64,000 bases of DNA from Candidatus Tanganyikabacteria bacterium (lineage in GTDB: Bacteria; Cyanobacteriota; Sericytochromatia; S15B-MN24; VGJW01). This document shows positions 1 to 64,000 of the stretch, one piece after another. The notes under the pieces were generated by a model. That model ran no database searches and had not been told where the DNA came from. It worked only from the letters and a program-made list of their open reading frames with translations. Location of the stretch: positions 35,525 to 99,524 of the forward strand of contig VGJW01000010.1 of assembly GCA_016867265.1 (NCBI GenBank), written 5' to 3'. The translations under genes and the position numbers were made by a program. How positions within the stretch are numbered: position 1 is the stretch's first letter; each line of letters opens with the position of its first letter.

Positions 1-373
1 GGTCCAGAGCTCGTTGGCCAGCATGGGGTCGGGATGGTCGTGGGGGTTGGAAAAGGGGGGGAACCGGGAGGCTGTCGACGCCCGGAAGGGTTTGGAGATC
101 CGGTCCGTCCTTGTCCGGGCCGTTCTCCGGCGGGTGAAGCCGATGGTAACTCCGCATCGGAGAGCCTGCCAGATCCCTTGAGGCCTACCGGGATGCCTGA
201 TGGGCCCCATGATCAGCCAAGCATGGGCAGCCCGGGCCATTTCAGGGAATCTCCCCAAGGCTGGAGAAGCCTGTCGGGGCCTTGTCCGTCTCCCGTCAGC
301 GTGTTAAAGTTGACCTGATTGTGCTTGGGCCACGTTATCCGATGGCTCGTTTTCTCTCCGAAGGAATCTCGAC

Positions 374-517
374 ATGCTCGCTCTTACGTTCCAGCATGGT
401 GGCAAGAAGCGGAAGCGCGCCCGTACCCACGGCTTTCTGGTGCGCATGAGCACCAAGAACGGTCGCCGTGTCATCAAGGCCCGCCGGGCCAAGGGCCGTC
501 AGCGCCTCGCAGGCTAG
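374..517 (+). CDS. rpmH: 50S ribosomal protein L34
   Basis: 47-codon ATG ORF below the 60-aa cutoff of the supplied track; translation [47 protein letters not shown] matches the L34 signature (HGF.ARM.TKNGR.V...RRAKGR.RL); directly precedes rnpA as in most bacteria. Confidence 0.85.
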
Positions 518-903
518 TGCTGCCGCGGACCCTGCGGCTCAGGGGCGGGCGCGACTTCGAGGCGGTCTACGCCTCGGGCAGGCGTTCGTCCTTTGCGCTT
601 TTGGGTTGCCACGTCCTGTACGGGCCCGATCCGGATCGGCGACCCTCGCGCTTCGGATTCGTGACCAGTCGCAAGGTGGGCAAGGCCCATGTCCGTAACC
701 TGGTTCGCCGCCGCATGCGGGCTGTCGTGGCCTCGATGCAGGCCTATCTGGCTCCCGGAGCGCGTGTGATTCTGGTTGCGCGGCCGGCTGCGGCGACGGC
801 GACGCAAGCAGAACTGGCCGTCGTCATCGGCAAGTTGCTTGTGCGTACGGGCCTGCTTCCGTCGACGCCGGGGGACCCTCCCGGTAACATGAACCCTGCA
901 TGA
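517..903 (+). CDS. rnpA: ribonuclease P protein component
   Basis: GTG at 517 overlapping the rpmH TAG; translation [18 protein letters not shown]...[23 protein letters not shown] is typical RnpA (basic, ~128 aa); in frame with track ORF 319..903 whose upstream part overlaps rpmH. Confidence 0.8.
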
Positions 904-1127
904 ATCCCGAACGGTGGGTCGAACAATCGGTCCTAGGTTTGCTCAGGGGCTACAAGCTTCTGATCTCTCCTTGGCTGCCCCCCTCTTGCCGCTTCTGGCC
1001 CACGTGCTCCGAGTACGCCCATGAAGCCGTGGTCCGCCACGGTGTCCGCAAGGGTGTCCTGCTCGGAGCGAAGCGCCTCGCGCGCTGTCATCCCTGGGGG
1101 CCTCACGGCCCCGACCCCGTTCCTTGA
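900..1127 (+). CDS. yidD: membrane protein insertion efficiency factor YidD
   Basis: 75 aa, ...[48 protein letters not shown]... is the conserved YidD core; ATGA overlap with rnpA; followed by yidC. Confidence 0.85.
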
Positions 1128-1151
1128 TTACCTCTTTCAGGTCGTAGAACC

Positions 1152-1967
1152 GTGAATCCCATCGATGCGCTGATTCAGAGCGTGATGATCCCCGTCATCA
1201 GGTTCTTCCATGGCTCGCTGCCGTGGCACAACTATGGCCTTGCCATCGTCTGCCTGACGGTGCTGGTCAAGACCCTGCTTTTCCCGCTCAACGTCAAGCA
1301 GTTTTCGAGCATGCGCATCATGCAGCGCCTGCAGCCGAAGCTTCGCGAGTTGCAGGAGGCCCACAAGGACGATCCACCTGCCATGCAGGCCAAGATGATG
1401 GAGCTCTACAAGGAGCACAACACCACGCCGCTTTCGGGTTGCATGCCCGTGTTGTTCCAGCTGCCTGTGCTGTTCGCGCTCTATGGCTCATTGAACGACA
1501 AGAATCTGATCGCCAGCATCAAGGCGGCGGCCGATTCGGAGAGCAGCTTCCTGTTCATCCGCGACTTGCTGGCCGTCGGCATCAAGACCGGCTCGACCCT
1601 GCACTGGGACAACATCGCCCTCATCGCGATCTTCGCGTTCACCAGCTGGATGACGCAGAAGATGATGATGACGAACCCCAACGATCCTTTCCAGCGGCAG
1701 ATGCTGTTCATGTCGCCGCTTATGGCGCCGCTCTTCGGCTACCTGATGCCGTCGGGCGTCCTCCTCTACATCGTCGTGTCGGGCTTGGTCACCATCGTCC
1801 AGTACACGTATCTCCTCAGGCGCTTCCCGCCTGATCCGTCCCTGGCGACCCAGACGACCTTCGGCCCCGGCTTCGGCATGCCCAAGCCCGGCGCCCCGGG
1901 CGTCGTGGACGTCAAGGCCGAGCCCGGTCCCAATCGTGCCCAGCGTCGTCACGGAGGTGCTTCATGA
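1152..1967 (+). CDS. yidC: membrane protein insertase YidC (short form)
   Basis: 271 aa multi-TM protein with YidC/Oxa1 motifs (LLFPL..KQFSSMRIMQRLQPKLRELQEAHKDDP...MMELYKEHNTTPLSGCMPVLFQLPVLFALY); canonical rnpA-yidD-yidC-jag order. Confidence 0.85.
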   Translation: MNPIDALIQSVMIPVIRFFHGSLPWHNYGLAIVCLTVLVKTLLFPLNVKQFSSMRIMQRLQPKLRELQEAHKDDPPAMQAKMMELYKEHNTTPLSGCMPVLFQLPVLFALYGSLNDKNLIASIKAAADSESSFLFIRDLLAVGIKTGSTLHWDNIALIAIFAFTSWMTQKMMMTNPNDPFQRQMLFMSPLMAPLFGYLMPSGVLLYIVVSGLVTIVQYTYLLRRFPPDPSLATQTTFGPGFGMPKPGAPGVVDVKAEPGPNRAQRRHGGAS

Positions 1968-2554
1968 CTGCATCCACCATCCCTGCCCCCTTGGATCAAG
2001 CTCGGGACTGGCTGGTTCAGACGCTTCGGGCAATGGGCTTCGATCTTGCGGTGACGGCTTCCGTGACCGAGGAAGGGCCGCTTCTCCACATCGTCGACCA
2101 TCCCGACTCCGCCATGCTTATCGGGGCCCGGGGACAGACCCTCGATGCCTTCCAGGTGCTGGCGAACACGATGTTTCCGATCGAGGACGGCGAGCGTATC
2201 CGGGTCGATTGTGGTGACTATCGCGCGCGTCAGCAGGCAAGGCTTGCCGAGCAGGTTGCGGCTGCCGCCGCCGAGGCGCTCGAGCGGCAGGAAGGCGTCT
2301 GCTTGTCGCCGATGCATGCGGCGGACCGCAAGAAGGTGCACGACCTGGCCAAGGAGCATGCGGGCGTCGGTACGCTTTCGGTCGGCGAAGATCCGGCCCG
2401 CGCCGTCGTGATCAGCCCCTTGGATGCCGATGGCAAGCCCATGCCTTACGAGGGCCCCCTGCCCCAGCTGCCCCAGCGCGGTCGGGGTGGTCGCGGGCCC
2501 GGCGGTCGTGACCGCGATCGTGGTCGTCGCGGCGGGGGTCGCGACCGCGGCTGA
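1964..2554 (+). CDS. jag: Jag/KhpB RNA-binding protein (KH + R3H) with RGG-rich C-terminal tail
   Basis: Overlaps yidC stop; R3H region KKVHDLAKEHAGVGTLSVGEDPARAVVISP; unusual C-terminus RGRGGRGPGGRDRDRGRRGGGRDRG. Confidence 0.8.
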   Translation: MTASTIPAPLDQARDWLVQTLRAMGFDLAVTASVTEEGPLLHIVDHPDSAMLIGARGQTLDAFQVLANTMFPIEDGERIRVDCGDYRARQQARLAEQVAAAAAEALERQEGVCLSPMHAADRKKVHDLAKEHAGVGTLSVGEDPARAVVISPLDADGKPMPYEGPLPQLPQRGRGGRGPGGRDRDRGRRGGGRDRG

Positions 2555-2563
2555 CGCTGCCTC

Positions 2564-3910
2564 ATGGCAGAGACTATCGCGGCCCGTGTGACGCCTCCCG
2601 GACAGGGTGGTGTGGGCATCGTGCGGGTCTCTGGCCCTGAGGCCTGGTCCGTCGCCCGACGGGTCTTCCGGGCGCGTGGCGAGGGCCTGGATCGGACGCG
2701 TCGCGGCTTGGCCCTCGGGGCCTTGGTCTCGCCGCGGGATGGCGCCGTGATCGACGAGGTGCTGGCGCTTTGGTTTCCCGCACCGCGCAGCTACACGACG
2801 GAGGATGTCCTCGAAATCCAGGGGCATGGCGGGGTGATGGTGCAGGGTCGCGTGCTCGAGGCGGTCCTTGCGGCCGGGGCGCTCCCGGCCAGTCCGGGTG
2901 CCTTCACGCGGCGTGCGTTCCTGGGTGGACGGCTCGACCTGATGCAGGCCGAAGCCATCCATGACCTCATCACGGCACCGGGGGACCGCGCCCTCGAGGC
3001 GGCGCTCCGGCAGATGGACGGGGCGCTGTCCCGAATGGTGGCTGCTGCGCGTCAGGCGGTCATGGAGGGGGTGGCCGCGCTTGAAGGCAGCCTCGATTTT
3101 CCGGACGACGTTCCGGATGACGGACAACTCGCGGCAAGCCTGGGGGCCATCCGCGGCGAGTTGGCCGCTCTGGTCGGCACCGCAGGGGCCGGCCTCCGTG
3201 CCCGCGAGGGGTTGGACATCGTCCTCCTCGGTCGTCCGAATGCGGGCAAGTCATCGCTGCTCAACGCCCTGCTCGGCGAGGAACGGGCCTTGGTCGACGC
3301 CCAGCCCGGGACCACGCGGGACCGTATCGATGCGTTGTTGAGCGTGGGCGGCTATCCGGTCCGTCTCATCGACACGGCCGGCCTGCGCGAAGCCACGGAA
3401 GCACTCGAGGCCCGGGGCATCGCCATGGCGCGCGACGTGGCGCTTCGGGCGCCCATGCGCTTGTGGCTGGCCGGTGTGGACGAGGTTCCGCCTTGGCCGT
3501 GGGAAGAATCGGATGCCCCGGCCCATGCGTCTGATTGCGACCTCGTGATTCGTACCAAGGCGGATATCTTGTCCAAGGGCTCCGTCCCGGACGGCCCCGG
3601 TGATGTCTTGGTCTCGGCAGTGACGGGTGAAGGCCTGGATGACCTGCGTCGCGCCATCGTCGCGCGGATCGAGCCGCAGGAGGAACGCTTGGGTCACGGT
3701 GTTCTGGTGGACGCCCGTCACCGTGCGGTCCTCGAGCGGGCGATGGCCTGCCTCGACGAGGCTCGGGGTCTCGTTGCCGAGGGCTGGCCCGTCGATCTGG
3801 TGCTGTTGCCGATGAAGCGCGCGGCCCTGGAACTCGGGACGCTTACGGGGGCCGAGTTCAACGAGGACTTGCTCGATCAGGTCTTTGGCAAGTTCTGCAT
3901 CGGCAAGTAG
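2564..3910 (+). CDS. mnmE: tRNA modification GTPase MnmE
   Basis: 448 aa; G-domain [23 protein letters not shown]-terminal FCIGK motif diagnostic of MnmE/TrmE; no mnmG follows. Confidence 0.9.
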
Positions 3911-4065
3911 CGCGTGCAAGCGTCACAACCGTTGCGATACGGTTAATTCGTCGTGACCCGAGCCACAACGGAGCACCCGCCGTGGAGGTATCCTCCGGAA
4001 GTCATCCCCCGGATGGCATGTCCTGACAATCGACGTCCCGCCTTAGGGCATCGGGCAAGCGGTCC

Positions 4066-4088
4066 TTCACGAAACGCAAGTTCGTGAA
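4066..4088. promoter_or_regulatory. perfect inverted repeat TTCACGAA-N7-TTCGTGAA, candidate operator upstream of sigma-factor gene
   Basis: Seen directly: 8-bp arms, 7-nt spacer, ~90 bp upstream of the GTG start at 4179 in a 268-bp intergenic region. Confidence 0.35.
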
Positions 4089-4178
4089 CCGTGCCTGACG
4101 CATACCGCTCCTGCTAGGATCGGCTTTGGTGGGCTGGCTGGGGCTGGGTCTCGAAGGCCCGGACTGCGGAGGTTCGGC

Positions 4179-4940
4179 GTGGAGAAGACCCGCAAGTGGG
4201 CCAAGACCTCGGAAGAGAGGGAAGCCCTTGTGCTGGAGTACCTGCCGCTGGTCCGCAAGATTGCGCGAGGCTTGGCACGGCGCAGCACGGACCCCATCGA
4301 GGATCTGATCCAGGTCGGCTCGATTGGCCTGCTCGAGGCGATTGATCGCTACGAGTACGGTCACAATACCGAATTCAAGACCTTTGCCGTGCATTACATC
4401 ACGGGCCATATCCGCCATTATCTGCGGGATCGCCAGAGCCTGATGAGGGGACCTCGTGCCCTTCAGGAGCTTTCCTACCGCCTTTCCCAGGTCACGATGG
4501 CCTTGTCGCATCAGCTTGGCCGGGATCCCACGGACGCCGAACTGGCGGCCCAACTCGATATCCCCGTCAAGCAGATCGACGAGGTCAAGCAGTACGACAA
4601 TCGCGTCTCCGTCTATTGGCTGGATCAGGAGACGCGCTCGGACGAGGACGACTCGCGCAGCCTGCTCGAGACCTTGCAGGATCCGCGCAGCCATCGCGTC
4701 ACGCAGGACGATCAGGACGAGAAGCTGACGCTCCGGGATGCCATCGCGTTGTTGTCCCGTCAGCAGCAGGAGCTGCTCGAGATGCGTTACTTCCATGACA
4801 TGACCCAGGCTGAGGTCGCCCGTCGTCTGGGTGTCAGCCAGATGGAAATCTGCCGCCGCCTCAAGCGTGCGATCAAGCAGTTGCACACCATCATGCAGGT
4901 CAGCCCCGCGGGTCAGGCCGGTCTCGCCGACCTTCGCTGA
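4179..4940 (+). CDS. RNA polymerase sigma factor, sigma-70 family group 3 (FliA/WhiG/SigF-like)
   Basis: GTG start 6 nt after GGAGG; region 2 LIQVGSIGLLEAIDRYEY, region 4.2 HTH DMTQAEVARRLGVSQMEICRRLKRAIKQL; 253 aa with no region 1.1/1.2, i.e. not the primary sigma (which is at 44084). Confidence 0.8.
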   Translation: MEKTRKWAKTSEEREALVLEYLPLVRKIARGLARRSTDPIEDLIQVGSIGLLEAIDRYEYGHNTEFKTFAVHYITGHIRHYLRDRQSLMRGPRALQELSYRLSQVTMALSHQLGRDPTDAELAAQLDIPVKQIDEVKQYDNRVSVYWLDQETRSDEDDSRSLLETLQDPRSHRVTQDDQDEKLTLRDAIALLSRQQQELLEMRYFHDMTQAEVARRLGVSQMEICRRLKRAIKQLHTIMQVSPAGQAGLADLR

Positions 4941-4951
4941 GCCTCTGGCCG

Positions 4952-5419
4952 TCAGAGGCCGACGCGGATGATCGCCGAAGCGCCCCAGGCCCTGCCGGTG
5001 GCGCCACCAAGCAGGTTGTTCATTTCCTGGTCAGGAAGGCCCCAGACGGAGCCTTCGAGGTCGAGCAGGTCCAAGAGAGCGAAGCGACCTCCGGCCACGA
5101 GGCCGTAGGCCCCGGGCATGTTCCGGACGGGCGCCGGTCCCACGGGGAACCATTGCTGCGCCATGACGCCGGCCATCGTCGTGATGGGGCCGAGCGGTAC
5201 CTCGAGCACCAGGTCACCCCTGGCACCCACCGAATGCCACGCTTCGGTGCCCGTCAGGGCATTCCAGCGTGCATAGCCGCCCTGCAACTTCAGCGCAAGC
5301 GGGCCCACGGGCCCACCCAACCAGATGATGGGCACCTGCACCGAACGTGCCTGCACGGGTTCGTCGGCCACGCGGGTCTCGATGACCTGCCCACCCACGG
5401 GAAGCGTGTAGAGGCTCAT
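4952..5419 (-). CDS. hypothetical protein (155 aa), translationally coupled to REC-PilZ gene
   Basis: Internal Met of track ORF 4952..5494 gives ATGA overlap with the stop of the upstream minus-strand gene; Gly/Trp-rich, no recognisable domain. Confidence 0.4.
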   Translation of the reverse strand: MSLYTLPVGGQVIETRVADEPVQARSVQVPIIWLGGPVGPLALKLQGGYARWNALTGTEAWHSVGARGDLVLEVPLGPITTMAGVMAQQWFPVGPAPVRNMPGAYGLVAGGRFALLDLLDLEGSVWGLPDQEMNNLLGGATGRAWGASAIIRVGL

Positions 5420-6408
5420 CGGGTCTGGGGCACCGTGGGGTTGGCGAGTTTGATGTCCGTGCGGAACAGGTGAATGGTCAGCAGCACCATCCACAGGGGG
5501 CTGATGTCCTCGGGCAGGTCGATATCGGCCTCGATGGGTGCTCCGGCGACTTTGTGTATGCGCCGCACCTTGCCCACCACGGGGTCCAGACTGGGAGGGT
5601 TGCGTATTTCCATCGTGATTTCGTCGCCGATGCCCAGTCCATCGTGGACCCCGACCAGCCGAAGGCCGAGAGCCGACAAGTGACCGAGTGTGGCCAGCCG
5701 GTAGAACTGGCCGGGTACCCTGTAGCGCAGCGGCAGGTCCGAGGCGCGCCGGAAGCGCTGCTGGCGCTGGCTTCTGTGGGGGGGGCTAAGCAGGCGCACG
5801 GAGAGCAACTCGGGGTCTTCGCCCTCGGGCAACAGCACGATGCGCCGCCTTGTCGCCATGCCGTCGCGGTCCTCGTACTGCAGTTCGCCCTCCGTACCGG
5901 AGCCGTGGGCCAAGCCTGCCTGCTCGCCCCATGCGGGACGCTGGATGAACAGGACCTCATCGGCCTGACCGCGCGAGACCGTGTTGTAGGTGCGACTCTG
6001 GTCGTCCAGTTGCAGCGTCATGGGCGTGTCGAGCGGATGATGGTCCCCGGCAACCCGATTCAGCCGCTGCAGCAAGGTCTTGCCGTCCAGCGGCTTGGGC
6101 AGTAACTCGGAGGCACCGGACTCGATCGTGGCCTGCAGGACCTCGGCCGTGGTCTTCGAGGACATCATCACCACGGGCATCTGGCTGGTGAAGGGGTTGC
6201 AGCGGATGGCCATCGCCAGCAGCGGGCCGGGCAGGCCGCCTAGCTCGTAGTCGATGAGGGCCATCGAGGGCTGCTGCTTGATCGCGGCCGAGATGGCCTC
6301 GACGCCGTCCCCGACGGACACGCAGTCGTAACCCTCACCGGCCAGCATCGCGACGAGATTCCTGCGGTGCTGGGTGGAAGGGTCGGCAAGAAGAAGGAGG
6401 CGTCCCAA
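5416..6408 (-). CDS. response-regulator receiver domain fused to PilZ-like domain
   Basis: N-terminal REC (LLLLADPS...ALIDYEL phospho-Asp...VVMMSS...LPKP); C-terminal RxxxR-containing stretch (QRQQRFRRASD ... HLSALGLRL) consistent with c-di-GMP-binding PilZ. Confidence 0.7.
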   Translation of the reverse strand: MGRLLLLADPSTQHRRNLVAMLAGEGYDCVSVGDGVEAISAAIKQQPSMALIDYELGGLPGPLLAMAIRCNPFTSQMPVVMMSSKTTAEVLQATIESGASELLPKPLDGKTLLQRLNRVAGDHHPLDTPMTLQLDDQSRTYNTVSRGQADEVLFIQRPAWGEQAGLAHGSGTEGELQYEDRDGMATRRRIVLLPEGEDPELLSVRLLSPPHRSQRQQRFRRASDLPLRYRVPGQFYRLATLGHLSALGLRLVGVHDGLGIGDEITMEIRNPPSLDPVVGKVRRIHKVAGAPIEADIDLPEDISPLWMVLLTIHLFRTDIKLANPTVPQTR

Positions 6409-6512
6409 GGCAACCCCATATACCCCGAGGGCCCCGCAAAGCTAACCTCCACGCCTGACAGGGCCTCCGAGGGCGTAGAATGGGACGGTGCCGACGACAC
6501 GAGGAGGTGGCG

Positions 6513-8222
6513 ATGGCGACGCTGGACAAGCTGGACGAGACGGGCCTGGAGCGGTTACTGGCCGGGGAAGAGGGGCATCTCCTGCGCGCGCCGCGCGGTG
6601 CGACGCGGCTCTGCCGGGGCTGGGTCCAGGAGGCGGCCCTGCGGATGCTGCTGAACAACCTTGATCCTGAGGTGGCGGAACATCCGGAGCGTCTGGTGGT
6701 CTATGGCGGCACGGGCAAGGCGGCCCGGGGCTGGCCGGAGTTGCGGGCCATGGTGCGCACCCTGCTGACGCTCGCGGACGACGAGACGATGCTGGTGCAG
6801 TCGGGTCGGCCGGTCGGGGTTTTCCGGACGCATGCCGATGCGCCCCGGGTGCTCATCGCCAACAGCAACCTCGTCGGCAAGTGGGCCCATTGGGCGCATT
6901 TCCGAGACCTCGAGGACCGCGGCCTGATGATGTACGGCCAGATGACGGCCGGAAGCTGGATCTACATCGGGACGCAGGGGATTCTGCAGGGCACGTGGGA
7001 GACCTTTCGGGCGCTGGCCCGCAAGCATTTCGGCGGCACGCTCGCCGGCCGCTGGGTGCTGACGGCCGGCCTTGGCGGTATGGGTGGCGCCCAGCCCCTG
7101 GCCGTCACGATGAATGACGGCGTGGCCCTGGTGGTCGAGGTCGACGAGACGCGCATCCGGCGCCGCCTCGAGACACGCTACGTGATGGAGATGGCGACGG
7201 ACCTCGAGGACGCCGTGCAGCGGGTGCGGGCTGCGGTGGCCGAGCGTCGCCCCTTGTCCGTGGGGCTGCTGGGCAACATCGCCGAGGTCGCCCCCGAGCT
7301 GGTCCGGCGGGGCTGGATCCCCGACGTCGTGACCGACCAGACCTCGGCCCACGACCCGTTCTGCGGTTACTTGCCACCCGGAACCGATCCCCGCTCGGCC
7401 AAGGATCTGGCTGCTACCGACCCCGAGGGCTATGCCCGGCGCGTCGGCGAGGCGGCGGCCACCCACGTGCAGGCCATCCTCGCAATGATGGAGGCGGGGG
7501 CTGTCGCCTTCGACTATGGCAACAACCTGCGCCAGCTGGCCAAGGACCACGGCGTCGCCGACGCCTTCGACTATCCCGGCTTCATTCCCGCCTATATCCG
7601 GCCGCTGTTCTGCGAGGGCAAGGGACCGTTCCGCTGGGCGGCGCTGTCCGGCGACCCGGCCGACATCGCCCGCATCGATCGCTACATCCTCGAAGAGTTC
7701 GGTGCGGACGAAGATCTGGCTCACTGGATCCGCCTTGCCCGGGACCAGGTTGCCTTCCAGGGGTTGCCGGCCCGCATCTGCTGGCTTGGCTACGGGGACC
7801 GCGCCCGACTGGGCCGGGCCATCAATGACCTCGTCGCGCGAGGCGAGGTCTCGGCCCCGGTCGTCATCGGCCGGGACCATCTGGATTGCGGCTCGGTCGC
7901 CTCGCCCAACCGCGAGACCGAGGCGATGCGGGACGGCACGGACGCCGTGGCCGACTGGGTCTACCTGAATGCCCTCGTCAACACCTCGGGCGGTGCCTCG
8001 TGGGTCTCCCTGCATCACGGGGGCGGGGTCGGCATCGGCTATTCGCTGCACGCCGGCATGGTCATCGTCGCCGACGGCACGCCCGAGGCGGACCGCCGCC
8101 TGGAGCGCGTGCTGACCAGCGACCCCGGCATGGGCGTGATCCGTCATGCCGACGCCGGCTACGACGAGGCCGTCGCCTGTGCCGACGAACGGGGTGTCCG
8201 GCTCCCCATGCGGGAAGGCTGA
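6513..8222 (+). CDS. hutU: urocanate hydratase
   Basis: ATG after GAGGAGG; ~570 aa with urocanase hallmarks throughout ([13 protein letters not shown]-binding region); track ORF starts 33 nt earlier at a weaker start. Confidence 0.9.
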
Positions 8223-9499
8223 TGGTTGCGGCCGTCGACTGGTTGCTTCGCGGGGCGCGGCTGGTCACGCCTGCGGGCGAGGTCGGCCCCCTTGCCGGCA
8301 GCCGCCAGGGTGACCTCGTCATCCACGACCGAGGTGCCGTGGCCTTGGCCGGCGGCCGGATCGTGGCCGCGGGTCCCGAGGAGGCTTTGCTGCAGGCCGT
8401 GGGAACCGGACCGGGTACCCGCGAGGTCGACCTGGAAGGCCGGCTGCTGACGCCGGGCCTGGTCGACGCCCACACTCACCCCGTCTATGGGGCCATGCGC
8501 CTCGATGATTTCGAGCGTCGCGCGCGTGGCGCGACCTATGCCGAAATTCTCGCGGCGGGCGGCGGTATCCACGAGACCGTGCGGCGCACCCGTGAGGCGA
8601 TGGTGGCCGAGTTGGCGACAGGGCTCGAGGCACGGCTGGATCGATTTCTTGCCTGCGGCACGACCACGATCGAGGCCAAGAGCGGCTATGGCCTTGATAC
8701 GGCTGCCGAGCTGGCCCAGCTCAAAGCCATCGCCGCAGCCCGGCATCCGGTGGCACGGGTCCCCACTTGGCTGGGTGCCCACGCGGTGCCGCCCGGACGA
8801 GACCCCGATGAGGTCATCGACCAGCTCATCGGCGAAAGCCTGCCTGCGGTCGTCGCCCAAGGCATCGCCCGCTTCGCCGACATCTTCTGCGAGCATGGAG
8901 TCTACACGACTGGACAGGCCGAGCGCCTGCTTCTGGCGGCCCGCGCGCACGGTCTGGGCCTCAAGCTTCATGCGGACGAGCTGGTCGATACGGGCGGGGC
9001 GGCTCTTGCGGCCCGTCTCGGTGCCCTGAGCGCCGACCACCTGCATGTGGCCAACCCTAAGGGTTTGGCGGCCATGGCCGCAGCGGGCACCTTGGCCGTG
9101 CTCTTGCCGGGAACAAGCATGTTTCTCGGCATGCGTGAGCCGGCACCGGCCCGCGCGATGATCGAGGCGGGCGTGCCCGTCGCCGTGGCGACGGACCACA
9201 ATCCCGGTTCCTGTCCGGCTGTTTCCCTGCCCCTGATGATGACCCTGGCCGTGACGCAGTTGCGCCTGACGCCGGCCGAGGCTTTCGTGGCCACGACGGC
9301 CAACGGGGCTGCCGCCGTGGGCATGGGCGACCGCATCGGGCGCATCCGCCCGGGCATGCGGGCCGACGTCGTGGCGTGGGACCTGCACGATTGGCGCGAA
9401 CTTGCCTACCACGTGGGTTCGGTCCGTGTTGCGGGCGTATGGGTTGCCGGGCGTGGCGTGCGCGGCGCTCTGGCGCATGCGTCACAGGATGCGGGTTAG
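8222..9499 (+). CDS. hutI: imidazolonepropionase
   Basis: Internal ATG giving ATGA overlap with hutU stop; [19 protein letters not shown]...GLVDAHTHPVYG metal-dependent amidohydrolase; the 537-aa track ORF upstream part overlaps hutU. Confidence 0.9.
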   Translation: MVAAVDWLLRGARLVTPAGEVGPLAGSRQGDLVIHDRGAVALAGGRIVAAGPEEALLQAVGTGPGTREVDLEGRLLTPGLVDAHTHPVYGAMRLDDFERRARGATYAEILAAGGGIHETVRRTREAMVAELATGLEARLDRFLACGTTTIEAKSGYGLDTAAELAQLKAIAAARHPVARVPTWLGAHAVPPGRDPDEVIDQLIGESLPAVVAQGIARFADIFCEHGVYTTGQAERLLLAARAHGLGLKLHADELVDTGGAALAARLGALSADHLHVANPKGLAAMAAAGTLAVLLPGTSMFLGMREPAPARAMIEAGVPVAVATDHNPGSCPAVSLPLMMTLAVTQLRLTPAEAFVATTANGAAAVGMGDRIGRIRPGMRADVVAWDLHDWRELAYHVGSVRVAGVWVAGRGVRGALAHASQDAG

Positions 9500-9519
9500 G
9501 CAGGGGTTAGACTGCGGAC

Positions 9520-11142
9520 ATGGCCAAGCTCATCGAATGCGTACCCAACATCAGCGAGGGTCGTGACCCCGTCCGGATTGAGGCCGCGCGCGCCGCGCTG
9601 GCCCGGGACCCCCGCATCACGGTGCTCGACGTCAAGCCTGACGAGAACCACCACCGGACGGTGCTGACCTTCGCGGGTCCGGCCGAGGCGATGGAAGATG
9701 CCGTGCTCAGGCTTTTCGGGGAAGTCATGGCCTGGATCGACCTGCGCCAGCATCAGGGCGAGCATCCCCGGATGGGTGCCGTGGACGTCGTCCCCTTCGT
9801 GCCGCTGGGAGAGGCCACCATGGCCGATTGCACCGCATTGGCCGAGTCCGTGGCGCGGGTCGTGGCGGCGCGCTTCCAGGTGCCGGTCTACCTGTACGCC
9901 GAGGCCGCGCGCCGCCCCGAGCGCAAGGTGCTCGCCAACATCCGCAAGGGCGAGTTCGAGGGCCTCGCGGCCAAGATGGCCGACCCGGCGTGGGCGCCAG
10001 ACTTCGGCCCCGCGGCGCCCCATCCGACGGCGGGGGCGGTGGCCGTCGGCGCCCGTCCCTTCCTGATTGCCTACAACCTGCAACTCAACACCCGCGACGT
10101 GAAGGTCGCCCAGGAGATTGCCAAGGCCGTCCGAGCCTCGGGCGGCGGCCTGGCCAACGTCCAGGCGATGGGCGTTCACCTGGCCGACCGCGACGTGGCG
10201 CAGGTCTCGATGAACCTGCTGGATTACCGCAGGACGCCCATCCGCCGTGTCCAGGAGCTGGTCAAGGCCGAGGCGGCACGCTTCGGGGCGAGCGTGACGG
10301 ATGCCGAGATTGTCGGCCTCGTCCCCGAGGACGCCCTGCTCGGGGCGGCTGCTGATTACTTGCAGTTGCCGGGATCCTGCGCCGAACTCATCCTTGAGCG
10401 GCGCCTCGAGGGAGGGGCGCAGGCGGAACCCGAGGTCGGGGGCTACCAGCCCGAGCGCATCGGGGAGCTTCGGCTCGCCCGGTTCCTGGCCGACATGGTC
10501 TCTCGCCAGGCCGTCCCGGGTGGCGGCTGTGCCGCGGCCTTTGCCGGTGCCATGGGTGCCTCCCTTGTTGGCATGGTCGGGGCCCTGACCGAGGGTCGCA
10601 AGGGTTTCGAGAGCGTGGCCGTGACGGCCGAGAACCTGCGGGAGCAGGGCGGGGAGCTATCGGAGGCCCTGCTCAATGCCGTGGCCGATGACGCTGGCGC
10701 CTTCGAGAAGGTGATGGAGGGATTCCGGCTGCCCAAGGCCACGGATGAGGAGCGGGCGGCACGCACGGCCGCGCTCGAGGAGGCCAACCGGGGCGCGACC
10801 GAGGTTCCCCTGCAAGCTGCCCGCGAGGCTTTGGCTGCAGCCGAGTTGGCCTTGTCGGCGCTCGAGCACGGGGTGCCCCAGGCGGCATCCGATGCCGGCT
10901 GCGGGGCCTTGCTGGCCTTGGCGGGTGTCGAGGGTGCCCTGCTGAACGTCGCGATCAACCTGGGTGGCCTGGCGGACGCGGCCTGGGCGGCCGAGCGGCG
11001 CGAGGAAGCCGTGGCGATGCTGGTCCGTGCCGCTCGGCTGCGTGAGGACCTCTGGAGCTTGCTGCGGGCGCGCGTCCCGGTCATCGACGCGATGGCAGAG
11101 GAAGCCGCCGCGGCCCATCTTGCCGAGGGGGCTATTTCGTGA
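9520..11142 (+). CDS. ftcD: bifunctional glutamate formimidoyltransferase / formimidoyl-THF cyclodeaminase
   Basis: N-terminus MAKLIECVPNISEGRD is the formiminotransferase signature; C-terminal half (GGGCAAAFAGAMGASLVGMV) matches cyclodeaminase; 540 aa like the eukaryotic fused FTCD. Confidence 0.85.
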   Translation: MAKLIECVPNISEGRDPVRIEAARAALARDPRITVLDVKPDENHHRTVLTFAGPAEAMEDAVLRLFGEVMAWIDLRQHQGEHPRMGAVDVVPFVPLGEATMADCTALAESVARVVAARFQVPVYLYAEAARRPERKVLANIRKGEFEGLAAKMADPAWAPDFGPAAPHPTAGAVAVGARPFLIAYNLQLNTRDVKVAQEIAKAVRASGGGLANVQAMGVHLADRDVAQVSMNLLDYRRTPIRRVQELVKAEAARFGASVTDAEIVGLVPEDALLGAAADYLQLPGSCAELILERRLEGGAQAEPEVGGYQPERIGELRLARFLADMVSRQAVPGGGCAAAFAGAMGASLVGMVGALTEGRKGFESVAVTAENLREQGGELSEALLNAVADDAGAFEKVMEGFRLPKATDEERAARTAALEEANRGATEVPLQAAREALAAAELALSALEHGVPQAASDAGCGALLALAGVEGALLNVAINLGGLADAAWAAERREEAVAMLVRAARLREDLWSLLRARVPVIDAMAEEAAAAHLAEGAIS

Positions 11143-12680
11143 CGGGCGCAGGGCCGCTTGGCGTTCGGGGCCATGGCCTGACGCTGAGCGAGGTCCGGGA
11201 GGTCGCCCGCGAGGGTCGGCGCGCCGTGCTCGACGACGGCGCCCGCAGCCGGATGCAGCTGTCGCGCGACCGGATTGAGGCCGTGGTCCGGGGTGGTGAG
11301 GTCGTCTATGGCGTCAACACCGGATTCGGGGCCCTCAAGGACCGTCGCATCCCGGACGGCAGCCTGGCCCAGTTGCAGCAGAACCTGTTGCGCAGCCATG
11401 CGGCCGGCGTGGGCGAGCCGTTCCCGCCCGATGTGGTGCGGGCGATGCTGTTGTTGCGCGCCAATGCCCTGGCGGTGGGTGCGTCGGGCATCCGCCCGCT
11501 GGTCGTGGATCGCCTCCTCGAGATGCTGGCCCGGGACCTGTTGCCCGAGGTGCCCTGCCAGGGCTCCGTCGGGGCCTCGGGCGATCTGGCTCCGCTCGCA
11601 CATCTGGCCTTGCCACTCACGGGAGAGGGCTGGGTCCTGCACCGGGGCGTTCGCCGTCCCGCCACCGAGGCGCTTGCTGCCGAGGCGCTCGAGCCGCTCG
11701 TGCTCGAGGCCAAGGAGGGGCTCGCCCTGATCAACGGCACGCAGGCCATGACGGCTGTCGGTGTCCTCGCCGCCGAGGACGCGCTCGCGCTCTTCCGGCT
11801 CGCGGACGTGGTCGCGGCCCTTTCCGTCGATGCCTTGCTCGGATCGCGGCAGCCCTTCGATCCCGAGTTCCATGCCCTGCGACCCCATGCCGGCCAGGCG
11901 GCCAGCGCCGCCAACCTGTGGCGCCTGCTCGACGGTAGCCCGATCATTGCCTCGCACCTCGATTGCGACCGGGTGCAGGACCCTTACTCGTTGCGCTGCA
12001 CGCCCCAGGTCCACGGGGCCAGCCGCGATGCCCTGGACCATGTTCGCCGTGTGCTCGAGGTCGAAATCAACTCCGCGACGGACAACCCGCTGATCCTCCC
12101 GGGATCGGGGCAGGTCCTTACCGGCGGGCACTTCCACGGTCAACCCGTTGCCCTCGTCATGGATTTCCTCAAGGTCGCGGCCTGCGAGGTCGCCAACCTG
12201 TCGAGCTGCAGGCTCGAGCGCCTCGTCAACCCACACTACTCACAGGGCTTGCCGGCTTTCCTGACGCCGGACGGCGGCCTGCATTCGGGTTACATGATTG
12301 CCCAGTACACGGCGGCGGCCCTCGTCAGCGAGAACAAGGTCCTCGCTCATCCGGCCAGCGTGGATTCGATCCCGACGGGTGCCGGCCAAGAGGACCACGT
12401 AAGCATGGGCACGATCGCGGCACGCCAGGCGGCCCAAATCGTCGGGAACCTGACGCATGTGTTGGCCCTTGAATTGCTCTGTGCCATCCAGGCCCTTGGC
12501 TTCCGGGCCCCGCTCGTGCCGGGCGCTGCCGCGTTGGCGCTCGTTGCCGAGGTCCGGTGCAAGGTGCCCCCCCTTGCCGAGGACAGGCATGTGGGCGATG
12601 ACGTCGCGTCCCTGGTGCGCCTCGTGCGCGGGGGGCGTCTCCTCGCAGTTGCCGAAGAAGTCGTGGGGGCCCTCGCGTGA
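11139..12680 (+). CDS. hutH: histidine ammonia-lyase
   Basis: GTGA overlap with ftcD; MIO-forming GASGDLAPLAHLAL motif; 513 aa. Confidence 0.9.
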   Translation: MTGAGPLGVRGHGLTLSEVREVAREGRRAVLDDGARSRMQLSRDRIEAVVRGGEVVYGVNTGFGALKDRRIPDGSLAQLQQNLLRSHAAGVGEPFPPDVVRAMLLLRANALAVGASGIRPLVVDRLLEMLARDLLPEVPCQGSVGASGDLAPLAHLALPLTGEGWVLHRGVRRPATEALAAEALEPLVLEAKEGLALINGTQAMTAVGVLAAEDALALFRLADVVAALSVDALLGSRQPFDPEFHALRPHAGQAASAANLWRLLDGSPIIASHLDCDRVQDPYSLRCTPQVHGASRDALDHVRRVLEVEINSATDNPLILPGSGQVLTGGHFHGQPVALVMDFLKVAACEVANLSSCRLERLVNPHYSQGLPAFLTPDGGLHSGYMIAQYTAAALVSENKVLAHPASVDSIPTGAGQEDHVSMGTIAARQAAQIVGNLTHVLALELLCAIQALGFRAPLVPGAAALALVAEVRCKVPPLAEDRHVGDDVASLVRLVRGGRLLAVAEEVVGALA

Positions 12681-13372
12681 ACGCCTTTCTCGCCCGCGTC
12701 CGGGGCAAGCTCATCATTTCCTGCCAGGCTCAGCCAGGCGAACCGCTGCACGGCAGCAGCCACATGGCCGCCATGGCCCGCGCTGCCGCCGAGGCGGGCG
12801 CGGGTGCCATCCGTGCCGAAAGCCCGGCGGACATCGCCGCGATTCGTGCGGCCGTCGACCTGCCGATCCTCGGGCTGTACAAGAAGAAGGTCTTCGAGGG
12901 CAACTGGTGCCGCATCACGCCGACGTTCGAGACGGCCCGCGAGGTCGTGGCCGCCGGTGCCGATGCCATCGCGACCGAGGCTACGGGGGCTCCGCGCCCG
13001 GATGGTCAGGCGCTGACGCAATTCCTGACGCTGTGCATGCTCGAGCTGGAACGTCCGGTCATCGCCGATGTCTCGACGGTCGAGGAGGGCCTGATGGCCG
13101 CTGAGCAGGGTGCCGTGGCCGTGGCGACGACCATGGCCGGTTACACGCTGCAGAGCGGGGGCCCGCGGACGACGCCGGACTTCGACCTGCTCGAGGCGCT
13201 CGTGGCGCGCTGCCCGGTGCCCGTGATCCTCGAAGGCCATGTCTGGGAGCCGGCGCAGGTGACGGAGGGTTTTCGCCGGGGCGCCCATGCCGTGGTGGTG
13301 GGCTCGGCCATCACCCGCCCCCAGCTGATTGCACGACGCTTCGTCGACGCCGTGCCCCCGCGGGAGGCCTGA
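12677..13372 (+). CDS. nanE: putative N-acetylmannosamine-6-phosphate 2-epimerase (NanE family)
   Basis: GTGA overlap with hutH; KLIISCQAQPGEPLHGSSHMAAMARAA matches NanE family N-terminus; 231 aa. Confidence 0.65.
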   Translation: MNAFLARVRGKLIISCQAQPGEPLHGSSHMAAMARAAAEAGAGAIRAESPADIAAIRAAVDLPILGLYKKKVFEGNWCRITPTFETAREVVAAGADAIATEATGAPRPDGQALTQFLTLCMLELERPVIADVSTVEEGLMAAEQGAVAVATTMAGYTLQSGGPRTTPDFDLLEALVARCPVPVILEGHVWEPAQVTEGFRRGAHAVVVGSAITRPQLIARRFVDAVPPREA

Positions 13373-13374
13373 AG

Positions 13375-14304
13375 ATGCCTGCGGCTGGCTGGACTATCGG
13401 CCTGGATGTCGGGGGCACCAAGGTGCTCGGGGGCCTCGTCGCCGAGGATGGTCGCGTGGCTGCCACGGCGCGTCGCGACACGCCGGTTGGCGAGGGAGCG
13501 GCCGGCATCCTTGCCACGATGGCGGCCGTTGCACGGGATCTCGTCCAGGGTGCCGTCGGGCCCGTGGTGGGCGTGGGCGTCTCGACCGCCGGCCATGTCG
13601 AGGCTGCGACAGGTACGGTCGTCGACGGCACGCCCAATCTGCCTGGCTGGGCGGGGACACCCGTCGCGGCCTGGCTTTCGGATGAACTTGGCCTGCCGGT
13701 ATGCGCAGACAATGACGCCAATGCCGCGGCGTGGGCCGAGGCATGGTGCGGGGCCGGCAAGGGCTTGCGGACGGTCGTGGCCGTCACGCTAGGGACCGGT
13801 TTCGGCGGGGGCGTCGTGGATGCCGGCCATGTGCTGCGCGGCGCGCGCGGGGGCGGGGCCGAGCTGGGTCACATGATCTTGGTGCCGGATGGCCGGCCGT
13901 GCAATTGCGGTCGCTCGGGCTGCGTCGAGGCCTATCTTTCGGGCACGGCGCTCGGGCGCGAGGCCGAGAGGCTCTGGGGCGCCGGTGCGGATGCCCATGT
14001 GCTCTTCGCACGGGCCGAGTCCGGCGATCGGCTGGCGCGTGAGGTGCTCGAGGTCTTCTCGGCTCACCTCGCGACCGTGATGGTCAGCCTGACGAGCCTG
14101 TTCGACCCCGAGGTGATCCTGATCGGCGGTGGCCTGTCGCGGCGTGCAGAGGCCTACTTGCCACGGATGAAGGCCCGGATGGACCTGATTCTGGCGGGGC
14201 GACGCTGGTCGTCGGACATGGTGAGGCTGGCGGCATTGGGCGAATCGGCCGGGTTCATCGGGGCGGCGGGGCAGGCGTGGCAGCAGTCCGGCATCCTTCG
14301 CTGA
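13375..14304 (+). CDS. ROK-family sugar kinase (glucokinase/ManNAc kinase-like), no HTH
   Basis: IGLDVGGTKVLGGLV ATP-binding start, CNCGRSGCVEAYLSG zinc motif of ROK family; no N-terminal DNA-binding domain. Confidence 0.75.
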   Translation: MPAAGWTIGLDVGGTKVLGGLVAEDGRVAATARRDTPVGEGAAGILATMAAVARDLVQGAVGPVVGVGVSTAGHVEAATGTVVDGTPNLPGWAGTPVAAWLSDELGLPVCADNDANAAAWAEAWCGAGKGLRTVVAVTLGTGFGGGVVDAGHVLRGARGGGAELGHMILVPDGRPCNCGRSGCVEAYLSGTALGREAERLWGAGADAHVLFARAESGDRLAREVLEVFSAHLATVMVSLTSLFDPEVILIGGGLSRRAEAYLPRMKARMDLILAGRRWSSDMVRLAALGESAGFIGAAGQAWQQSGILR

Positions 14305-15458
14305 TCCTGGCGGCCGCGCTGGCCATCGCGGCGCCCGTCCTCGCGACGCTGCCCCAGCCTGTCGCCATGGCTGCGCCCATGACCCTGGGCGAGCCCGCGT
14401 GGGATCCGGCGGCAGGAGTCCTGTCGCTGCCTGTCGGGGGGCCTGTGGCCTGGGTGGTTCGCACGGCAGGTTCCGAAGTCGTCGTCGAGATCCTGGATGC
14501 CCGCCTGCGCCGTTCCCTCGACCGCAAGGTCGCCACGCGATTCGGGGCGGTCGGCTTGTCGCTGCGGTCCGTTTCCGGCGTCGTGCCGCGGGTGCGCCTG
14601 TCATTCCGGTGGCCTGTGGGCCTGCGGCCCGATCTGGTCGTGCAGGAAGGTCCCGGCGTGCTGATCCTGAAACCCGGCGTCCGACGGGCGGGCGAAGCCG
14701 AGCTCGAAACCCTGCCCGGCCGTGTCGGCGACGCCCGACCCCTCTTGCGGACGCCCCCCCCGCAGGTCGAGCCGACGCCCGGGCCTTCGCTACTCACCGT
14801 CGCCCAGCCCGAGATGACGCCTCCTGCCGACGGCGACGATTCGTCGCGCAAGGCCGTGCGGCGCGACAAGGCGTCCTCGTCGCGGGTCCGTCCCCGCTCG
14901 ATGGCCGTACTCTTTCTCGAGCAGGTCGAGACGCTGGACCAGCGGGCGAGGGGCCTGCACGTCGGCTATCCGCTCGGCCTGAGTCAGGCGTGGCTGGAGC
15001 ACTGGTGGACCCCGTGGCTGGGATCGAGCTTCTCGTGGCGGCAGCTGGGCTGGACGGCAAGAGGCCCGGAGGGTCTCATCCAGCGCCAGGACGATCGCAT
15101 TCAGGCCGGTGCCGGCGCGCGCTGGGTGCCCTTCGACGGCCTCGACGCGCAGGTGTGGGCGGGACTGGCCGCGCGTCAGTCCGTCGTCCTGCCCGAGCCG
15201 CCCCGGTCCTCGTTCGATCCGTCGCTTGGCGTCGTGGTCCAGGTGCTGCCGCTGGCTCCCGTGACGCTGCGCGTCCATGGGCAGGCCTATGGCCCGGCTG
15301 CGGATGGCAGCCTGCCCTACCGGGCGGGTGCCGATCTGCTGATCGACGCGGGTCCCACGGTCTGGACCTTTGGCTACGACCACGACGAGGGGCCGACACC
15401 GGGCGGGCAGCAGACCATCTTGGGCGCGCTGCGGCTTGGCGTTGGCTGGAGCTGGTAG
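14277..15458 (+). CDS. secreted AMIN-domain-like protein, C-terminal Trp/Gly-rich region ending GVGWSW
   Basis: Signal-like LILAAALAIAAPVLA; GVLSLPVGGPVAWVVRTAGSEVVVEILDARL resembles the AMIN beta-sandwich pattern; aromatic C-terminus suggests OM beta-barrel; overlaps ROK gene by 28 nt so start uncertain. Confidence 0.45.
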   Translation: MAAVRHPSLILAAALAIAAPVLATLPQPVAMAAPMTLGEPAWDPAAGVLSLPVGGPVAWVVRTAGSEVVVEILDARLRRSLDRKVATRFGAVGLSLRSVSGVVPRVRLSFRWPVGLRPDLVVQEGPGVLILKPGVRRAGEAELETLPGRVGDARPLLRTPPPQVEPTPGPSLLTVAQPEMTPPADGDDSSRKAVRRDKASSSRVRPRSMAVLFLEQVETLDQRARGLHVGYPLGLSQAWLEHWWTPWLGSSFSWRQLGWTARGPEGLIQRQDDRIQAGAGARWVPFDGLDAQVWAGLAARQSVVLPEPPRSSFDPSLGVVVQVLPLAPVTLRVHGQAYGPAADGSLPYRAGADLLIDAGPTVWTFGYDHDEGPTPGGQQTILGALRLGVGWSW

Positions 15459-15515
15459 TGTCGGGGCCCGAGAGGCTTTGACGAGGCCTCTGGGTCATGT
15501 TATGAAGAGCTGGCT

Positions 15516-15542
15516 TTGGCACTCGCGATGCCTGAGTGCTAA
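15516..15542. promoter_or_regulatory. CIRCE operator (HrcA binding site) TTGGCACTC-N9-GAGTGCTAA
   Basis: One mismatch to consensus TTAGCACTC-N9-GAGTGCTAA, exactly 9-nt spacer, immediately upstream of hrcA. Confidence 0.75.
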
Positions 15543-15565
15543 CGGGAAACCCTCAGGAAACGACC

Positions 15566-16596
15566 TTGCTGAACCAGCGCCAGCGGGACATTCTTCGCGC
15601 CGTCGTCGATGACTATGTCTCGACGGCGGAGCCCGTCGGCTCGCGCACGCTCTCGCGCAAGTACGGCCTCGGCCTGTCTCCCGCGACCATCCGCAATGCC
15701 CTTGCCGACCTCGAGGACGAGGGCCTGTTGCGGCAGCCGCACACCTCGGCCGGCCGGGTTCCTTCGGACCAGGGCTACAGGGTCTTCGTCGAGGAGCTGA
15801 TGGCCCTCTCGCCGCTCGCGCCTTCCGTGCGAGCCGATCTCCTGCGGCGCCAGGCCGAGGCGGAAGATCTGCGCGACCTCCTGACGCAGACGGCTCGTCT
15901 GGCCGCCGTCCTCTCCGGGTGTACGGCGATTGTCCGGTCGCCGCGGCCCGCAGGAGCCCGGATCCGGGCTCTTTCGCTGGTCCCCGTGACGGATCGGAAG
16001 CTCTTGCTTGTCGTCGTCTCTTCCACGGGGGCCGTGACCCATCGGCAGGTCCTGCTGGAAGAGCCCATCGCCCCGGAGGAGGTTGCCGCGTTGGCCGTGG
16101 GCTTGCAGCAGCACCTTCTCGAGCGTCCCCTCGATGCCTTGACCGGCCGCGTGCTCGAGGGCCTCGCTGAGCGCATGGGGCGTCATCGGGACCTGATCCG
16201 GCAAGTCATCGGCAGGGTCGAGGCCCCGGACGACGCGGTCGTCATCGCGCACACGGCCCATCTGGCCCGCCAGCCCGAGTTCCAGCAACGCGTCGACGGC
16301 TTGCTCGACTTCCTCGATCGGCCCGACCGGGTCTTGCGCTGGATGCAGGAGGTGCGCGGCGGCTCGTCCTCGCCGGGCGCCGTGACCATCCGCATCGGTG
16401 CGGAGCATCGCGATCCTGAGCTGCAGGGGTGCAGTGTCGTCGCCGCATCCTATACGATAGGAGATGAAGTCGCCGGCGAGGTGGCGGTCCTTGGCCCGAC
16501 CCGGCTGGACTATGCGACGGCGGTGACGGCGGTGTCGGCACTGGCTGCCGGCTTGTCCGAGGTTTTCGGTGCCCGGTTGCCGGGCGAGGGGAGGCA

Positions 16597-16600
<4 letters not shown>
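15566..16600 (+). CDS. hrcA: heat-inducible transcription repressor HrcA
   Basis: LNQRQRDILRAVVDDYVSTAEPVGSRTLSRKYGLGLSPATIRNALADLEDEGLL is canonical HrcA; track start (GTG 15536) lies inside the CIRCE repeat so the TTG at 15566 is preferred; start uncertain. Confidence 0.85.
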
Positions 16601-19150
<2,550 letters not shown>

Positions 19151-19158
19151 AGCCGCCG

Positions 19159-20280
19159 TTGCCACGCGACTGCTATGAAGTCCTCGGAGTGTCCCGCACG
19201 GCCTCCGAGGACGACATCAAGAAGGCCTACCGCAAGCTGGCCCGCCAGTTCCATCCGGACGTCAACAAGGACCCGGACGCCGGCGAGAAGTTTAAGGAGG
19301 CCACTGAGTCCTACGCCATCCTCTCGGATGCCGAGAAGCGTTCCCGTTACGACCAGTTCGGGCACGCCGGGGTCGAGGGGGCGGCTCGGGGCTTTGATCC
19401 CCATGCCGCGGGCTTCGGTGATCTCTCGGATATCTTCGAGGCGTTCTTCGGCGGCGGGATGCGTCGAGGCGGGCGCCGCGGACCGGAGCGGGGTGCCGAT
19501 GTCCAACTGGGCGTCCGCATCACCTTCGCTGAGGCCTACGCCGGGACCGAGCGGACGCTCGAGGTTGCGGCTATGGCGCGCTGCGATACTTGCCGCGGTT
19601 CCGGTGCCAAGGAAGGCTCGTCGCCCGTGACGTGCGCGACCTGCCACGGCGTCGGGCAGGTTCAGCAGACCCAGCGCACGCCCTTCGGGCATTTCGCGAC
19701 GGTCGTCGGCTGTCCCGCCTGCGAGGGCGAGGGCCGGACCATTGCGGCCAAGTGCGGCTCCTGCAAGGGACAGGGCCGGGTGCGCAAGACCCGCGAGATG
19801 AGCATGCGCATTCCGCCCGGCTCGGACCAGGGCCTTCGCATCCGTTCGACGGGCGACGGGGACGTGGGGCCGCGTGGTGGGCCGCCTGGTGACCTGTTCG
19901 TGCACGTCCAGGTCGAGGGCGACTCTCGCTTTGTTCGTGAAGGTACCGAGCTGTTCCACGAATTGCCGGTGTCCTTTCCCCAGCTGGCGCTCGGCGACGA
20001 GGTGGAGGTGCCCACGATGGAGGGCAGCCACAAGATGGTCATTCCCGAGGGGACGCAGACGGGTACCGAGTTCGTCCTGCGTGGCCAAGGCTTTCCGGCC
20101 TTGCGCGAGGGACGCCGCAAGGGCGATCTGCACGTGATCCTGCGCCTCGTGGTGCCGCGCAAGCTTTCGGAGGCCGAGCGCGAGGCTTTGCGGCAGTTCG
20201 ACGCGGCTCATCGTCAGGAGGCGACCAAGGAGGGCCACGGATTCATGGACTTCCTGCGCGGGGTGCTGGGCGGACGCTGA
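19159..20280 (+). CDS. dnaJ: molecular chaperone DnaJ
   Basis: J-domain [33 protein letters not shown], Gly/Phe region, four CxxCxGxG zinc repeats. Confidence 0.9.
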
Positions 20281-20290
20281 GGCGAAGGCT

Positions 20291-22081
20291 TCAGGTCTGG
20301 CCGGCCGGGTTTGCGGCCAGGCGGCAGCGAGTGATTTCGGCTTCGAGGTCTGCCAGGATCTGTCGCGCGCGTGTGACTTCGGCAGCGCGATCGGAGGCGG
20401 GTTCGACGTGGCGACGCCCGAAGGGGAAGAAGCGCCAACCTGACGGCCGGAGTTCGGGCGTTGCGGCCTCGAGGGTCGCCAGCTCCTGTCGCAGTTCCTC
20501 GGCACGCCGTGCCAGCTGATCCGCACGCGTGGCCATCAGGGTTCGTCTCGCGTCGTCCTCGGCCCGCTGTTCCTGTCGGTGTTGCCACGCCCTCAGGCGC
20601 GCACCGGCCTCGGCGCCAAGCGTCACGCGCCGGTCCTCAGGCAGGAGTTCCCAGAGCCTTCCCAGGCCCTCGCGCAGGGTCTCGCCTTCTGCGTCGTCCG
20701 ACATCACCCGGGCCATGCCTTGCCAGAGGGGCGATGCTTCCGTATCGATGCCGATAGGGCCTTCCGGCAGCCGTTCCAGCAGGGCGGCCCAGTCGGGGCC
20801 GAGCGGCCCCCGGGCTCGCTCGAGCCGGGCCACGGCCCTGGATGCCCGCCCCAGCCGATCGAGGCGCTCCGCGCGTCGCGGGGACTCCTGGCGCAGGGCG
20901 TCCCTCAAGATGCCCGCCACGACCGGCGCCAGCACCAGGTGTCCGTCATCGTCGTGATCGAGTGCTTCGGCGTGTGTCGTCAGCCAGAGGAAGGCCGATT
21001 GCGCCTCGCCGGGATCGGCCAGGACGATCTCGAGGGCATCCTGGCTGATGGGGCCTAGGAAGGCGGCGGCTTCCATCCAGCGGATGCCTTCCTCGGACTT
21101 CCACCAGCGGATGCGGCGGGCGGCGTGCTGCAGCGCAAGCCCGCGCCCCCTGCCGTCCGTGTCGCACCAGAGCGCCAGCAGGAACGGCAGGCCGCCGGTG
21201 GCTTCGAGGGCTTCCCCGGCCCGATTGGGTGCGAGGCCGCGTGCTTCGAGGTAGGCGGCCACGTCCTCGGGGCCGAACCGCGCAAGGTCCACTTCGCGAA
21301 TCTGGTGCATCAGGACGTCCCACCGGCGCAGGGGGTCCGTATCGCGCAGGCGTTGCCGGCCGCACACGAGCATGCGGAGGTCGATGCCCGAGCCCGGGGC
21401 GTCGAGCGTGGGCAGGCCCCAGGCGAGCAGCCAATGGCCCAGCGTGGGATGGAGTGCCTCGTGTGTGTCGAGGACCATCAGGACCCGGGCGGGGGGCTGG
21501 GCGACCGGCGCCTGCAGCAGTCGCTCCCAGCCCTGCTGGGGGCGCAGGCCTTCCTTGAGGTCCTCGCGCAATGCGTGTGCCAAGGCGCGCATCGGCTGCA
21601 GCATGAGGTCCTGTTCTTCGCGGTCCCTTGTCCACGCGTGCACCGCCGCTTCATAGCCCTGCCGCACCCGGGCATCCGGGGTCTGTCCGGTTTCTGCCGT
21701 GGCGTCCAGGGCTTCGTCGAGGCCGGCCAGAAGCCCCTCGGGGGCTCCGCCGTCGACAAGGCGGCCGCGCAACCTGCGCAGCATATGGAGGGCCTGGCGC
21801 AGCCGTGCGAAGCGCAGGGGGGGCAGGTCACGCGGGGCCACGGAGCGGTCCACGAGGCCTTCGAGCGCGTCCAGCAGGCCGACGCGCCCGCCCGTTTCGT
21901 CCAGGGCGAGGCGGGCCGTTTCGGGTGCGGCCTGGTCAAGGCGCTCGAGGACGACTTCCTTGAGCGTCGTCTTGCCGATGCCGCCGGGGCCGTGCAGGTT
22001 CACGAAACGTTTGCCCGGTGGGCCGGAAAGGTCACGGGCGACGGTGGCGAGCACCTGTTCGCGGCCGATGAAAAGGCGCAT
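20291..22081 (-). CDS. NB-ARC/STAND-like P-loop NTPase with C-terminal helical/coiled-coil region, no effector or HTH domain
   Basis: N-terminus MRLFIGREQVLATVARDL...KRFVNLHGPGGIGKTTL (Walker A), RVLMVLDTHE (Walker B); C-terminus Ala/Arg/Glu-rich coiled coil; convergent on dnaJ with 10-bp gap. Confidence 0.6.
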   Translation of the reverse strand: MRLFIGREQVLATVARDLSGPPGKRFVNLHGPGGIGKTTLKEVVLERLDQAAPETARLALDETGGRVGLLDALEGLVDRSVAPRDLPPLRFARLRQALHMLRRLRGRLVDGGAPEGLLAGLDEALDATAETGQTPDARVRQGYEAAVHAWTRDREEQDLMLQPMRALAHALREDLKEGLRPQQGWERLLQAPVAQPPARVLMVLDTHEALHPTLGHWLLAWGLPTLDAPGSGIDLRMLVCGRQRLRDTDPLRRWDVLMHQIREVDLARFGPEDVAAYLEARGLAPNRAGEALEATGGLPFLLALWCDTDGRGRGLALQHAARRIRWWKSEEGIRWMEAAAFLGPISQDALEIVLADPGEAQSAFLWLTTHAEALDHDDDGHLVLAPVVAGILRDALRQESPRRAERLDRLGRASRAVARLERARGPLGPDWAALLERLPEGPIGIDTEASPLWQGMARVMSDDAEGETLREGLGRLWELLPEDRRVTLGAEAGARLRAWQHRQEQRAEDDARRTLMATRADQLARRAEELRQELATLEAATPELRPSGWRFFPFGRRHVEPASDRAAEVTRARQILADLEAEITRCRLAANPAGQT

Positions 22082-22126
22082 GCTGTCGAGGTTAAGGTCG
22101 GTCGTGCATCGGGGTCAAGGTGGTTC

Positions 22127-22735
22127 GTGAAGCGTTTGCGCGTGCCGGCACGTCGCCTTGGCCTGACGGCGATCCTGCTGGCAGGCTGTGCCGGTGCCCC
22201 TGACCGCTATGTGGCCACGCTCGAGGTGGCCATGCTCGGGGCCGAGCCGGGGCGAAGGGTTGCCTTGGCCATCCGGGACGGCGTCTGGCGGGTCGATTTC
22301 CGGGATGCCCAAGGCAGCTTTGCCCTCGGTTGGCGAGGCCGCCCGCGCTGGGTGCTCTTTGCCGGTGGCTTGTCTCGCCAGATGGACCTCGAGCCGGTCG
22401 TGCGCCGCCACGGCTTGCCCGACCCCGGGGATCTGGCGACGGTACCCTTCTCGTCCAGCGCCTGGATGAAGGCCGCCCGGCCCATCGACGTGCCCGGTCG
22501 CATCTCGGGCGTGGCGTGTCGCCTTTGGCAATGCGAGGCCTCAGGGTCCGTGGAGCGGTTCTGGCTGGCCGAGGAGGACGGTGTGCCCCGGCGATTCGAG
22601 CGCGCGGCGCCGGACGGCACCCTGCTGGCGCAGCTTGACTGGCGCGACGTGGCGGTCGGGGGCGATTTGCCCGACGCCAGCTTCTCCGTTCCCGCAGGGA
22701 CCCTGGGCCTGCCTGCGCTGCCTTCCGGCATCTAG
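22127..22735 (+). CDS. lipoprotein (LolA/LolB-like fold suspected)
   Basis: GTG start; lipobox LTAILLAGC; 202 aa; the long 536-aa track ORF is only real in this C-terminal portion (its upstream part is antisense to the NTPase gene). Confidence 0.5.
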   Translation: MKRLRVPARRLGLTAILLAGCAGAPDRYVATLEVAMLGAEPGRRVALAIRDGVWRVDFRDAQGSFALGWRGRPRWVLFAGGLSRQMDLEPVVRRHGLPDPGDLATVPFSSSAWMKAARPIDVPGRISGVACRLWQCEASGSVERFWLAEEDGVPRRFERAAPDGTLLAQLDWRDVAVGGDLPDASFSVPAGTLGLPALPSGI

Positions 22736-22814
22736 CCGGCGGGATGTCCCGGTTGGGAGTTCCTGTTGGCTGTTGCGCGATTATCTAGGTCGCGACAAAA
22801 ATTATTACTGAAGC

Positions 22815-22848
22815 TTGACATTGCGGGCGGAGGGAGGTTGTCTATGGT
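22815..22848 (+). promoter_or_regulatory. candidate promoter for rhodopsin gene (-35 TTGACA at 22815-22820, -10 not cleanly resolved)
   Basis: AT-rich island (22780-22860) in a 70% GC genome, 40-70 nt upstream of the TTG start. Confidence 0.3.
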
Positions 22849-22886
22849 TTGTATACCTCTGACGGCTTCAGATTGGAGAAGCGCCC

Positions 22887-23672
22887 TTGAACGCCTTGCC
22901 CACATTGACAGCGGACCAGTTTTCGCTGGTCTACAACATTCTCAGCTTTACCATCGCGACCATGGGGGCCTCGTTCCTCTTCTTCGTGCTGGGCCGGCAG
23001 CAGGTCGGTATCCGCTACCGCCCGGCCCTGCTGGTCTCGGCGCTCGTCGTGGCGATCGCCTGCTACCACTACTTCCGCATCTTCGACAGCTTCGAAGCGG
23101 CCTATTCGCTTGTCGACGGCGCCTACAAGCCCAGCGGCAAGCCTTTCAATGACGCCTACCGGTATGTCGACTGGCTGTTGACGGTGCCCCTGCTGCTCGT
23201 TGAACTGGTCGCCGTCCTGCAGCTGTCGCGGACCGAGAGCGGCCCGATGCTTCGCAACTTGGCGATTGCGGCCGTCCTGATGATCGGCCTCGGCTACCCC
23301 GGTGAGATCGAGCACAACAACATGATGGTTCGTGGTGTCTGGGGCGCCCTCAGCAGCATCCCGTTTGCCTACATCCTGTATGTCTTGTGGGTCCGGCTCG
23401 GCGAAGCCGTCAAGGATCAGACCGATCGTGTCCGCAACCTGCTCGGCACCACGCGTCTTGTGCTCCTGGCCACCTGGGGCGTCTATCCCATCACCTACTT
23501 GCTGCCCCAGCTGGGCGTCGACACTCAGGCGGCGACGGTCGGCATCCAAGTGGGCTACGCGTTGGCAGACGTCGCAGCGAAGGCGGGCTACGGCCTCCTT
23601 ATCTACGCGATTGCCCGGGCCAAGTCCGAGGCGGACGGCAGCGCGCCCGACTTCCAGCCCGCGGCTGCCTGA
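22887..23672 (+). CDS. type-1 microbial rhodopsin, DTE-motif proton-pump type (proteorhodopsin/xanthorhodopsin/Gloeobacter-rhodopsin-like)
   Basis: TTG start 7 nt after GGAGA; helix C RYVDWLLTVPLLLVE (Asp, Thr +4, Glu +11 = DTE; Leu at the PR-105 tuning position); helix G ALADVAAKAGYGLLIY with Schiff-base Lys; seven predicted TM segments; 261 aa. Confidence 0.85.
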   Translation: MNALPTLTADQFSLVYNILSFTIATMGASFLFFVLGRQQVGIRYRPALLVSALVVAIACYHYFRIFDSFEAAYSLVDGAYKPSGKPFNDAYRYVDWLLTVPLLLVELVAVLQLSRTESGPMLRNLAIAAVLMIGLGYPGEIEHNNMMVRGVWGALSSIPFAYILYVLWVRLGEAVKDQTDRVRNLLGTTRLVLLATWGVYPITYLLPQLGVDTQAATVGIQVGYALADVAAKAGYGLLIYAIARAKSEADGSAPDFQPAAA

Positions 23673-23679
23673 TTGTTCG

Positions 23680-23712
23680 GGGCCCGGTCCGCGCTCAGCG
23701 CGGGCCGGGCCC
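23680..23712 (+). terminator. GC-rich hairpin (14-bp stem, CTCAG loop) after rhodopsin gene, no U-tract
   Basis: GGGCCCGGTCCGCG CTCAG CGCGGGCCGGGCCC, one G-U pair; 8 nt after stop codon. Confidence 0.45.
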
Positions 23713-23739
23713 TTCCCCATGAGAGAAAGGAGTCCCGCC

Positions 23740-23973
23740 TTGGAATTTGGACAGCGCGATTGGCTGAGGGTACCCATGGGTCTGGCTGCCGGCGGCGTGG
23801 CTGGTGCGGCCTTTGGTGCGGTTTTCGGCTGGCTGGCCTCTTGGTTCGCCATGGGGCCGGGGGCTTGGCAGGGGGTATGTGAATCAGCGCCGTGGTTCGC
23901 CGCGGTAGGTGCCCTTGGCGGTTTCCTGATTGGTCTCGAAAGGCCGGAAAAGGCAGGCCAGACCCGCGGTTGA
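23740..23973 (+). CDS. small two-TM glycine-zipper membrane protein (77 aa)
   Basis: TTG 7 nt after AAGGAG; GLAAGGVAGAAFGAVFGWLASWF ... WFAAVGALGGFLIGL; an ATG at 23719 in frame is an alternative start. Confidence 0.4.
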   Translation: MEFGQRDWLRVPMGLAAGGVAGAAFGAVFGWLASWFAMGPGAWQGVCESAPWFAAVGALGGFLIGLERPEKAGQTRG

Positions 23974-24045
23974 CCGGCCGGTCGGCCCGGCGGACGTGCG
24001 CTTGGTCATCGACCGGGCCTGTCGTCCGGAGGACAATCTGGTCCT

Positions 24046-24741
24046 ATGCACGATTTGCCCTTGCTCAAGTCGACGTTCCGGAGCTGTGGCCAACGCCTGC
24101 AGCGGACGGAGAGGATTGGCGGGGGCGGTGGCTGGGAAGACCTCTACACCGTCGTGGACTACGCGGCCTTTGCCCTGTCCCGGGAGCTTCCCGAATTGCC
24201 GTGCAGCGCCGGATGCGCAGGCTGTTGCCGCAGCAAGGCCCTGTTTCAGGTGACGCAACGGGAGTGGGAGCTGGTCCGCGAGGCCGTCGATGCGTGGCCT
24301 GAGGCACGCCGGGCCGATCTGGCGTGCCGGGTCGTGGCCGCGCATGGGCCCGATCGCGAAGCGCTCGAAGCCTTGGCGGCGGCCTGGGGGGAAGCGGGTC
24401 TGGGGGCGCGCATTCCGGTACCGGATACCCTGAGGGATGGCTGTCCCCTGCTGGGCGACGATGACATGTGCATGGTCTACGAAGCGCGGCCTCTCGTCTG
24501 CCGGGCTTATGGCGCCTTTTCCGTCACCCTCGACGATCGGCCCAGAGTGATGATCTGCCGGGAGTTCGGCCCGGACTTCCTCCAGGTCCTGCATGACACG
24601 GACATGCCCGAGCTGCCGTTGCCCGTCTACGAGCGTTACGTGAGCCGGCTGGGGGCCTTGCAGCCACCGGGGCCGCTTCGTCCCATGGCCCTGTGGTTGC
24701 TCGAGTGGGCAACGGCCATGCAGGGTGTGCAACCGGCCTGA
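24046..24741 (+). CDS. YkgJ/UPF0153-family Cys-cluster (CxxCxxCC) protein
   Basis: CSAGCAGCC motif plus downstream CPLLGDDDMCMVYEARPLVCRAYG; chosen over the antisense 282-aa ORF on this basis. Confidence 0.55.
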   Translation: MHDLPLLKSTFRSCGQRLQRTERIGGGGGWEDLYTVVDYAAFALSRELPELPCSAGCAGCCRSKALFQVTQREWELVREAVDAWPEARRADLACRVVAAHGPDREALEALAAAWGEAGLGARIPVPDTLRDGCPLLGDDDMCMVYEARPLVCRAYGAFSVTLDDRPRVMICREFGPDFLQVLHDTDMPELPLPVYERYVSRLGALQPPGPLRPMALWLLEWATAMQGVQPA

Positions 24742-24761
24742 GCCTGCGGGGGGGCGAGCGC

Positions 24762-24790
24762 TTGACGAACATCCGTTCGATGTCTATGCT
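24762..24790 (+). promoter_or_regulatory. sigma-70-type promoter TTGACG-17 nt-TATGCT
   Basis: Seen directly; 32 nt upstream of ATG at 24823. Confidence 0.45.
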
Positions 24791-24822
24791 TGTGGAACAA
24801 GCGTTCTAAAGCGGGGGCGACC

Positions 24823-25158
24823 ATGAACGGGCAGGTGCTCTGGGACCGGCGGGGAGACGAAGTGCGCATGAGCCGTGAGGCCTTTCGCTTCCTTCAAGAG
24901 GTCATTCGTCGGACCTCCGCGAGGGTCGCCGCGTGCTTGCGCCGATGCCGGATGATTCTCGGGGTTGGCGGCTTGCTGCTCGAATGTGCACCCGAGGACT
25001 TCTTTCTGCTCAACCTGATGCAGGATGGGCTCGATGCCGCCGTGCAAGCGGTGTTCGGGGGCCATTGCCGTCTCGAACTTGCCCCAGTGGCGCTCGTGCC
25101 GGCTCGCCGGGAGCCTTGCGCCGGTCGCTTGGCCCGCGCGGCGCGGCGCGCCAGCTGA
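24823..25158 (+). CDS. hypothetical protein (111 aa)
   Basis: ATG start downstream of the promoter above; track ORF begins at a TTG inside the -10; no recognisable domain. Confidence 0.4.
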   Translation: MNGQVLWDRRGDEVRMSREAFRFLQEVIRRTSARVAACLRRCRMILGVGGLLLECAPEDFFLLNLMQDGLDAAVQAVFGGHCRLELAPVALVPARREPCAGRLARAARRAS

Positions 25159-25160
25159 GG

Positions 25161-25757
25161 TCAGGGGGCTTCCGGCGCTTCGGGCGGGAGCTCTTCGGTT
25201 GCAGGCGCGGTTTCGTCCGGTGTCGGCCAATGCAGTATGGTCTGGCCCTGGATCTGCGCGAGCTTGTCCTTGTCTATCCTGAAGTAGTCCCCGAAGCGAG
25301 GCCCCAGTTCCAACAGGGAGCTATTTCCCTGTGGCGTTTTCCGGACGAGTCCGCGTTCGACCAGGTCCCGGACGTGGTCATAGGCGCCAGATCCTCGCAC
25401 CTCGACCACATCACGCTGTAGGACCGGCTGACGCATCGCGATGAAGGTCAGGGTCTTCAGTACCGCTTGGGCGAGGTCGCTCGGCAACAGGCGATCCACG
25501 ACTGGCTGGTAAGCACCCTTGACCTGCATGATCCAGCCCTCTTCGGACCGGGCGACTTCAAGACCGCTGTCGGCGTTGGTCTCGTGTCGCTGCACCAGCG
25601 CGACCAAGCCTTCGAGGCAAGCCTTGCGCGAGATGTCGAGCAGCTCGCACAGGGCTTCGAGCGGCAGGGGCTGGGCCGTCGTGAAGAGCGCGGCCTCGAG
25701 CATTGCCTGCAGCGGCCCCTGGCCGTGGGCCGGCTTAGGCGGCGGCCTCTTGGCCAT
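25161..25757 (-). CDS. scpB: SMC-Scp complex subunit ScpB
   Basis: LEAALFTTAQPLPLEALCELLDIS...LKTLTFIAMRQPVLQRDVVEVRG winged-helix ScpB pattern; downstream of scpA. Confidence 0.85.
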   Translation of the reverse strand: MAKRPPPKPAHGQGPLQAMLEAALFTTAQPLPLEALCELLDISRKACLEGLVALVQRHETNADSGLEVARSEEGWIMQVKGAYQPVVDRLLPSDLAQAVLKTLTFIAMRQPVLQRDVVEVRGSGAYDHVRDLVERGLVRKTPQGNSSLLELGPRFGDYFRIDKDKLAQIQGQTILHWPTPDETAPATEELPPEAPEAP

Positions 25758-26523
25758 GGCTTTCCGGGCGCTCTTCTTGGGCGAGGATGGTCAGGTCGGC
25801 ATAGGGTTCCCGCTGTCCGACCTCGACCACGCCCCAGTGGGCCAGGAACATCAGGGCGAGGAAGAGAGACGGTGTTTCCTTGTGGTCCGTGGCGAGGCCG
25901 CGGAACGAGATCTCCGGCTGCAACGTGAATTGGTCGGCGAGTCGCTCGGCCAGGCGCTTGGCGTCGCCATCGAGGTCCTCGTCGTGGACGAGACCTACGG
26001 TCCGGGCCTTGATGTCAGCCCTCCGCATCCGTCTGAGCGTGCCGGGCTTCGCCGGCTCGGGAAGCTCCTCGGCCTCGAGGCGCCGGAGCTCCGCGATGAG
26101 CTCTCCCAGCGTCACCTTGCGCCTGCGTGGCTGGCGGAAGCCCGCGCGACGCAGCAGCGTCATGTCGATGATGATGGGGCCGTCTCCCTCGCCCTGCTCG
26201 AAAGCTTCCGTTCCGTCGAACCAGTCGTCGTCATCGGAGGGTGGTGCGAGCCAGTTTTCCAGATCGTTGCGGATGGCTTGTGCCTTCAGGCGAAGCATGA
26301 CCGTGGCGCAGTGCAGCGCCTTGCCGCACGAGCGCAGGTCCTGGCGGTCGGTGGCATCCAGCTTGGCAAGGACCTGGTCGGTCGCCGTGATGATGTCGAC
26401 ATCCCACGGGTCCAGCTCGCCCCTCTGGGCCATGCCAAGCAGGATCTCGATGCCCGGGTTGTCGTCGACACCGCGGGGCATCTCGGGCAGGTCGCCCGCT
26501 TCCGGCATGAGATCCTCGGTCAT
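25735..26523 (-). CDS. scpA: segregation and condensation protein A
   Basis: ILLGMAQRGELDPWDVDIITATDQVL is the ScpA N-terminal signature; overlaps smc stop. Confidence 0.85.
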   Translation of the reverse strand: MTEDLMPEAGDLPEMPRGVDDNPGIEILLGMAQRGELDPWDVDIITATDQVLAKLDATDRQDLRSCGKALHCATVMLRLKAQAIRNDLENWLAPPSDDDDWFDGTEAFEQGEGDGPIIIDMTLLRRAGFRQPRRRKVTLGELIAELRRLEAEELPEPAKPGTLRRMRRADIKARTVGLVHDEDLDGDAKRLAERLADQFTLQPEISFRGLATDHKETPSLFLALMFLAHWGVVEVGQREPYADLTILAQEERPESHGQEAAA

Positions 26524-29500
26524 GCGCCGGCCGCCCGGGTGGTGTCCCAGATGATGCTGCGGACGCGCGTGGTCTTGTCCGAACCCAGGTAGACGCCCAC
26601 GCCTTGGTCCGAATGGCCGATCATGGGCTTGCGGTGCGAGATGACGACCATCTGGGCAAGCTCGGACTGGCGTCGCATCATCTGGCCCAGGCGGTCGACA
26701 TTGACGCCGTCCAACGCCTGGTCGACCTCGTCAAGCGCGTAGAAGGGCGCCGGCTGCGTCCGCTGGACCGAGAACAGGAAGGCAAGGGCCGTAAGGGACT
26801 TCTGTCCCCCGCTCATCGCGTCAAGACGCGCGATGGCACTGCCCGGGGGTTGGGCCGTGATGATGAGGCCTCCCGCGAAGGGGTCTTCCGGGCGCTCGAG
26901 CGAAAGCTCTCCGTAGCCCCCGGCCAGCTCCCCGAAAATTTCGGCAAAGAAGCCGCGAATCTGGTCGAAGGCCGTCACGAAGACGGCGCGCTTCTGGACG
27001 GAGATCTCCGCGATCCGGTCCTCGATGCCTTGGCGCTCCGTGCGCAGGGCGGCCAGGCGGCCGTCGAGGGAGCGCGCCTCTTCTTCCTCGCGGGCATATT
27101 GCTCCACGGCCAACTGGTTGACCGGCCCGAGCGCCGCGAGGCGATGCTCGACCTTCTTGCGCGACACGTCGAGGTCATGGACGGAGAGCAGAGGGGCTTC
27201 CGTCGGCAGAGGAATGTCCTCTTCCCAGAGCTCGTTTTCGAGGCCCTGCCATTGCGTGCGCAATTCGGCCAGCCGGCTCTCGCCCTGGCGGACGGCATCC
27301 TCCAGCAGGCTGATGTCCCGTTCGCGGATACTGACGGTGCTCTCGGCCTGGACTCGGGTCGCCGTGGCCACGTTCCGCGCCTCGACCAGTGCTTCGAGGC
27401 CCTTGCGCGCTTCTTCGCGGGCCCGCGTCAGCTCCTCGATGCGCGCCGCCAACTCGGCGACCTGCTCGTCGGCATGGGCGGAAGTCCGGCGTGAGGCCTC
27501 GGCTTCCTTGCGGTTCCGGACACTCAGCTCGGCCTGCTCGGTCGCGGCCTGGCGGTTGGTCTCGCGTGCGCCTTCGCGACTTTCCAACGTCAAGCGATCC
27601 TTCTGCGCCTCGGTCTCGGCATCCTGCTGGGCCCATTGGGCTTCGCTGGCCTGGTGTCGCAGTTCTTCCGCCCGACCGTCGCCGAGGCTGTCGTCCAGAT
27701 CGGACAATGCGAGCTCGAGGTTGTTGTAGGTCTCCTCCAGCGGCAGGCCTGCCTCGATCAGGCGTTCGGCCTCGCGACCGAGTTCCGCCATGCGCTTCTG
27801 ATCGGCCTTGAGTTCCTGGTCAAGCCGCTGCAGCTCTTCGGCGCGGCGCTGCAAGTCGTCGTTCAGGGCGGCACGTTGCCGCTCGGCCTGGGCTGCCGTG
27901 TCCTCGGCCTCGCGCTTTCGGGCTTCGGCACGGACCTGGCCGGTCTGCATGGCCTGCAAGGCGCTTTGGTTGTTCTGCACCCGCTGCGATGCGTTGCGCA
28001 ACGCGACCTGACGCTGCTCGTGCTCCTGACGAAGATTGGCAAGGAACATCGCGGGTGCCTGTTTCGAGCGCCCGACACTCATGGCGCCCGTTCGCTCCAG
28101 GACGTCGCCATCGAGCGTGACCATGCGGTAGCGGCCGATGTGGGGGCGGGCCGCGGTCATGGTCTCGAAGATCAAGGTCTCGCCCAGCGCCAGCGCGAAG
28201 GCCGGGTGATGTTCGGGCGCAAAGGAAATCTTGTCGATGGCGTACCCGAGACAGCCCTCGAGGCTGACCTTGGAGAGCTGCCTGGGAGGAGCCAGCTTGT
28301 TCAGGGGCAAGCACGTCACGCGTCCGCCCTCCCGCTGGTGAAGCAGACGACCGATCTGTGCGGCCACGCCATCGTCCGTGACGACGATGTTGCGCATGCG
28401 GCCGCCCGCGGCCTCCTGCAGGGCGCGCGCAAAGGCTGGATCGGCCTCGCCCAGCATCGACAGCGTGCCCAGCACGCCCGGCATGTTCTGGCCCAGCACG
28501 TACTCGACGGCGGGACCCAGGCTGGCTTCCTGTGCCTGCAACAGGCCCGAGACCTTGGAGGCCTCCTTGTGGGCCGCGCGGAGCGCCTCTTCCGCCGCCT
28601 CCAGCGTCTGCTTGAGGCTGGTGACGTTCTGATGGGCCCGTTGCTCGTCGGCGCGCGCCGCCTCCGCCTGCTTGGCGGCCTCGGCAGCCTGCGCTGCCAA
28701 TTGATCCACTTCCTTGCCCAGATCCCGGACCTGCTCGGCCAGGTCCTTGCGGCGGCCGCGGGCATCCTCGACGCGGTCCTCGACTTGCTGTTGCTCGAAC
28801 TGGGCACGCATCTGGCTGACCTGCAAGTCGCTCATCTGCTTCTCGGTGGCTTCCTTGCGCGCCACAAGGTCCTGCCGCGCGGCCACAAGGTCCTGTCGCC
28901 CCGTCATCAGTTGATCGAGTTCGGCCTGCAAGGCTTCCCGGCGCTGCCGGTGGCCGTCGGCCCGTGCTGCCACTTCGGTGATGCGCGCGCGGACCTGCGC
29001 CATCTCGAGGTCGAGGGCAGCGCCCTCCGATTCAAGGTCCCTGCGGCGATCGTCGGCCCGGACGGCCAAGTGATCCAGCTCATCCGCGCGACGATGGGCG
29101 TCGCGACCTTCGAGGCGAACGCGCTCGCGTTCGCCCGACGTTTCGAGCAGCTGGTCTTCCAGAGCCTGGAAGCGCGCCCCGCCCTCGCGGTGGAGGCGCT
29201 CGGCAAGGCGCTGTTCTTCTTCGCGGGCGACCCCGAGTGCCGATACGGCGGTGCGCAGGGCTTCGTCGGCCTCGCGGCGGCGCAAGCGTCCCTGCTGGAC
29301 CGTGCCGTCCTGGAGGTTGACCTGATGCTGGAGCTCCCACCAGCGACCGGCCTTGAGGTCGCGATCCATCTGACGCAAGCGTTCCTGCAGGTCGAGGAAC
29401 TCGACGGCCTTGTCGCGCTGGCTGCGCAGGGAGGCCAGCCGGGCTTGCAGTTCGGAGAGCAGGAAGACGGTGCGGTCCTCCTGCTCGGCGACCGTCTGCA

Positions 29501-30047
29501 ACTCCTTGGCCGCCATGTCGATGCGGCTGTCGAAGTCCGCCACCCCGGCCAGGTCGTCGATGATGCGGCGGCGCTCATGGGGCGTCATCTTGATGATGCC
29601 CATGACGTCCATCTGCATGACGACGTTGAAGCCCTGCGGGCTGATGTGATGTCGGCCCAGCAACTCGTGGATGTCCGACAGGGTCGAAGCCTTGCCGTCC
29701 AGGTAGTAGGTGTTGTCGGCCGTGGGTTCGCCGCCGTCGGGGGACTTGCGCTCGCGCACGCGGCGCGCCACCTCGAAGGCCGGGGACCCGTCCTCGTGCC
29801 CGAAGCGCACGGTCACACGGGCCTCGCGGCGGCTCGAGGCGCCATTGATGAAGCCCGTGCTGTTGGCTGCGCGAAGGGTCCGGGCGTTGCCCAGGCCAAG
29901 GCAGAACATCAGCGCGTCGAGAATGTTGCTCTTGCCGGATCCGTTGGGGCCGGTGATGGCCGTAAAGCCCGGCAGGAGGCGAATCCGCTCCTGCCGGAAC
30001 GTCTTGAAGTTGTCGATCTCGAGCTCGACGATGCGCAAGCCGCCCAC
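26520..30047 (-). CDS. smc: chromosome segregation protein SMC
   Basis: 1175 aa; N-terminal Walker A FTAITGPNGSGKSNILDALMFCLG, long coiled coils, hinge, C-terminal signature LSGGQKSLTALAFLFS and Walker B. Confidence 0.95.
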   Translation of the reverse strand: MGGLRIVELEIDNFKTFRQERIRLLPGFTAITGPNGSGKSNILDALMFCLGLGNARTLRAANSTGFINGASSRREARVTVRFGHEDGSPAFEVARRVRERKSPDGGEPTADNTYYLDGKASTLSDIHELLGRHHISPQGFNVVMQMDVMGIIKMTPHERRRIIDDLAGVADFDSRIDMAAKELQTVAEQEDRTVFLLSELQARLASLRSQRDKAVEFLDLQERLRQMDRDLKAGRWWELQHQVNLQDGTVQQGRLRRREADEALRTAVSALGVAREEEQRLAERLHREGGARFQALEDQLLETSGERERVRLEGRDAHRRADELDHLAVRADDRRRDLESEGAALDLEMAQVRARITEVAARADGHRQRREALQAELDQLMTGRQDLVAARQDLVARKEATEKQMSDLQVSQMRAQFEQQQVEDRVEDARGRRKDLAEQVRDLGKEVDQLAAQAAEAAKQAEAARADEQRAHQNVTSLKQTLEAAEEALRAAHKEASKVSGLLQAQEASLGPAVEYVLGQNMPGVLGTLSMLGEADPAFARALQEAAGGRMRNIVVTDDGVAAQIGRLLHQREGGRVTCLPLNKLAPPRQLSKVSLEGCLGYAIDKISFAPEHHPAFALALGETLIFETMTAARPHIGRYRMVTLDGDVLERTGAMSVGRSKQAPAMFLANLRQEHEQRQVALRNASQRVQNNQSALQAMQTGQVRAEARKREAEDTAAQAERQRAALNDDLQRRAEELQRLDQELKADQKRMAELGREAERLIEAGLPLEETYNNLELALSDLDDSLGDGRAEELRHQASEAQWAQQDAETEAQKDRLTLESREGARETNRQAATEQAELSVRNRKEAEASRRTSAHADEQVAELAARIEELTRAREEARKGLEALVEARNVATATRVQAESTVSIRERDISLLEDAVRQGESRLAELRTQWQGLENELWEEDIPLPTEAPLLSVHDLDVSRKKVEHRLAALGPVNQLAVEQYAREEEEARSLDGRLAALRTERQGIEDRIAEISVQKRAVFVTAFDQIRGFFAEIFGELAGGYGELSLERPEDPFAGGLIITAQPPGSAIARLDAMSGGQKSLTALAFLFSVQRTQPAPFYALDEVDQALDGVNVDRLGQMMRRQSELAQMVVISHRKPMIGHSDQGVGVYLGSDKTTRVRSIIWDTTRAAGA

Positions 30048-30505
30048 AGCCCGACTTTAGCACGCGAGGGGGCGTCCGTCAGGTGATTTGTCGCACGGTC
30101 TCCTTGGAGTGTTCGTCTCCACGGAGAGCCGGGGCCCAAAGCACCGAAGGGCCCACCTTGCGGGGAGCCCTTCTTGCTGCCGGCGGGGAGAAGGCCGTTG
30201 CCTCGTGGGCCGCCCCTCGCGCGGGGCTCGTTGGCATCCTGTCCCGTCGGTCTTCCTGACTGACAACTAGAGCATGCTCCCGGCGCGTTTAGGGATATTG
30301 GCCTTTTTGTATGGGAGGGCTTTCTTGTGGATGAAAGGTTTGTATTTCATGGCGTTTGCGGCATTCATCAAGCTGTTGCGCCAATGTAAGCGGGCCTGAA
30401 AGCGTTGGCGGATACATTGCGGATGTGACCGATGAACCATGGCTCGGTCGTGATTCTGATACAGTGAAACAGTCCCTCTCCGACTTCTGATGTAAGGAAT
30501 CTCCC

Positions 30506-30718
30506 GTGAAGAAACTCCTGCCCCTCGCTGCCGTCGTTGCCGTGACTACCGCCTGCCCCGGCGGTAATACCACCGCAAGCAATCCGACCCCGGCGCCGGC
30601 TGCGCCGACCGTTGCGCCGACCGTTGCGCCGACCGTTGCGCCGACCGTTGCGCCGACCGCTGCGCCGACCGCTAAGCCTACCGCAGCCCCGAACTCCAGC
30701 CTGGGCGGCGGCAACTAG
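30506..30718 (+). CDS. small secreted lipoprotein with (APTV)4(APTA)2 Pro/Thr-rich repeat
   Basis: GTG after AAGGA; MKKLLPLAAVVAVTTAC lipobox; 70 aa; sits in a 450-bp lower-GC intergenic region at the head of the polysaccharide locus. Confidence 0.45.
   Translation: MKKLLPLAAVVAVTTACPGGNTTASNPTPAPAAPTVAPTVAPTVAPTVAPTAAPTAKPTAAPNSSLGGGN
30602..30673 (+). repeat. 6 x 12-bp perfect/near-perfect tandem repeat (GCGCCGACCGTT x4, GCGCCGACCGCT x2)
   Basis: Seen directly; in-frame within the mini-lipoprotein; VNTR-like. Confidence 0.8.
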
Positions 30719-30751
30719 GCAGAGAACCTGCGGGGCGGCGGCCTGATCCCC

Positions 30752-31546
30752 TTGGTTCAGCTGCCGCTCTCGCGACTTTTCCCTGATTCAATGCCTAACC
30801 GCACCTTCCCTTCCAAGACTGGCAGCGTACGCCCCAGCCATCTGCGGGTGGTTTCCGGCACCGCTGGCCTGCTTGGTCGGCGGTCTTGGGAAGATCGGCT
30901 CGCCTCGATGGGTGTGGCGCGGCACCCGTCCCTCGTGGGTGCCGGGGGCGTCGTCAAGCGCTTGCTCGACATCTTGGGTGCCGTCGTCGGTTTGGCCGTG
31001 ATGTTGCCGGTCTTTGCGGTGGTGTCCTTGGCGATTCGGTGGGATTCACCGGGCCCGGTGTTCTTCACGCAGGAGCGTGTGGGTTGGAACGGCCGCCGGT
31101 TCCGGATTCTGAAGTTCCGCACCATGGTCGTCGATGCCGAGGCAATGCGTGCTGCGCTCGCGTCCCGCAACGAGATTGCGGACGGGCCCATCTTCAAGAT
31201 GAAGGAAGATCCCCGGGTGACGCGCGTAGGGCTTTTTCTGCGCCGGTCCAGCCTCGACGAGTTCCCCCAGCTATTCAATATTCTGGCCGGGGACATGTCG
31301 CTCGTGGGTCCGCGTCCTCCCTTGCCCTCCGAGGTCGACGACTACGCCGACCGGGATCTGGAGCGCCTTCGGGTGATGCCGGGCGCCACCGGGACCTGGC
31401 AGGTCTCGGACCGCCGGGGCGGGACGAGTTTCCGCGAGATGGTGGACCTCGACTTGCAGTACGCGGCGACGTGGTCGCTGCTGCTCGACGTGTCCATTCT
31501 CTTGCGGACCGTGCTGCTGGTGCTTCGCCTGCAGGGATCGCGTTGA
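30752..31546 (+). CDS. polyprenyl-phosphate sugar phosphotransferase (bacterial sugar transferase, WbaP/WcaJ C-terminal domain type)
   Basis: PGPVFFTQERVGWNGRRFRILKFRTM...DEFPQLFNILAGDMSLVGPRPPLPSEV; re-entrant helix LLDILGAVVGLAVMLPVFAVVSLAI; start uncertain (in-frame ATGs at 30791 and 30908 are alternatives). Confidence 0.8.
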   Translation: MVQLPLSRLFPDSMPNRTFPSKTGSVRPSHLRVVSGTAGLLGRRSWEDRLASMGVARHPSLVGAGGVVKRLLDILGAVVGLAVMLPVFAVVSLAIRWDSPGPVFFTQERVGWNGRRFRILKFRTMVVDAEAMRAALASRNEIADGPIFKMKEDPRVTRVGLFLRRSSLDEFPQLFNILAGDMSLVGPRPPLPSEVDDYADRDLERLRVMPGATGTWQVSDRRGGTSFREMVDLDLQYAATWSLLLDVSILLRTVLLVLRLQGSR

Positions 31547-31651
31547 CGCTGCCCGCGCGTGCGGGCTACGATGAGCAATTGCACCTGTTCTCAGTTTCAG
31601 GGTCGCCGCGCCACGTCTGGCGGTCGGGCAATCCCCTGCAGGAGGCCTGAG

Positions 31652-32872
31652 TTGGGCACCCCAAGACGTCGACTGTTCACATCGGAGTCCGTGACCGAGG
31701 GTCACCCGGACAAACTGTGCGACCAAATCTCGGATACCGTGCTCGACGCGGTACTTGCCCAGGACCCCTTGGGGCGTGTCGCTTGCGAAACGGTGGCCAA
31801 CACCGGCTTCATCCTGGTCACGGGCGAGATCTCGACCCAGGCCCAACTCGACATCCCGTCGCTCGTTCGCAAGGTCCTGCGCGATGTTGGCTACACGGAC
31901 GCGCGTTACGGGATTGATGCGGCCTCGTGTGCCGTTCTGGTTGCGCTCGACCAGCAGTCGCCCGACATCGCGGCAGCCGTCGATCGGTCTTGGGAGGTCC
32001 GGGGCGGCCTGTCCGAGCGAGAGCGGGACGCTGCGATCGACGCCATCGGCGCCGGCGATCAGGGCTTGGTCTTCGGTTATGCGTGCGACGAGACGCCCGA
32101 CGGCATGCCGTTGCCCATCGACCTGGCCCATCGTCTGGCGATGCGCCTGACCGAGGTGCGCAAGTCGGGCTTGCTGCCGTGGCTGCGCCCGGACGGCAAG
32201 ACGCAAGTCACGTTGGCCTATGAGGGCGACCGTCCGGTGGCCGTCGATACCATTCTGCTTTCGACGCAGCATGACGAGGGCGTGACGCTGGGCGAGATCG
32301 AGGAGGCCGTGCGTACGCACGTCATCGCGCCCGTCGTGTCGGGTGATCTGATGACGGGAGAGACGCGCATCCTCGTCAATCCCTCCGGGCGTTTCGTCAC
32401 GGGCGGTCCCCAGGGCGATGCCGGCCTGACGGGGCGCAAGATCATCGTCGATACCTATGGCGGCTACGCCCGCCATGGGGGTGGGGCGTTCTCGGGCAAG
32501 GATCCCACCAAGGTCGATCGCTCCGGCGCTTACGCCGCGCGCCATGTGGCGCGCCATGTCGTGGCGGCGGGCCTCGCGCGCCGTTGCGAGATTCAGGTCA
32601 GCTACGCCATCGGCAAGGCGCGTCCGGTCTCGGTTTCTGTCGAGACCTTCGGGACAGCCGTCGTGGACGAGGCGCTCATCGAGCGGGCCGTGGCCGAGGT
32701 CTTCGACCTCCGTCCTGCCGGCATCATTCGTGCCTTTGACCTCAGGCGACCCCTCTATCGCCCGACGGCGACCTACGGCCACTTCGGGGATCGTCCCGGC
32801 GACAGGCCTTGGGAGCGGCTGGATTGCCTTGAGGTCCTCAAGGCCAGCGTGTCCGGGGTGGTGTCGGCTTGA
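31652..32872 (+). CDS. metK: S-adenosylmethionine synthetase
   Basis: TTG 6 nt after GGAGG; [26 protein letters not shown] is the invariant MetK N-terminus; 406 aa; track ORF extends upstream. Confidence 0.9.
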
Positions 32873-35226
32873 GCTGGCGCTGGCCTGCGGCTTGCCTGAT
32901 GGCGCTGTCGGTCGCCATGCCCTCCTGGGCGGTCGAGGACGCGGTCCTGCGTGGCCCGGCGGTGGCGGGGCCAGGTCTTCAGCCCGTTGTCGCACCGGCG
33001 AACGTCGTCGGGCCAGCGCCTGCGCCTGTTCCCACCCCCGAGGCGACGCCCGAGCCTCTGTCGCCGGTCGAGCGCTACATGTCGCAGGGCATGGACAGGC
33101 CTCTGCGTCAGTACGGCTTCCGTGCCCTGGCCCAGCCGGCGTCGTCCGGTGTCGTCAGCGAGGCCGATGTGCCCGAAGATTACCCCTTGGGCCCCGGCGA
33201 CCAGATCATCCTTGACGTGCCCATGCTGGCGGCGCCGCTCGACTCCGTCATTGCCAGAGATGGTTCGGTGTTCCTGCCGGGATCTGGGCCCGTGGTTTTG
33301 GCTGGGCTGACGATGCAGGCGGCCGAGCAGGCGCTGCGCAAGCGCGCTCGTGGTGCGGCCATCAAGCTGCGACTCGGTCGACTGCGGCAGATCTCCGTCG
33401 TGCTGGCGGGGCGCGTGCAACAGCCCGGCCTGCATGCGGTGCCGGCCGTGACGTCGATGCTGGGCCTGCTCCAGCGGGCCGGCGGCGTCCAGAAGGCCGG
33501 CTCGTTGCGGCGCATCCAGATCCAGCGCAGCGGGCGCAAGGTGGCGACGGTCGACCTCTATGGGCTCTTGCTGGAGGGCCTGGGGGCCGATGTGCGCCTG
33601 TTGCCCGGTGACACCGTCTTCGTGCCCGAGTCCGGGCCGACGGTCGCGGTGGCCGGTGAGGTGCGGGAGCCGGCCATCTACGAGATGCTGCCGGGCGAGA
33701 CGCTCGGCAGGGCGCTGGCCCTCGCGGGTGGTGCCTTGCCCGGGGGCTTCCTGCCCGGAGTTTCGCTGCTGCGCTCCGGTCGTGGGGACGGCCGCGAGGT
33801 CAGGACCCTGGATCTCACGCGTGATGCCGACCGTTCCATGCCGGCCCGCGATGGCGATGTCGTCGTGGTTCAGGCCAGTGCGACCGAACTTGCCAACGGC
33901 GTGGACCTGCGCGGCCATGTCTACCGGCCCGGCCCGCGGGCGTGGACGTCGGGCATGCGCGCCTCCGAGGTCCTGGGTGCGCCCGGCCTGCTCAAGCCTG
34001 ACGCCTGGTTGGGCCATGCCCTCGTCGAACGTGAGCGGGGACGCGATCGCCACCGTGAAGTGCTGTCGTTCGACCTGGGCAAGGCGCTCGAGCGGGATCC
34101 GGCACACGATGTGGTGCTCGAGGCCCGGGACGTCCTGACGGTCTATCCCCGTGAGGCCTTCGAGCGCGAGCCTCAGGCCACCGTCGCCGGTGCCGTGCTG
34201 CGGCCGGGCACCTACAGGGTTTATCCGGGCATGCGGATGTCGCAGCTCATCGAGGCCGCGGGTGGCCTCGCGCCAGAGGCCGACCAGCTCGCGGCCGAGC
34301 TGACGCGTCGACGCGTCGAGGGTAATGGCCTCGTCAGCGAGCGTGTCACGGTGCGGCCCGGCCTCGCGGTTTCGCGCAGGGGCACCGAGGTCGACGTGCC
34401 CGTCCTGCGGGACGATGCCTTGCGCATCAAGCAGGTCGAGAACTTCCGCGGTCTGCGCAACGTGGTGGTTCGGGGTGAGGTCGCTCAGCCGGGCGCTTAC
34501 ACCCTGCTCGAGGGGGATACTTTGGCGTCTCTGATCGAACGGGCCGGGGGCTACCGCAGCCGGGCGTTCCTGCCCGGCGCGGTCTTCACGCGCGAGATGG
34601 TCCGCAAGGTGCAACGGACGCAGTTGGACAACCTCACGCGCAAGCTCGAGGCCGAGTTGGCCGCAGAGGCCGGCAAGGCCGCATCGAGCGGCCAGTCGGC
34701 AGTGGCGGCGCAGGCGGCCAAGCAGGCCCTGGTCGCGGCCCTTCGGGCCCAGGACGTCTCGGGGCGCGTCGTCGTAAAGCTCGACGACCCCGGCAAGATG
34801 CGCAGTGAGGGCAATGACCTGCTGCTCGAGGATGGCGACGAGCTGGTCGTGCCGCTACCGAACGAGACGATGACCGTCATTGGTGCCGTCTATACGCCGT
34901 CGGCCGTCACCTACAGGCCCGGCGTGCCCGTGCGTGAGTTGCTGCGGATTGCCGGCGGCGCCACGGCGATGGCCGACCTCGACAACATGTATGCCGTGCG
35001 GGCCGATGGCCGGGTGCACGCCCTGCCCACCTATCGCGAGGGCTGGTTCCTGCTGTCGCGTGGCCTGATGGATTCCGAGGTCGGCCCCGGCGATACGCTG
35101 GTGCTGCCCGAGCGCATCGAGCTCAGGGATCCGCTGACGATCTGGACCCAGGTGGCCCAGATTGTCGGCCAGAGCCTGAACTCGGCTGCGGTCCTCTACG
35201 GCATCCTGCGCAACACCGGCAACTAG
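32869..35226 (+). CDS. periplasmic polysaccharide export protein (Wza/KpsD-like, Poly_export + multiple SLBB domains)
   Basis: Signal peptide; [12 protein letters not shown]... Poly_export motif; repeated LxPGDxVxVP SLBB-like units; 785 aa. Confidence 0.8.
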
Positions 35227-36314
35227 TCCGGCGCGTCGAGGCGCTCCCGTAGCCACGCCGCGGCCATCCGCTGGCGCACGTCGCCGAGGCCCGGTGCCGG
35301 CGCGAACCCGTTGGCGGCCAAGTACCCCGTTGCCGCGTAGGTGTAGGTGAACATGCCTGGCCAGCGCACGCGGACCGGGCGCGGGGCGTCGGCCGGGCGG
35401 GGACCCATATCCAGACCGATGCCCAGCGTCAGGCTGGTCCCGTGCTGGTCTGATCGCGCAGCGGCGGCCTCGATCCAGCCTCGCGCGAAGGTCCGTCGGA
35501 CCGCCCCGAAAGGTGCGCTGTCCCCCAGGGGAAAGCGGCCCCACCCTGCCTTGAGCGTCAGGCCCGTGCCAGGCAGATAGGTTTCGCCCCAGGCCCGCAG
35601 CTCTTGCCGGCGTCCGGCAAGCAGCTCTTGCCCGACGCGCCCCCGCAGCGCAAGGACGCCGCCCCACGCATCCCATCCGGCTTCGACCCCGGCGTGGGGT
35701 TGCCAGGTGTCGCCCAGCACGCCGGCGGGCCCGCCGCTCGCCAGCCACGCGACGACCAGCCATGGCCCGAGATCGCGTTTCTGCCAGCCCAGAAGGCCTC
35801 GGATCGGGTCCGGCGGGCTGCCATCCAGCGGCACCTGAGCGCGCCCTTCGATCCATGTGCCCGGGGCGATGGGGACCGTGCCCTCGACGCGCAACAGGGG
35901 CGTGACGACGTAGGGATTGAAGCGGACCGTCGGGTGGACGGACAGGTCCGGGCGCCACCACGGCTGGCCGTCATGCGGCGCGGCTGCCGGTGGCTCGAGG
36001 GGGCCCAGGATGTGCCACGAGGCACCTTGCCCGTATCGGCGGGACGCGCGCCACGATCCCGCCGTCGTCGAGACGGCGCAGGGGACCTGACCCAAGAGCA
36101 TGGGCGCCAGCACCCACGTCGCCTCGTCGGGGAGCGTCCGGTCCAGCACGTCCGCGACTTCCGCAAGGGCCTGGCGGGGATCGGCGTGGCGGCGGTCCAT
36201 CCAGGCCACGAGCCAGCGCGTCCCGTCGACCTGGATCCGGACATCCTCATAGCCCAGGGCGAGCAGCCTGTCCTGCAGGACGACCGCCTGCGGGACGGGG
36301 ACATCCATCGGCAT
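35223..36314 (-). CDS. hypothetical Trp/Gly-rich protein, possibly outer-membrane (exopolysaccharide-associated)
   Basis: Chosen among three overlapping frames because the alternatives are Arg/Ser-rich nonsense; convergent 4-nt overlap with wza-like gene. Confidence 0.35.
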   Translation of the reverse strand: MPMDVPVPQAVVLQDRLLALGYEDVRIQVDGTRWLVAWMDRRHADPRQALAEVADVLDRTLPDEATWVLAPMLLGQVPCAVSTTAGSWRASRRYGQGASWHILGPLEPPAAAPHDGQPWWRPDLSVHPTVRFNPYVVTPLLRVEGTVPIAPGTWIEGRAQVPLDGSPPDPIRGLLGWQKRDLGPWLVVAWLASGGPAGVLGDTWQPHAGVEAGWDAWGGVLALRGRVGQELLAGRRQELRAWGETYLPGTGLTLKAGWGRFPLGDSAPFGAVRRTFARGWIEAAAARSDQHGTSLTLGIGLDMGPRPADAPRPVRVRWPGMFTYTYAATGYLAANGFAPAPGLGDVRQRMAAAWLRERLDAPD

Positions 36315-36342
36315 GGGATGGGCGATGCTACCATGGCCCCCG

Positions 36343-37317
36343 ATGACAGGTGACGGGCTTCTTGCGGTGTGGGGCGAAGGTGCGGTGGCGGTCCTCGGCT
36401 ACGGGGCCCAAGGCAGGGCCCATGCCCTCAACCTGAGGGACAGTGGTGCCGCGGTACGGGTCGGGTTGCACGCGGGGGCTCGTCGGGCCGAACTGGCCCG
36501 GGACGATGGCTTCGTGCCGGGCGACGTCCGAGAGGCCGTCCAGAGTGCCTCGATGGTGGCCTTGATGGTGCCGGACGAAGTCATCCCTGCCGTGCTCGCT
36601 CAGGTTTCGGACCTGCTCGAGCCCGGCGTGGCCGTCGTGCTGGCCCATGGCTATGCCTACCGCTATGCCTCCGGGGCATGGCGCGGGGATCTCGATGCGC
36701 TGCTCGTGGCGCCGATGGGTCAGGGCCGGGCAGTGCGTGATGCCTACGTGGCGGGCGGTGGCATCCCGGCTTTCCTTGCCGTCCACCATGACGCCACCGG
36801 CAGGGCGCGACCGCGTGCCGAGGCCTATGCCCGCGCCCTGGGGGCCCATCGGGCGGGGCTGCACTGGGGCACTGTCGCCCAAGAGACCGAGGTCGACCTG
36901 TTCGCGGAGCAGGCCGTGTTGGTCGGTGGCGTCGAGACGCTCGTGCGCGAGGCCTTCTCGGTGCTGGTCGAGGCCGGCTATCCCGAAGACGTGGCTTACT
37001 TCTCGTGCCTGCATGAGCTGAAGCTGGTCGTCGACCTGTTGCACGAGGGGGGCCTGGGCGGCATGGCCCGGCAGATCAGCAACACGGCCGAATTCGGTGC
37101 GCTAAGGGCGCGGGAGCAGTATGCCCGTGCGCCCGTTCGCGAGGCCATGGAGCGCCTGTTGGCCGAGATTCGCGACGGTACCTTTGCCTCGGCGTGGTCG
37201 GCCGAGGCTGCAGCGGGCATGCCCCTGCTGGCGGCCGCGCGCGAGGCGACCGCGTCAGCGCCCCTGGAGCGGGTCGGCGAGGCCTTGCGGGTCCGATTGG
37301 CCCGGAACCGGGTGTGA
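36343..37317 (+). CDS. ilvC: ketol-acid reductoisomerase (class I), divergent
   Basis: VLGYGAQGRAHALNLRDSG, MVPDE, VLAHGYAY...LLVAPMGQGRAVR, ETEVDLFAEQAVLVGG, SNTAEFG all align with KARI motifs; isolated from other ilv genes. Confidence 0.75.
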   Translation: MTGDGLLAVWGEGAVAVLGYGAQGRAHALNLRDSGAAVRVGLHAGARRAELARDDGFVPGDVREAVQSASMVALMVPDEVIPAVLAQVSDLLEPGVAVVLAHGYAYRYASGAWRGDLDALLVAPMGQGRAVRDAYVAGGGIPAFLAVHHDATGRARPRAEAYARALGAHRAGLHWGTVAQETEVDLFAEQAVLVGGVETLVREAFSVLVEAGYPEDVAYFSCLHELKLVVDLLHEGGLGGMARQISNTAEFGALRAREQYARAPVREAMERLLAEIRDGTFASAWSAEAAAGMPLLAAAREATASAPLERVGEALRVRLARNRV

Positions 37318-37337
37318 ACGTTCCCGACCAGGACGGG

Positions 37338-38012
37338 ATGGCCTTGGCGGGTTGGACAGGCTTGCTGCGCGTGCCGACGGCCGAGGTCCGCCCGGATCTC
37401 GCCCTTGGGCTGGCCTGGCAAGAGGGCTCCGATCCGCCGCTGCGCTACGCCGTGACCCAGCGGGTCAATCGACATCTGGTGCTTTGCGTGCCCCTGTGGT
37501 CGTGGCTCGAGGTCGGGATCGGGATGTTGCAGGTGCCGGGCTGGATAGATCCCCTCGTGCCGGCACTCCCCGCAGGGGCTGTCCATCGGACCAGCCACCT
37601 CAAGCTGCGCGCGCCTTGGTCGCCGGGAGGCTGGAGCCTGGCAGTGGGCGTCTTCGATCCGCTGTCGGCCAACGGCCTCGTCGGCCTCGACGGCACGCGC
37701 TACGGCATGGGCACGGCTTATGCGGTGGGCACGCGCGTGCTCGGGGCGACGCGGCTGACATTGGGATGGGCCACGGGCGACCCGTGGCGTCCGGGCCAGG
37801 CTGCGGCCCCGTGGTGGCCGGGACCCATGGCCGGACTCGAACATGCAGTCGCCTTGCCCCTCGGTTTGCCCGATGTGCGCCTGCTCGCTGACTGGAACGG
37901 CAGGTCCGCCTGGGCTGGCTTGCGCTGGTCGCCCGCCAGCAGCGTGACGTTGCAGGTCGGTGGCGGTGACGGCGTCGTCTCGGCATCGTGCGTCGGACGG
38001 ACGCCCCTCTAG
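37338..38012 (+). CDS. hypothetical Trp/Gly-rich protein (putative beta-rich secreted/OM protein)
   Basis: ATG 37338 (GTG 37314 alternative) just after ilvC stop; no domain recognised. Confidence 0.35.
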   Translation: MALAGWTGLLRVPTAEVRPDLALGLAWQEGSDPPLRYAVTQRVNRHLVLCVPLWSWLEVGIGMLQVPGWIDPLVPALPAGAVHRTSHLKLRAPWSPGGWSLAVGVFDPLSANGLVGLDGTRYGMGTAYAVGTRVLGATRLTLGWATGDPWRPGQAAAPWWPGPMAGLEHAVALPLGLPDVRLLADWNGRSAWAGLRWSPASSVTLQVGGGDGVVSASCVGRTPL

Positions 38013-38052
38013 CCCCGGTTTACCGACCCGGAGGGCAGGGAACGGATCGCCC

Positions 38053-39000
38053 ATGCAGTCCTCCGCCGCAGGCACGTCCTCGACTTCTTCTCCCCGTCGT
38101 GTCCTGGAGGCCCTGAGGCCCGCTGTCGTGGGCCACGACGAGGCACTGGCCCATGTCGTGGCGGCCCTGCTTGCCGGGGGGCACATCCTGCTCGAGGACG
38201 TGCCCGGCGTCGGCAAGACCTTGATTGCCCGGACCCTGGCCCAGGTCGTAGGCGGTGAGTTCAAGCGTGTCCAGTCCAGCCCGGACCTGATGCCGTCGGA
38301 CATCACGGGCACGCATGTCTTCCAGCCGGCCGAAGGCACCTTCCGGTTCATGCCGGGGCCCGTCTTCGCGAACATTCTCCTGGCCGACGAGATCAACCGC
38401 GCCTCCCCGAGGACCCAGGCCGCCCTGCTCGAGGCCATGGAGGAGGGGGCCGTCACCGTCGATGGCGTCCGGCATCCCCTGCCGCGACCGTTCCTGGTGG
38501 TCGCGACGCAGAACCCCGTCGAGTTCCAGGGCACCTTTCCCCTGCCGGAGGCCCAGCTCGATCGCTTTGCGCTCAGCTTGACGCTGGGCTATCCCGCGCC
38601 CGAGGACGAGGTGCGCCTGTTGTCCGGCGTCTGGGCGCGCCAGGAGCAGCCGACACTGGCCGAGCCCGTGGGCCTCGAGACCCTGTTGGGCTGGCAGGAA
38701 CAGGTCCGGGCGGTTCATATCGATCCGTCGTTGCAGACGTATGTCGTCCGGGTGCTGGGTGCCACGCGCGACCACCCCAGGGTCCTGCTGGGCGTCAGCC
38801 CCCGGGGCGGCCTCGTGTGGCAAAGGCTGGCACAGGCCAGGGCCTTGCTTGAAGGCCGTGACCACGTCGTGCCGGGCGACCTAACGACCATGGCGCCGCT
38901 TTGCCTGAACCACCGGCTGGTGCTTTCGGGGCGCTCCGGCCGCGCCGTGCGTCAGGAGGTTCTGGACGACCTGCTGACGGCCGTGGCGGTACCGCTCTGA
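38053..39000 (+). CDS. MoxR-family AAA+ ATPase
   Basis: ALLAGGHILLEDVPGVGKTLIARTLA Walker A, LLADEINRASPRTQAALLEAMEE Walker B/sensor; start taken at the Met 15-20 aa before the conserved core. Confidence 0.85.
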   Translation: MQSSAAGTSSTSSPRRVLEALRPAVVGHDEALAHVVAALLAGGHILLEDVPGVGKTLIARTLAQVVGGEFKRVQSSPDLMPSDITGTHVFQPAEGTFRFMPGPVFANILLADEINRASPRTQAALLEAMEEGAVTVDGVRHPLPRPFLVVATQNPVEFQGTFPLPEAQLDRFALSLTLGYPAPEDEVRLLSGVWARQEQPTLAEPVGLETLLGWQEQVRAVHIDPSLQTYVVRVLGATRDHPRVLLGVSPRGGLVWQRLAQARALLEGRDHVVPGDLTTMAPLCLNHRLVLSGRSGRAVRQEVLDDLLTAVAVPL

Positions 39001-39019
39001 GCCGCAGCAGGGCATCCCG

Positions 39020-40126
39020 GTGACGGCGCGCGCCCTCGTCCTTGCCTTGGTGGCCCTCGCCACCCTCTTGTCGGCCGTCAATGTCCAGGCCGGATGGCTC
39101 TTCGTGCTGGGCGGGTTGTTCCTGGGGTCGCTCGTGCTCTCGCTGGCCGGAAGCCTCTGGGCGCTGAGCGGGGTGCGGGCCGACGTTCTCCATGAGGGCC
39201 GCGCCATGCGGGGAGGGGCCCTGACCTGCCAGGTGCGCCTGCGCCATCCGGGGCGCTGGCCGCGATGGTTCCTGGCCGTGGGGGGGCCGCCGGTCGGCCC
39301 CGTCGTCCGTGGGCCCGGGTTTCTCTTCAGGGTTCGGCCGCTGACCTGGTCCTGCGTGCTCCTGCCCGAGCTGCCCCCGCGTGGCGAGGCCACGGTCGAA
39401 CTGGCTCTGCCCGCACCGCGGCGCGGCCTTCATGATCCCCCCGCCGTATGGGTCCAGGCCTCCGTGCTGGGCTTCATGTTCTGGCGCCGCAAGGCCGTAT
39501 CCGTCCTGCCCGTCCGCGTCGTGCCCCGGATTCATCCCCTGCGCCGCCTGCCGTGGTTCCGGGCTGCCGGCGCAACGGGGGACGACCATCCGCAGGCCCG
39601 CACCGTGCCCGAGGGTGAGCTCGTCCGCGGGACCCGGGACTACCGGCCCGGCGATCCCCTCCGGGCCATCCACTGGCGAGGCACGGCCCGGCGCAATCGA
39701 TTGGTGGTCAAGGAGACAGAGGGCCTCGCGCCTTCGGGTGGGGCCTGCCTGATTCTGGACCTCGCGGGCCACGAGGCCGACACCTTCGAGCATGCGCTCG
39801 AGGTCGCGGCCTCGTTGCTGGCGCATTGGAACGCCCAGGGCATCTTCACCCGGCTGCTTCTGCCCGAGGGCATCCTCGAGGGAGACCTTTTCGACCTGCT
39901 CGACAGGCTGGCCGAACTCGAGCCCGGGGATGCCTCGCTGGCACCGATGCTCAGCCGGATCGACCCTGCCGGTGTCGTCGTCGTGGCGCGTCGTGCCGCG
40001 GGGTGGGGGGCGCTGGCCTCGGCCTGGGTCCATGTGGGGCGCGCGGACGAGAGCGTCCCGGCGGGGGCCGTGGGGTGTCCCGTCGGATCAGACCCGGGCC
40101 AGGCCTTGGCGGAGCTGCGCGGATGA
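39020..40126 (+). CDS. DUF58 family protein (MoxR partner, VWA-like)
   Basis: RDYRPGDPLRAIHWRGTARRNRLVVKE is the DUF58 hallmark; follows moxR. Confidence 0.8.
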   Translation: MTARALVLALVALATLLSAVNVQAGWLFVLGGLFLGSLVLSLAGSLWALSGVRADVLHEGRAMRGGALTCQVRLRHPGRWPRWFLAVGGPPVGPVVRGPGFLFRVRPLTWSCVLLPELPPRGEATVELALPAPRRGLHDPPAVWVQASVLGFMFWRRKAVSVLPVRVVPRIHPLRRLPWFRAAGATGDDHPQARTVPEGELVRGTRDYRPGDPLRAIHWRGTARRNRLVVKETEGLAPSGGACLILDLAGHEADTFEHALEVAASLLAHWNAQGIFTRLLLPEGILEGDLFDLLDRLAELEPGDASLAPMLSRIDPAGVVVVARRAAGWGALASAWVHVGRADESVPAGAVGCPVGSDPGQALAELRG

Positions 40127-42276
40127 TCGCACGCGAAGCCTTGCAGCGGCGAGGGCTTGCCGCCCTGATTCATGTGGACGATCCGCTGGGCCCCTTGCGG
40201 CTGGCGACGTTCTGCCTCGTGACGACGGGTATCTGCGGCATGGCCCTCGTGACACCGGATCCCGCACAGTTGCTGGCATGGCTCCTGACGGCCGCCGGCA
40301 GCTGGTTCAGCCACTGGTTCCGCGGGCGTAACTGGCTGGTCAAGGCCTTTCTTGCCGTCGGTATGCTCTACCTGCTGTACGACTACCTGCGAACGCTCTT
40401 CCTGTCCTCGCCGGATGCCCGCCTGCCGCTCGCCAACCTGCTGCTCTGGCTGCAGGTCCTCAACAGCTTCGACTTGCCGCGGCGGCACAACCTGCGCATT
40501 GCCCAGCTGGTCGGTGCCATCCTGCTCGTGGTGACGGCCAGCGTGTCGCGGGACCTCTTGTTGTTGCCCGTGCTGCTGGCGGCGACCGTCGCCTTTGTCG
40601 CCTGTTCGCACCTGGATACTCTCTTGGAATTTCCGGCTTTACCGCTCGGACGCCTCAACCTCAGGGCCGTCGCCTCGGGGGCCGTGGCGTTGATCGTCGC
40701 CTCGGGCGTGGTCTTCGGGCTGGTGCCTCGCGGCAAGGGCGGATTCCTGACGCAGTTGCCGATGAGCCGGATGATGGATATCAAGGGCCCCATGTCCGGG
40801 CGCATCACGGGGCCGGACGGGGGCGGCGGCGGTGGTTCGGGCGGATCCGGCGGCGGCGGTGGCGGCAGCTACTACGGATTCTCGGAGCGCCTGGATCTCA
40901 ATCACCGGGGCGACCTGCCCGATGAAGTGGTGCTCAAGGTACGCTCGGGCGGCCCCCAGTACCTGCGCGGCATGGCCTACGACACGTACGACGGCAGTTC
41001 GTGGCAGCTGTCGCATCCGGACAGGGTCGAGACCCTGACGCTGGCGAGTCAGCCGTGGCGCCTGCCTGTCTCGATGATCGGGGCGGGCCGACCGGATCTG
41101 CTGAGTGTCTATGTCGAGGCAACGCAGAGCAATCTGGTGCTGCTGCCGGGGTTCGCGGCCGAACTGTACTTCCCGACGCCGGTCCTCTTCCGGGACGACC
41201 AGGGGGCCTACCGCAGCCCGGTGCCTTTGCCTGACGGGCTTTACTATTCCGTGCGTCACGAGCGGGTCGCGTGGCAGGAGGCCTCGCTGGCCGGGGCCAA
41301 CCCCCTGACCCCCAAGCTGAAGCTCCAGTACGTCTCGTGGCTGGGGCTGCCGGAGGGCCTGCCCGGTCGCGTGGCCGCACGGGCGCGGGAATGGGCAGGG
41401 GGGACCGCAGCGCCGCCTTACGCGCAGATACGGAACCTGACGCGTCGCCTGCAAGCCACCTATGCCTACGATAGCGACGCCCCGAGGATACCGGCGGGCA
41501 GGGACCACGTGGATGCGTTCCTGTTCGACGTGCGCCGCGGGACGTGCGAGCAGTTCGCGACTTCGCTGGCGGTGATGGGCCGGACGCTGGGTGTCCCGAC
41601 ACGGCTGGTGACGGGCTACGCCCCGGGCCGGCACAACCTGCTGACGGGGTTCCACGAGGTGCGTGGCAACGATGCCCACGCCTGGGTCGAGGTGTTCCTG
41701 ACAGGGGTGGGCTGGGTGCCCTTCGATCCGACGCCGGGCTGGTCCGGCCCGCTGACCTTTGTCGTCGATGGCGGCCCGCCGCCCCTGCTCTCGGCCATCG
41801 GCGCGGTCTACGACCGCCTGGGACATCGCTTCTGGTTCCTGCTGGCGGGCTTGGGCGGCCTTGCCCTGCTTGCCGGCTGGTTTTTCAGCGAGGAGCAGGC
41901 TGCCCTCAGGCGGTTGCGACGGACGGCGCGATCTCCCGGGGCCTACCGGGCCACGCGTCTCTGGCTGAGAACCTTGTCCCGCCTTGCCCGGCATGGCCAT
42001 GGGCTGTCATCGGCCCGATCCGCCCGGGAGCATGTGGCGGCTGTCCAGGGTCACCCCGTGCTGTCCGCGGTGGCGCCGGCCTTCGGGGCCATCGCGGCGG
42101 CCTATGAACGGATGCGCTTCGGAGCCCCGCTGCCGGCGCCTGAGGCGGTCAAGGCGCTCGAGGCCGATGTCCGCGCTTTTGAGGAGCAGCTTGCGACCTT
42201 GCGCCGCGAGCTGGCGCGAGGCAGCCAGACAAGGCTGGCCCAAGGCGAGGCGGGCATGGGACACTCCACACCTTGA
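40123..42276 (+). CDS. membrane-anchored transglutaminase-like (TGc) domain protein
   Basis: ATGA overlap with DUF58 gene; N-terminal TM helices; RRGTCEQFATSLAVMGRTLGVPTRLVTGY...DAHAWVEVF...FDPT Cys-His-Asp TGase core; poly-Gly/Ser tract. Confidence 0.8.
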   Translation: MIAREALQRRGLAALIHVDDPLGPLRLATFCLVTTGICGMALVTPDPAQLLAWLLTAAGSWFSHWFRGRNWLVKAFLAVGMLYLLYDYLRTLFLSSPDARLPLANLLLWLQVLNSFDLPRRHNLRIAQLVGAILLVVTASVSRDLLLLPVLLAATVAFVACSHLDTLLEFPALPLGRLNLRAVASGAVALIVASGVVFGLVPRGKGGFLTQLPMSRMMDIKGPMSGRITGPDGGGGGGSGGSGGGGGGSYYGFSERLDLNHRGDLPDEVVLKVRSGGPQYLRGMAYDTYDGSSWQLSHPDRVETLTLASQPWRLPVSMIGAGRPDLLSVYVEATQSNLVLLPGFAAELYFPTPVLFRDDQGAYRSPVPLPDGLYYSVRHERVAWQEASLAGANPLTPKLKLQYVSWLGLPEGLPGRVAARAREWAGGTAAPPYAQIRNLTRRLQATYAYDSDAPRIPAGRDHVDAFLFDVRRGTCEQFATSLAVMGRTLGVPTRLVTGYAPGRHNLLTGFHEVRGNDAHAWVEVFLTGVGWVPFDPTPGWSGPLTFVVDGGPPPLLSAIGAVYDRLGHRFWFLLAGLGGLALLAGWFFSEEQAALRRLRRTARSPGAYRATRLWLRTLSRLARHGHGLSSARSAREHVAAVQGHPVLSAVAPAFGAIAAAYERMRFGAPLPAPEAVKALEADVRAFEEQLATLRRELARGSQTRLAQGEAGMGHSTP

Positions 42277-44084
42277 TGGATGACAGGGACAGGGTGCGGG
42301 ACGCGGCGCGCATCGCCGAGGTCATCGGGACCTATACCGTCCTCAAGCGCCGCGGGCGCGGCTGGTCGGGCCTGTGCCCGTTCCACGGGGAGCGCACGCC
42401 CAGCTTCAGCGTGCTTGAGGATCCTCCAGTCTTCCGCTGCTTCGGGTGCGGGGAGAAGGGCGATGTTTTCACCTTCCTGATGAAGAAGGAGGGCATGGAC
42501 TTTCCCGCGGCGCTGCGGCACCTGGCCGAGCGCTACGGCATCACGTTGTCGGAACGCCCGGCCCAGGACGGCGATCGTCGGCGCCTGTTGCGCGAAGTGG
42601 TCGGTGAGGCCGCTCTGTTCTTCCGGCGTCAGCTGCGCGAGGCCCCCGAGGGCAAGGCCGCGCGCGACTACATGGAGCAGCGCGGCCTCTCGGCCGAGAC
42701 GGCCGAGCGCTTTGGCCTGGGGGCGGCACCAGCGGCCTGGGATGCCCTTGCGGTGCAGCTGCGCCGGCAGGGCTTCGATCCCGAGGTACAGGTCGAGGCC
42801 GGTCTCGTCCGGCCCAACGACAGGGGCGGGTGGCGTGACGTGTTCCGCAACCGGCTGATCTTTCCCATCGCGACCGAGATGGGGGCCGTCGTCGCGTTTG
42901 GTGGGCGCCTGCTGCCCGGTGACGAAGGACCCAAGTATCTGAACTCGCCCGAGACCCCCATCTACCAGAAGGGTCACCAACTCTACGCCCTGCATCTGGC
43001 CAAGGAGGCCATCCGCCAGGCCGACCGTGCCTTGTTGGTCGAGGGCTACATGGACGCCGTGGCCTTGCATCAGGCGGGCATCCGCGAGGTCGTGGGCGTG
43101 CTGGGCACGGCGCTGACGCCGGAACAGGCGCGCAGCCTGCTGCGCTTTACCGAGGGCAAGCGCGTCGTGGTGGCGTTCGATGCGGATCAGGCCGGGCGCC
43201 AGGCTGCCGAGCGGGGCGGAGCCGTCCTCGAAGAGGTGGCGCGGGCCGCCGGGATCGTCCTGCGGGTGCTGACGGTTCCCGAGGGCAAGGATCCGGATGC
43301 CTACGTGGGCGCGTTCGGTGCCGACGCCTTCAGGAATCTGCTGGATGAGGCCCCGGACCTCGTCGCGTTCCGGGTCGATCGGCTGCTGGCCTCGGTCGAC
43401 GACCCGCGCAGCGTCGAAGGCCGCGCCCGGGTGCTCGAGGGCCTGGGCCCCCTGCTCGGGAGCTTGGGCAGCCAGGTCATGGCCGAGCCCTACGTCCGCG
43501 ACGTAGCCCGTGTGCTCGCGGTGTCCGAGGATGCACTGACGCGGGACCTGCGCCGCTTCCTGCCCGGTCGCCCCGTGGTGGCCCGCAGGACGGCCATGGC
43601 ACGGCCCGTGGCGCGGCAGCGGGCCGTGGAGGCCCGGCGTGGTCTGCTCGCCTACCTGGTGCTGCATCCCGAGGGGCGACCCTGGGTGGCGGGCCAGGTG
43701 GCACCGGCCATGCTGCCGGATGAAGTGGCGGCGGAACTGTTGGCCACCTTGCTGGCCGACGAGGTGACGTCGGGCTGGACCGACTGGCTCGCCCGCCTGG
43801 AAGGGACGCGCGCACACGAGTTGCTGTTGGAACTGTGCTTCGGGGAGGACCTGTTGCCGGAGCACGATGGTGAGCAAGTCGTGCAGAATTACATGGACGC
43901 CCTCCATCTCGATCACTGGGAACGGACGGCGACACGCATCCGCAACGACCTGTCGCAATCCGGACTGGACCGGGACGTGGCGAATCAACTGATGGTGGAG
44001 CACCTCGAGGCCATCAGGATGGTGAAGGAATTTGAAGCCAGGCTTGCGGGGCGAGTCCCCGGACAGGGTATGGGGCATGGATAA
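42273..44084 (+). CDS. dnaG: DNA primase
   Basis: Zinc ribbon [13 protein letters not shown]...[21 protein letters not shown] region; 603 aa; followed by rpoD. Confidence 0.9.
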
Positions 44085-45175
44085 TGGGTAACGCCGACGC
44101 TGACGTGATGACCAACGAACGCTTGCAACCGGAGGCCGATGAGGCCCACCTCGCCCTTCCCGGGCTTCCCGGGACGGTGGCGGGTGATGTCGACCTGGGC
44201 GCGGATGTGCCGGCCGAGGCCTTTTCTCTGGACCCGGAGGAGGGGGGGGAAGAGTTTGATCTGGGCGACGAGACGATGGTCAAGGAGCTGGCTGCGCTTG
44301 CCTCCAAGGGGATGCCCAATGACGACCCCGTACGGGTGTACCTGCGGGAGATCGGCCAGAAGAAGCTGCTGAGCGGGGCGCAGGAAATCGAGCTGGCCCG
44401 CCGGATTGCCGCGGGGGTCGAGAGTCCCGAGCTGGCTGCCGACGCGGAAGCCGCCAAGCGCCAAATGGCCGAGGCCAACCTCCGCCTCGTGGTGTCCATT
44501 GCCAAGAAGTACAACGGTCGCAGCAATATGCAGTTCCTGGATCTGATCCAGGAGGGCAACCTGGGCCTGATTCGGGCGGTCGAGAAGTTCGACTATGCCA
44601 AGGGCTTCAAGTTCAGCACCTATGCGACGTGGTGGATTCGCCAGGCCATCACCCGTGCCATCGCCGACCAGGCGCGCACGATCCGGATTCCCGTCCACAT
44701 GGTCGAGACCATCAACAAGATGCGGCGCATCAGCCAGGAAATGGCCCAGGCTATGGGACGGACACCCACCGACCTCGAACTGGCCGCGAAGCTGGACATC
44801 ACGGTCGAGAAGCTGCGCGAGATCCGCAAGATCTCCGAGGAGCCCTCCTCGCTCGAGCAGCCCATGGGCAAGGAAGAGGACGCGCGGCTTGGGGACACTG
44901 TTTCCGATGACACGAGCGAGCTGCCCATCGACCGCGTAAGCCGGGAGATGCTGCGCGAGCACATCAACGAGGTGCTGGAGCAGCTGCAGGATCGCGAGCG
45001 CGAGGTGCTGCGCATGCGCTTCGGGCTCGACGACGGCCACAGCCACACGCTCGAGGAAGTCGGCCAGCGCTTCAACGTCACGCGTGAGCGCATCCGCCAG
45101 ATCGAGGCCAAGGCCCTGCGCAAGCTGCGTCACCCCAACCGCAACAAGCGCCTGAAGGGCTATATCGAGGACTGA
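44084..45175 (+). CDS. rpoD: RNA polymerase primary sigma factor (sigma-70, short N-terminus)
   Basis: Region 1.2-2.4 [74 protein letters not shown], region 4 present; dnaG-rpoD linkage. Confidence 0.9.
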
Positions 45176-45203
45176 GCGGCCCCGTCAGGGTCGGCCATTT
45201 CCG

Positions 45204-45227
45204 GGGGGATCGCTGCGGCGATCCCCC
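45204..45227 (+). terminator. hairpin GGGGGATCGC-TGCG-GCGATCCCCC after rpoD (no U-tract)
   Basis: Perfect 10-bp stem 29 nt after the rpoD stop. Confidence 0.45.
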
Positions 45228-45437
45228 TGAAAGCTTGGGCCCATCTCCTCTCCGAGGCCCCATGATCGCGAAGCGAAGCATCATTCTCCAACATGAGCGC
45301 GGGTTTTCCACCGAACAAACGCTCTCCCTTGATTGATCCGGGGAAAATTCGCAAAAAAGTGTGATCCATGCACCAGATTCTCCGAAATCGGGGTACACTT
45401 GGAGAAGAATCATCGGTACCACCAAGGAGGATGCCCC

Positions 45438-45608
45438 GTGCGGAAGATTCGTTCCGAGACCCAGAAGGGCCTGCAGACGTGCAAGTACTGCGTCCAGTGT
45501 TCGGCATGGTATCCCCTGACCGAGTTCTACATCGACCGCGCCAAGGCCGACGGTCTCCGCCCCTACTGCAAGGTGTGTGACATCGCCAAGGCCAAGCGGG
45601 CGGTCTGA
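45438..45608 (+). CDS. small zinc-ribbon protein (CxxC...CxxC), 56 aa
   Basis: GTG 7 nt after AAGGAGG; VRKIRSETQKGLQTCKYCVQCSAWYPLTEFYIDRAKADGLRPYCKVCDIAKAKRAV; track ORF (45333) extends upstream through a lower-GC leader. Confidence 0.45.
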   Translation: MRKIRSETQKGLQTCKYCVQCSAWYPLTEFYIDRAKADGLRPYCKVCDIAKAKRAV

Positions 45609-45750
45609 GCGCACTCGGCTGCTTTCGGGCCGCTTGCTCCAGCGGGGCAGGCGGCCTTTGCCATTGGGTGGCTTTCGCTCGGCCGGATAGGGGATGTGCC
45701 CAAGGGGCGCTGGACGTTCGGCCGCGGTCAATCCACCATGGACAGGAGAG

Positions 45751-46848
45751 GTGACCGGTTTGGCAAAGCGAGCGTTCATCACGGGAACGACGGGGCAGGA
45801 CGGTTCCTACCTGGCCGAGTTGTTGCTTGAGAAAGGTTATGAGGTACACGGCCTCAAGCGCCGGGCCTCCAGCTTCAACACCGAACGCGTGGATCACCTG
45901 TACCAGGACCCTCATGTCTCGGATCGCCGCTTCGTCCTCCATTACGGGGACCTGACGGATGCAACCAACCTCATCCGTATCGTTCAGGAAATACAGCCGG
46001 ACGAAATCTACAACCTTGCGGCCCAAAGCCACGTTGCGGTCTCTTTCGAGACGCCCGAATACACGGCAAATTCTGATGCAATTGGCGCGCTAAGGATTTT
46101 GGAGTCGATACGAATACTGCGCCTGGAAGATAAAACACGATTTTATCAGGCATCAACGTCGGAGATGTACGGAAAGGTGCAGTCCATACCGCAGGATGAG
46201 TCCACGCCGTTTTATCCGAGAAGCCCCTATGGTGTTGCCAAACTTTACGCTTATTGGATAGCCCGGAACTATAGGGAGGGCTACGGGATACACGCATCCA
46301 ATGGCATCCTGTTCAACCACGAGAGTCCGCGTCGGGGCGAGACGTTTGTTACGCGAAAGATAACGCGGGCAGTGGCTCGCATTCACCTGGGTCTCGAGGA
46401 CAAGTTGCATCTGGGTAACCTGAACGCCCTGCGCGACTGGGGTCACGCCCGTGACTACGTCGCAGCCATGTGGTTGATGCTGCAGCAGGATGAGCCTGAT
46501 GACTACGTCATTGCCACGGGCAGCCAGATTTCCGTCCGTCAGTTCGTCGAGCTTGCCTTTGCCGAGGTGGGTCAGGCCATCGTCTGGCAAGGTGATGGCG
46601 TCGACGAGCAGGGCCTGGATCCGGCCTCGGGTCGATGCCTGGTTGCCGTTGATCCCCGATATTTCCGGCCGACCGAAGTCGAGACCCTGCTGGGCAACCC
46701 GGCCAAGGCAAAGGCACGCCTTGGCTGGCAGCCTCGTATCTCCGTCGGGGAGCTGGCCCAGGAGATGGTCCAGCACGATCTGGCACAGGCGCGTCAGTTC
46801 AAGGTGGCCCGAGAGCAGGGCTTTGCGGTTCATGCGGCTCATGAATAA
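45751..46848 (+). CDS. gmd: GDP-mannose 4,6-dehydratase
   Basis: GTG after AGGAG; [27 protein letters not shown]...[10 protein letters not shown]...YAASK-like YGVAKLY; 365 aa; markedly lower GC (~50%) than surroundings. Confidence 0.9.
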
Positions 46849-47767
46849 GGATTCAAGGATTCTGGTCTTGGGCCACAGGGGCCTCGTCGGTTCGGCATTG
46901 GTTCGACGCCTGCGATCAGAGGGCCACGACCGTCTCCTCCAGCAGACGCGGCAAGATCTGGATCTGCGGGACTCCGTCGCCGTGCGGCGCTTCTTCCGGA
47001 CCGAACGTCCGGAGATCGTGTTCCTGGCGGCAGCCCGGGTCGGGGGTATCCTGGCCAATGACCGGGCTCCAGTGGATTTCCTGATGGAAAACATGGCAAT
47101 CCAGCAGAACGTCATTTCGGCAGCCCACGAAGCCGGCGTTGCCAAGCTGCTGTTCCTCGGATCGTCTTGCATCTACCCTCGGGATTGTGCCCAGCCGATT
47201 CGGGAGGAATATCTGCTTGGCGGACCGCTCGAACCAACCAACGAATGGTATGCCGTCGCCAAGATCGCGGGCATCAAGATGTGCCAGGCCTACCGCAAGC
47301 AATACGGTGCGGACTTCATCTCCGTGATGCCGACCAACCTCTATGGACCGGGGGACAACTTCGATCTCGAGACCTCCCATGTCCTTCCGGCCATGTTGCG
47401 CAAGTTTCACGAAGCCAGGGCCTCAGGCCTTCCCGTGCAGCTGTGGGGGACAGGATCACCGCGTCGCGAGTTCCTGCACGTCGACGATCTTGCCGATGCT
47501 TGCCTTCACCTGATGCGGTGCTATGCCGACGATCGTCCCATCAACGTGGGGGTCGGGGAAGATGTCTCCATTCGAGACCTTGCAGGACTGATGGCGAGAA
47601 TCACCGGTTTCGAGGGCGATGTCCTCTGGGACGCATCCAAGCCCGACGGGACGCCACGCAAGCTGCTGGATGTCTCCCGCCTGGCCGAGACGGGATGGTC
47701 GGCGCGGATTGGCCTCGAGGAGGGCATCCGGGAGACCTATCGGTGGTACCTGGCCCATCAGGCCTGA
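46841..47767 (+). CDS. fcl: GDP-L-fucose synthase (GDP-4-keto-6-deoxymannose 3,5-epimerase/4-reductase)
   Basis: ATG overlapping gmd stop; [39 protein letters not shown] motifs of Fcl/WcaG. Confidence 0.9.
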
Positions 47768-47774
47768 TGTTGCT

Positions 47775-48560
47775 TCAGATGTCCCGGTGCCTGCGCCTGA
47801 CGGCTTGGCCGATGGCCTGAGGAATCGCCCGAACGATGAACGGCAGGTTGGTCGAGAGGTAGCGTCGCCACAGGCGGTCGGGTTCGAGCGCCAACCTGTA
47901 GGTCCATTCGAGTCCCGCTTGGCGCATCCAGGCAGGCGCCCGTCCCTGGTGGCCTGCGAATACCGGAAAGGCACCGCCCAGGCCGATCATCACCGCGGAC
48001 AGCAAGCCCTTGTGTTCGGCCATCCAGCGCTCCTGGCGGGGACAGCCAAGTGCAACCAGCACCAGGCGTGCGCCGCTGGCGCGGATGGCTTCCTGCTGGG
48101 CGCGAACTTCTTCGGGAGACATGGCGCGGAAGGGAGGCGATACGGCACCCGCCACGACCAGGCCCGGGAATTCTGATTCCGCACGCCGGACGACAGCCTT
48201 GAGCGTCTCGGGTGTCGCGCCCAGGAAGTACACGGGCAGCCCCAAGCCTCTCGCCCGCTCGAGCAAGGCAACAAGCAAATCATAGCCTGCGACGCGTGTC
48301 TGCTGGCGCGCACCCGCCGATCGCATCATCCAGACCAAGGGCATGCCATCGGGTGTCACCAGATCCGCTGCCTCGAGCACTCGGGCGAAGGAGGGGGCAC
48401 GCTCGGCTTCCATCACCATATGCACATTGGCGACGCACACATACCGGCTCTCACCGAGCGCCGCCCACCCGGCGATGAGGTCGGCCATGGACTCCGTGTC
48501 GCCGGTCGAGACAGGTTGTCTCAGGACAGCCACGCGCTTGGGGGTGTCAGGAGGATGCAT
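47775..48560 (-). CDS. WecB/TagA/CpsF-family glycosyltransferase
   Basis: YVCVANVHMVMEA...LVTPDGMPLVW...PVYFLGATPE...GCPRQERWMAE pattern of PF03808; start set at internal Met (MHPPDT) 14 nt inside upstream gene; track ORF start at 48659 is less plausible. Confidence 0.7.
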   Translation of the reverse strand: MHPPDTPKRVAVLRQPVSTGDTESMADLIAGWAALGESRYVCVANVHMVMEAERAPSFARVLEAADLVTPDGMPLVWMMRSAGARQQTRVAGYDLLVALLERARGLGLPVYFLGATPETLKAVVRRAESEFPGLVVAGAVSPPFRAMSPEEVRAQQEAIRASGARLVLVALGCPRQERWMAEHKGLLSAVMIGLGGAFPVFAGHQGRAPAWMRQAGLEWTYRLALEPDRLWRRYLSTNLPFIVRAIPQAIGQAVRRRHRDI

Positions 48561-49728
48561 CGATAACGTGCTCGTAGAGGGTCGTGAGGGACTTGTAGTT
48601 GCTGTCGGGCGCATAGTGCGCGGCATAGGTTGCCCTAGCTTTCGCGCCGTGTCGACCAAGTGCCTCGGGGGAGAGGGCGAGGATGGCCTCGAGGCCCCGG
48701 CCCCAAGCCTGTGGATCCCCTGGTGGCAACAGCCAGCCTTGCTCGCCCTCGTCGATCAACTCGGGCAGGGAGCCGATCCGGGACGCAGCCACGGGCAGGC
48801 TGTGCGCCATGGCTTCCAGCAGTGTGGCGGGCATGCCCTCGTACCACGTGGACGGAAAGGCAAGGATCCGGCTTCGAGCCATCCAATGGCTCACCCCGGG
48901 AGGCGCCAGTCGACCAACGTAGCGCATCCGGCCTTGCGAGGCCTCACAGGCACGGCTGACTTCCTCCTTCATGGGGCCGTCGCCGGCGATGGTCAGGGTT
49001 GCCTGGCCACGGACCAGGCGAAAGCCTTGAATCAGCGTCGAGAGTCCCTTTTCTTCGGAAAGGCGGCCGATGAACAGGACATCGGTATCCTTGGTGGCCG
49101 CTGGTGGCGAGGGGGTTCCGGGATAAAAATTGGGCTTGATGTGCATCTTCTCGAGTGGAAGGCCCCACGCGGCCATCTTGTCTCTTTGGAATCGCGTTAG
49201 GAGGATGTAGGCATCTACGTCCCGGTGCCAGGTGCCCATCCGGCGGTGCAGGCCCGTGGCACCTGCGACGATGGCCGATTGGATGGCGGAACCGCGATAG
49301 CACCCATGGATGACGGCAGGCGCGGCTAGCTCCAAAGGCAGGCATGACTCGCAGGGCCTGCCGCCTCTGTAAAGCGTCCCCGCCGGGCAGGCGAGCCTGA
49401 AGTTGTGCAGCGTGGCCACGACCGGCACGCCGGCTGCCTTGCACGTTCCGAAGACGGATGGAGACCACTGGGGAAACCAGTTGTGCACGTGGATCACGTC
49501 GGGTTGATGCGTCCGGATCAATTCCCGGAGTTCCGCCTGTGCCCTTGGCGCGTGCCACGTTCGTACGCCCGTGAGGGCTGCATCCAGGGTGGAGCGGATG
49601 TCCCGGTTGTCCTTGAGTGCCAGGGTAACGGCATGGCCACGGTCCTGCAGCAGCGCGACCTCAGCGTCGACCACGCTGTCTTCCCCACCACGTACCTGGT
49701 ATCGGTTGTGGAGGACGAGGATGTTCAA
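48547..49728 (-). CDS. glycosyltransferase family 4
   Basis: MNILVLHNRYQVRGGEDSVV...; C-terminal EGMPATLLEAMAHSLPVAASRIGSLPELI GT4 E-x7-E region. Confidence 0.85.
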   Translation of the reverse strand: MNILVLHNRYQVRGGEDSVVDAEVALLQDRGHAVTLALKDNRDIRSTLDAALTGVRTWHAPRAQAELRELIRTHQPDVIHVHNWFPQWSPSVFGTCKAAGVPVVATLHNFRLACPAGTLYRGGRPCESCLPLELAAPAVIHGCYRGSAIQSAIVAGATGLHRRMGTWHRDVDAYILLTRFQRDKMAAWGLPLEKMHIKPNFYPGTPSPPAATKDTDVLFIGRLSEEKGLSTLIQGFRLVRGQATLTIAGDGPMKEEVSRACEASQGRMRYVGRLAPPGVSHWMARSRILAFPSTWYEGMPATLLEAMAHSLPVAASRIGSLPELIDEGEQGWLLPPGDPQAWGRGLEAILALSPEALGRHGAKARATYAAHYAPDSNYKSLTTLYEHVIDASS

Positions 49729-49821
49729 TCGGGCTGATCCGGATGGGGGGCGAGGCAGATGCGGACCATGCCCTTGCTGTGGGACCCTATTCTAGCGCCC
49801 CGCCCGAAAAGGACGACAGCG

Positions 49822-51021
49822 ATGTCCGATAGTCTGCAACCTGCACGCCGTCGTCGCAGGCTCCCGATTGGGGCGGTAATCCTGTTGTCCTTGGTGCTGT
49901 TCGGACTGTCTGTGCGCTCGGTCCCTGCACTTGCTGCGGAGACCACGTTCAGGTTCATTCCAGGCGACTTCATGGGCATTCACGTCCACGACTGGTTGGC
50001 CCCCGGCCATATTCCCCCCCATGTACCGCTCTGGCGAGCCTGGGATGCACGCGTGACCTGGCCGGATCTGGAGCCGGCAAAGGGCGTCTGGCAGCCGGCG
50101 CGTCTGGAGGCGCTCCTTCGCGCGGCCCGGTCACGTGGGACGCGCCTGATCCTGCCACTCGCCCTCACGCCTACCTGGGCCTCGGGACAGCCCGCGATGT
50201 CCAATGCCTATGGAACCGGTCGCGGCGGGCCCGTGGCCGACGTGGAGGCGTGGGATCTCTACGTGGCCCGTATCGCGGAGGTCGCGCGGCAGGAAGGTGC
50301 TGATCTCGAACTGTGGAACGAGCCTGACTTGCCCGACTTTTCCCGCATCTCTCCTGAGGAGATGGCCTCGCTGGCACGTCGGACACGGCAGGTTATGGAT
50401 CGGGTCTGGCCGCAGGGGCGCCTCGTAGGTCCTGCCGTCACCCTGCGTCATGGCCTGCCTTGGCTGGCTCGATACTTGGCGGCCGGAGGTGCCGCGCCGC
50501 TATCGGCCCTGACCGTCCACGCCTATGTCACCCCGGACGGGCCCGAAGCTCTCTGGCCGGCGCTCGATGCCCTGCGTGCCGTCCTTCGCCGAACGGGAGC
50601 GGATACGCTGCCGCTATGGTGTACGGAAATCGGATGGCGTATCGAGGCTTCGGGGCGAACCGTATCGCCCCAGTTGGGAACTTCCTTCGCCCGGGTCTTG
50701 TCGGAGAGGGAAGCGGTGGACTTTTTGCGCAAGGCCGTGTTCACGCTTGCAGCATCCGGTTTCTCTCGAGTTTGCTGGTACGCTTGGGACAACCGCGACA
50801 TGGGTTTGGCTGCAGTGGAGTCCGGCTCTCCCAAGGCCGCGGGCAACGCGTGGCTAAAGCTTGCGGCGTGGCTGCCCGGCAAGCGAATTGGCGTAGTCCG
50901 GAGTCCCGGCGGGACGTCATGGCAGTTCCTGATCCGCGAGGCCCGGGGGGACACCCGCGCATTCGTCTGGACCGCAGCTCAGGAGATGCCGGGGTTCGAT
51001 CCACTGACAGGAGTGCCCTGA
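49822..51021 (+). CDS. glycoside hydrolase (GH5/GH39-like, PslG-type) with N-terminal membrane anchor
   Basis: LELWNEPD (acid/base NEP) and LWCTEIGW (nucleophile Glu) (beta/alpha)8 signatures; anchor LPIGAVILLSLVLFGL. Confidence 0.7.
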   Translation: MSDSLQPARRRRRLPIGAVILLSLVLFGLSVRSVPALAAETTFRFIPGDFMGIHVHDWLAPGHIPPHVPLWRAWDARVTWPDLEPAKGVWQPARLEALLRAARSRGTRLILPLALTPTWASGQPAMSNAYGTGRGGPVADVEAWDLYVARIAEVARQEGADLELWNEPDLPDFSRISPEEMASLARRTRQVMDRVWPQGRLVGPAVTLRHGLPWLARYLAAGGAAPLSALTVHAYVTPDGPEALWPALDALRAVLRRTGADTLPLWCTEIGWRIEASGRTVSPQLGTSFARVLSEREAVDFLRKAVFTLAASGFSRVCWYAWDNRDMGLAAVESGSPKAAGNAWLKLAAWLPGKRIGVVRSPGGTSWQFLIREARGDTRAFVWTAAQEMPGFDPLTGVP

Positions 51022-51039
51022 GCCTGTTTCTGTTGTGGC

Positions 51040-52182
51040 TCACCGGTTTCGCGGGGGCTGCCTCAGGCACGCCAAGGTGCCGTTGACGAAACGCTCGGCC
51101 ATGGCTTCCGCGGAGAAGCGTGTCCCCGAGGCTCGCGCCCTTTGCGCAAGCTGTCCGCGCCAAACGGGGTCCGACATGACAGCCAGGATGTTTCGGGACA
51201 GCGCCTCGGCATCTGCCTGCGTCATCACGGCATTGACGCCGGGCTCCACATAGTCGAACTCGGCACCGTGCCCCGGGCAATCGGTTGTCAGGATGGGCAG
51301 GCCGGCAACAAGGGCATCCACGACGGCAAGACCGGCATAGGCAGGAAGCAAGAGGGCGTCGGCGACCAGGAAGGCCTCGGCCTTGTCGGTGCCGAAGCGC
51401 GGTCCCAGGGCGTGACAATGCGTGTCCACGGCCGACAACGCTTCTACGAGGGCAGCGTCCGGTCCCTTGCCAACCACGATGAGATGGAGGCCCGGCAGGC
51501 TGCGCTTCGCCAATCGGTATGCATCGAGGACAAGGTCGAGGCGCTTGCCCCGGTACAGGGAGCCGCAAAAGAGCAGGACGGGTGCGTCCTGTGGCAAGCC
51601 AAGCTTCAGCCGTGCAGCTTTCCTGGCCTCGGATGGATCATCCGGGATGGCCGCCCTGAAGTCGGCCGTGTCGATCGAGTTCCATAGGGTCGAAATCCTG
51701 TCTGCGGGAAAGCCTGCCCGCTCCAGGTACCTTCTGCCCCCTTCCGTGTAAGGAAACCACCAGTCGGCATCCTGCGCGACGCGGACCTTGAGTCTTTCGG
51801 GCCAGGAACTGGGAGCACCTTGCGTGGGTCGAGCGGGTCCCATGAAGGCGAAGCGCTTCCTTGCCACGCGTTGGCGCCATCTCTGCCAAGGCTGAAGTGC
51901 GTGTTTGAGGGCCAGCTCCGCGACGAGCAGATCGGGCGGTCGGGAAAACCCGGCGAGCGGCTGAATGAGGATGCGGTCCGAGAGCAGCCATTGGCCGGGA
52001 ATGCGCTTGCCGATGGGCCAATCCAGATCGATGTTGTCTCCCTTGGCGGCCTCGCTTGGTGGGGGCACGCTGTAAAGGCAGTGGAAACTGATGCCTTCCT
52101 CGCCGAGGAAGGCATGGACGTTGGCAAGGAAGCGCCGTCGATACTGCTTGGCGACGGCCTGCATCAGGATGACCGTGCTCAT
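51040..52182 (-). CDS. glycosyltransferase family 4
   Basis: LHLIVVGKGPDA...LLLPAYAGLAVVDALVAGLPILTTDCPGHGAEFDYVE. Confidence 0.85.
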   Translation of the reverse strand: MSTVILMQAVAKQYRRRFLANVHAFLGEEGISFHCLYSVPPPSEAAKGDNIDLDWPIGKRIPGQWLLSDRILIQPLAGFSRPPDLLVAELALKHALQPWQRWRQRVARKRFAFMGPARPTQGAPSSWPERLKVRVAQDADWWFPYTEGGRRYLERAGFPADRISTLWNSIDTADFRAAIPDDPSEARKAARLKLGLPQDAPVLLFCGSLYRGKRLDLVLDAYRLAKRSLPGLHLIVVGKGPDAALVEALSAVDTHCHALGPRFGTDKAEAFLVADALLLPAYAGLAVVDALVAGLPILTTDCPGHGAEFDYVEPGVNAVMTQADAEALSRNILAVMSDPVWRGQLAQRARASGTRFSAEAMAERFVNGTLACLRQPPRNR

Positions 52183-53291
52183 CCGAGGGCCTCGTCGTAG
52201 AGCAACTCCAGCTTTGCGGTCTGCTTGTCTACGTCGAAGTTCCGCGCGACCCAGTCACGGCCGGCACGTCCCATTTGCCTTGCCTTGTCTTCGTGGTCTG
52301 CCAGGAAGATCAGGGCCTGCGCCAGCGCATCCGGGTCGTCGGGGGGAACGAGCAGTCCGGTCCGGCCATCGTCGAGGGCCTCGGGGATGCCGCCGAGTTG
52401 GCTGCCGATGACAGGTGTGCCACAAGCCGCTGCCTCCAGCAGCACCATGCCGAGGCCCTCTGTCTGTCCATCCGAAGCCTGCCGGGAAGGCAAGATGAGA
52501 GCCAGGGACTGACGATAGAGCCGAGGCAGTTCCGTTTGAGGAACGAATGGTGTGAAGTCGACAAGTGAAGATGTGCCGAGCGATGTCACCAAGTCCTTGA
52601 GAGACTGGGTCAGGGGGCCTTGACCCACCAAGACAAGCCTGATGTCGGGGTGGATCCCGGCCAGTCTCGCATGGGCGCGGATCAGGATATCCAGTCCCTT
52701 CACCGCGATATGTCTGGCAACGGCAACCAAGATGCGCCTCGGACCGAGGTCAAGCTCGACTGAGTTGAACCGACTTGTGTTAATTCCTGTGTAGATAGTA
52801 ACGATTTTTTCGGCATCGCATCCAGAGGAAATCAAACTTTTTCCGATGAAGTTGGAAACAGCTATTACTCGTCTCGCCATCTTATGCATGGCGCGTCTTT
52901 GTGCCACGAAGGCCCAATTTGTCGGTTTTTTTGTCAAAAGTAACGACAAGGGGCGAATGGTGGCATCAAAGCCGTGATAGGTGACAAAAAGAGGACATCC
53001 CCAAGCCCGGGCGATGGGCATGGCGGCAACGCCATCGGGACCGAAGTGAGCGTGTACGAGGCTCGGGACCGGTCCTGACCAAGCCTTGATGTAGGGCCAG
53101 GGGGAGCCCAGACGGGCGAGCAGGCGCAGGGATGCGTGTGTTGTGCTGACCGTGAGGGTATCGTCGATGCGTCGCGCTTCACGGGATAACACGGTGGCTT
53201 GGTAACGACGCATCGCCAAGGCTTGGATGGTGATGAAGGGTTCCTGGTCGGGCGACCAGACCGTCCTGAAGATGGCAACTCCGGGTTTCAT
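52179..53291 (-). CDS. glycosyltransferase family 4
   Basis: Start at MKPGVAIF (ATG 53291, ATGA-type overlap with upstream gene); C-terminal LILPSRQASDGQTEGLGMVLLEAAACGTPVIGSQLGGIPE; contains a ~250-bp 43% GC tract (52750-53000). Confidence 0.8.
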   Translation of the reverse strand: MKPGVAIFRTVWSPDQEPFITIQALAMRRYQATVLSREARRIDDTLTVSTTHASLRLLARLGSPWPYIKAWSGPVPSLVHAHFGPDGVAAMPIARAWGCPLFVTYHGFDATIRPLSLLLTKKPTNWAFVAQRRAMHKMARRVIAVSNFIGKSLISSGCDAEKIVTIYTGINTSRFNSVELDLGPRRILVAVARHIAVKGLDILIRAHARLAGIHPDIRLVLVGQGPLTQSLKDLVTSLGTSSLVDFTPFVPQTELPRLYRQSLALILPSRQASDGQTEGLGMVLLEAAACGTPVIGSQLGGIPEALDDGRTGLLVPPDDPDALAQALIFLADHEDKARQMGRAGRDWVARNFDVDKQTAKLELLYDEALG

Positions 53292-54511
53292 CCTGTTGCC
53301 TCCCGGGCTTTCGATTGATCCGCGACCCGCGCCGCCAGAACCTGGGGCAGGATGGACAAGGCCAGCCAAATGAATGGGGACGAGACGCCGGCCCCGGCGG
53401 GTTCGAAAATAGCTTCGCCCACCACGGCGAGCAGCATGGCCATGCCTGTTGCCGGTCCGAGCGGCGAGTCCGACCCGCGGCAAAGTCGCCACCACGCACT
53501 GGCGCCCGCCCCGGTAACGGCCAGATACCCCACGAAGCCCGGAATTCCGTAGTAGAGAATCTGGTTCCACCAAGTGCTGTGGCAATTGGGATAGGACACG
53601 CGCGACAGCAGCAAAGTCCAGCTTTCCATGTCACCCGACGGCTTTCCGATCAGCCACGCTATCGGGTCGGTGCCCAGCGCCGCGGCTCCGGCAAGCCACA
53701 TGTTGACACGCGTGAGGACGGTCGGTGCCTCTATATGGCCCTCGGCATCCGGCCAGACGGTATAGAAGAGAATGGCCATGTCGAGCAGGGCCATCAGCAG
53801 CAGCGGCAATTGACGGGACCAGGTTGGCCCGACCCTCCAGAAGGGACCGAGGAAGCAAAGCAAGAGTCCGAGCCCGGCCCAGATCATGACCCCCTTGGCG
53901 GCGGTGCACGACAACGCGGCCAGCACCAGGAGGATGGCGGGCACGGCGAAGGAGCGACTTGCCGGATGCAAGGCCATGCCGCCGAGACCGACGGTGGCTG
54001 GTAGCAGGAGCAGGGCCAGGCCGTTCGGGTGATTGAACAGGCCGACAGCAAAGTGCGCCATCAGTTCGCCGCTGAAGTCGGTCTTGGCGGCAAGGTTTTC
54101 GGAAACTGGTTGCAGGAACGGGCCATCGAGCGTGAATTGGCTGATACCGAGGCCGGCCTGGATCAGGGCGCCTGTCAGGGCGCCCATGGCCAGGCTCTGC
54201 CAGGAGCCTCCCCGGATGACCCAGCGCGCCATGATTATGGTGCACAACCCGGCGCCCGTTACGTCTCGTGCAGCCCGGAGCGCCTCCATGCCTTGGCCGG
54301 ACGATGCCAGACCCGCTGCGCAGATCCACGCGAGGTAGCCCATCAGCACGAGCAACCCACGGGGATATGGCTTCATGGCCCGCTTGTCCTGAGATACGGG
54401 CAGCAGAAAGAGACAGCAGAGCTCCAGCAACGTTGGCCCCGGAAATCCCGAGCCTCCGAGGCGAATCTCCGCGGTTCCGGCAAGACCGGCCAGCCATCCG
54501 GCCCACATCAT
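53288..54511 (-). CDS. O-antigen ligase/Wzy-like polysaccharide polymerase (multi-TM)
   Basis: Start at MMWAGW (54511, 1-nt overlap with upstream stop); ~10 TM; periplasmic loop HSTWWNQILYYGIPGFVG resembles the H-N-x-YL...G..G ligase motif. Confidence 0.7.
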   Translation of the reverse strand: MMWAGWLAGLAGTAEIRLGGSGFPGPTLLELCCLFLLPVSQDKRAMKPYPRGLLVLMGYLAWICAAGLASSGQGMEALRAARDVTGAGLCTIIMARWVIRGGSWQSLAMGALTGALIQAGLGISQFTLDGPFLQPVSENLAAKTDFSGELMAHFAVGLFNHPNGLALLLLPATVGLGGMALHPASRSFAVPAILLVLAALSCTAAKGVMIWAGLGLLLCFLGPFWRVGPTWSRQLPLLLMALLDMAILFYTVWPDAEGHIEAPTVLTRVNMWLAGAAALGTDPIAWLIGKPSGDMESWTLLLSRVSYPNCHSTWWNQILYYGIPGFVGYLAVTGAGASAWWRLCRGSDSPLGPATGMAMLLAVVGEAIFEPAGAGVSSPFIWLALSILPQVLAARVADQSKAREATG

Positions 54512-55902
54512 CACGCAGCCCTCGCCTTGTCGCGGAAGCGTGTGATGATTAGCCAGCCCGCACCGAGGCTTGCCGTCAGGGCGCATGCGGGCCACGCACG
54601 TACCTCGCGGGCTGCCGCCAACATCATCAGTCCGGCAAGCCACGGAAGCAGGCCAAGCCAGATTTCTTTCCCCAGAACGCCGGGAAGGATGGCGTTGGAA
54701 AGTCTGCCCTGGGCGACAAGGAGCACAAGGGCCACGGTGCCGGTTGCGGCAGCGATGGCCGTCGGCGAGGCTGGGGACGGAAGCAGGGCGAATATTGCGG
54801 CCTGAGCAGCGAATCCGACGGCCTGGACGGCCGGTATTCCCCACGGGCGTGGGGCGATCAGTTGCCCGAAGGAGAAGATGCCCGCGAGGCCCTGTGCCCC
54901 GATGACGGATATCAGCAGGGCAAGCAGTCGCAGATCAAGCGTCAGTCCGGGTGCCATCCATGCCAACAGGTAGGGACCGGCAAGAATCAGCAGGGTCGCC
55001 ACCGTGATATAGGCAAGCAGGATGTGACGAAGCGCCCGGGATAGCTTTCCGACGGCAACGGCGGGCTCCTCTCCCTGCAGACGAAAGACGAACGGGGGCC
55101 ACCACAGAGCAAGTGGCGCGATGATGGTCGGGCTCATCACTGCGGCGACCTTGAGATGCAGGCTGTAATGGCCCAGCACCTCCGGTGACCAAGTCGCGAC
55201 CAGCCACCACCTGTCCAACTGAGTGGCTGCCAGTCCCAGTAGGCTGGAAAGAAGCAGTGGGGCGCCATAGGCCACGGCCGTCCGCCAATCGGGAGCGGGG
55301 GGCGCTTCTTCTTGCCCGGTGTCTGTCGTTTTCCCCTGTCCCCACGCTGCGAGGAACGAGATGCCCGCAGCCAGCCACGCTGCCGTTGCAAGACGCATGC
55401 TGAGGGTGGTCAAGGGTGACGCGCCCAGGTCCGGGGCCGCATGGAGCCATGTCAGGACCGTGCATTGGCGCGCAAGAACCGCGAGGGCCCAAGCCAAGGG
55501 ACGCTGTTGTCCCCTCAGGCAAGACTGGCCCACGAGGAAAAGGCCCTCTCCGACAATCCAAAGCATCAGGGTCGGCACAAGGGCAACCGGCATCAAACCG
55601 ATCGCGGCAATAACGGCAAGGATACCGAGGACCAGCAAGATGCCCGGCGGTAGCAAGCGTCCCAGCAGCGGCAGCAGTGCCGCTGCTCGCCGCCTGTGCT
55701 GCCCGACGATGCGGATGGTGAAAAAATTCAGCCCCAAGACGACAAACTGGGCCAGCAGGGCAGTTGCTGACTCAAGCAGCCCCCAGAGGCCAAAGTTCGC
55801 AGGACCCGCTGAGCGTACCACAAGCGGTATGGTCAGGAAGGTCAGCAAGGCGCCTGCCCCGGTTGCGGCAGGGTAGGCCAGCGCGCCCAGCCTAGCGATC
55901 AC
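54511..55902 (-). CDS. Wzx-type oligosaccharide flippase (polysaccharide biosynthesis protein family)
   Basis: 12-14 TM; N-terminal ARLGALAYPAATGAGALLTFLTIPLVVRSAGPANFGLW matches the flippase family start; GTG 55902 chosen to minimise overlap with upstream gene, start uncertain (ORF open to 56070). Confidence 0.7.
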   Translation of the reverse strand: MIARLGALAYPAATGAGALLTFLTIPLVVRSAGPANFGLWGLLESATALLAQFVVLGLNFFTIRIVGQHRRRAAALLPLLGRLLPPGILLVLGILAVIAAIGLMPVALVPTLMLWIVGEGLFLVGQSCLRGQQRPLAWALAVLARQCTVLTWLHAAPDLGASPLTTLSMRLATAAWLAAGISFLAAWGQGKTTDTGQEEAPPAPDWRTAVAYGAPLLLSSLLGLAATQLDRWWLVATWSPEVLGHYSLHLKVAAVMSPTIIAPLALWWPPFVFRLQGEEPAVAVGKLSRALRHILLAYITVATLLILAGPYLLAWMAPGLTLDLRLLALLISVIGAQGLAGIFSFGQLIAPRPWGIPAVQAVGFAAQAAIFALLPSPASPTAIAAATGTVALVLLVAQGRLSNAILPGVLGKEIWLGLLPWLAGLMMLAAAREVRAWPACALTASLGAGWLIITRFRDKARAA

Positions 55903-56506
55903 GGGATTCGTCCAAGTGGCGAATCCTCCTTGCCGGGAGGCCGCCGACCAATGTGCGATCTTCGACTTCGCCACGAACAACCGCGTGGGCGGCCACGACG
56001 GCATGGGCTCGGATGGTCGTACCCTTGAGGATTGACACCATCCTGCCGACCCACACGTTGTTCTCGACACGAATGGCGGCGGCGTTCATGGGCTGGTTGC
56101 GATAGGGCCGGTCTCCAGAGAGGCCATGATCCGCATCCCGAAGACAGGTCCCCTCCCCGAAGATGCTGTCGCGGCCGACGGTGATGCCTTGTACGGCAGC
56201 CAGAACGTTCAGGCCCGTGAAGCGAACATCGTCGTCGAGGACCAGGTCCGCCTCCGGACCGATGTCGAGCGTGATGTGCCGACCGAAGTGCACGCGGGCG
56301 CCAATCCGGTAGCCCTGATGGGGCGGTTGCTTGAAGTGGATGCCCTTGGCCACGCGAAGGCCCGGTCCGCAGCGGCCACCGCAAAGGATGATCAGGCCCC
56401 TGATGCAGACGCCTCGCCAGAGGGACTCCCAGCGATTTGCAAGCCTCCAGGTGGCCGGAAGCAGTCGGTCAAGCCGCAAGCTGCTGCAGTCCCTTCCGAA
56501 TGTCAC
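55892..56506 (-). CDS. hexapeptide-repeat acetyltransferase (WcaF/WbbJ-like)
   Basis: Left-handed beta-helix repeats ...IRVENNVWVGRMVSILKGTTIRAHAVVAAHAVVRGEV... Confidence 0.75.
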   Translation of the reverse strand: MTFGRDCSSLRLDRLLPATWRLANRWESLWRGVCIRGLIILCGGRCGPGLRVAKGIHFKQPPHQGYRIGARVHFGRHITLDIGPEADLVLDDDVRFTGLNVLAAVQGITVGRDSIFGEGTCLRDADHGLSGDRPYRNQPMNAAAIRVENNVWVGRMVSILKGTTIRAHAVVAAHAVVRGEVEDRTLVGGLPARRIRHLDESRDR

Positions 56507-57596
56507 CCCAGAACACGCCGATCAGCAGGCCCGCGAGCGCACTGGCAATCGTCATGGCCGCACGTTTCGGACGGGCGTGTCGGTCCGGCAGAATCGGGGG
56601 ATCCAGGATGGCATAGGGTGCCAATGTGTTCTGGCTTGCCATGTAGGCCGATTGGTACTGCTGGGTGACGACCAGGAACGTAGCCGTCTGAATTTGAACC
56701 TCGCGTTGCAAACGGGCCAATTTGAGGGCCTTGGGCGGCAGTTGGCCGAGGAGCGTGTTCAGGCGTTCTCTGGCCTGCCGCAGGGCCTTGTCCTGCCCCA
56801 TCACGCCAGCCCGGCGTATCTCGGCTTCCTGCAGGGCTGAGGGTGCGGCTTCGAGGCGGTCGACGCGTTGGTGCAGGTCCCTGACAAGGCTGTTCATCGA
56901 CTGCAGTTCGGCCTCCGACTGCAACTTGGCGCTCTCGAGCTGGGAAAGCGTGCCCATGGCGGCCTGCAGGGTTTCCGGCAACGAGGCCATCTTGTTTTCG
57001 GACTGGAATGTCGCCAAGCCGTCTTCAGCCTTTGCGAGGACCTCCCGGGTGCGATCGAGGCGCAGCGCGGCGTCTGCGAGTCGTCGCTCGCTGCCCTGCC
57101 GGTCGAGGTCAGACGAGAGCTTGCGCAAGCCCTCGAGGTAGGCCCGAGCCAACTTCAGTGCGTATTCGGGGCGATGCGCCTCGACCGTCACCACGATCAG
57201 CTTGGACTTCAGGCCTGGCTCCTGGATGACCGTGAGCTTGCGCAGCTTTTCCCGCAGGAGGCTTGGTTCCTTGCCGGGGAACTCGGCTGCGAGGCCGGAG
57301 CGGCTGATGACGTCATCTGCCAGGGAGCGGCTGCGCAGGTAGGCCACCAGGTTCATCGTCGAATCACCACCGGACCCACTGCCCATAAGGGCGCCGAACG
57401 CACCCAGCTGCCCCTGAAGACCTGCGCCCAGGTTGCTGGCGAGCAGGCCTTGGGAGACCGGGGCCTCGGGCAGGATCGAGAAGCTGCTCGCCCAGGTGCG
57501 CGGCCACGCGAGGGCCAGCATGACGCCCAGCGCGCCGCCCGCCACCAAGCCCGTCAGGCCGGGCCGGATGCGGCGTGTCAGGTTCTCGAGGCTCAC
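56469..57596 (-). CDS. polysaccharide chain-length determinant (Wzz/PCP family, no kinase domain)
   Basis: TM at both ends, long coiled-coil periplasmic region. Confidence 0.7.
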   Translation of the reverse strand: MSLENLTRRIRPGLTGLVAGGALGVMLALAWPRTWASSFSILPEAPVSQGLLASNLGAGLQGQLGAFGALMGSGSGGDSTMNLVAYLRSRSLADDVISRSGLAAEFPGKEPSLLREKLRKLTVIQEPGLKSKLIVVTVEAHRPEYALKLARAYLEGLRKLSSDLDRQGSERRLADAALRLDRTREVLAKAEDGLATFQSENKMASLPETLQAAMGTLSQLESAKLQSEAELQSMNSLVRDLHQRVDRLEAAPSALQEAEIRRAGVMGQDKALRQARERLNTLLGQLPPKALKLARLQREVQIQTATFLVVTQQYQSAYMASQNTLAPYAILDPPILPDRHARPKRAAMTIASALAGLLIGVFWGDIRKGLQQLAA

Positions 57597-57638
57597 AAGG
57601 TCTCCCGTCGGGCAGGGGGCGAGGCGTCGAAAGCCACG

Positions 57639-58964
57639 CTAGATCGACACGATGCGCTCGCGTCCGGAGGGCACGCGGGCCGTTGCATTCCGGGTGTCCA
57701 CGACGACCTTGGCGTTCTTCACCACCTGCGCGTAATCCACCCGGCTATGATCGGTCATGATGACGGCGCAGTCCGCCCAGGCCAGGCCGGCCTCCAGCTC
57801 GACGGACGTCCGTTCCGTGCCTTGGTCGACGAAGGCAGGGACGAAGGGGTCGTGGTAGCGGATTTCAGCCTCATCGCGTTCCAGCAGCTCGATCAGCTTG
57901 AGGGCCGGGCTTTCCCGCCAGTCCGAAATGTCTTTCTTGTAGGCGACGCCGAGGAGCAGGATGCGCGACCCCGCCACGCTCTTGCGCAGCTTCCCCAAGG
58001 CCTGGATGACTTTCTCGCGGACGTGGTGGTGCATCAGGATGTTGATCTCGCCAGCCAGTTCGATGAAGCGGGTGTGGAAGTCGTACTGGCGTGCCTTCCA
58101 TGTCAGGTAGAAAGGGTCGATGGGGATGCAGTGGCCACCGACGCCCGGGCCCGGGTTGAAGCGCATGATGCCGAATGGTTTGGTGTTGGCCGCCTCGACC
58201 ACCTCCCAAACGTCGAGGCCCATCCGATCGCACAGCAGGGCCATCTCGTTGACCATCGCGATGTTGACGGCGCGAAAGGTGTTCTCGAAGACCTTGGTCA
58301 TCTCGGCGACACGAGGGCTAGAGACCGGTACGACATCGAGAATGGTTTGGCGATAGAACGTGGTGGCGATGTCGAGGCATGTACGGGTTACGCCGCCCAC
58401 TACCTTGTTGGTATTCCGCGTGGTGTAGCGTGCGTTGCCCGGATCGACTCGCTCCGGGCTGAAGCTGATGAACAGGTCCTTGCCAACCTCCAGCCCGCTT
58501 TGGGCGAGGATGGGCATCAGGACTTCCTCGGTGGTCCCCGGATAGGTCGTGCTTTCGAGCGAGACCAGCATGCCCGGCCGCAGGTAGGGCACCATCTGTT
58601 CGGCCACGTGGACGATGTACTGGATATCCGGATCGCGGTTGGCATTCAGGGGTGTCGGCACACAGATGACGACGACATCTGCCTCCCCGATGGCGGCAAA
58701 GTCCGTCGAGGCCTTGATGCGGCCAGAAGCCACGAGGTCGGCAAGTTCCCGGTCGTCCACATCCGCGATGTAGTTCTCACCCCGGTTGATGGACGCGACA
58801 CGCTCCGCGCTACGATCCAGACCGACGACGGGGAAGCCCACCTTGGCTTTTTCCACGGCCAGAGGAAGCCCGACGTAGCCAACGCCGACGACGGCAACCC
58901 TGGCCTGACGGGTTTCAATAGCCTGCTTCAGGCTCGCGCCCGCCTCTTTTGCAACAATTTCCAA
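57639..58964 (-). CDS. nucleotide-sugar dehydrogenase (UDP-N-acetyl-D-mannosamine/glucosamine dehydrogenase, WecC/WbpA-like)
   Basis: VAVVGVGYVGLPLAV Rossmann, VVICVPTP, GGHCIPIDP catalytic Cys; 441 aa. Confidence 0.9.
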   Translation of the reverse strand: MEIVAKEAGASLKQAIETRQARVAVVGVGYVGLPLAVEKAKVGFPVVGLDRSAERVASINRGENYIADVDDRELADLVASGRIKASTDFAAIGEADVVVICVPTPLNANRDPDIQYIVHVAEQMVPYLRPGMLVSLESTTYPGTTEEVLMPILAQSGLEVGKDLFISFSPERVDPGNARYTTRNTNKVVGGVTRTCLDIATTFYRQTILDVVPVSSPRVAEMTKVFENTFRAVNIAMVNEMALLCDRMGLDVWEVVEAANTKPFGIMRFNPGPGVGGHCIPIDPFYLTWKARQYDFHTRFIELAGEINILMHHHVREKVIQALGKLRKSVAGSRILLLGVAYKKDISDWRESPALKLIELLERDEAEIRYHDPFVPAFVDQGTERTSVELEAGLAWADCAVIMTDHSRVDYAQVVKNAKVVVDTRNATARVPSGRERIVSI

Positions 58965-59067
58965 AGGCCTAGTCCTTCCCGAGTCGGGGGGGCTGTCGGA
59001 CCTTGCTGCCGTGGGCGGTTCCGGGCGTGCGCCTACAGCCCGTCAGGATGCACGCGTCTCGGCGTTC

Positions 59068-59370
59068 TCAATTCCACCACGAGAATGCCGAACCGTGCAC
59101 GGAAATGGCCGGCTGACCGTCTTGGCCCACATGGCTCCGGAGCCTGGCCCGCCAGTCCGCCTCACCCCCTACGGCTACCCCCGCTCTTTCCAGCTGGATG
59201 GTGGCGCCCTCGCCCCCCTTCGTGATGTTCAGGAAGTCCTTGAGCACTTGGTCCGAGCCCTTGTCCGGAGCCTCGCTGGTCAGGCTGCTGACGGCTTCCG
59301 TGGCCGCGCCGGAAAGCGGGGCCAGCCTCTGGGTGGAGCTGACTTGGGACGAAACATTGTTCAGGGTCAT
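59068..59370 (-). CDS. possible small protein (100 aa), uncertain
   Basis: ATG at 59370 (shares a CATG palindrome with a plus-strand ATG); high GC3; no domain; competes with upstream extension of the peroxidase ORF. Confidence 0.25.
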   Translation of the reverse strand: MTLNNVSSQVSSTQRLAPLSGAATEAVSSLTSEAPDKGSDQVLKDFLNITKGGEGATIQLERAGVAVGGEADWRARLRSHVGQDGQPAISVHGSAFSWWN

Positions 59371-59437
59371 GCGTGTCTCCTCAGTGGGGCACCTGCGACA
59401 TGTGTACTCTTGGGCCGGGATCTTGCTAACGGCGGAT

Positions 59438-60484
59438 GTGGAGGGATGGCGGGTGGCGAGCGGATTGCGGGCGCTGGGCTGGCTGGTCATGGCCCTGGCG
59501 CTGCCGGGTGCCTCCAAGCCGGCTACGGTTTTGGCGCCCAGGGATGCGCTTGAAGTCCGCCTCGACGCCATCCGTACCTGGCCCGGTGGTATCCTGCCGC
59601 CGCGCGCTCCCGGCCTGCCCCACGGCTTGCCCGCAGGCGCGGACTGGGTCGCAGTGGGGCGTCGCCTCTTCGGGGATCCCCGGCTCTCGGGAGATGCCGA
59701 TATGTCGTGCGCCACTTGTCACGTGCCGGGCCAGGGCTTTGCCGAGCCCCGGGCCTTGGCCTCGGGCCATCGCGGCAAGCGTCTCGGCCGCCACACGCCT
59801 ACCGTGGTCGACACGGCCTTGCTGGGCCGCCTGTTCTGGGACGGCAGGGCCGGTTCCCTGGCCGAGCAGGCCCTGGGTCCCATGCTGTCGCCCGACGAGA
59901 TGGCCGGGGATCGTGTGGCCATCGGCCGGTTGCTCGACACCGATCCCGGCTATCGTGCGGCCTTCCGTGCAGCCTTTCAGCGCGGCGGGACCGTCGAGGA
60001 TGCGGCCTTGGCCCTCGAGGCTTACGAGCGGACCCTGGTGTCGAGGACGTCGCGGGTCGATCGCTACCTGGCCGGGGACAAGCGGGCCCTCGACCGTCGC
60101 GAGAAGCTGGGCCTGTTCGTGTTCACGGGCAAGGGGTCCTGTACGGTCTGCCACGGCGGCCCCGCGCTGTCCGACGGGGCCTTTCACGCGCTGGGCCTGC
60201 GGCCGGGCGAGGACCCGGCGGCAGCTGACGTCGGCCGGATGGGCGTGACCGGACGCGAGGCGGATCGAGGTGCCTTCCGGACGCCTCCCCTGCGCCAGGT
60301 GGCACGGACGGCTCCCTACATGCACGATGGCCGCCTGCCGACGCTCGAAGCGGTCGTCGACTTCTACGACAGGGGAGGGGGGGCCGGCCATGACCCGGTT
60401 GTCCAGCCGCTTGAATTGACGGCCGAGGAGCGCACGGGCCTCGTGGCGTTCCTTAAGGCCCTCGATGGCCCTGTCCGCCCCTGA
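59438..60484 (+). CDS. di-haem cytochrome c peroxidase (CCP/MauG family)
   Basis: Two haem sites CATCHVPGQG and CTVCHGGPALSDG, PYMHDG near C-terminus; start uncertain (GTG 59438/59453 or ATG 59369). Confidence 0.8.
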   Translation: MEGWRVASGLRALGWLVMALALPGASKPATVLAPRDALEVRLDAIRTWPGGILPPRAPGLPHGLPAGADWVAVGRRLFGDPRLSGDADMSCATCHVPGQGFAEPRALASGHRGKRLGRHTPTVVDTALLGRLFWDGRAGSLAEQALGPMLSPDEMAGDRVAIGRLLDTDPGYRAAFRAAFQRGGTVEDAALALEAYERTLVSRTSRVDRYLAGDKRALDRREKLGLFVFTGKGSCTVCHGGPALSDGAFHALGLRPGEDPAAADVGRMGVTGREADRGAFRTPPLRQVARTAPYMHDGRLPTLEAVVDFYDRGGGAGHDPVVQPLELTAEERTGLVAFLKALDGPVRP

Positions 60485-61505
60485 CGCCTCTCCTGCGACC
60501 CCATGGGAGGCCATGGCGGCACCGCGGGGACATCTGCGTTTATCGTGGGTCGGGGCGTGGTTCCGCATGGTGGCATGGACGCTCGCGGCCGTCGGCCTCG
60601 CGGTCTGGTTGTGGGTTCCCGGTATCCGGGTCTGGGCGACGGACCCCGTCGGCACATGGACCGCGCTCGAACTCGAGCAGGTCACGGATGTGTTGGACCG
60701 TGAGTCCCGCCGCGACACCGCGTCTCCGGCCAACAGCCGGATCAAGGCCCGTTCGGGCGAGTTGCGCCGCATCGACGACTTGAGAGCACGCTGGCGTCGC
60801 CTGCGCCTACCGCTGGAGCGCCTCCTGATGGTGATGGCGGCCTGGGGTGCCGGAGGGCTGTTGGCCCTGTTGCTTGTCGAGCCAGGGGGGCAGGCAGCGG
60901 CTCGGGTCGCCCGGATGGGAGGGCTGCTAGGTGTCCTCTGGCTGGTTCTTCAGGCGGGATGGGATGCAGGGGGCGCCTGGTGGCCGATCCTTTGGGTGCT
61001 GCCGGCGACATGGGCCGTCGAGCGCGCCATGCTCCGGTTGCTTCTTCTCAACCGTTGCCCCTGGCCCTTTCCCGCCCATGCACCGCCCGTCGATGCGTGG
61101 CGCCCCCCACACCCCGAAGCGTCAGGCCCTACGGCAGCGGCTCCGCAGTCCGGGGAACCGTCCAGTGCGCCCTTGCCGGCACGCGGGACGGGCGAGTCCC
61201 TGCGCAGCCACGCCGCGCGCTTGCGGGAGTTGGCCCGGCAGAGGCAGGCGTGGCCGGAAAACCGCGTGGCGCCTCCCTTGGGGCGGCGCTGGCGCGAGGC
61301 CTGCGCCAGTGGCACGCCCATCGTCCGCGTCGATCTGGCGCGCGAGGCCTTGTTGGTCCGTCCGGCCTGGCTGGGGCTGATGGCCCATGACGACTTCGAC
61401 GCCGTGAGACAGGCGTTGCTGGAGGAAGGTCCGGAGGGGCGTGCGCGTGTAGGTCGGCCCCTCTGGCGCAAGTCTTTCCTCGGGCGCCTGCATCCGTCGG
61501 TTTGA
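60465..61505 (+). CDS. hypothetical membrane protein (4 predicted TM)
   Basis: Overlaps CCP stop; W-rich hydrophobic segments; no known domain. Confidence 0.4.
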   Translation: MALSAPDASPATPWEAMAAPRGHLRLSWVGAWFRMVAWTLAAVGLAVWLWVPGIRVWATDPVGTWTALELEQVTDVLDRESRRDTASPANSRIKARSGELRRIDDLRARWRRLRLPLERLLMVMAAWGAGGLLALLLVEPGGQAAARVARMGGLLGVLWLVLQAGWDAGGAWWPILWVLPATWAVERAMLRLLLLNRCPWPFPAHAPPVDAWRPPHPEASGPTAAAPQSGEPSSAPLPARGTGESLRSHAARLRELARQRQAWPENRVAPPLGRRWREACASGTPIVRVDLAREALLVRPAWLGLMAHDDFDAVRQALLEEGPEGRARVGRPLWRKSFLGRLHPSV

Positions 61506-61535
61506 GCCTGGCACCTTTGGCGGTATGACGATCGT

Positions 61536-63200
61536 GTGACTATCAGACGATTTCTGATGCGCGCGTGCGTGTTCCTCGGCGTCGCGGCGGGCGGCTCCGC
61601 GCTGTCGGGCTGCGAGGATGCAGCCAACGCGGTGGGCCCAGCCCGGACATCGGCACGCGTGACGACCCAGCCGACGCCCGCGGCTACCGCGCCCCAGGCG
61701 ACGGCGGCGCTGCTTTCCGGGAATGTCCAAGGCCAGATCAAGCTGCCCGGGGGCAAGGCAACGGCCGCGGGCATCGCCATCCATGTCTACCCGCTGGATC
61801 CGGGCGCTCCGGACACCGTGTTCCGCCAGGGCGTCGGGTTGATTTCGAACTCGGCGGGTGCTCTTATCTCCAACTCGGCGGGGGCCCTCGTTTCGAATGG
61901 CGCCGGCATGCGCCGTACGCTGGGCGTCGAAGATGCCCCGGGCGCCGTGACTTACACCGATGCCCAGGGACGCTTCCAACTGGATGTGCCGGCAACGGTG
62001 CGCATCAACGTCGAGGCCGTGGCTTCCGCCGACCTCAAGGTCCTGCTGCGCGACATCGGCGCGGCGTCGGCCTCGCTCAACCTCGAGTTGGCCCCGGTCG
62101 GCACGCTGGAAGGCGTCGTGACGACGACGGCCACGGGTGTCACGGATCTGCTCGATGCCGAGGTCTTCCTGCCCGGCACCTCGTACATCGCCCGCGTCGG
62201 CCAGGGCGGCGTCTTCCGGATACCGGGCCTGCCCGTGGGCAAGCATCCCGTGGTCGTCATCCATCCCGTGCTGGGCCGCGGGGGGGCCACGGTCGACATC
62301 GTCTCGGGCAAGACAGCCAAACTGGCCAACTTGCAGATTGTCACCCAGCCCCCTGTCATTCGCTCACTGTCGTCACAGGTCGGGGCTCCGGGGCTGCGGA
62401 TGCGCCTCGTCGGCGATCACCTGGGTATCGCCTCGGGCAAGTTGCCCGAAGTCTATCTGGGCGGCCTCAGGGCCGAGGCTGCCGTCATCGACGAGGACGA
62501 GCTCTCCTTCGTGGTGCCGGCTGCTGCCCGGTCCGGTCCGCTGGTGGTGTCGGTGGGGGGCTTGGCGAGTGCGCCGACGAATCTGCCCGTCCTGGCTTCG
62601 CTGGCTCTCGAGGCGCGGGACTCCACGGTTCACGCGGGGCCTGTCTTCGAGGACACGGTTTCACTCGGCGTCCGGCGGCGCTACGTGGTGGTTGCCCGGG
62701 ACACCGAAGGCCAGGCGAGGGAGTTGGCCGACGTGCCCTGGTCGTCCACCCAGCCCGACGTGGCGACGGTGGGTCCTGATGGCGTGGTCGTGGCCAAGGC
62801 CCCCGGCCTGGCGTGGATTCAGGTTCGCCTCGGTGACCTGACGTTGCCCCTGCCGCTGGGACTTCAGGTGGTGGAGGCGGTCGCCGGGCTCGAGATCTCG
62901 CGCGATCCGCTCGGCTGGTTGCATACCCGTGCTCCTGACGAGGAGTTGGTCGGTTTGCCCGTGATGGCGACGTTGCTTGCCACGCATCGCATGCAGGATG
63001 GCTCTGCCCGGGAGCTGCCTGTTCATTGGTGGTCGGACGACCCGCGCGTGCGCGTCGTGGACGACAGGCTCGAGGTGCTCGCCGACCAGGCTTCGGGGGA
63101 TGTGTGGGTCTACGGTGCGTCCTTGGCGGATCCGGCTCGTGTCGCGTCGCTGTCGATACCGATCGAGCGCCTGGGTGGTCTTGAGGTGGGTATCCGATGA
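61536..63200 (+). CDS. surface lipoprotein with carboxypeptidase-regulatory-like, IPT/TIG-like and bacterial Ig-like (Big_2) domains
   Basis: Lipobox ALSGC; GRFQLDVPATVRIN and GVFRIPGLPVGKHPVVV (CarbopepD_reg-like); PVIRSL...LSFVVPAAARSGPLVVSVGG (IPT-like); internal SNSAGAL tandem repeat. Confidence 0.55.
   Translation: MTIRRFLMRACVFLGVAAGGSALSGCEDAANAVGPARTSARVTTQPTPAATAPQATAALLSGNVQGQIKLPGGKATAAGIAIHVYPLDPGAPDTVFRQGVGLISNSAGALISNSAGALVSNGAGMRRTLGVEDAPGAVTYTDAQGRFQLDVPATVRINVEAVASADLKVLLRDIGAASASLNLELAPVGTLEGVVTTTATGVTDLLDAEVFLPGTSYIARVGQGGVFRIPGLPVGKHPVVVIHPVLGRGGATVDIVSGKTAKLANLQIVTQPPVIRSLSSQVGAPGLRMRLVGDHLGIASGKLPEVYLGGLRAEAAVIDEDELSFVVPAAARSGPLVVSVGGLASAPTNLPVLASLALEARDSTVHAGPVFEDTVSLGVRRRYVVVARDTEGQARELADVPWSSTQPDVATVGPDGVVVAKAPGLAWIQVRLGDLTLPLPLGLQVVEAVAGLEISRDPLGWLHTRAPDEELVGLPVMATLLATHRMQDGSARELPVHWWSDDPRVRVVDDRLEVLADQASGDVWVYGASLADPARVASLSIPIERLGGLEVGIR
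61842..61910 (+). repeat. imperfect ~24-bp tandem repeat encoding (I/V)SN(S/G)AGA(L/M) x3
   Basis: Seen directly inside the lipoprotein gene. Confidence 0.6.
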
Positions 63201-64000
63201 TGCGCTTGTACGGAACGTTCCTGCTGGCCGTGGCTCTGGTCGGCTGCCGGGTGACGCCTGACGCGACCGTGTTGCCGGCCGTCAACGCCGAGGCGCCCTC
63301 CGTCGTGCCGGCGGCCATTGCCGAAATGCCCGCCCAGGGGTTGCCGGGCAAGGTCCTCGTCAGCATCCAGTGGCCGGGTGCTGGTGGCCGGGGCATCCAG
63401 GCCATGCCCGACTCGGTGCAGGGGGTCCGCGTGTCCATCGAAAAGGTCGCGGGCCAACCCCTCGCGGCCCAGTGGGTGAAGCGGGGTTCCGGCCAAGTCA
63501 CGACCGTGGCCCTCGAGGCACCCTCGGGCGAAGGCTATCGCATCCGTGCCGCAGCCTATTCGGGCTGGAACGAGACGGATCCCGGCAAGCTTCTGGCGGA
63601 CGGGGTGGCGGCCCAGGTGACGGTGCCGTGGGGCAAGGTGGCCAGAGTGACCCTCGACCTCACGCCGGTCAACATGCCGCGCATCGTGTCCGTGGATCTT
63701 GCTGCGGCCGGTCCGGGCGCCCAGCTTGATCTCGGCGTCGCCGGCGCCGGTGAAGCGACCTCAGGCGTCGTCATCTTTCCGTCGGGTCGCGAGGTCGACG
63801 TGGCACTTGCAAGTGGAGCGGCCAGCGTCAAGGTACCGCAGGATGCCGGGGTCGGGTCGTTGCGCCTGCGCGTGGACGGCATCCTCTCGGCGCAGGGGCC
63901 TGTCTTCCGGCAGTTGCGTGACTTGCGAATCGTGGCCCTGGACGATCCCTCGAACGAGTTGCCCGGCCCACGGAATGATCCGGATGACAAGGCTATCCAC
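63197..64000 (+). CDS. lipoprotein (partial, continues beyond window)
   Basis: ATG overlapping previous stop; MMRLYGTFLLAVALVGC lipobox; frame open to the window end, hence absent from the complete-ORF track. Confidence 0.5.
   Translation, partial: MMRLYGTFLLAVALVGCRVTPDATVLPAVNAEAPSVVPAAIAEMPAQGLPGKVLVSIQWPGAGGRGIQAMPDSVQGVRVSIEKVAGQPLAAQWVKRGSGQVTTVALEAPSGEGYRIRAAAYSGWNETDPGKLLADGVAAQVTVPWGKVARVTLDLTPVNMPRIVSVDLAAAGPGAQLDLGVAGAGEATSGVVIFPSGREVDVALASGAASVKVPQDAGVGSLRLRVDGILSAQGPVFRQLRDLRIVALDDPSNELPGPRNDPDDKAIH

Follow-up and report, generated by a model that had tools for sequence, protein, structure and literature searches.

A STAND-class NTPase at a housekeeping locus of Sericytochromatia, most simply read as a shortened, soluble member of a normally membrane-anchored family

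The window, by which we mean the whole stretch of 64,000 nucleotides that was analysed, encodes a STAND-class NTPase built on an NBD-HD1-WHD module, as motifs, profile searches and predicted structure all indicate. Sequence comparison most simply identifies this protein as a shortened, soluble version of a family that is normally anchored in the membrane, the loss being secondary. Its orthologues have so far been found almost only in Sericytochromatia and Sericytochromatia-like MAGs, where the gene appears, from its sequence relationships, to be a vertically inherited, lineage-specific gene at a fixed site. Sericytochromatia are non-photosynthetic relatives of cyanobacteria. We give slightly better than even chances to the whole explanation, that of a STAND switch which descended vertically in Sericytochromatia at a fixed locus and lost its membrane helices in the clade of the window. 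Three elements are new relative to an earlier note on this DNA: the Sericytochromatia-restricted fixed locus, the membrane hairpin in deeper orthologues, and a housekeeping setting with no PADLOC match. The gene and its relevant neighbours are as follows.

19159..20280, forward strand: dnaJ, the last gene of hrcA-grpE-dnaK-dnaJ, convergent with the NTPase gene (Pfam DnaJ, DnaJ_C, DnaJ_CXXCXGXG)
20291..22081, reverse strand: STAND-class NTPase gene, 596 aa, starting MRLFIGRE (ORF, Pfam, homologues, exact look-up, dN/dS)
22082..22126, no strand assigned: divergent intergenic region of 45 bp between the NTPase and lipoprotein genes (alignment A5)
22127..22735, forward strand: lipoprotein gene, 202 aa, with a GTG start at 22127 preceded by AAGGTGG, and lipobox LLAGC (Cys21)
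24046..24741, forward strand: CxxCxxCC gene (PF03692, YkgJ-type; Pfam 6.5e-6)

The 596-residue reading frame described in the earlier note is present at these coordinates, and an exact look-up returned an identical protein, MBM3259547.1 (NCBI), annotated as 'ATP-binding protein' of Ca. Sericytochromatia / Ca. Tanganyikabacteria. GC3 could not tell the true frame from an in-phase antisense ORF, and the reality of the gene therefore rests on homology and dN/dS. Homologues range from 98% down to 37% identity, and the full-length ORF is retained in four lineages (62 to 98% identity). Against three orthologues dN/dS is 0.13-0.22, with every domain below 0.25. The protein is under purifying selection and, judged on these alignments, the gene is genuine, rather than an ORF that arose by chance in a genome of 70% GC.

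The domains and motifs of the protein, all encoded on the reverse strand, are listed here from the N-terminus onwards.

21272..22081, reverse strand: nucleotide-binding domain, aa 1-270 (AF2 strands 26-31, 56-60, 198-205, 233-242, 261-265)
21965..21991, reverse strand: Walker A / P-loop GPGGIGKTT, aa 31-39 (orthologue and wider-family alignments)
21458..21484, reverse strand: Walker B strand VLMVLDTHE, aa 200-208, of the D-x-x-E type (alignments)
21356..21376, reverse strand: sensor-1 strand RMLVCGR, aa 236-242, followed by the family motif DPLRRWD (alignments)
20882..21271, reverse strand: HD1, aa 271-340, and winged-helix domain, aa 347-399 (AF2, alignment columns, structural matches)
20639..20881, reverse strand: small helical domain after the winged helix, aa 401-481 (AF2 helices 401-424, 428-436, 451-460, 464-479)
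20312..20638, reverse strand: antiparallel coiled-coil hairpin, aa 482-590 (AF2 long helices 482-539, 563-590)

The AF2 model of the NTPase (pLDDT 76) has the domain order NBD-HD1-WHD. An FIGRE motif occupies aa 4-8, and seven Walker A residues (G31, G33, G34, G36, K37, T38 and T39) are invariant in the orthologue alignment A1, the motif being retained throughout the wider family. Walker B, which the earlier note had allowed might prove to be missing, is in place: D205 and E208 are invariant among orthologues (alignment A1), and across the wider family E208 is found in 32/32 sequences and D205 in 31/32 (Glu in P0026). The sensor-1 residues G241 and R242 are likewise invariant in orthologues, as is the GLPL-type motif of HD1 (GLPFLL, aa 297-302); of the 32 aligned family sequences, 31 fit 'hhh[SCA]GR' at sensor 1. 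Walker A and Walker B are separated by a helical insert of ~135 aa (aa 61-197; AF2), which, including its WTRDREEQ motif, is also present in cyanobacterial TPR-STAND relatives.

Profile searches place the protein in the same class. On the NTPase itself Pfam returned AAA_22 above cut-off (1.5e-7), AAA_16 (5e-6) and NB-ARC (1.3e-3); the NB-ARC match (PF00931), at 18.4 bits, stays below the cut-off of 23.5 and covers only aa 8-49, the P-loop, and two sister proteins barely exceed that cut-off (23.7 and 26.6 bits). AAA_16 matches all 10 of 10 family members and NB-ARC 8 of them. A profile search of PDB sequences matched the P-loop alone, in RecA, ArsA and one NB-ARC protein, and an NCBIfam scan of the NTPase gave nothing useful. 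An hmmsearch with the family profile against 1.84 billion representatives gave 706 matches, and those checked include TPR-STANDs (E 1e-26 to 1e-14, profile positions ~3-530), so that the alignments reach into the small helical domain. The columns FxGR, GxGGxGK[ST]T, hhhhDxxE, hhhxGR, GLP[FY]LL and hHP are common to the NTPase family and these TPR-bearing relatives. The earlier suggestion of a STAND/NB-ARC-like NTPase is thus borne out by motifs, profile matches and fold alike.

The closest annotated relatives of the NOD are these TPR-STANDs, cyanobacterial and other bacterial proteins of 800-1200 aa that combine AAA_16 with TPRs. They have the helical insert in common with the NTPase, as well as the motifs DT[YF]E, GR and GLP, but run on into long TPR arrays, whereas the NTPase ends as a coiled coil ~200 aa past the winged helix. 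With AP-ATPase/NB-ARC and MalT-type STANDs it has in common the NBD-helical-winged-helix arrangement, the P-loop, hhhhD, the sensor-1 Arg and the GLPL-type motif. Unlike Apaf-1, CED-4, plant NLRs and MalT, it lacks an N-terminal effector or adaptor, a C-terminal repeat sensor and an HTH, and it adds the 135-aa insert between Walker A and B and the C-terminal coiled-coil hairpin. A repeat sensor (TPR, WD40, LRR) or a fusion to an effector or adaptor is usual in STANDs, not obligatory. An ORC/Cdc6-type initiator AAA+ identity is disfavoured, since STANDs head the Foldseek ranking and STAND character is also seen in the FxGR start, in the motifs of GLPL and MHD type and in the profile relatives.

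In the structural search of the AF2 model (Foldseek) MalT was the best match, followed by plant and animal NLRs, CED-4 and Apaf-1. This match to the NOD, together with the winged helix, could suggest a transcription regulator of the MalT/AfsR type with an overlooked DNA-binding part. A winged helix, however, is what a STAND module normally has as its third domain, no LuxR/GerE, BTAD or other HTH model matched at E up to 0.5-1 when the full-length protein and its C-terminus were scanned, and the C-terminus is a coiled coil that in relatives is embedded in the membrane. We regard a regulator of this kind as very improbable. Pfam scans of the whole NTPase and of its isolated C-terminus found no HTH, TPR, nuclease, protease or TIR domain, in agreement with the earlier note, which had seen no recognisable effector, HTH or repeat sensor; its proviso that a MalT/LuxR-type HTH might have been overlooked found no support in Pfam either. 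There is no room for an N-terminal domain, because Walker A begins at residue 31.

What follows the winged helix is only 196 aa, helical and coiled coil (AF2, Pfam), and the long helical C-terminus that had been proposed is seen in the AF2 model as helices 482-539 and 563-590. Between them, at the hairpin tip (aa 540-562, nt 20396-20464), lies a disordered aromatic/basic patch, W549-RFFPFGRR. No TM helices were found in the window's NTPase. In the homologues P0004-P0008, two hydrophobic helices stand opposite the alignment gap at aa 540-562. The wider family, of ~735 aa and from other phyla, carries two transmembrane helices at the hairpin tip, and 35 of 156 family representatives share a C-terminal two-helix hairpin ~90-200 aa before the end. 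Its members usually run from the NOD through a coiled coil, two TM helices and a second coiled coil to an EP[WYF][IV]-like C-terminal end. This ~735-aa STAND family is uncharacterised. A literature search for 'nSTAND6' found nothing, and an eLife study of Death-like and TRADD-N domains in bacteria (PMC8195603) has no description of the NOD-coiled coil-2TM architecture.

Because deeper orthologues and the wider family carry the two-helix hairpin, the effector-less state of the window's protein is most simply read as secondary loss. The earlier description of the protein as effector-less therefore stands in that no effector was found, but what it took for a minimal version appears to be a derived one, without its hairpin. 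The two membrane helices would have been deleted in the window's clade, with the aromatic/basic loop remaining at the hairpin tip.

A second change in the same clade concerns the nucleotide switch. The MHD-type His is present in most wider-family members (hHP, hHD and hHE columns), and its position in the clade of the window's NTPase is occupied by Ala385. In Apaf-1 and plant NLRs this His holds the ADP state. With Ala385 in its place, the switch of the NTPase may behave atypically. The loss of both the membrane hairpin and this His, and a C-terminal third that is the least constrained part of the protein (dN/dS up to 0.24), might mean that a protein once anchored in the membrane is decaying and now lacks a function. 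Such decay is hard to reconcile with a full-length ORF kept under purifying selection in four lineages, or with catalytic motifs that are all intact, and we think it most unlikely.

By analogy, the NTPase is most likely a nucleotide-switched oligomerising scaffold at or near the inner membrane. As in other STANDs, it would switch from an ADP-bound monomer to an ATP-bound oligomer, and oligomerisation would cluster the C-terminal hairpins. In the long forms the clustered hairpins may anchor the protein in the inner membrane or perturb that membrane. The short form would instead provide a soluble or peripherally membrane-associated coiled-coil platform, needing other proteins in order to act.

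The genomic setting of the gene is a conserved one. In orthologues the NTPase is flanked on one side by the dnaK operon and on the other by the CxxCxxCC gene and scpB-scpA-smc; neighbours in the window are dnaK/dnaJ, the lipoprotein, a rhodopsin, the CxxCxxCC gene and scpAB-smc. The term 'orphan' used in the earlier note does not fit, as every recovered orthologue shares this housekeeping neighbourhood. The CxxCxxCC gene is the sole divergent-side neighbour to accompany every orthologue. In relatives, toxin-antitoxin and transposase genes occupy the slot between this gene and scpB. NTPase and DnaK identity fall together, from 92/98% through 75/98% and 62/95% to ~40/75-79%. The NTPase served as query when the orthologous loci were collected, and its putative status as a fixed core gene is thus drawn from NTPase-bearing loci. 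A reverse test, a search of metagenomes started from the CxxCxxCC gene, recovered two further loci with lipoprotein and NTPase (L020 and L021) and a more distant lineage, L022, in which the CxxCxxCC gene lies by scpB-scpA-smc with no NTPase. The pairing of CxxCxxCC gene and NTPase is confined to one lineage, because L022 lacks the NTPase.

On the divergent side, the distance of about 45 bp between the NTPase start and the lipoprotein had been correctly given, and this intergenic region is strongly conserved in the three closest orthologous loci. Simple scans of 20100-22900 found no sigma-70 consensus promoter or intrinsic terminator. The lipoprotein was checked for co-occurrence with the NTPase: it is conserved beside it in some lineages only, being absent there in L006, L007, L011 and L012, and its presence does not follow that of the membrane hairpin. 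It is not an obligate partner of the NTPase. The lipobox upholds its description as a lipoprotein; the LolA-like part of that description, a fold of the LolA superfamily (LolA/LolB/LppX), is possible and weakly supported.

On the other side, the stop codon of the NTPase (20291-20293) is 10 bp from the end of dnaJ at 20280, as had been noted, and across the orthologous loci in which dnaJ is adjacent the spacing ranges from this 10 bp gap to a 39-bp overlap. All orthologous loci that extend far enough contain dnaJ, with four genes inserted between it and the NTPase gene in L005; L011, L020 and L021 end inside the gene and do not cover this side. The two genes are not co-transcribed, because they are convergent. 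HrcA control of the NTPase was also considered and rejected, as a CIRCE search found a single site, far upstream at 15516-15542.

The tail-to-tail position raises the question of a tie to the DnaK/DnaJ chaperones, for example a STAND that monitors them or is triggered through DnaJ. Such a tie would explain the arrangement, in which the convergent gene directly next to the NTPase gene is dnaJ at most orthologous loci, and there is a precedent in bNACHT25, a bacterial NLR-related protein that requires DnaJ to sense phage (PMC12169576). Against it, the four genes that intervene in L005 are unrelated, members of the sister family lie away from dnaJ, the window's single CIRCE operator is at the head of the operon with none near the NTPase, and conserved gene order within one lineage is enough to account fully for the adjacency to dnaJ. 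The chance that the NTPase works with the chaperones seems to us slight.

A more serious rival to the vertically inherited switch is anti-phage or abortive-infection function of the Avs/bNACHT-like kind, in which long forms would kill by clustering their membrane hairpins and the short form would signal to a partner elsewhere. Avs and bacterial NACHT defence proteins share with the NTPase the superfamily and the logic of an oligomerising nucleotide switch, and the combination of a STAND with a membrane module of two helices recalls architectures known from defence. The C-terminus of P0012 weakly matches models of the SLATT type (PADLOC RTasSLATT 2.3e-4, a 2TM effector model 3.4e-3, Pfam SLATT_5 0.023), and it also has one sub-threshold Pfam match to Halogen_Hydrol (XpaC). 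Among sister-family genes, that for P0013 adjoins brxB, a brxC-like gene and pglX in a BREX-like cluster, and that for P0012 adjoins an antitoxin. The NTPase evolves faster than its neighbours, with dN three- to sevenfold above that of DnaJ or DnaK, which would also suit a conflict gene. The toxin-antitoxin and transposase genes near the locus in relatives point the same way.

Several observations weigh against this function. PADLOC gave no match for the NTPase or its neighbours, no model matched any orthologue at a meaningful level, and 10 family members yielded only two isolated weak matches. No Avs-type N-terminal effector (nuclease, protease, SIR2, TIR) was found, the protein starting at the NOD, and the 196 aa after the winged helix leave it without the large C-terminal sensor of such proteins (400 aa or more). 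The NTPase thus differs from Avs and NACHT proteins in lacking an effector domain, a large sensor, a PADLOC match and a defence-island context, its neighbours being housekeeping genes; it keeps one conserved housekeeping site across deep divergence, unlike the patchy islands typical of defence genes. The contexts of three of five sister-family genes are unremarkable. In the largest survey of STANDs, 391 of 589 clades were not classed as defence-associated (PMC13581612). A defence role for the window's orthologue is possible but unsupported and, as an account of the family's long and short forms, we consider it rather unlikely; the 'Avs-type' label of the earlier note is not upheld by the PADLOC results or by the locus.

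The SLATT comparison in particular does not carry far. SLATT and two-TM effectors of CBASS, Pycsar and DRT have a topology comparable to the hairpin and flanking cytoplasmic helices of the long homologues, but any homology of that module is putative, weak matches having come from 1 of the 26 C-termini tested. The other 25 gave none, their remaining matches being coiled-coil noise, and Pfam on the C-termini of the query and four long homologues returned coiled-coil and TM noise. A SLATT identity for the two-helix module was not reproduced across these C-termini, and in the window's NTPase the hairpin is wholly missing.

Some of these elements could be combined. The protein might be a formerly membrane-inserting STAND, possibly a suicide or defence effector, that was domesticated in Sericytochromatia as a core soluble switch with neither the hairpin nor the ADP-locking His, and that is kept by dnaK-dnaJ through readout of, or cooperation with, DnaK/DnaJ, by analogy with the DnaJ-dependent bNACHT25. 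We see very little chance that this combined history is correct.

Should the gene indeed encode a vertically inherited STAND switch that lost its membrane helices, it would bring to light an uncharacterised STAND family built of NOD, coiled coil, two TM helices and coiled coil. Practical importance is limited, as the host organisms are uncultured. The case also cautions that phage defence should not be concluded from the presence of a STAND NTPase alone; here the context is housekeeping and descent apparently vertical. On the same reading, Sericytochromatia would hold, at a single fixed locus, orthologues with and without the membrane anchor, a natural pair convenient for probing the role of the C-terminal hairpin and STAND switching without a classical sensor or effector.

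Long open reading frames (ORFs) occur on many frames of the window because its GC content is ~63–72%, and GC3 does not separate the frame of the STAND-type NTPase from an in-phase antisense ORF. The NTPase ORF is nevertheless a real gene, an argument carried by homology and dN/dS. The genes concerned are as follows.

19159–20280, plus strand: dnaJ
20291–22081, minus strand: NTPase ORF, 596 aa, its MRLFIGRE start being the most upstream start codon
22127–22735, plus strand: divergent 202-aa lipoprotein
24046–24741, plus strand: CxxCxxCC (PF03692) gene

The protein is exactly NCBI MBM3259547.1 ('ATP-binding protein') and the lipoprotein matches FJY99_07365 at 100% identity, each being from a MAG of Candidatus Sericytochromatia / Candidatus Tanganyikabacteria. 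Against orthologues of 92, 75 and 62% identity the dN/dS of the NTPase is 0.13, 0.17 and 0.22, respectively, and it is ≤0.25 in every domain. Purifying selection therefore acts on the coding frame, and a decaying remnant is an unlikely explanation of the gene. The tight spacing described in an earlier note holds: 10 bp lie between the stop codon (20291–20293) and the final base of the dnaJ stop (20280), and 45 bp separate the ATG (22079–22081) from the GTG (22127) of the lipoprotein, whose ribosome-binding site is AAGGTGG and whose lipobox is LLAGC.

The same note had proposed a STAND/NB-ARC-like identity, which motifs, predicted domain order and profile relatives all bear out. Pfam gave AAA_22 (1.5e-7, exceeding the cut-off), AAA_16 (5e-6) and NB-ARC (1.3e-3, P-loop only, under the cut-off), while NCBIfam and PADLOC scans gave nothing useful. 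The nucleotide-binding module is intact, as read from the family alignment of query and orthologues (A1) and from a broader one of 32 relatives, in both of which FxGR stands at the N-terminus and the Walker B motif, on which the proposed identity depended, is present.

aa 31–39: Walker A, GPGGIGKTT, in both alignments
VLMVLD205-T-H-E208: Walker B, D-x-x-E form, common to nearly all relatives
RMLVCGR242: sensor-1 strand, carrying the sensor-1 Arg
aa 297–302: GLPL-type motif, GLPFLL

The AlphaFold2 prediction from A1 (mean pLDDT 76) has a five-strand NBD in which Walker A and Walker B are separated by a ~135-aa helical insert, also found in cyanobacterial relatives. The NBD is followed by a helical domain (aa 271–340), a winged helix (aa 347–399), four short helices (aa 401–479), and a coiled-coil hairpin of two long helices (aa 482–539 and 563–590) with a low-confidence loop between them. 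Searching 1.84 billion representatives exhaustively with the family profile returned 706 matches, and in a sample of these examined with Pfam three proteins of 846–1119 aa are AAA_16 + TPR STANDs aligned at profile positions ~3–530. The protein is thus an NB-ARC/MalT-like STAND NTPase; an ORC/Cdc6-like protein is unlikely.

The absence of a recognisable effector, HTH or TPR domain, also claimed earlier, was upheld: Pfam detected no HTH, TPR or enzymatic domain in aa 401–596, and the C-terminus of each of four longer homologues likewise gave none. A hidden MalT/LuxR HTH was rejected, as none was detected in aa 401–596, and the reading of the NTPase as a cryptic transcription regulator is unlikely.

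Just nine relatives came from a word-indexed search across 5.8 billion proteins. In the deeper homologues (37–41% identity, 742–806 aa) the NBD contains a low-complexity insert, and two hydrophobic helices stand where the query has the loop aa 540–562. The same layout is seen in a wider family of ~720–746 aa from other phyla, in which the two members with named taxa are from Desulfobacterales and Ignavibacteria; the order is NBD, helical domain and winged helix, then two TM helices with a coiled coil on either side, and an L-x-E-P-[WYF]-[IV]-like end. The two-TM C-terminus is present in 35 of the 156 family sequences collected. Its short loop and basic flanks would fit a cytoplasmic location of both ends. 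In the membrane-anchored family (P0012–P0022 and ~20 more representatives) the motif L-x-E-[PSA]-[WYF]-[IV] recurs, usually as the last residues, and it is lost in the query clade.

The membrane hairpin is missing in the query clade (P0001–P0003) and, separately, in P0009. We read this absence as a loss: as deeper homologues and the wider family have the hairpin, the effector-less, soluble state of the NTPase is most simply taken as derived. At the hairpin site the query has an aromatic/basic patch, W549-R-F-F-P-F-G-R-R, which could dock on the membrane surface. Among 26 C-termini scanned, that of P0012 matched SLATT-type and 2TM effector models weakly and the other 25 did not; the remaining matches were coiled-coil noise from SMC-like models. 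The two-helix module may be either a SLATT-like pore-type effector or a mere anchor.

The query clade also differs in its winged helix, where most of the 32 aligned relatives have His (hHP, hHD, hHE).

20924–20932, minus strand, aa 384–386: MHD-type position, Ala385 in the query clade, Ser in P0003

The MHD-type residue affects the ADP-locked state, as known from Apaf-1 and plant NLR mutants, and by analogy Ala may loosen it. No conclusion is drawn from Ala385, because the His is also missing in several other family members, including ones that keep the hairpin.

Orthologous loci were collected from NCBI MAGs, JGI, ENA and Logan assemblies, and every recovered orthologue (L001–L012, L020, L021) occupies the same site. 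There hrcA-grpE-dnaK-dnaJ converges with the NTPase gene; on its divergent side lie a ~200-aa lipoprotein in some lineages and the CxxCxxCC gene in all, with scpB-scpA-smc beyond a variable slot. NTPase identity drops in the same order as DnaK identity, as expected under vertical descent. A link to the DnaK/DnaJ chaperone is an attractive speculation, since bNACHT25 requires DnaJ (PMC12169576), but its only basis here is conserved gene order, and the NTPase gene and dnaJ are convergent. Adjacency is also not obligatory, as four sugar-nucleotide and Uma2 genes separate the two in L005.

The note also asked whether NTPase homologues co-occur with the lipoprotein, and they do so in some lineages only. 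The lipoprotein adjoins the NTPase in L001–L005, L008–L010, L020 and L021 and is absent beside it in L006, L007, L011 and L012; all four combinations of lipoprotein and TM hairpin, present or absent, are found, so it is not an obligate partner. A reverse search from the CxxCxxCC gene reached L022, a more distant lineage, where this gene lies beside scpB-scpA-smc with neither NTPase nor dnaJ within 6 kb, confining the CxxCxxCC–NTPase pairing to one lineage. On the other side of the L022 gene (5980–6687) are, by eye, alpha/beta-hydrolase-like and hemC/hemD-like genes, replacing NTPase, lipoprotein and dnaJ.

The CxxCxxCC-to-scpB stretch is nearly empty in the window, and in relatives it holds a Y1-type transposase, PIN/MazE and HicB-type toxin–antitoxin genes and sugar-nucleotide genes.

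L003, 4285–4716: variable slot
L005, 3078–5202: variable slot
L006, 1–1198 and 6288–8439: variable slot
L007, 3487–3915: variable slot

Between the lipoprotein and CxxCxxCC genes of the window is a microbial rhodopsin gene (22887–23672, plus strand; PF01036, 1.5e-38) with, by eye, a DTE-type motif (RYVDWLLTVPLLLVE) and the helix-G Lys. At that site it is confined to the window and the two nearest relatives, L008 (98% identity) and L009 (92%), and is absent in L001/L010 and all deeper lineages, which suggests that it was recently inserted in one sub-clade of Sericytochromatia.

The sole CIRCE operator in the window (15516–15542, plus strand; TTGGCACTC-N9-GAGTGCTAA) stands at the head of the chaperone operon, hrcA-grpE-dnaK-dnaJ. 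It is near-perfect, with 1 mismatch (0 expected by chance), and is presumably the operator used by HrcA. Around the NTPase gene neither a consensus promoter nor a terminator was seen. In L008 the 45-bp intergenic region (22082–22126) is nearly unchanged, and L009 and L010 also conserve it well. By eye, the NTPase strand of this region reads TTGACC-17 nt-TTAACC, the end of which is 8 nt from the ATG, and a Shine-Dalgarno sequence is missing before that ATG; given both, the mRNA could be leaderless or nearly so.

The main rival is that the NTPase is a defence (abortive infection) protein, which we consider improbable. The architecture of the long forms, faster evolution of the NTPase and two sister-family contexts point that way. 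The five sister-family contexts are mixed: one is beside a BREX-like cluster of brxB, a brxC-like gene and pglX, one is beside an antitoxin and three are among ordinary genes. In the first, P0013 (734 aa, a STAND with the two-TM hairpin) is directly upstream of a BREX-like set.

L018, 5498–14702: P0013, then a 273-aa gene, brxB, a 1148-aa gene and a pglX-like methyltransferase

However, the NTPase has a fixed housekeeping locus, matches no defence model and carries neither effector nor sensor, and by published count most STAND clades are not defence-associated (PMC13581612).

By analogy with STAND proteins in general, ADP-to-ATP exchange would open the NBD–winged helix interface and permit oligomerisation, which in this family would bundle the C-terminal hairpins. 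In long forms the bundle in the inner membrane could be a signalling-platform anchor or a membrane-perturbing assembly; the short form would provide a coiled-coil platform, soluble or peripheral, whose output would require other proteins. The small helical domain (aa 401–481) with the coiled coil would be its sole candidate sensing surface.

No model in Pfam, NCBIfam or PADLOC covers the coiled coil/two-TM/coiled coil family, whose members carry the labels 'hypothetical', 'ATP-binding protein' or 'AAA family ATPase' and, wrongly, 'thymidylate kinase' or 'TolA-binding protein'. The STAND NTPase kind is already well known, and to this class the NTPase adds a derivative naturally lacking the anchor, at a strictly conserved locus.

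Follow-up and report, generated by a model that had tools for sequence, protein, structure and literature searches.

The window, by which the whole 64-kb stretch analysed here is meant, carries a rhodopsin gene of the xanthorhodopsin (XR) clade, followed by a gene for a small membrane protein. The joint reading that explains the observations best, and which is considered very probable, is that this XR is an outward proton pump encoded by the first gene of a relocatable two-gene cassette, with the small protein as its accessory. The rhodopsin by itself is a new representative of a family that has been studied well, and GenBank already has it annotated. The novelty lies in the 1.26-kb cassette, found at different sites in sister genomes, and in its second gene, which defines a small, unnamed protein family that appears to be tied to XR genes or XR-carotenoid clusters. 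No accessory subunit of a proton-pumping bacterial rhodopsin is known to us. Should the small protein influence the pump or its chromophores, this would be the first example, which could also account for differences between native and heterologously expressed XRs. The host class, Sericytochromatia, has been described as lacking photosynthesis genes and its XRs were previously mentioned in one figure legend. The XR gene documents putative retinal-type light harvesting in this sister class of oxygenic cyanobacteria, which is described as non-photosynthetic.

The rhodopsin gene and its chromophores

The features of the rhodopsin gene are as follows (L numbers denote loci; L007, L104 and L106 are sister loci):
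22875..22878, + strand: Shine-Dalgarno-like GGAG, 8 nt 5' of the rhodopsin TTG start, kept in L007 and L104
22887..23672, + strand: XR-clade rhodopsin CDS, 261 aa, TTG start, GenBank MBM3259549.1
23160..23204, + strand: helix C RYVDWLLTVPLLLVE with R92, D95 (predicted acceptor), T99, L103 and E106 (predicted donor)
23343..23345, + strand: codon of Gly153, by alignment the equivalent of SrXR Gly156, GR Gly178 and Kin4B8 Gly153 (carotenoid fenestration)
23568..23582, + strand: helix G DVAAK with D228 and the Schiff-base K232

The exact rhodopsin protein is annotated in a 'Ca. Sericytochromatia/Tanganyikabacteria' MAG, and other window proteins are likewise exact matches to annotations of such a MAG. 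An earlier reading of the DNA letters (the sequence-only reading) had let the open reading frame start at 22780, which is non-coding upstream DNA; the CDS begins at 22887. Its description of a pump-type rhodopsin with a DTE motif was supported, as the helix C motif and DVAAK are both encoded and all functional residues are conserved. The PF01036 profile, proposed there as a threshold check, matched residues 20-243 with 133 bits (E 1.5e-38) at a gathering threshold of 24.6 bits, and an NCBIfam scan of the rhodopsin returned no matching model. The alignment that had also been suggested contained the conserved Asp and Lys residues (D95, D228 and K232), a Gly at the SrXR-156 equivalent, which is the antenna position, and H61 as the His partner of the counterion. 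Alignment numbering of the window XR agrees with the published residue numbers of GR, Kin4B8 and psXR. The AF2 model (pLDDT 90.8) consists of seven helices (residues 9-39, 42-72, 91-111, 115-141, 146-174, 180-205 and 217-250), the seventh of which contains K232.

The clade of the rhodopsin, which had been left undecided, is that of the xanthorhodopsins. Searches with phmmer yielded 306 bits for SrXR, 295 for Kin4B8, 287 for psXR, 285 for GR and 262 for TR, versus 222 bits for an actinorhodopsin (9HFK), ~94 for NaR/ClR, 83 for green proteorhodopsin (PR) and ~60 for BR. The best 11 Foldseek matches of the XR model were all members of the XR family, with TM-scores of 0.89-0.93 to psXR, Kin4B8, SrXR, GR and TR. 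Green PR has the DTE motif, the His partner and a Leu equivalent to position 105 in common with the window XR, but a proteorhodopsin sensu stricto was ruled out by a score and an identity (~31% in the alignment with GPR) far under the XR matches. The closest relatives of the window XR that have been characterised share 55-59% identity with it, and each of them is a pump.

Among these relatives, SrXR of Salinibacter ruber (PDB 3DDL) is 59% identical over 249 residues and shares the H/R/D/W/T/E/D/K set, the Gly at the position 156 equivalent and the fold (TM 0.91), including the N-terminal and B-C loop sheet. The two differ in the ring pocket, where F157, T160, M208 and M211 of SrXR correspond to A154, S157, L205 and Q208 of the window XR, and in the absence of crtO or blh neighbours from the window XR; furthermore, S. 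ruber is a halophile, whereas the window host is a freshwater Sericytochromatia bacterium. Kin4B8-XR (7YTB/8I2Z) stems from a freshwater Bdellovibrionota member and uses a hydroxy-carotenoid antenna. It is 59% identical to the window XR and its Gly153 matches in number and role, but its A205 and Y209 are L205 and L209 in the window XR. GR (6NWD) and Pseudanabaena psXR (9WFA), both XRs of photosynthetic Cyanobacteriia, show 57-58% identity and share the motif, the Gly (Gly178 in GR, Gly172 in psXR), the Leu at the Kin4B8-A205 position and the lack of adjoining blh or crt genes. Nevertheless, they form a separate branch of the XR tree, whereas the window XR clusters with Chloroflexota sequences, and a published remark describes Sericytochromatia XRs as unrelated to cyanobacterial XRs. 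Unlike the window, none of the Cyanobacteriia XR loci retrieved contains the small gene.

Homology to SrXR, GR, Kin4B8-XR, psXR and TR suggests that the window XR is a light-driven outward proton pump. Retinal would be bound to K232 as a protonated Schiff base and, upon photoisomerisation, the proton would be transferred to D95, which is paired with H61 in a counterion complex completed by R92 and D228. E106 would act as the proton donor that restores the Schiff base, and green light would be converted into a proton-motive force. A carotenoid antenna is plausible from the sequence as well, as the lateral fenestration is predicted to be kept open by Gly153, so that a carotenoid ring could dock through it against the retinal ring. 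Gly153 is kept in L007, L104, L106 and the whole clade of the window XR. Antenna-containing (fenestrated) XRs have been defined by a Gly at SrXR position 156 in TM5, which is necessary but insufficient for carotenoid binding; because the fenestration can be blocked by another side chain, Gly153 by itself cannot predict that a carotenoid is bound.

No carotenoid or retinal gene was detected among the ~40 Pfam-scanned ORFs of the window and a Blh HMM found no match in its six frames or in the sister loci, in agreement with the earlier statement that blh, crt and other retinal or carotenoid genes are missing from the 64 kb. The absence of blh, RPE65 and crt extends to ~74 kb around the XR gene (the window and ~10 kb further upstream), and blh (PF15461) and crt genes are also absent from L087 and from L007, L104 and L106. 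Retinal must be provided by genes outside the window or by the environment. This gap around the gene would fit a functionless opsin relic in a host unable to make retinal. Such a relic is most improbable, however, as the XR has a dN/dS of 0.03, its catalytic residues are all intact in four lineages, and most XR loci have no adjacent blh either: it is absent from the flanks of 53 of 80 other XR loci (present in 27), and its absence has been reported for cyanobacterial XRs too.

The two-gene cassette and its genomic setting

The cassette, its flanking genes and its upstream element are located as follows:
22127..22735, + strand: left flank gene, 202-aa ORF with the lipoprotein-type signal LLAGC, MBM3259548.1, outside the cassette and also present at the empty site
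22732..23990, + strand: two-gene cassette of 1,259 bp, lacking in a related Sericytochromatia MAG at the syntenic (empty) site
22815..22820, + strand: TTGACA box, 66 nt upstream of the XR start codon, conserved in the window, L007 and the relocated L104
24046..24741, + strand: right flank gene for a YkgJ-family CxxCxxCC protein (PF03692, 27.2 bits), outside the cassette

The neighbourhood of the XR gene has hrcA-grpE-dnaK-dnaJ with an AAA_22/AAA_16 NTPase at one end and scpB-scpA-smc at the other. The sequence-only reading had correctly recognised this setting between a chaperone/NTPase block and smc-scpAB but overlooked three same-strand neighbours (22127-22735, 23740-23973 and 24046-24741). 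The first of these, the 202-aa lipoprotein-like ORF, matched nothing in a Pfam scan, and Rfam and tRNA scans of the window gave no matches.

The extent of the cassette was defined by a related MAG (GCA_035285595.1), which has an empty syntenic site (L102) and carries the XR and small-gene unit at another locus (L104). Homology to L102 runs up to 22731 and resumes from 23991; at the empty site, the ykgJ gene adjoins the lipoprotein-like ORF, with ~66 nt between the stop of the latter and the ykgJ ATG. The cassette comprises, in this order, the conserved TTGACA region, the XR gene, a strong hairpin and the ORF for a 77-aa two-helix glycine-zipper protein. Its site is empty in L102 and L103 and filled in L007 and L106, and the upstream block and the hairpin have moved with the relocated copy in L104. 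The 202-aa ORF, ykgJ and a 111-aa ORF were rejected as operon partners of the XR since they lie beside the empty site as well and do not occur at other XR loci. Neither terminal inverted repeats nor a target-site duplication were found at the cassette ends, and no mobile-element gene was detected. An exact direct repeat of 10 nt (22663 and 24051) is located beyond the cassette boundaries and is at chance level.

A recently inserted single-gene acquisition had been suggested for the rhodopsin. The empty site in the related MAG supports an insertion, but the inserted segment comprises two genes and an upstream region of their own, and its arrival is not recent. The XR is the 10th most host-like of 40 genes in codon usage (GC3 0.86), and the cassette occupies a common site in three lineage members whose SMC divergence reaches 11%. 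Between two lineage members that carry it at this site, the XR genes differ by a dS of 0.35, with the low dN/dS given above.

The TTGACA box lies in an AT-rich leader (GC about 0.42-0.45) and is conserved together with a GGAG(G/T)TTGTCTA block in the window, L007 and L104. A promoter role is suggested for it. The box had been read as a -35 element; the hexamer is indeed present, but a scan with the sigma-70 consensus found no -10 element 16-18 nt from it, and none was convincing by eye. The upstream region is not the most AT-rich intergenic stretch of the window, as had been claimed, but the fifth most AT-rich when segments of 60, 100 or 150 bp are compared (GC 0.42-0.49); stretches at ~52.8, 30.3, 46.1 and 45.3 kb are lower in GC.

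The nearest XR relatives outside the lineage carry Chloroflexota labels (71-75% identity), and the 10-member clade that contains the window XR received 100/100 NJ bootstrap support. The XR gene was probably exchanged with Chloroflexota. The same relationships could also be taken as signs of a recent transfer from Chloroflexota or of a chimeric or misbinned contig, which would make the rhodopsin foreign to the Sericytochromatia genome. This is highly unlikely, since the gene is embedded among housekeeping genes, its contigs stem from many independent runs and reach a length of 206 kb, its host-like codons (GC3 0.86) differ from the Chloroflexota loci with 51-56% GC, and the XR occurs with 92-98% identity in four separately assembled Sericytochromatia MAGs.

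The XR-linked small protein family

The second gene of the cassette and the sequence that precedes it contain three features:
23679..23713, + strand: 16-bp G+C-rich hairpin, 7 nt 3' of the rhodopsin stop, no U-tract (MFE about -38 to -40 kcal/mol, z -3.05)
23726..23732, + strand: AAAGGAG Shine-Dalgarno sequence, 7 nt 5' of the TTG start of the small ORF
23740..23973, + strand: XR-linked 77-aa two-helix glycine-zipper membrane protein, TTG start, NCBI product MBM3259550.1

The small ORF begins 67 nt downstream of the XR stop. A dN/dS of 0.026 (32 synonymous versus 5 non-synonymous differences against L007) and the identical 77-aa product called by NCBI identify it as a real gene. In the AF2 model (pLDDT 80), the protein folds into a two-helix hairpin (residues 10-33 and 42-66) with only ~10 residues at each end beyond the helices and no cytoplasmic domain. 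Members of the family were defined by a length of 58-110 aa, by G-x2-FG-x2-FG-x2-A-x2-F in helix 1, GP-x4-G in the loop and F-x3-G in helix 2, and by a gene that adjoins an XR or belongs to an XR-carotenoid cluster; the window ORF has all of these properties. The resulting pattern GxxFGxxFG...GP...G...F...G includes G22, F25, G26, G39, P40 and F53, which are invariant in 60 sequences. Among 1.84 billion representatives, the family amounts to 63 clusters, nearly all of 58-109 aa and with no larger member.

No Pfam or NCBIfam family was matched above its cut-off. PF13441 (Gly-zipper_YMGG) came nearest to the 77-aa ORF (24.1 bits, threshold 28.9), and other family members scored lower or did not match. 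The likeness to glycine-zipper proteins (PF13441; Romo1/Tim17-like hairpins) consists of a GxxxGxxxG-type helix face, whereas the GP...GI.ES loop and the WWF motif of helix 2 are specific to the XR-linked family. Foldseek of the model against the PDB returned generic hairpins only (E >= 1.6), among them weak resemblances to Tim22/23 and complex-I hairpins, and no XR-linked small protein was found in the literature searched.

The linkage of the small protein to XRs is a genomic one. The small gene was detected in 14 of 80 GTDB XR loci from at least six phyla (Sericytochromatia, Chloroflexota, Bacteroidota, Rhodothermota, Ignavibacteriota and Bdellovibrionota are represented) and is absent from the flanks of the other 66. 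Conversely, every search anchored on the small protein (8/8) led to an XR, and in every context examined the protein adjoins an XR or sits in an XR-carotenoid cluster. A metagenome scan with a narrow alignment of the small protein yielded 4 loci. At some loci, its frame overlaps crtW-like or lycopene-cyclase genes or closes an RPE65-lipocalin-SDR gene string. The status of the Gly156 equivalent fails to divide XRs with the small gene (Gly in 25/25) from those without (67/72).

In L104, the hairpin between the two genes is retained through compensatory changes. Of the 20 loci in which a gap separates the XR from the small gene, 19 have an unrelated hairpin of equal strength at this position (L073 is the sole exception), and the genes overlap in two further loci. 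Operon read-through past the hairpin is proposed, by which XR mRNA would accumulate and the small gene would be expressed at a lower level. Alternatively, the hairpin could terminate transcription completely, and the small gene would then depend on a promoter of its own.

These data do leave some room for a stand-alone XR pump, with the small ORF as an unrelated membrane peptide that stays next to the XR through co-transfer and contributes nothing to phototrophy. The terminator-like hairpin fits such an arrangement, as do the absence of the small gene from most XR loci, the ability of XRs to function alone in E. coli and the codon usage of the small ORF, which is unlike that of the XR and the least host-like in the window (GC3 0.63, n=69). 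It is nonetheless considered unlikely, because the linkage recurs across the phyla listed in varied arrangements (directly downstream or in crt clusters several kb off), the anchored searches always hit an XR, and the 63 clusters are essentially confined to XR settings in the sampled contexts. Furthermore, both genes relocate jointly within Sericytochromatia, and the small protein is under strong purifying selection and co-diverges with the XR (Mantel r 0.70, 0/2000 permutations; r 0.27, 16/2000, after close relatives were collapsed).

A physical or functional interaction with the XR is suggested by this pattern, and the small protein would be a non-essential accessory of the XR module. As 66 of the 80 loci lack the gene and the published XRs psXR and Kin4B8 are active pumps in E. 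coli when produced by themselves, a partner is not required for basic pumping. The two likeliest roles would be chromophore or antenna loading and that of a membrane-embedded subunit packing on the pump. More specifically, and as a tentative possibility, the 77-aa protein may be a membrane partner devoted to some of the XRs, which would either pack against the lipid-facing helices E/F, where the carotenoid lies, and hold or load the antenna or retinal there, or set the oligomeric state. On this view, XR phototrophy in these lineages would rest on two proteins that form a horizontally mobile module, and this module would have brought light harvesting into a Cyanobacteriota lineage described as non-photosynthetic.

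A small protein encoded directly 3' of a microbial rhodopsin is also reminiscent of Anabaena sensory rhodopsin, which reportedly acts with a co-transcribed 14-kDa transducer, ASRT. By analogy with ASR-ASRT or SRII-HtrII, the window rhodopsin might be a photosensor and the small protein a minimal membrane transducer; the two TM helices resemble those of Htr, and a sensor role has been put forward for one XR-family gene on account of an adjoining histidine kinase. The retention of the donor E106, the acceptor D95 and His61 makes this very unlikely, and so do the nearest characterised relatives, which are all pumps, the short ends of the small protein and the absence of signalling genes from the cassette. 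ASRT has no sequence or fold relationship to the 77-aa protein; it is soluble and serves a sensor, whereas the window protein is a predicted two-helix membrane hairpin beside a pump-type XR.

The rhodopsin gene and its xanthorhodopsin identity

Taken alone, the rhodopsin is a further member of a known family and already annotated; what is new is the cassette structure around it, an empty-site polymorphism and a conserved, unnamed small partner. The rhodopsin noticed in the sequence-only reading is real and its main interpretation was right. Both motifs quoted there were found in the reading frame, which begins at 22887; the start given as 22780 falls in the non-coding leader. The product scored 133 bits against the Pfam model Bac_rhodopsin (PF01036, cut-off 24.6), the profile named as a possible refutation. 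The housekeeping setting was also borne out, with hrcA-grpE-dnaK-dnaJ and a divergent NTPase on one side and scpB-scpA-smc on the other. Three same-strand neighbours (the 202-aa ORF, the 77-aa ORF and the YkgJ-type gene) had been overlooked.

Features of the rhodopsin locus (window coordinates)
20291-22081, minus strand: P-loop NTPase, 596 aa, AAA_22/AAA_16, weak NB-ARC match
22127-22735, plus strand: lipoprotein-like ORF, 202 aa
22875-22878, plus strand: GGAG 5' of the rhodopsin start, read from the sequence
22887-23672, plus strand: rhodopsin CDS, 261 codons, TTG start
23160-23204, plus strand: encoded helix-C motif RYVDWLLTVPLLLVE
23568-23582, plus strand: encoded DVAAK
23740-23973, plus strand: small ORF, 77 aa; AAAGGAG, then TTG start at 23740
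24046-24741, plus strand: YkgJ-type CxxCxxCC gene (Pfam scan)

The rhodopsin was compared with all PDB sequences, and the highest score was obtained for a xanthorhodopsin (XR).

Scores of the rhodopsin against PDB sequences
Salinibacter xanthorhodopsin (SrXR): 306 bits
Kin4B8-XR: 295 bits
psXR: 287 bits
Gloeobacter rhodopsin (GR): 285 bits
Thermus rhodopsin (TR): 262 bits
Actinorhodopsin: 222 bits
Sodium and chloride pumps: about 94 bits
Green proteorhodopsin: 83 bits
Bacteriorhodopsin: about 60 bits

An alignment whose numbering reproduces published positions (GR H87, D121, E132, G178 and K257; Kin4B8 G153 and A205; psXR G172 and L224) assigned H61, R92, D95, W96, T99, L103, E106, G153, W197, Y200, P201, D228 and K232 to the window protein, so that the acceptor, the donor, the His partner (H61) and the Schiff-base lysine are all there. 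The antenna-pocket position, equivalent to SrXR Gly156, is likewise Gly (G153). An AlphaFold2 model built with 70 homologues (pLDDT 90.8) has seven helices and a small N-terminal and B-C loop sheet, and it superimposes on the psXR, Kin4B8, SrXR, GR and TR structures with TM-scores of 0.89-0.93. Scores, residues and superposition together settle the clade question left by the earlier reading: this is an XR-family protein of open-fenestration genotype. According to published work, Gly at the SrXR-156 position is required for carotenoid binding and not sufficient for it. Position 208 is Gln in the window XR, Ser in Kin4B8 and Met in SrXR, GR and psXR, which offers only a hint as to carotenoid binding.

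The family is large, with matches to the rhodopsin at E < 1e-10 in more than 7,900 database clusters. With each GTDB species represented by a single genome, the closest XR is that of a sister Sericytochromatia MAG (98%), followed by three Chloroflexota-labelled MAGs (71-75%); all others, including those of Bdellovibrionota, Myxococcota, Cyanobacteriia, Deinococcota and Bacteroidota, are at most 64% identical. Clusters at 75% carry the names Chloroflexota and Chloroflexales. A neighbour-joining distance tree of 97 sequences placed the window XR and its counterpart in the sister locus L007 as sister to the Chloroflexota-type group, with GR and psXR elsewhere; the ten-member Sericytochromatia/Chloroflexota clade received 100/100 bootstraps in this tree, from which the direction of transfer cannot be read. 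F69, which stands in for a near-universal Trp, E142, V175, K176 and V192 are fixed in this clade and occur in at most 5% of the other 86 aligned XRs. A second Sericytochromatia-labelled MAG of 28% GC (L035, JACMQJ010000141.1, 3486-5274) encodes an XR that is unrelated (57% identity) and is followed directly by a Blh gene, with the small partner absent. This indicates an independent acquisition, so the class acquired XRs at least twice.

A relocatable cassette and its empty site

The sequence-only reading had considered a recently inserted single-gene acquisition. Neither part held. The window has 68% GC versus 51-56% in Chloroflexota XR loci, the XR has a GC3 of 0.86 and ranks 10th of 40 genes in host-typical codon choice, beside dnaJ and rpoD, and the comparison with the 98% sister gave a dN/dS of 0.03 with a dS of 0.35. 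Host-typical codon usage and this divergence under constraint argue against recent insertion, and the inserted unit carries a leader, the XR, a hairpin and the small ORF.

The XR unit is an insertion relative to the related genome GCA_035285595.1, which retains the order smc-scpA-scpB-ORF-ykgJ-lipoprotein ORF-NTPase-dnaJ-dnaK-grpE-hrcA, with orthologues of the window genes at 62-95% identity and only ~66 nt separating the lipoprotein ORF from ykgJ. Flank homology to this empty site stops at window position 22731 and restarts at 23991. This genome has the small gene and an XR of 92.7% identity on a separate contig, where a Na+/H+ exchanger-TrkA gene lies on one side and a glycosyltransferase on the other. 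A third lineage, GCA_035285865.1, has the site filled as in the window. Upstream of the XR, the TTGACA box, the ribosome-binding site and a GGAG(G/T)TTGTCTA block are kept in all three contexts; downstream of the XR stop, compensatory changes likewise preserve the hairpin. This conservation defines a relocatable unit of ~1.26 kb comprising leader, XR, hairpin and small ORF, to which the AT-rich leader flagged earlier belongs. That leader contains TTGACA at 22815-22820 as reported; a consensus scan upstream of the XR found no matching -10 element. It had been called the most AT-rich intergenic stretch of the window; with each of the three window sizes used, it came fifth.

A search of the cassette for terminal repeats, a target duplication and a mobility gene was negative. 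An exact 10-nt direct repeat, CGATTTGCCC (22663-22672 and 24051-24060), was rejected as the cassette end: its copies lie ~60-70 nt outside each boundary, off the junctions, and a stretch of 1.5 kb should by chance alone contain about one such repeat.

The small partner gene

The small ORF product is identical to the NCBI 77-aa hypothetical protein MBM3259550.1. The ORF is under purifying selection, differing from L007 by 32 synonymous and 5 non-synonymous changes (dN/dS 0.026). Its codons are the least host-like of 40 genes (GC3 0.63 versus 0.75-0.92) and its dS against L007 is 1.26, above the 0.35 of the adjacent XR; with only 69-70 codons, these oddities may be noise. Among 60 sequences, G22, F25, G26, G39, P40 and F53 are invariant and A23, F29, G30, A33, F36, G45, W50, W52, A54 and G57 nearly so. 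AlphaFold2 predicted helices at 10-33 and 42-66 with a GP loop between (pLDDT 80). No Pfam or NCBIfam model reached its cut-off (best Gly-zipper_YMGG, 24 bits versus 28.9), the fold found nothing better than E 1.6 in the PDB, and no report was found in the limited set of literature searched. When 1.84 billion cluster representatives were searched exhaustively with a profile, only 63 clusters at E <=0.001 were returned, nearly all of 58-109 aa; the sole longer one (180 aa) is the weakest match.

The small gene occurs in 14 of 80 GTDB XR loci. It lies directly 3' of the XR in Chloroflexota relatives, in the unlabelled relatives L090 and L093 and in distant loci labelled Bacteroidota, Chitinophagales, Rhodothermaceae, Ignavibacteria and Deltaproteobacteria; in Bdellovibrionota and Oligoflexia loci it sits a few kb from the XR, within the attached carotenoid cluster. 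All members of the ten-member XR clade have it. Linkage was also tested in reverse, from the small protein. A metagenome scan gave four loci, all with an XR directly upstream, and four members on long contigs, picked irrespective of rhodopsin, all had a PF01036 gene within 6.5 kb. The small gene immediately follows the XR on two of these contigs; on the other two it lies amid crtE/I/B, crtY-blh fusion, glycosyltransferase, acyltransferase, CruF-like and FA_desaturase-type (crtW-like) genes, on one of them after RPE65, lipocalin and SDR on the same strand. Pairwise distances of the XR and the small protein were correlated (Mantel r 0.70, 0/2000 permutations as high), also after close relatives were collapsed (r 0.27, 16/2000). 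A strong intergenic hairpin was present in 19 of 20 loci with a gap (the exception being L073, MFE -0.7), with sequences unrelated between clades; XR and small gene overlap in L011 and L051. Chloroflexota loci have a T-tract after the hairpin, which the window lacks. The probable effect of the hairpin is high expression of the XR with low expression of the partner, or else plain termination of XR transcription.

Bdellovibrionota/Oligoflexia-type superclusters enclosing the XR (L098 3765-13536, L100 7209-20004, L012, L013, L054 and L066) contain crtE, crtI, crtB, a lycopene-cyclase/Blh fusion, a GT2 glycosyltransferase, an acyltransferase, CruF-like Caroten_synth and FA_desaturase-type (crtW-like) genes. 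This content suggests that their product is a glycosylated, acylated keto-carotenoid resembling salinixanthin. In L100, an RPE65-lipocalin-SDR string terminates with the small gene.

Basic pumping must be possible in the absence of the small protein: most XR loci are without its gene, and XRs described in the literature work as pumps in E. coli with no partner co-expressed. Its strict company with the XR and, in some phyla, the overlap of its reading frame with carotenoid/retinal enzyme genes suggest that it serves as an accessory of the XR module. Judged by gene context and a flat Gly/Phe helix face, the leading candidates for this role are chromophore/antenna loading and a lipid-facing subunit. 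A direct physical or functional partnership with the XR is possible but less likely than not.

Host, chromophore supply and other window features

GenBank entry MBM3259549.1 is the exact rhodopsin sequence, annotated as bacteriorhodopsin of 'Candidatus Sericytochromatia bacterium' and listed in nr under 'Candidatus Tanganyikabacteria bacterium'. The window DnaK, DnaJ, ScpB and NTPase belong to the same record set, with contigs up to 129-206 kb. NCBI taxonomy places Tanganyikabacteria within the class Sericytochromatia (Cyanobacteriota/Melainabacteria group). The paper naming the lineage presents it as a freshwater clade within this class, terms the class non-photosynthetic and nowhere mentions rhodopsin; a figure legend in a 2025 paper on cyanobacterial XRs assigns the remaining Cyanobacteriota XRs to non-photosynthetic Sericytochromatia, unrelated to those of true cyanobacteria. 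Judging from its almost complete conservation relative to five characterised pumps, the likeliest function of the XR is outward proton pumping driven by green light, which would supplement energy in a heterotroph. Urocanase, formiminotransferase-cyclodeaminase and histidine ammonia-lyase genes (histidine utilisation, 6480-12680) lie upstream of nanE/ROK sugar genes, consistent with a heterotrophic lifestyle.

The reported lack of blh and crt genes was confirmed by Pfam scans of about 40 ORFs in the 64 kb. A Blh HMM built from neighbours of other XR genes, which recovers the PF15461-annotated genes of L098-L100, had no match in any frame of the window, and no retinal-source gene was found within ~10 kb further upstream or in the sister loci. 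Adjacent blh is absent at 53 of 80 XR loci, the majority state, and its absence is likewise published for cyanobacterial XRs; its absence here is thus no evidence of a defect.

The window start lies ~1 kb from rpmH-rnpA-yidD-yidC, beside dnaA-dnaN in the upstream extension, so the presumed replication origin is about 25 kb away from the cassette. Gene order there is rpmH-rnpA-yidD, downstream of which the window begins, then yidC-jag-mnmE (window 1152-3910), with dnaA and dnaN divergent just beyond. The 596-aa NTPase (92%, 75% and 62% identity in three sister lineages versus 95-98% for DnaK) changes much faster than its neighbours and finds only 9 relatives in the databases at E < 1e-20. A lower-GC polysaccharide island (45300-58900, gene GC3 about 0.75) encodes an epimerase, two GT1 glycosyltransferases, a hexapeptide transferase, a GNVR chain-length protein and UDP-glucose dehydrogenase. 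It contains the most AT-rich stretches of the window (52783-52842, 46091-46150 and 45329-45388) and the following ORFs.

Further ORFs of the polysaccharide island
52179-53585, minus strand: GT-like ORF
53288-54844, minus strand: O-antigen-polymerase-like multi-TM ORF
54511-56070, minus strand: flippase-like ORF

Follow-up and report, generated by a model that had tools for sequence, protein, structure and literature searches.

Proton-pumping rhodopsins are regarded as the simplest phototrophy module, consisting of an opsin and retinal and sometimes a carotenoid antenna, and rhodopsins have almost always been expressed alone, in biophysical and structural studies as well as in optogenetics. The described pumps closest to the one studied here are xanthorhodopsin, Gloeobacter rhodopsin and Kin4B8, which have the DTE motif, the Schiff-base Lys and the Gly of the keto-ring pocket in common with it. 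The classic case of a rhodopsin with an adjacent two-transmembrane-helix (2-TM) partner is SRII-HtrII, in which SRII is a sensor and not a DTE pump. High-light-inducible proteins (Hlips), in turn, have one helix and a chlorophyll-binding ExxNxR motif. They have been reported as frequent neighbours of cyanobacterial xanthorhodopsin genes (PMC12779958). No small 2-TM partner is present in the described clusters or solved structures of xanthorhodopsin-type pumps, literature searches aimed at one retrieved no description, and none is mentioned in two papers on xanthorhodopsin neighbourhoods and genomes (PMC12779958; PMC3646047). The small protein family studied here is called fam1.

The window, i.e., the whole 64-kb stretch of Sericytochromatia DNA that was analysed, carries fam1 between a rhodopsin stop codon and the convergent gene scpB. 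A sequence-only reading had placed four plus-strand elements in this interval, namely a GC hairpin, a 2-TM protein, a YkgJ-type protein and a small basic protein, and had asked whether the small ORFs are conserved and whether they recur as a trio beside orthologous rhodopsins. All four elements were found as described, and the three ORFs are real genes; their dN/dS of 0.04–0.23 indicates purifying selection (0.04–0.23 for fam1, 0.12–0.19 for ykgJ and 0.05–0.16 for the 111-aa protein gene p111, with 0.03–0.07 for the rhodopsin), which answers the question of ORF conservation in the affirmative. The mini-cluster is the junction of two unrelated units. Unit 1 (window ~22790–23985, plus strand, ~1.2 kb) comprises a DTE pump of the xanthorhodopsin type behind its own candidate promoter, followed by a 16-bp hairpin and fam1, and is a horizontally mobile xanthorhodopsin cassette that has spread over bacterial phyla, while unit 2 (24046–25158, plus strand) consists of the YkgJ protein and p111, resident genes beside scpB-scpA-smc.

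The pump gene (22887–23672, plus strand; TTG start, 261 aa) encodes a predicted xanthorhodopsin-type light-driven proton pump that matches the Pfam family Bac_rhodopsin (PF01036) at 133 bits against a cutoff of 24.6. Its closest solved structures are Salinibacter xanthorhodopsin (3DDL; E 2.4e-90, residues 3–252), Kin4B8 and Gloeobacter rhodopsin, the best solved relatives by PDB identifier being 3DDL, 7YTB, 9WFA and 6NWD. The DTE motif D95/T99/E106 (RYVD95WLLT99VPLLLVE106), H61, D228 and the Schiff-base K232 are invariant in an alignment of 24 rhodopsin sequences and also align to the residues of xanthorhodopsin (XR). Likewise, G153 aligns to XR G156, so that a small residue is present at the position of the carotenoid keto-ring pocket, where the role of Gly has been described (PMC3646047). 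By its sequence, the window rhodopsin is a clear member of the xanthorhodopsin-type proton-pump family. The promoter and 5′ leader (22790–22886, plus strand) comprise an AT-rich stretch, TTGACA at 22815–22820, a conserved GGAGGTTGTCTA...TTTGTAT and a GGAGAA ribosome-binding site, and on the left the cassette begins somewhere between 22736 and about 22790. These leader motifs are common to the window, L095 and L106, although the genomic context of L106 differs; the leader hexamers, a candidate promoter, were not among the matches of a sigma-70-like promoter scan of 22500–25400. Elsewhere, relatives of the pump are clustered with blh, crtY, crtW, crtB, crtI and crtE, whereas the window cassette carries no retinal or carotenoid gene, and tblastn with crtE, crtB, crtI, crtW, crtY, cruF, blh and amine oxidase gave no match in the 64-kb window.

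Between rhodopsin and fam1, an intercistronic G+C hairpin with a 16-bp stem and a 3-nt loop spans 23679–23712 (plus strand) and occurs once in the window. For the 96-nt context the folding energy is -51.9 kcal/mol (z = -3.1), and for the hairpin alone -37.4 kcal/mol. The tail (TCCCCATG) is without a U-tract, as the sequence-only reading had it, with 2 T in 8, and fails a terminator scan; T-rich tails (5–6 T) are found at the homologous positions in L095, L012, L097 and L102. A stem of 13–19 bp (dG -24 to -43) starting 2–34 nt past the rhodopsin stop was present in 12 of the 15 loci with a rhodopsin-fam1 gap of >60 nt, and while the stem sequences vary among lineages, the position is conserved. 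An Rfam scan of 22000–26000 (E ≤ 1) gave no match, indicating that the hairpin belongs to no known RNA family. The proposal of a partial terminator or attenuator is plausible in the light of this positional conservation, and either a leaky terminator or an mRNA 3′-end stabiliser would fit at this place between the two genes. The read-through that it implies is deduced from spacing: since the 28 nt between the stem-loop and fam1 leave no room for a promoter, fam1 would most likely be transcribed by read-through of the stem-loop, which would yield abundant rhodopsin mRNA and less mRNA of the small protein. A promoter within the 3′ end of the rhodopsin gene is the alternative.

The last gene of the cassette, fam1 (23740–23973, plus strand), starts 68 nt after the rhodopsin stop on the same strand, and its AAGGAG ribosome-binding site (23727–23732, plus strand), read from the sequence, lies 7 nt upstream of a TTG start. 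The resulting 77-aa protein, a predicted Gly-zipper helical-hairpin membrane protein, has 8 GxxxG motifs and 21% Gly. Gene callers start fam1 at ATG 23776, giving 65 aa, but the 77-aa start of the sequence-only reading is the better one, because a W-L-R motif upstream of ATG 23776 is conserved as protein across phyla and the fam1 genes of relatives (L095, L106) have their start at the corresponding place, preceded by a GGAAGGAG or GGAGGGAG ribosome-binding site. In an AF2 model (pLDDT 82) the protein is a helical hairpin with helices 5–33 and 42–66, and the Kyte-Doolittle 19-residue maxima are 1.65 and 1.46, the second being marginal. Hence, fam1 is predicted to fold as a two-membrane-helix glycine-zipper hairpin, of which both basic ends would probably be cytoplasmic and the short conserved GP...G..E(S/T) loop outside.

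The family signature is G-x3-G-x2-FG-x2-FG-x2-A(S/H)-x-F-x2-GP-x4-G-x2-E(S/T)-x2-(W/F)F-x3-G, and the window protein has every invariant column of the fam1 alignments (fam1 HMM E-value 1e-27); the otherwise invariant Glu is replaced by Gln in L017 and L018. A profile search retrieved 41 clusters among 5.8e9 proteins, and an exhaustive HMMER search found 61 clusters among 1.84e9 representatives, all 61 of 42–109 aa and, in a Rosetta-stone test, none with fam1 fused to a larger protein. Two candidate rhodopsin-fam1 fusions were rejected, a long ORF in L055, which is in a different frame, and the P0165 chimera (L101), which is a deletion scar and not a whole-protein fusion. A second 2-TM family, fam2, occupies the same slot in myxobacterial-type rhodopsin loci; treating fam1 and fam2 as one family was rejected on a profile-profile comparison probability of 0.2%. 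Scans of fam1, fam2, p111 and the lipoprotein encoded upstream of the cassette against Pfam and NCBIfam gave nothing above cutoffs, and with 24.1 bits against Gly-zipper_YMGG (PF13441) fam1 stays under the gathering cutoff of 28.9 and outside that family. As delimited by these searches, fam1 is a discrete, rare and unannotated family.

Ten fam1 neighbourhoods were reached through fam1 itself (L093–L104, L106); a scan of metagenome contigs with the fam1 alignment gave two loci only, back-translated Gly/Ala patterns being too degenerate, and was followed by exact-protein look-ups. In all ten, a rhodopsin was found within 6 kb, or a rhodopsin remnant was fused to fam1: fam1 lies directly 3′ of the rhodopsin in eight, within a carotenoid cluster 5.6 kb from the rhodopsin in one, and fused to the N-terminus of a deleted rhodopsin, ahead of crtY-blh, in one. 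Approached from the other side, 80 GTDB rhodopsin loci had fam1 directly downstream of the rhodopsin in 9 cases and in the adjacent crt cluster in 4, with no match elsewhere in about 1.3 Mb. Every fam1 locus examined has the gene on the same strand as and ≤6 kb from a xanthorhodopsin-type gene, or in its retinal/carotenoid cluster, and in 17 of 23 non-redundant loci it follows the rhodopsin immediately. The fam1 genes were always found with xanthorhodopsin genes or their retinal/carotenoid genes. The hosts with fam1, and the hairpin, after the rhodopsin are Sericytochromatia, Chloroflexota, Bacteroidota, Ignavibacteriota and a deltaproteobacterial MAG. A transposase fragment was seen near one cassette.

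Distances among rhodopsins and among their fam1 proteins are correlated (Mantel r = 0.84, reached by 0 of 5000 permutations), and the rhodopsins linked to fam1 group in clades that cross host phyla. These comparisons show fam1 to be inherited and transferred together with the rhodopsin, and this joint travel across phyla points to a rhodopsin-linked small protein that has not been described before. Neither fam1 nor fam2 was present in 53 of the 80 nearest rhodopsin loci, including all loci of Cyanobacteriia, Deinococcota and Anaerolineae, and since the solved xanthorhodopsins also work alone, fam1 cannot be essential for pumping.

The two genes downstream have a different history. The YkgJ/UPF0153-type protein (24046–24741, plus strand; 231 aa) matches PF03692 with 27.2 bits against a cutoff of 23, which upholds its earlier identification. 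It has in common with YkgJ proteins the CxxCxxCC motif (C53-x3-C57-x2-C60-C61) and downstream Cys motifs (C133, C142, C152, C171), and differs from them in being part of a very narrow subfamily of four clusters only. An NCBIfam scan of this protein gave no match, and PDB sequence searches with YkgJ and p111 returned nothing meaningful. p111 (24823–25158, plus strand) encodes a 111-aa basic protein of pI 10.2 and is convergent with scpB at 25161–25757. The near-consensus promoter that the sequence-only reading saw in front of it was recovered at 24762–24790 (TTGACG-17-TATGCT), as the sole sigma-70-like match in 22500–25400, where shuffles give 0.2. Within the promoter region (24762–24807, plus strand) lie two GAAC-N4-GTTC palindromes, CGAACATCCGTTCG at 24766–24779 and GGAACAAGCGTTCT at 24794–24807, which are candidate LexA-type operators and the only such sites in the 64 kb. 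Across four genomes with dS >1, both palindromes are invariant, as are the -35 hexamer and TAnnnT in the -10 element. In Firmicutes and Actinobacteria the LexA box has this form, GAAC-N4-GTTC, and Cyanobacteria and Chloroflexi have variants of it (PMC4951493). The LexA reading, drawn from motif identity and conservation, is a candidate assignment by a box of other phyla that may not be that of Sericytochromatia. The conserved promoter overlapped by the two palindromes suggests that p111 is probably a DNA-damage-regulated gene; it has the two perfect dyads in common with LexA-regulated small genes and matches no known SOS gene family. A low-confidence model (pLDDT 58) tentatively suggests a DnaA-domain-I/DciA-like KH fold with a disordered basic tail.

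The sequence-only reading had proposed that the four elements together serve the rhodopsin as an accessory or regulatory module, with redox or metal sensing as one candidate role, and they are indeed co-stranded and tightly packed, in a layout kept in the sister genomes L001–L011 and L095/L096. Comparison of neighbourhoods, however, splits them. At the rhodopsin-less locus of a relative (L091/L092), dnaJ, a 590-aa ATPase gene, the lipoprotein gene, ykgJ, p111, scpB, scpA and smc are all kept, the lipoprotein gene-ykgJ gap is 61 nt in L091 as compared to 1.3 kb with rhodopsin and fam1 in the window, and homology between the two restarts just past the fam1 stop codon. Conversely, in another Sericytochromatia genome (L106/L107) the cassette, with a rhodopsin 94% and a fam1 81% identical to those of the window and upstream motifs in common, occupies a different locus, flanked by genes for a Na/H exchanger and a glycosyltransferase, and ykgJ, p111 and scpB are absent there. 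YkgJ and p111 were found in this lineage only and are missing from all 79 other GTDB rhodopsin loci, near P0124, the sole distant relative of YkgJ that was found, there is no rhodopsin, and p111 has its own promoter with candidate operators of the DNA-damage type. A single module of four elements is thus very improbable in our view, and redox or metal sensing for the rhodopsin is left without support, as YkgJ and p111 are the part that the neighbourhoods separate from it; what stands of the accessory module, and of the trio beside orthologous rhodopsins, is the 2-TM protein, together with the hairpin. On this evidence YkgJ is a resident backbone gene unlinked to the rhodopsin, and p111 likewise a resident backbone gene of this Sericytochromatia lineage. 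The G+C content is 0.59–0.64 across the rhodopsin and 0.66–0.72 in the flanks, and the cassette would have been inserted between the lipoprotein gene and ykgJ, or else lost there in a relative.

As to the role of fam1 itself, its associations suggest that it belongs to the rhodopsin, retinal and carotenoid system as an accessory, most likely a small membrane protein that partners the rhodopsin photosystem and may pack on the pump via its Gly-zipper face or aid chromophore or carotenoid-antenna loading. Some xanthorhodopsin pumps could even have a dedicated two-helix subunit (fam1, or the unrelated fam2) that is co-transferred, binds the pump and tunes its assembly, stability or carotenoid/retinal loading; we put this forward tentatively, as somewhat short of an even chance. 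Alternatively, fam1 might serve chromophore supply, as a partner of a CrtW-type ketolase, lycopene cyclase or Blh or as a carrier of retinal or keto-carotenoid to the opsin, and adjoin the rhodopsin only through photosystem clustering. A CrtW-like FA_desaturase gene in a crtE-crtI-crtB-cruF-acyltransferase-GT-crtY/blh cluster has its stop overlapped by fam1 in L099/L100, L061 and L075; fam1 abuts crtB in L017 and L018, and in L101 it leads a fam1-crtY-blh operon (ATGA overlap) and outlived the deletion of the rhodopsin. Gly is also present in the keto-ring pocket of the window rhodopsin. The fam1 genes of Bdellovibrionota accompany crtW or crtB and not the rhodopsin, an arrangement that agrees no less with a carotenoid role than with a rhodopsin role. 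Yet the prevailing position directly after the rhodopsin, in several loci (including L012) with no crt or blh match in the flanks, just as in the window, the overlap of the fam1 start with the stop of the rhodopsin itself in L016 and L103, and fam1 distances that follow rhodopsin distances all argue against a supply role, which we hold to be rather unlikely. Less likely by far is a generic glycine-zipper stress or pore protein (SlyB/YMGG, Romo1/Tim17-like or holin-like) that is carried along by the mobile rhodopsin cassette but has no functional connection to it. The weak Pfam matches to Gly-zipper_YMGG, Romo1 and Tim17 and the transposase fragment mentioned above would agree with such a passenger; however, the YMGG model is matched at E ≤ 0.01 by just 6 of 40 fam1 members, and the family is sharply bounded, in contrast to the large Gly-zipper families. 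Compared with SlyB/Gly-zipper_YMGG and Tim17/Tim22/Romo1-Mgr2 hairpins, fam1 is without a lipoprotein signal or outer-membrane context and is marked by a conserved GP...G..ES..WF signature of its own and by a context that is exclusively that of rhodopsin and carotenoid genes, being within a retinal/carotenoid cluster even where it is away from the rhodopsin. Moreover, fam1 is under purifying selection and co-diverges with the rhodopsin across at least five phyla, and the unrelated 2-TM family in the same position of another rhodopsin clade suggests that the slot itself is functional. Taken as a whole, the composite origin of the cluster, with fam1 as an accessory of the rhodopsin photosystem, is the explanation that we consider reasonably probable.

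The accessory role invites comparison with the known partners. Like HtrII beside SRII, fam1 is an adjoining, co-oriented and co-inherited protein with two predicted helices, but it is only 42–109 aa long, is without a HAMP or methyl-accepting domain, and has no sequence similarity to Htr proteins detectable in the Pfam and NCBIfam scans. Both Hlips and fam1 are small membrane proteins that recur by xanthorhodopsin genes and may handle pigments; fam1 differs in having two predicted helices and no ExxNxR motif, and the xanthorhodopsin clade of Cyanobacteriia is without fam1.

As regards two of the three genes, the tight co-directional packing beside a photoreceptor was no evidence of function. 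For the third, the implications reach beyond this locus: if the proposed role is true, fam1, co-transferred with the pump over at least five phyla, would be a part that the phototrophy module has lacked so far in its description, and such a part could act on the folding or oligomerisation of the pump, on the loading of antenna or retinal, or on activity. In addition, fam1 is a marker for tracing the transfer of rhodopsin cassettes, here into the non-photosynthetic Sericytochromatia.

The elements that the sequence-only reading had placed after the rhodopsin gene (22887-23672, plus strand; Pfam Bac_rhodopsin, 133 bits) were all found by ORF listing, Pfam and folding. A G+C hairpin lies directly 3' of the rhodopsin (23679-23712; direct reading and folding), followed on the plus strand by a small Gly-rich ORF ending at 23973, for which Pfam gave only sub-threshold Gly-zipper matches, the CxxCxxCC protein gene ykgJ (24046-24741; Pfam CxxCxxCC, 27.2 bits against a cutoff of 23) and a 111-aa ORF, p111 (24823-25158), with no match in the Pfam scan of window ORFs. 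The minus-strand genes scpB, scpA and smc converge with the p111 side (ORF listing; ScpB confirmed by Pfam). On the left, ORF listing and direct reading identified dnaJ (19159-20280, +), an AAA/STAND-like gene for a 596-aa P-loop protein (AAA_22/AAA_16, weak NB-ARC/NACHT; 20291-22081, -) and a gene for a 202-aa lipoprotein without family assignment (~22127-22735, +). Pairwise dN/dS among the window and loci L011, L095 and L091 was 0.03-0.07 for the rhodopsin, 0.04-0.23 for the small Gly-rich ORF, 0.12-0.19 for ykgJ and 0.05-0.16 for p111, well below the value of about 1 that would speak against conservation of the small ORFs, indicating that all four are genuine protein-coding genes.

The tight packing of these elements had been read as one accessory or regulatory module of the rhodopsin. 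To compare neighbourhoods, the closest rhodopsins of GTDB species representatives were taken together with their surroundings, 80 loci in all, and queried with every window protein. The small Gly-rich protein, whose family we call fam1, was conserved beside orthologous rhodopsins, whereas ykgJ, p111, the lipoprotein, the ATPase and scpB were confined to the window's own lineage. The closest genome was the Candidatus Sericytochromatia MAG L011 (rhodopsin 98%), and the exact YkgJ protein occurred on 20 freshwater-metagenome contigs with identical gene order. YkgJ homologues formed just four clusters among 5.8 billion proteins; the sole distant relative found, P0124, has no rhodopsin in its vicinity, and P0123 (71% identity) is encoded on contigs L091/L092. 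These contigs retain the entire backbone (dnaJ, ATPase, lipoprotein, ykgJ, p111, scpB, scpA and smc), the 596-aa P-loop and 202-aa lipoprotein genes included, but carry 61 nt in place of the window's rhodopsin and fam1, and nucleotide homology restarts directly after the fam1 stop. Conversely, in Sericytochromatia L106/L107 a 94% identical rhodopsin and fam1, with upstream motifs in common with the window, are flanked by a Na/H exchanger and a glycosyltransferase, and ykgJ, p111 and scpB are absent. Since ykgJ and p111 are kept without the rhodopsin in the former and missing beside it in the latter, they are resident backbone genes. The G+C content of the rhodopsin-fam1 segment is below that of its flanks. 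Rhodopsin and fam1 form a ~1.2-kb cassette that was inserted, lost or relocated, and both the composite origin of the cluster and the mobility of the cassette are shown. The original observation was right, and its interpretation holds for fam1 and the hairpin, which recur after rhodopsins in several phyla, but is wrong for ykgJ and p111.

The cassette of L106 (7151-8219) and L107 (GCA_035285595) thus occupies a different chromosomal site. L107 and the rhodopsin-less L091/L092 originate from one sequencing project and may therefore be a single genome with the cassette merely elsewhere. A Transposase_mut fragment ~0.8 kb upstream of the rhodopsin-fam1 pair on an ENA ERZ22067504 contig (P0133) is a possible hint of cassette movement. 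Another bacterium of the class, Candidatus Sericytochromatia LF-bin-423 (L041), has a rhodopsin of 57% identity without fam1; this belongs to a different clade, grouping with Verrucomicrobiota, and therefore Sericytochromatia gained xanthorhodopsins more than once.

The promoter proposed for p111, TTGACG-17-TATGCT, was the sole sigma-70-like site in a scan of 22500-25400, and the region upstream of p111 is more conserved among four genomes than the flanking coding DNA. It contains (24762-24807) the only two GAAC-N4-GTTC palindromes (LexA/Cheo-box type) of the 64-kb window, the first overlapping the -35 hexamer plus spacer, the second just past the -10, both invariant across four diverged genomes (window, L011, L095 and L091). 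In Firmicutes and Actinobacteria this motif serves as the LexA operator, and variants of it occur in Cyanobacteria and Chloroflexi (PMC4951493); it suggests that p111 may be an SOS-regulated gene beside scpB-scpA-smc. In a population variant of the same organism (L008:4629-4883), a perfect 126-nt tandem duplication with a spacing of 129 nt spans the ykgJ 3' end and the p111 promoter, doubling the LexA-like box; it could be genuine or an artefact of assembly.

Alignments of fam1 gave the signature G-x3-G-x2-FG-x2-FG-x2-A(S/H)-x-F-x2-GP-x4-G-x2-E(S/T)-x2-(W/F)F-x3-G. The proposed 77-aa product starting at TTG is preferred over the ATG picked by gene callers, because a W-L-R motif upstream of this ATG is conserved and relatives start at the equivalent position, with strong ribosome-binding sites ahead. 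Searching 5.8 billion proteins by profile returned just 41 clusters, every one "hypothetical" and free of Pfam domains; when 1.84 billion representatives were searched exhaustively with HMMER, 61 were returned, all of 42-109 aa. Accordingly, fam1 is a rare, sharply bounded family, distinct from the generic Gly-zipper pool.

Searches of the rhodopsin loci with tblastn and an HMM placed a co-oriented fam1 gene immediately 3' of the rhodopsin in Sericytochromatia, in four genomes of Chloroflexota, where the rhodopsins are the closest relatives (70-75% identity), in one deltaproteobacterial MAG, in Chitinophagales and a further genome of Bacteroidota, and in Ignavibacteria. Four genomes of Bdellovibrionota have it 3.5-5.6 kb off, within the carotenoid cluster. 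In a reverse test meant as unbiased, ten neighbourhoods were reached via fam1 itself, and in eight fam1 immediately follows a rhodopsin, the remaining flanks being unrelated. In another (L099/L100), fam1 lies 5.6 kb away from the rhodopsin in a crtE-crtI-crtB-cruF-acyltransferase-GT-crtY/blh cluster, where it overlaps the stop codon of a CrtW-like gene. The tenth (L101, Rhodothermaceae MAG GCA_013003465) carries at 6001-6255 an in-frame deletion scar joining the first ~25 xanthorhodopsin codons (MVELPTLSAGQYSLVFNMLSFTIAA) to fam1; the chimera ends in an ATGA overlap with the start codon of a lycopene cyclase gene, and blh comes next. Moreover, pairwise distances of rhodopsin and fam1 were correlated (Mantel r = 0.84; 0 of 5000 permutations as high). 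In the rhodopsin NJ tree, fam1-linked pumps form clades crossing host phyla, and fam1 is absent from the Cyanobacteriia, Deinococcota and Anaerolineae clades. These results show that fam1 is co-inherited and exclusively associated with xanthorhodopsins and their pigment genes.

The hairpin had been proposed as a partial terminator or attenuator without U-tract. In the window it folds strongly and indeed lacks a U-tract, has no second copy within the 64 kb and gave no Rfam match. Stems of 13-19 bp (dG -24 to -43 kcal/mol) begin 2-34 nt past the rhodopsin stop in 12 of the 15 loci with >60 nt between rhodopsin and fam1. Stem sequences vary by lineage, so that structure and position are what is conserved; most stems are followed by T-rich tails, the tail in the window being weak. 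Only 27 nt separate stem and fam1 start in the window, from which we infer that fam1 would be co-transcribed with the rhodopsin and expressed by read-through, the hairpin either attenuating transcription or stabilising the upstream segment. This arrangement may be likened to the puf operon, in which intercistronic stem-loops set stoichiometry. Two loci, L016 and L103, instead have a fam1 start that overlaps the rhodopsin stop, implying translational coupling.

The nearest solved relatives of the rhodopsin are Salinibacter xanthorhodopsin (XR), Kin4B8, psXR and Gloeobacter rhodopsin. In the alignment the DTE motif, H61, D228 and K232 are invariant and G153 corresponds to XR G156, a keto-ring pocket residue (PMC3646047); no retinal or carotenoid genes were found in the 64-kb window. 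The probable role of fam1 is that of an accessory membrane partner, acting either with the pump or in the loading of chromophore or antenna. The protein is dispensable for pumping, as 53 of the 80 nearest rhodopsin loci have neither fam1 nor fam2, a second small 2-TM family (~65-75 aa, N-terminal GHYxTxG motif, no Pfam family). In 14 of the 80 loci (L019, L020, L023, L029, L030, L036, L038, L042, L055, L068, L070, L078, L079 and L087) fam2 takes the slot right after the rhodopsin, 15-93 nt past its stop or overlapping it; these rhodopsins form one Myxococcota/Bdellovibrionota clade, often with blh next. Kinship of fam2 with fam1 was ruled out (hhalign probability 0.2%). No description of such a small rhodopsin partner was found in the literature; a 2025 study of cyanobacterial xanthorhodopsins reported only hli and nblA as neighbours and described the xanthorhodopsins of Sericytochromatia as having no relation to this group (PMC12779958). 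The main point of interest left by our analysis is that fam1, with fam2 in parallel, may represent a small subunit in a photosystem taken to consist of one protein.

Follow-up and report, generated by a model that had tools for sequence, protein, structure and literature searches.

On balance, the polysaccharide genes described here are probably best explained as an old, lineage-variable cassette with local GC3 troughs, accompanied by a separate, resident PGT/Wza module. The 64-kb stretch of DNA analyzed (the window) derives from a metagenome and belongs to a population of Candidatus Tanganyikabacteria (Sericytochromatia) in Lake Tanganyika; this sister group of cyanobacteria is uncultured and does not carry out photosynthesis. 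With the window as reference, we compared the relatives L005, L006, L029, L032, L055 and L059. L029 is the closest of them, L006 is a related MAG (its dnaG is 80% identical to that of the window), and both L029 and L032 were assembled independently, from other samples than the window. Gene identities were assigned by Pfam and NCBIfam profile searches.

The cassette, its neighbors and its chromosomal site

The original prediction depicted a 28-kb polysaccharide locus interleaved with housekeeping genes; what we found instead is a core stretch (GC3 about 0.84) and a contiguous 13.45-kb block. The core stretch includes the PGT, a small polyprenyl-phosphate glycosyl-1-phosphate transferase (30752..31546, + strand), which matches Pfam Bac_transf with 223 bits and NCBIfam EPS_sugtrans with 279 bits, slightly under the cutoff. 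Next to it lies metK, encoding S-adenosylmethionine synthetase with three S-AdoMet_synt domains (31559..32872, +), whose stop overlaps by 4 nt the start of wza, the gene of a 785-aa outer-membrane polysaccharide export protein of the Wza/OPX type (32869..35226, +; Poly_export 41.9 bits against a cutoff of 28, and five SLBB domains). This metK-Wza order is kept in L005, whose Wza shows 93% amino acid identity. Both the PGT and Wza are core-like in GC3 (0.80 and 0.85, respectively) and are located outside the cassette, in conserved core surroundings, so that to call the locus interleaved is an overstatement. The housekeeping stretch that follows (35223..45175) contains an uncharacterized 363-aa gene on the minus strand, ilvC, an unannotated ORF at about 37314-38012, MoxR, DUF58, the transglutaminase TgpA, dnaG and a group-1-like sigma-70 gene. 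Its gene order is kept in L005, L029 and L006, and the distant L055 and L059 share its portion from MoxR through sigma-70.

On its left, the island is bordered by a gene encoding a Zn-ribbon-like protein of 56 aa with two CxxC pairs, CxxC...CxxC (45438..45608, +). It is conserved in the window, L029 and L006, and its seven homolog clusters all come from Sericytochromatia/Cyanobacteria-like MAGs. The island itself, a Wzx/Wzy-type cluster (45611..59067; 63.5% GC), is placed between this gene and a convergent small ORF of 100 aa (59068..59370, −), the N-terminus of which resembles a 72-aa ORF of L006. Behind it lies a core gene for a di-haem cytochrome c peroxidase (CCP_MauG; 59453..60484, +), 70% identical in L006, where it is found 400 bp from the Zn-ribbon gene. 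Homology between the window and L006 ends at the Zn-ribbon stop codon; in L006 the order is Zn-ribbon gene, a 96-bp spacer with a hairpin, small ORF, peroxidase gene, o346 and o554, and the small ORF is convergent with the Zn-ribbon gene in the island-less relatives. The island is therefore absent from L006 exactly at this site, and the cluster is also absent from L055 and L059. It is present at the same site in L029, which aligns gap-free to the window through core and island alike at about 90% DNA identity. The L032 sequence opens with the 3'-terminal 28 nt of the Zn-ribbon gene, after which the island genes follow in the same order, their proteins being 56-86% identical. No integrase, tRNA, direct or flanking repeats, or IS elements were found at the island by feature searches and Pfam. 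The main cluster is thus a compositionally distinct block that is present or absent among relatives, which is the classic picture of an O-antigen/EPS locus.

The cassette opens with gmd, encoding GDP-mannose 4,6-dehydratase from a TTG start (45760..46848, +; TIGR01472 593 bits, cutoff 415), and fcl, encoding GDP-L-fucose synthase (46841..47767, +; an Epimerase domain, NF047922 485 bits, cutoff 500). A glycosyltransferase of the WecG/TagA/CpsF family (GT26; 47775..48560, −; PF03808 201 bits, TIGR00696 186 bits) is joined by three GT4 enzymes: GT4a (48547..49728, −; Glyco_trans_1_4 and Glycos_transf_1), GT4b (51040..52182, −; Glycos_transf_1) and the 370-aa GT4c (52179..53291, −), the true start of which is the ATG at 53291. 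Between the first two of these lies a gene for a secreted or anchored glycoside hydrolase (49759..51021, +) with a single N-terminal hydrophobic segment; it belongs to Glyco_hydro_cc, clan GH-A-like (PF11790 38.9 bits), with a weak GH39 match. The remaining genes are all on the minus strand. A Wzx-type flippase of the MOP superfamily (54511..55902; PF01943 38.9 bits, cutoff 28.2) has at least 10 hydrophobic segments, and a WbbJ-like hexapeptide-repeat O-acetyltransferase (55892..56479) was recognized by Pfam/NCBIfam. A Wzz/PCP-like chain-length protein (56469..57596) matches GNVR marginally (27.8 bits, cutoff 27.7), carries transmembrane segments near both ends (12-32 and 345-364) and is devoid of a kinase domain. 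Finally, an NDP-sugar dehydrogenase (57639..58964; TIGR03026 430 bits) is closest to UDP-ManNAc dehydrogenase, the equivalogs of which score 258-280 bits, under their cutoffs.

The gene calls made in advance (PGT, Wza, gmd-fcl, a WecB-type GT, three GT4, the hydrolase, Wzx, the acetyltransferase, Wzz, the dehydrogenase, metK, ilvC, MoxR-DUF58-transglutaminase, dnaG-rpoD and the Zn-ribbon gene) were confirmed by Pfam/NCBIfam. The Wzy call held in part. The polytopic membrane protein in question (53288..54511, −) has no direct match in Pfam, NCBIfam or PDB; it is through its homologs, 33 of 46 of which match Wzy_C (best E 1.5e-11), and through the conserved residues R268, H311 and N312 that it can be regarded as a putative, divergent member of the Wzy_C family, either a polymerase or a ligase.

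Base composition and the two low-GC tracts

A local background of about 70% GC had been assumed for the whole region, but the block 45176-58964 has 63.5% GC, versus 69.6% for 30506-45175. Mean GC3 is 0.744 in the 12 cluster genes and 0.836 in 27 core genes (Mann-Whitney p 5e-6). Per-gene GC3 is nearly equal across the window, L029 and L032 versions of the island, and the lower island GC3 (about 0.74 vs 0.84) is thus a stable property. Across the 64 kb, five sites fall below 56% GC (250-bp window); three of them are intergenic and two are the gmd and GT4c tracts. Both dips are real, though milder than first described: 54.2% instead of about 50% GC in gmd (45960-46560), and 45.0% instead of about 43% in the core of the GT4c patch (52750-53000). 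GC3 proved not to be uniform in either gene.

The gmd tract (45861..46430, +; 54% GC) has its GC3 trough at codons ~91-160, where GC3 is 0.54 versus 0.71 elsewhere in the gene. The trough recurs at identical codon positions in each of the three island versions (window, L029 and L032; Fisher p 0.01, 0.0015 and 0.03, respectively), although the window-L032 pair has reached saturation at four-fold sites (identity 0.31 observed, 0.285 expected). Polarized changes in the tract amount to 10 AT>GC and 11 GC>AT, and such a balance means that no amelioration is under way. Compared with L029, dS in this tract is 0.56 and omega 0.07, and local DNA identity drops to 0.84, versus about 0.90 elsewhere. Per-segment protein identities revealed no alternative nearest neighbor or donor lineage, and the closest gmd homologs beyond the island versions are scattered over phyla at no more than 78% identity. 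Because the trough occurs in all three versions despite saturated synonymous sites, with balanced AT/GC changes, it appears to be ancestral and maintained, and the low omega points to purifying selection.

The GT4c patch (52561..53100, −; codons ~95-180) is deeper, with GC3 of 0.47 versus 0.73 elsewhere (Fisher p 2e-5). It is common to the window and L029 and absent from L032, that is, specific to the window/L029 lineage, and it falls where the protein evolves fastest. For the window-L029 pair, dS is 0.77 and omega 0.16, and local DNA identity drops to 0.77-0.80, versus about 0.90 elsewhere. The patch is closest to its own orthologs (78% and 52%), any other protein reaching 42% at most. The sequence comparison suggests that it is under purifying selection and possibly derived in the window/L029 lineage.

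Age and origin of the cassette and its tracts

In the window-L029 comparison, the core genes dnaG and sigma-70 have dS values of 0.36 and 0.32, and the island genes have values of 0.33 (fcl), 0.23 (GT4a), 0.30 (GT4b) and 0.19 (both Wzy and Wzx). As these values are equal for island and core (about 0.2-0.36), the island is not a recent import and any acquisition must be ancient. Island and host core would have diverged in step after the separation from L029, and the L032 lineage carries, at this very site, an allele of the island that is deeply diverged. Nevertheless, the possibility that the window lineage recently gained the entire 13.45-kb cluster from a distant, lower-GC organism deserves consideration. 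Its absence from L006, L055 and L059, its GC and GC3 under the flank values, and the scatter of non-island gmd homologs over phyla would all fit such a scenario. We nonetheless find it unlikely, given the equal dS, the finding that the same-site L032 island has diverged further than the cores of the window and L006 (four-fold identity 0.31 versus 0.50), and the lack of mobility genes, tRNA and repeats. Moreover, island GC3 (about 0.74) falls within that of the core of L006, a sister lineage (0.72-0.80), and therefore no distant donor is needed. An ancient island may have been lost in L006, or old alleles may have been exchanged between lineages; with an L032 flank of 28 nt, both fit the data.

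As for the tracts, one could suppose that short segments from lower-GC donors were recently recombined into gmd and GT4c, generating a mosaicism that diversifies the polysaccharide. Salmonella O-antigen clusters are well known for segmental GC mosaics, which by convention are taken as signs of transfer (PMC3715488), and the parallel is supplemented here by the sharpness of the GC3 dips, the lowered window-L029 identity, dS of 0.56 and 0.77 versus 0.24-0.49 in the flanks, and the absence of the GT4c dip from L032. Raised dS is, however, expected anyway where GC3 is unconstrained, omega is low in both tracts, and the gmd and GT4c alignments have no indels at the tract edges. The persistence of the gmd dip at the same codons despite synonymous saturation and its balanced base changes also speak against this explanation, and neither segment has an alternative nearest neighbor. 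Among 5.8e9 proteins, GT4c has three close homologs only, all of them island versions, and thus no donor for its patch was found by this search of protein databases. Altogether, recent recombination of the tracts seems improbable, although for GT4c recombination may have occurred in the window/L029 ancestor, since the trough is absent in L032. A more trivial cause would be chimeric assembly, in which foreign reads from a conserved gmd or GT4 were stitched into the contig. The source is indeed a metagenome, and gmd is strongly conserved across phyla, a situation in which chimeric joins tend to arise. Yet the window sequence was matched at 99.97-100% in four independent assemblies (three from JGI and one from Logan), each containing the exact GT4c protein, and this agreement means that the dips are no artefact of one assembly. 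With troughs recurring in the independently assembled L029 and L032, and no close homolog elsewhere to supply reads for the GT4c patch, we regard this cause as extremely improbable.

The original interpretation is thus supported in part: the cluster is compositionally distinct, absent in L006 and polymorphic in its presence among relatives, whereas fresh acquisition or recombination of the two tracts is not borne out. Low-GC tracts common to all relatives had been named beforehand as a refuting outcome, pointing to ancestry instead of acquisition; the gmd tract, which occurs in all three versions, shows this outcome, and the GT4c patch, restricted to the window and L029, does not. The anticipated donor lineage is visible for neither tract at the protein level.

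Pathway model and relation to known systems

The preferred reading, an old cassette plus a resident module, would imply a Wzx/Wzy-type heteropolysaccharide pathway in two genomic parts. The small PGT and then Wza, among core genes, would provide initiation and export. The cassette, lodged between convergent genes just downstream of dnaG-rpoD-Zn-ribbon, would supply activated sugars (GDP-L-fucose by gmd and fcl, and the product of the UDP-HexNAc dehydrogenase), sugar transfer by four glycosyltransferases, and processing by the O-acetyltransferase, Wzx, the putative Wzy_C-family polymerase, the Wzz-like co-polymerase and the hydrolase. The makeup of the polymer and the assignment of the PGT and Wza to this cassette are inferred, as is any reason for the persistence of the troughs. 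An OPX/Wza exporter is needed for capsule or EPS rather than for LPS O-antigen. GT26 enzymes often use GlcNAc-PP-lipid made by WecA-type enzymes, and the fact that the 64-kb window contains no WecA-type enzyme counts against the pathway assignment.

The gene set (nucleotide-sugar genes including gmd and fcl, GTs, acetyltransferase, Wzx, the putative Wzy, Wzz/PCP and Wza) resembles the enterobacterial galF-gnd O-antigen locus and the colanic acid wca genes, i.e., Wzx/Wzy and group-1-like capsule/EPS systems. Shared with Wzx/Wzy O-antigen and capsule clusters are also the fixed chromosomal site between conserved genes, the patchy occurrence among related lineages with deeply diverged alleles, and GC under the genome level with segmental heterogeneity (PMC3715488). 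The present case departs from these clusters in several ways. Its host, a cyanobacterial relative with about 68% GC, is uncultured and does not photosynthesize. The PGT and Wza genes, separated by metK, lie 10-15 kb from the cassette among core genes. GC is lowered by a modest 6 points, the divergence of Wzy precludes a direct Wzy_C match, and a tyrosine kinase/phosphatase is absent. In cyanobacterial EPS loci (Wzx/Wzy-type, hormogonium polysaccharide hps-type) the pathway genes likewise occupy more than one locus, and the GT4 enzymes weakly match the HpsO/HpsP models; still, all Hps equivalog scores are 30-62 bits against cutoffs of 550-575, and 12 genes are gathered here in one compact cassette. 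Genomic islands of the integrase- or tRNA-associated type likewise have atypical composition and show up as discrete insertions when compared with a sister genome, but neither an integrase nor a tRNA, direct repeat or IS element accompanies this island. As it co-diverged with the host core, it behaves as a replaceable chromosomal cassette, not as a mobile element. It is an ordinary kind of feature, explained by conventional biology.

A more speculative idea, to which we give little credence, is that the gmd trough is a nucleic-acid signal within coding sequence and the gap downstream of the Zn-ribbon gene is a glycan-cassette exchange site of Sericytochromatia. Such a signal may act as an internal promoter, bind a silencing or nucleoid protein, or make translation pause; if true, it would tune expression of the fucose branch and the downstream genes. 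A word of caution is also warranted, as a lower-GC polysaccharide cluster with internal dips resembles fresh horizontal transfer; because host and island diverged together here, and one dip at the least outlasted saturating divergence, atypical GC alone is no evidence of recent acquisition. For Candidatus Tanganyikabacteria, this is a first precise account of a surface-polysaccharide cassette and of the slot it occupies on the chromosome.

Layout and boundaries of the polysaccharide genes

Pfam and NCBIfam scans confirmed nearly all of the genes named in the original prediction, which had described a 28-kb polysaccharide locus interleaved with housekeeping genes. The listing opens with a PGT (30752-31546, Bac_transf), metK, Wza (32869-35226) and, on the minus strand, a 363-aa gene without an assigned family (35223-36314), and it continues through the core stretch with ilvC, MoxR, DUF58, a TgpA transglutaminase, dnaG and sigma-70 to a 56-aa Zn-ribbon-like gene (45438-45608). 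It also includes gmd (45760-46848), fcl, a WecG/TagA/CpsF-family glycosyltransferase, three GT4 enzymes (GT4a, GT4b and GT4c), a Glyco_hydro_cc hydrolase, Wzx, a hexapeptide acetyltransferase, a GNVR/Wzz-like protein and an NDP-sugar dehydrogenase whose nearest match is UDP-ManNAc dehydrogenase.

Where these genes divide became apparent from a comparison with L006, a MAG contig on which the DnaG protein shows 80% identity and the genes run in the order MoxR, DUF58, TgpA, dnaG, sigma-70, Zn-ribbon, a small ORF on the minus strand, cytochrome c peroxidase, o346 and o554. DNA homology between the window and L006 spans the sigma-70/Zn-ribbon spacer and ends at the Zn-ribbon stop codon; the next 96 bp in L006 are a spacer that contains a GC-rich hairpin, and the small ORF beyond it is the counterpart of window 59068-59370. 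The cluster is therefore a discrete block of 13.45 kb, which sits as an insertion (45611-59067) between a convergent pair of genes. No tRNA, integrase, IS element or flanking direct or inverted repeat was detected at this island, and an island of the integrase or tRNA type was rejected, as neither flanking repeats nor tRNAs were found.

The same block occupies the same site in L029 (a contig with a 96% identical dnaG), with gapless identity of about 90% over core and island. A third version is present on contig L032, which begins 28 nt before the end of the Zn-ribbon gene and continues in the same gene order, its proteins being 56-86% identical to those of the window. In the more distant contigs L055 and L059 (dnaG 46-50% identical), the order MoxR, sigma-70, Zn-ribbon is retained and unrelated genes lie downstream of the Zn-ribbon gene, in one case with an IS200-type transposase. 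The upstream stretch from metK/Wza through dnaG is conserved at 87-97% in the relative's contig L005. Comparison with relatives thus resolves the supposed interleaved locus into a resident core module of PGT, metK and Wza and a single compact cassette at a distance of about 10 kb.

Several further observations concern the core. The metK gene lies on the same strand between PGT and wza (31546-32872), its stop overlaps the wza start by 4 nt and the metK-wza order is kept in L005, which suggests that a housekeeping gene and an exporter gene are co-transcribed and translationally coupled. The 363-aa gene is convergent with wza, the two 3' ends sharing 4 nt; its product, in which Pfam and NCBIfam recognise no family and which has no hydrophobic segment, is 87% conserved in L005, and its position beside the exporter suggests a possible accessory role in the envelope or in export. 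The seeming 640-bp gap between ilvC and MoxR holds a stop-free open frame (37314-38012, plus strand) with a coding-like GC3 of 0.83 and a product of about 230 aa without a Pfam family; a gap of equal length exists in L005. An Rfam scan of the whole window returned no family at gathering score.

The surroundings of the Zn-ribbon gene vary in distant Sericytochromatia-like relatives (L055 9016-10983, L056, L057 and L059 8451-12129). There, an N6/N4 DNA methyltransferase lies between sigma-70 and the Zn-ribbon gene, accompanied in L059 by a cupredoxin, and downstream of the Zn-ribbon gene stand an IS200-type Y1 transposase and an epimerase in L055 and a 5'-nucleotidase in L059. This slot looks like a recurrent synteny breakpoint. 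The hrcA-grpE-dnaK-dnaJ operon, found in the window (15536-20280) about 25 kb upstream of the Zn-ribbon gene, lies in L055 (16074-20174) about 6 kb downstream of that gene and on the opposite strand, so a large rearrangement separates the two lineages. The sigma-70/Zn-ribbon spacer itself (window 45176-45437, L029 3572-3835, L006 7152-7410, and also upstream of the Zn-ribbon genes of L055 and L059) is conserved like coding DNA, at 81% between the window and L006, with a GC content of just 54-56%. The motifs CCGAACA, TCTCC and GGGTACAAT, the last with a -10-like TACAAT, persist even where dnaG is only 46-50% identical. The spacer, which has no Rfam match, probably serves the small Zn-ribbon gene as its promoter and leader.

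Base composition and age of the island

GC is reduced over the whole block (45.2-59.0 kb) compared with its flank (63.5% vs 69.6%; whole window 67.6%), a feature that the original prediction had overlooked. Mean GC3 is 0.744 for 12 block genes vs 0.836 for 27 core genes (p 5e-6), and PGT and Wza are core-like in this respect (0.80 and 0.85). Per-gene GC3 is nearly equal in the window, L029 and L032 (gmd 0.68/0.68/0.67, fcl 0.73/0.73/0.74, others likewise) and resembles the GC3 of the L006 core (0.72-0.80). The lowered GC of the island is a stable trait.

Between the window and L029, dS in the island (fcl 0.33, GT4a 0.23, GT4b 0.30, Wzy and Wzx 0.19) is comparable to that in the core (dnaG 0.36, sigma-70 0.32), and four-fold site identity is equal for gmd and dnaG (0.76 and 0.74); on the dS comparison, the island was therefore already in their common ancestor. 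For gmd of the window and L032, four-fold identity is 0.31, against the 0.285 that composition predicts, which marks these sites as saturated, whereas those of dnaG between the window and L006 are not (0.50 vs 0.35 expected). The L032 allele thus predates the split of the window and L006. All this argues against a recent import of the island from a distant donor and favours one of two histories: on one hand, an ancient island might have been lost later in L006; on the other hand, old alleles might have been exchanged at a fixed site. Assembly breaks lie near both island edges, a pattern typical of strain-variable regions: L005 (JAYKIS010000001.1, a MAG contig of a 96%-identical relative) ends within sigma-70, about 300 bp into the gene and immediately ahead of the island, contig L001 ends at window 59784, and a number of assemblies from the window population stop close to the right flank.

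The low-GC tracts in gmd and GT4c

Two GC dips had been taken for recently acquired mosaic segments. They are real, albeit shallower than first given (54.2% GC at 45960-46560 and 45.0% at 52750-53000): among 250-bp windows, GC falls below 56% at only five places in 64 kb, three of them intergenic and the other two these intragenic tracts. GC3 is not uniform, as in-frame values bear out both dips (0.54 vs 0.71 in gmd and 0.47 vs 0.73 in GT4c, the tracts being delimited as 45861-46430 and 52561-53100). An assembly chimera was rejected as their origin. The exact GT4c protein was found on contigs of three JGI samples and one Logan assembly. Over 2-17.6 kb, these contigs match the window at 99.97-100% identity, which rules out an artefact of any single assembly as the source of the tracts; troughs also occur in relatives. 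Relaxed selection or pseudogenisation was likewise rejected, omega being 0.07 in the gmd tract and 0.16 in the GT4c tract. A consensus scan of 45.0-59.5 kb turned up no promoter-like site, and terminator-like sites were no more frequent than by chance; nothing coincided meaningfully with the tracts.

Recent acquisition of the gmd tract is not supported. All three versions have the trough at codons ~91-160 (Fisher p 0.01 in the window, 0.0015 in L029 and 0.03 in L032) despite saturated four-fold sites, and the same trough in all versions was the outcome set beforehand as refuting recent acquisition; by that criterion, the gmd tract is ancestral. Differences between the window and L029 within it, polarised with L032, number 10 AT>GC vs 11 GC>AT, so no amelioration is under way. 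No part of Gmd is more conserved than the one that this tract encodes. Per-segment protein identity gave no alternative nearest neighbour as a donor: distant homologs stand at 0.88-0.89 vs 0.86 for L032, an uninformative gap of about 2 residues. Gmd protein sequence does not force a low GC3, since the 78% identical gmd of another genome (L033) has a flat GC3 of 0.93. Long-term persistence of this trough is the one mildly unusual point.

The GT4c trough (codons ~95-180) has a GC3 of 0.47 in the window and L029 and is absent in L032 (0.81). The most variable segment of the protein falls at the same place: there, the window shares amino acid identity of 0.63-0.77 with L029 and 0.37-0.60 with L032, and the segment remains under purifying selection (omega 0.16, dS 0.77). 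In a set of 5.8 billion proteins, GT4c has no close homologs beyond the three island versions, and no donor of the patch was found, every other homolog being at most 42% identical both overall and within it. A small, ancient recombination event in the ancestor of the window and L029 is conceivable here, with nothing that positively supports it. With one trough shared by all versions and no donor for either at the protein level, recently acquired mosaic segments are not supported.

The Wzy candidate and the proposed pathway

The Wzy candidate (53288-54511, minus strand) has no direct match in Pfam, NCBIfam or PDB, and the Pfam Wzy_C model itself misses it, the family link being transitive, through homologs. 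An exhaustive phmmer search found 110 of these (E ≤ 1e-3) among 1.84 billion cluster representatives, and 33 of the 46 aligned match Wzy_C; judged by sequence, the candidate is therefore a divergent member of the Wzy_C superfamily. Apart from a 91%-identical ortholog representative, every homolog is at most 38% identical, and the candidate belongs to a rare, divergent branch.

From what is known of these families, gmd and fcl would supply GDP-L-fucose, and the dehydrogenase a UDP-HexNAc uronic acid, most likely of the ManNAcA type. A PGT would prime undecaprenyl phosphate, the GT26 enzyme and the three GT4 enzymes would assemble the repeat unit, which the hexapeptide enzyme would O-acetylate. 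The unit may then be flipped by Wzx and polymerised by the Wzy_C-family protein, with chain length set by the Wzz-like PCP and the polymer exported by Wza. By analogy with the hydrolases of other EPS systems, the Glyco_hydro_cc enzyme might trim the polymer or release it. A single piece of evidence suggests that the cassette is served by the distant PGT and Wza: the cassette itself encodes neither a PGT nor an OPX.

The nearest dnaG genes are in MAGs labelled Candidatus Sericytochromatia, and the NCBI annotation of the Zn-ribbon protein reads Candidatus Sericytochromatia/Tanganyikabacteria. Scanning metagenome contigs with dnaG returned distant taxa only (at most 43% identity), with no Sericytochromatia and no further alleles. 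Tanganyikabacteria are a freshwater clade of non-photosynthetic Sericytochromatia, described from Lake Tanganyika (PMC8245535). In its architecture, its evolutionary behaviour, its fixed chromosomal site and its lower, segmentally heterogeneous GC, this cassette is like those for O-antigen, capsule and EPS (PMC3715488). It is a cassette of a familiar type, now found in a new, poorly known lineage.
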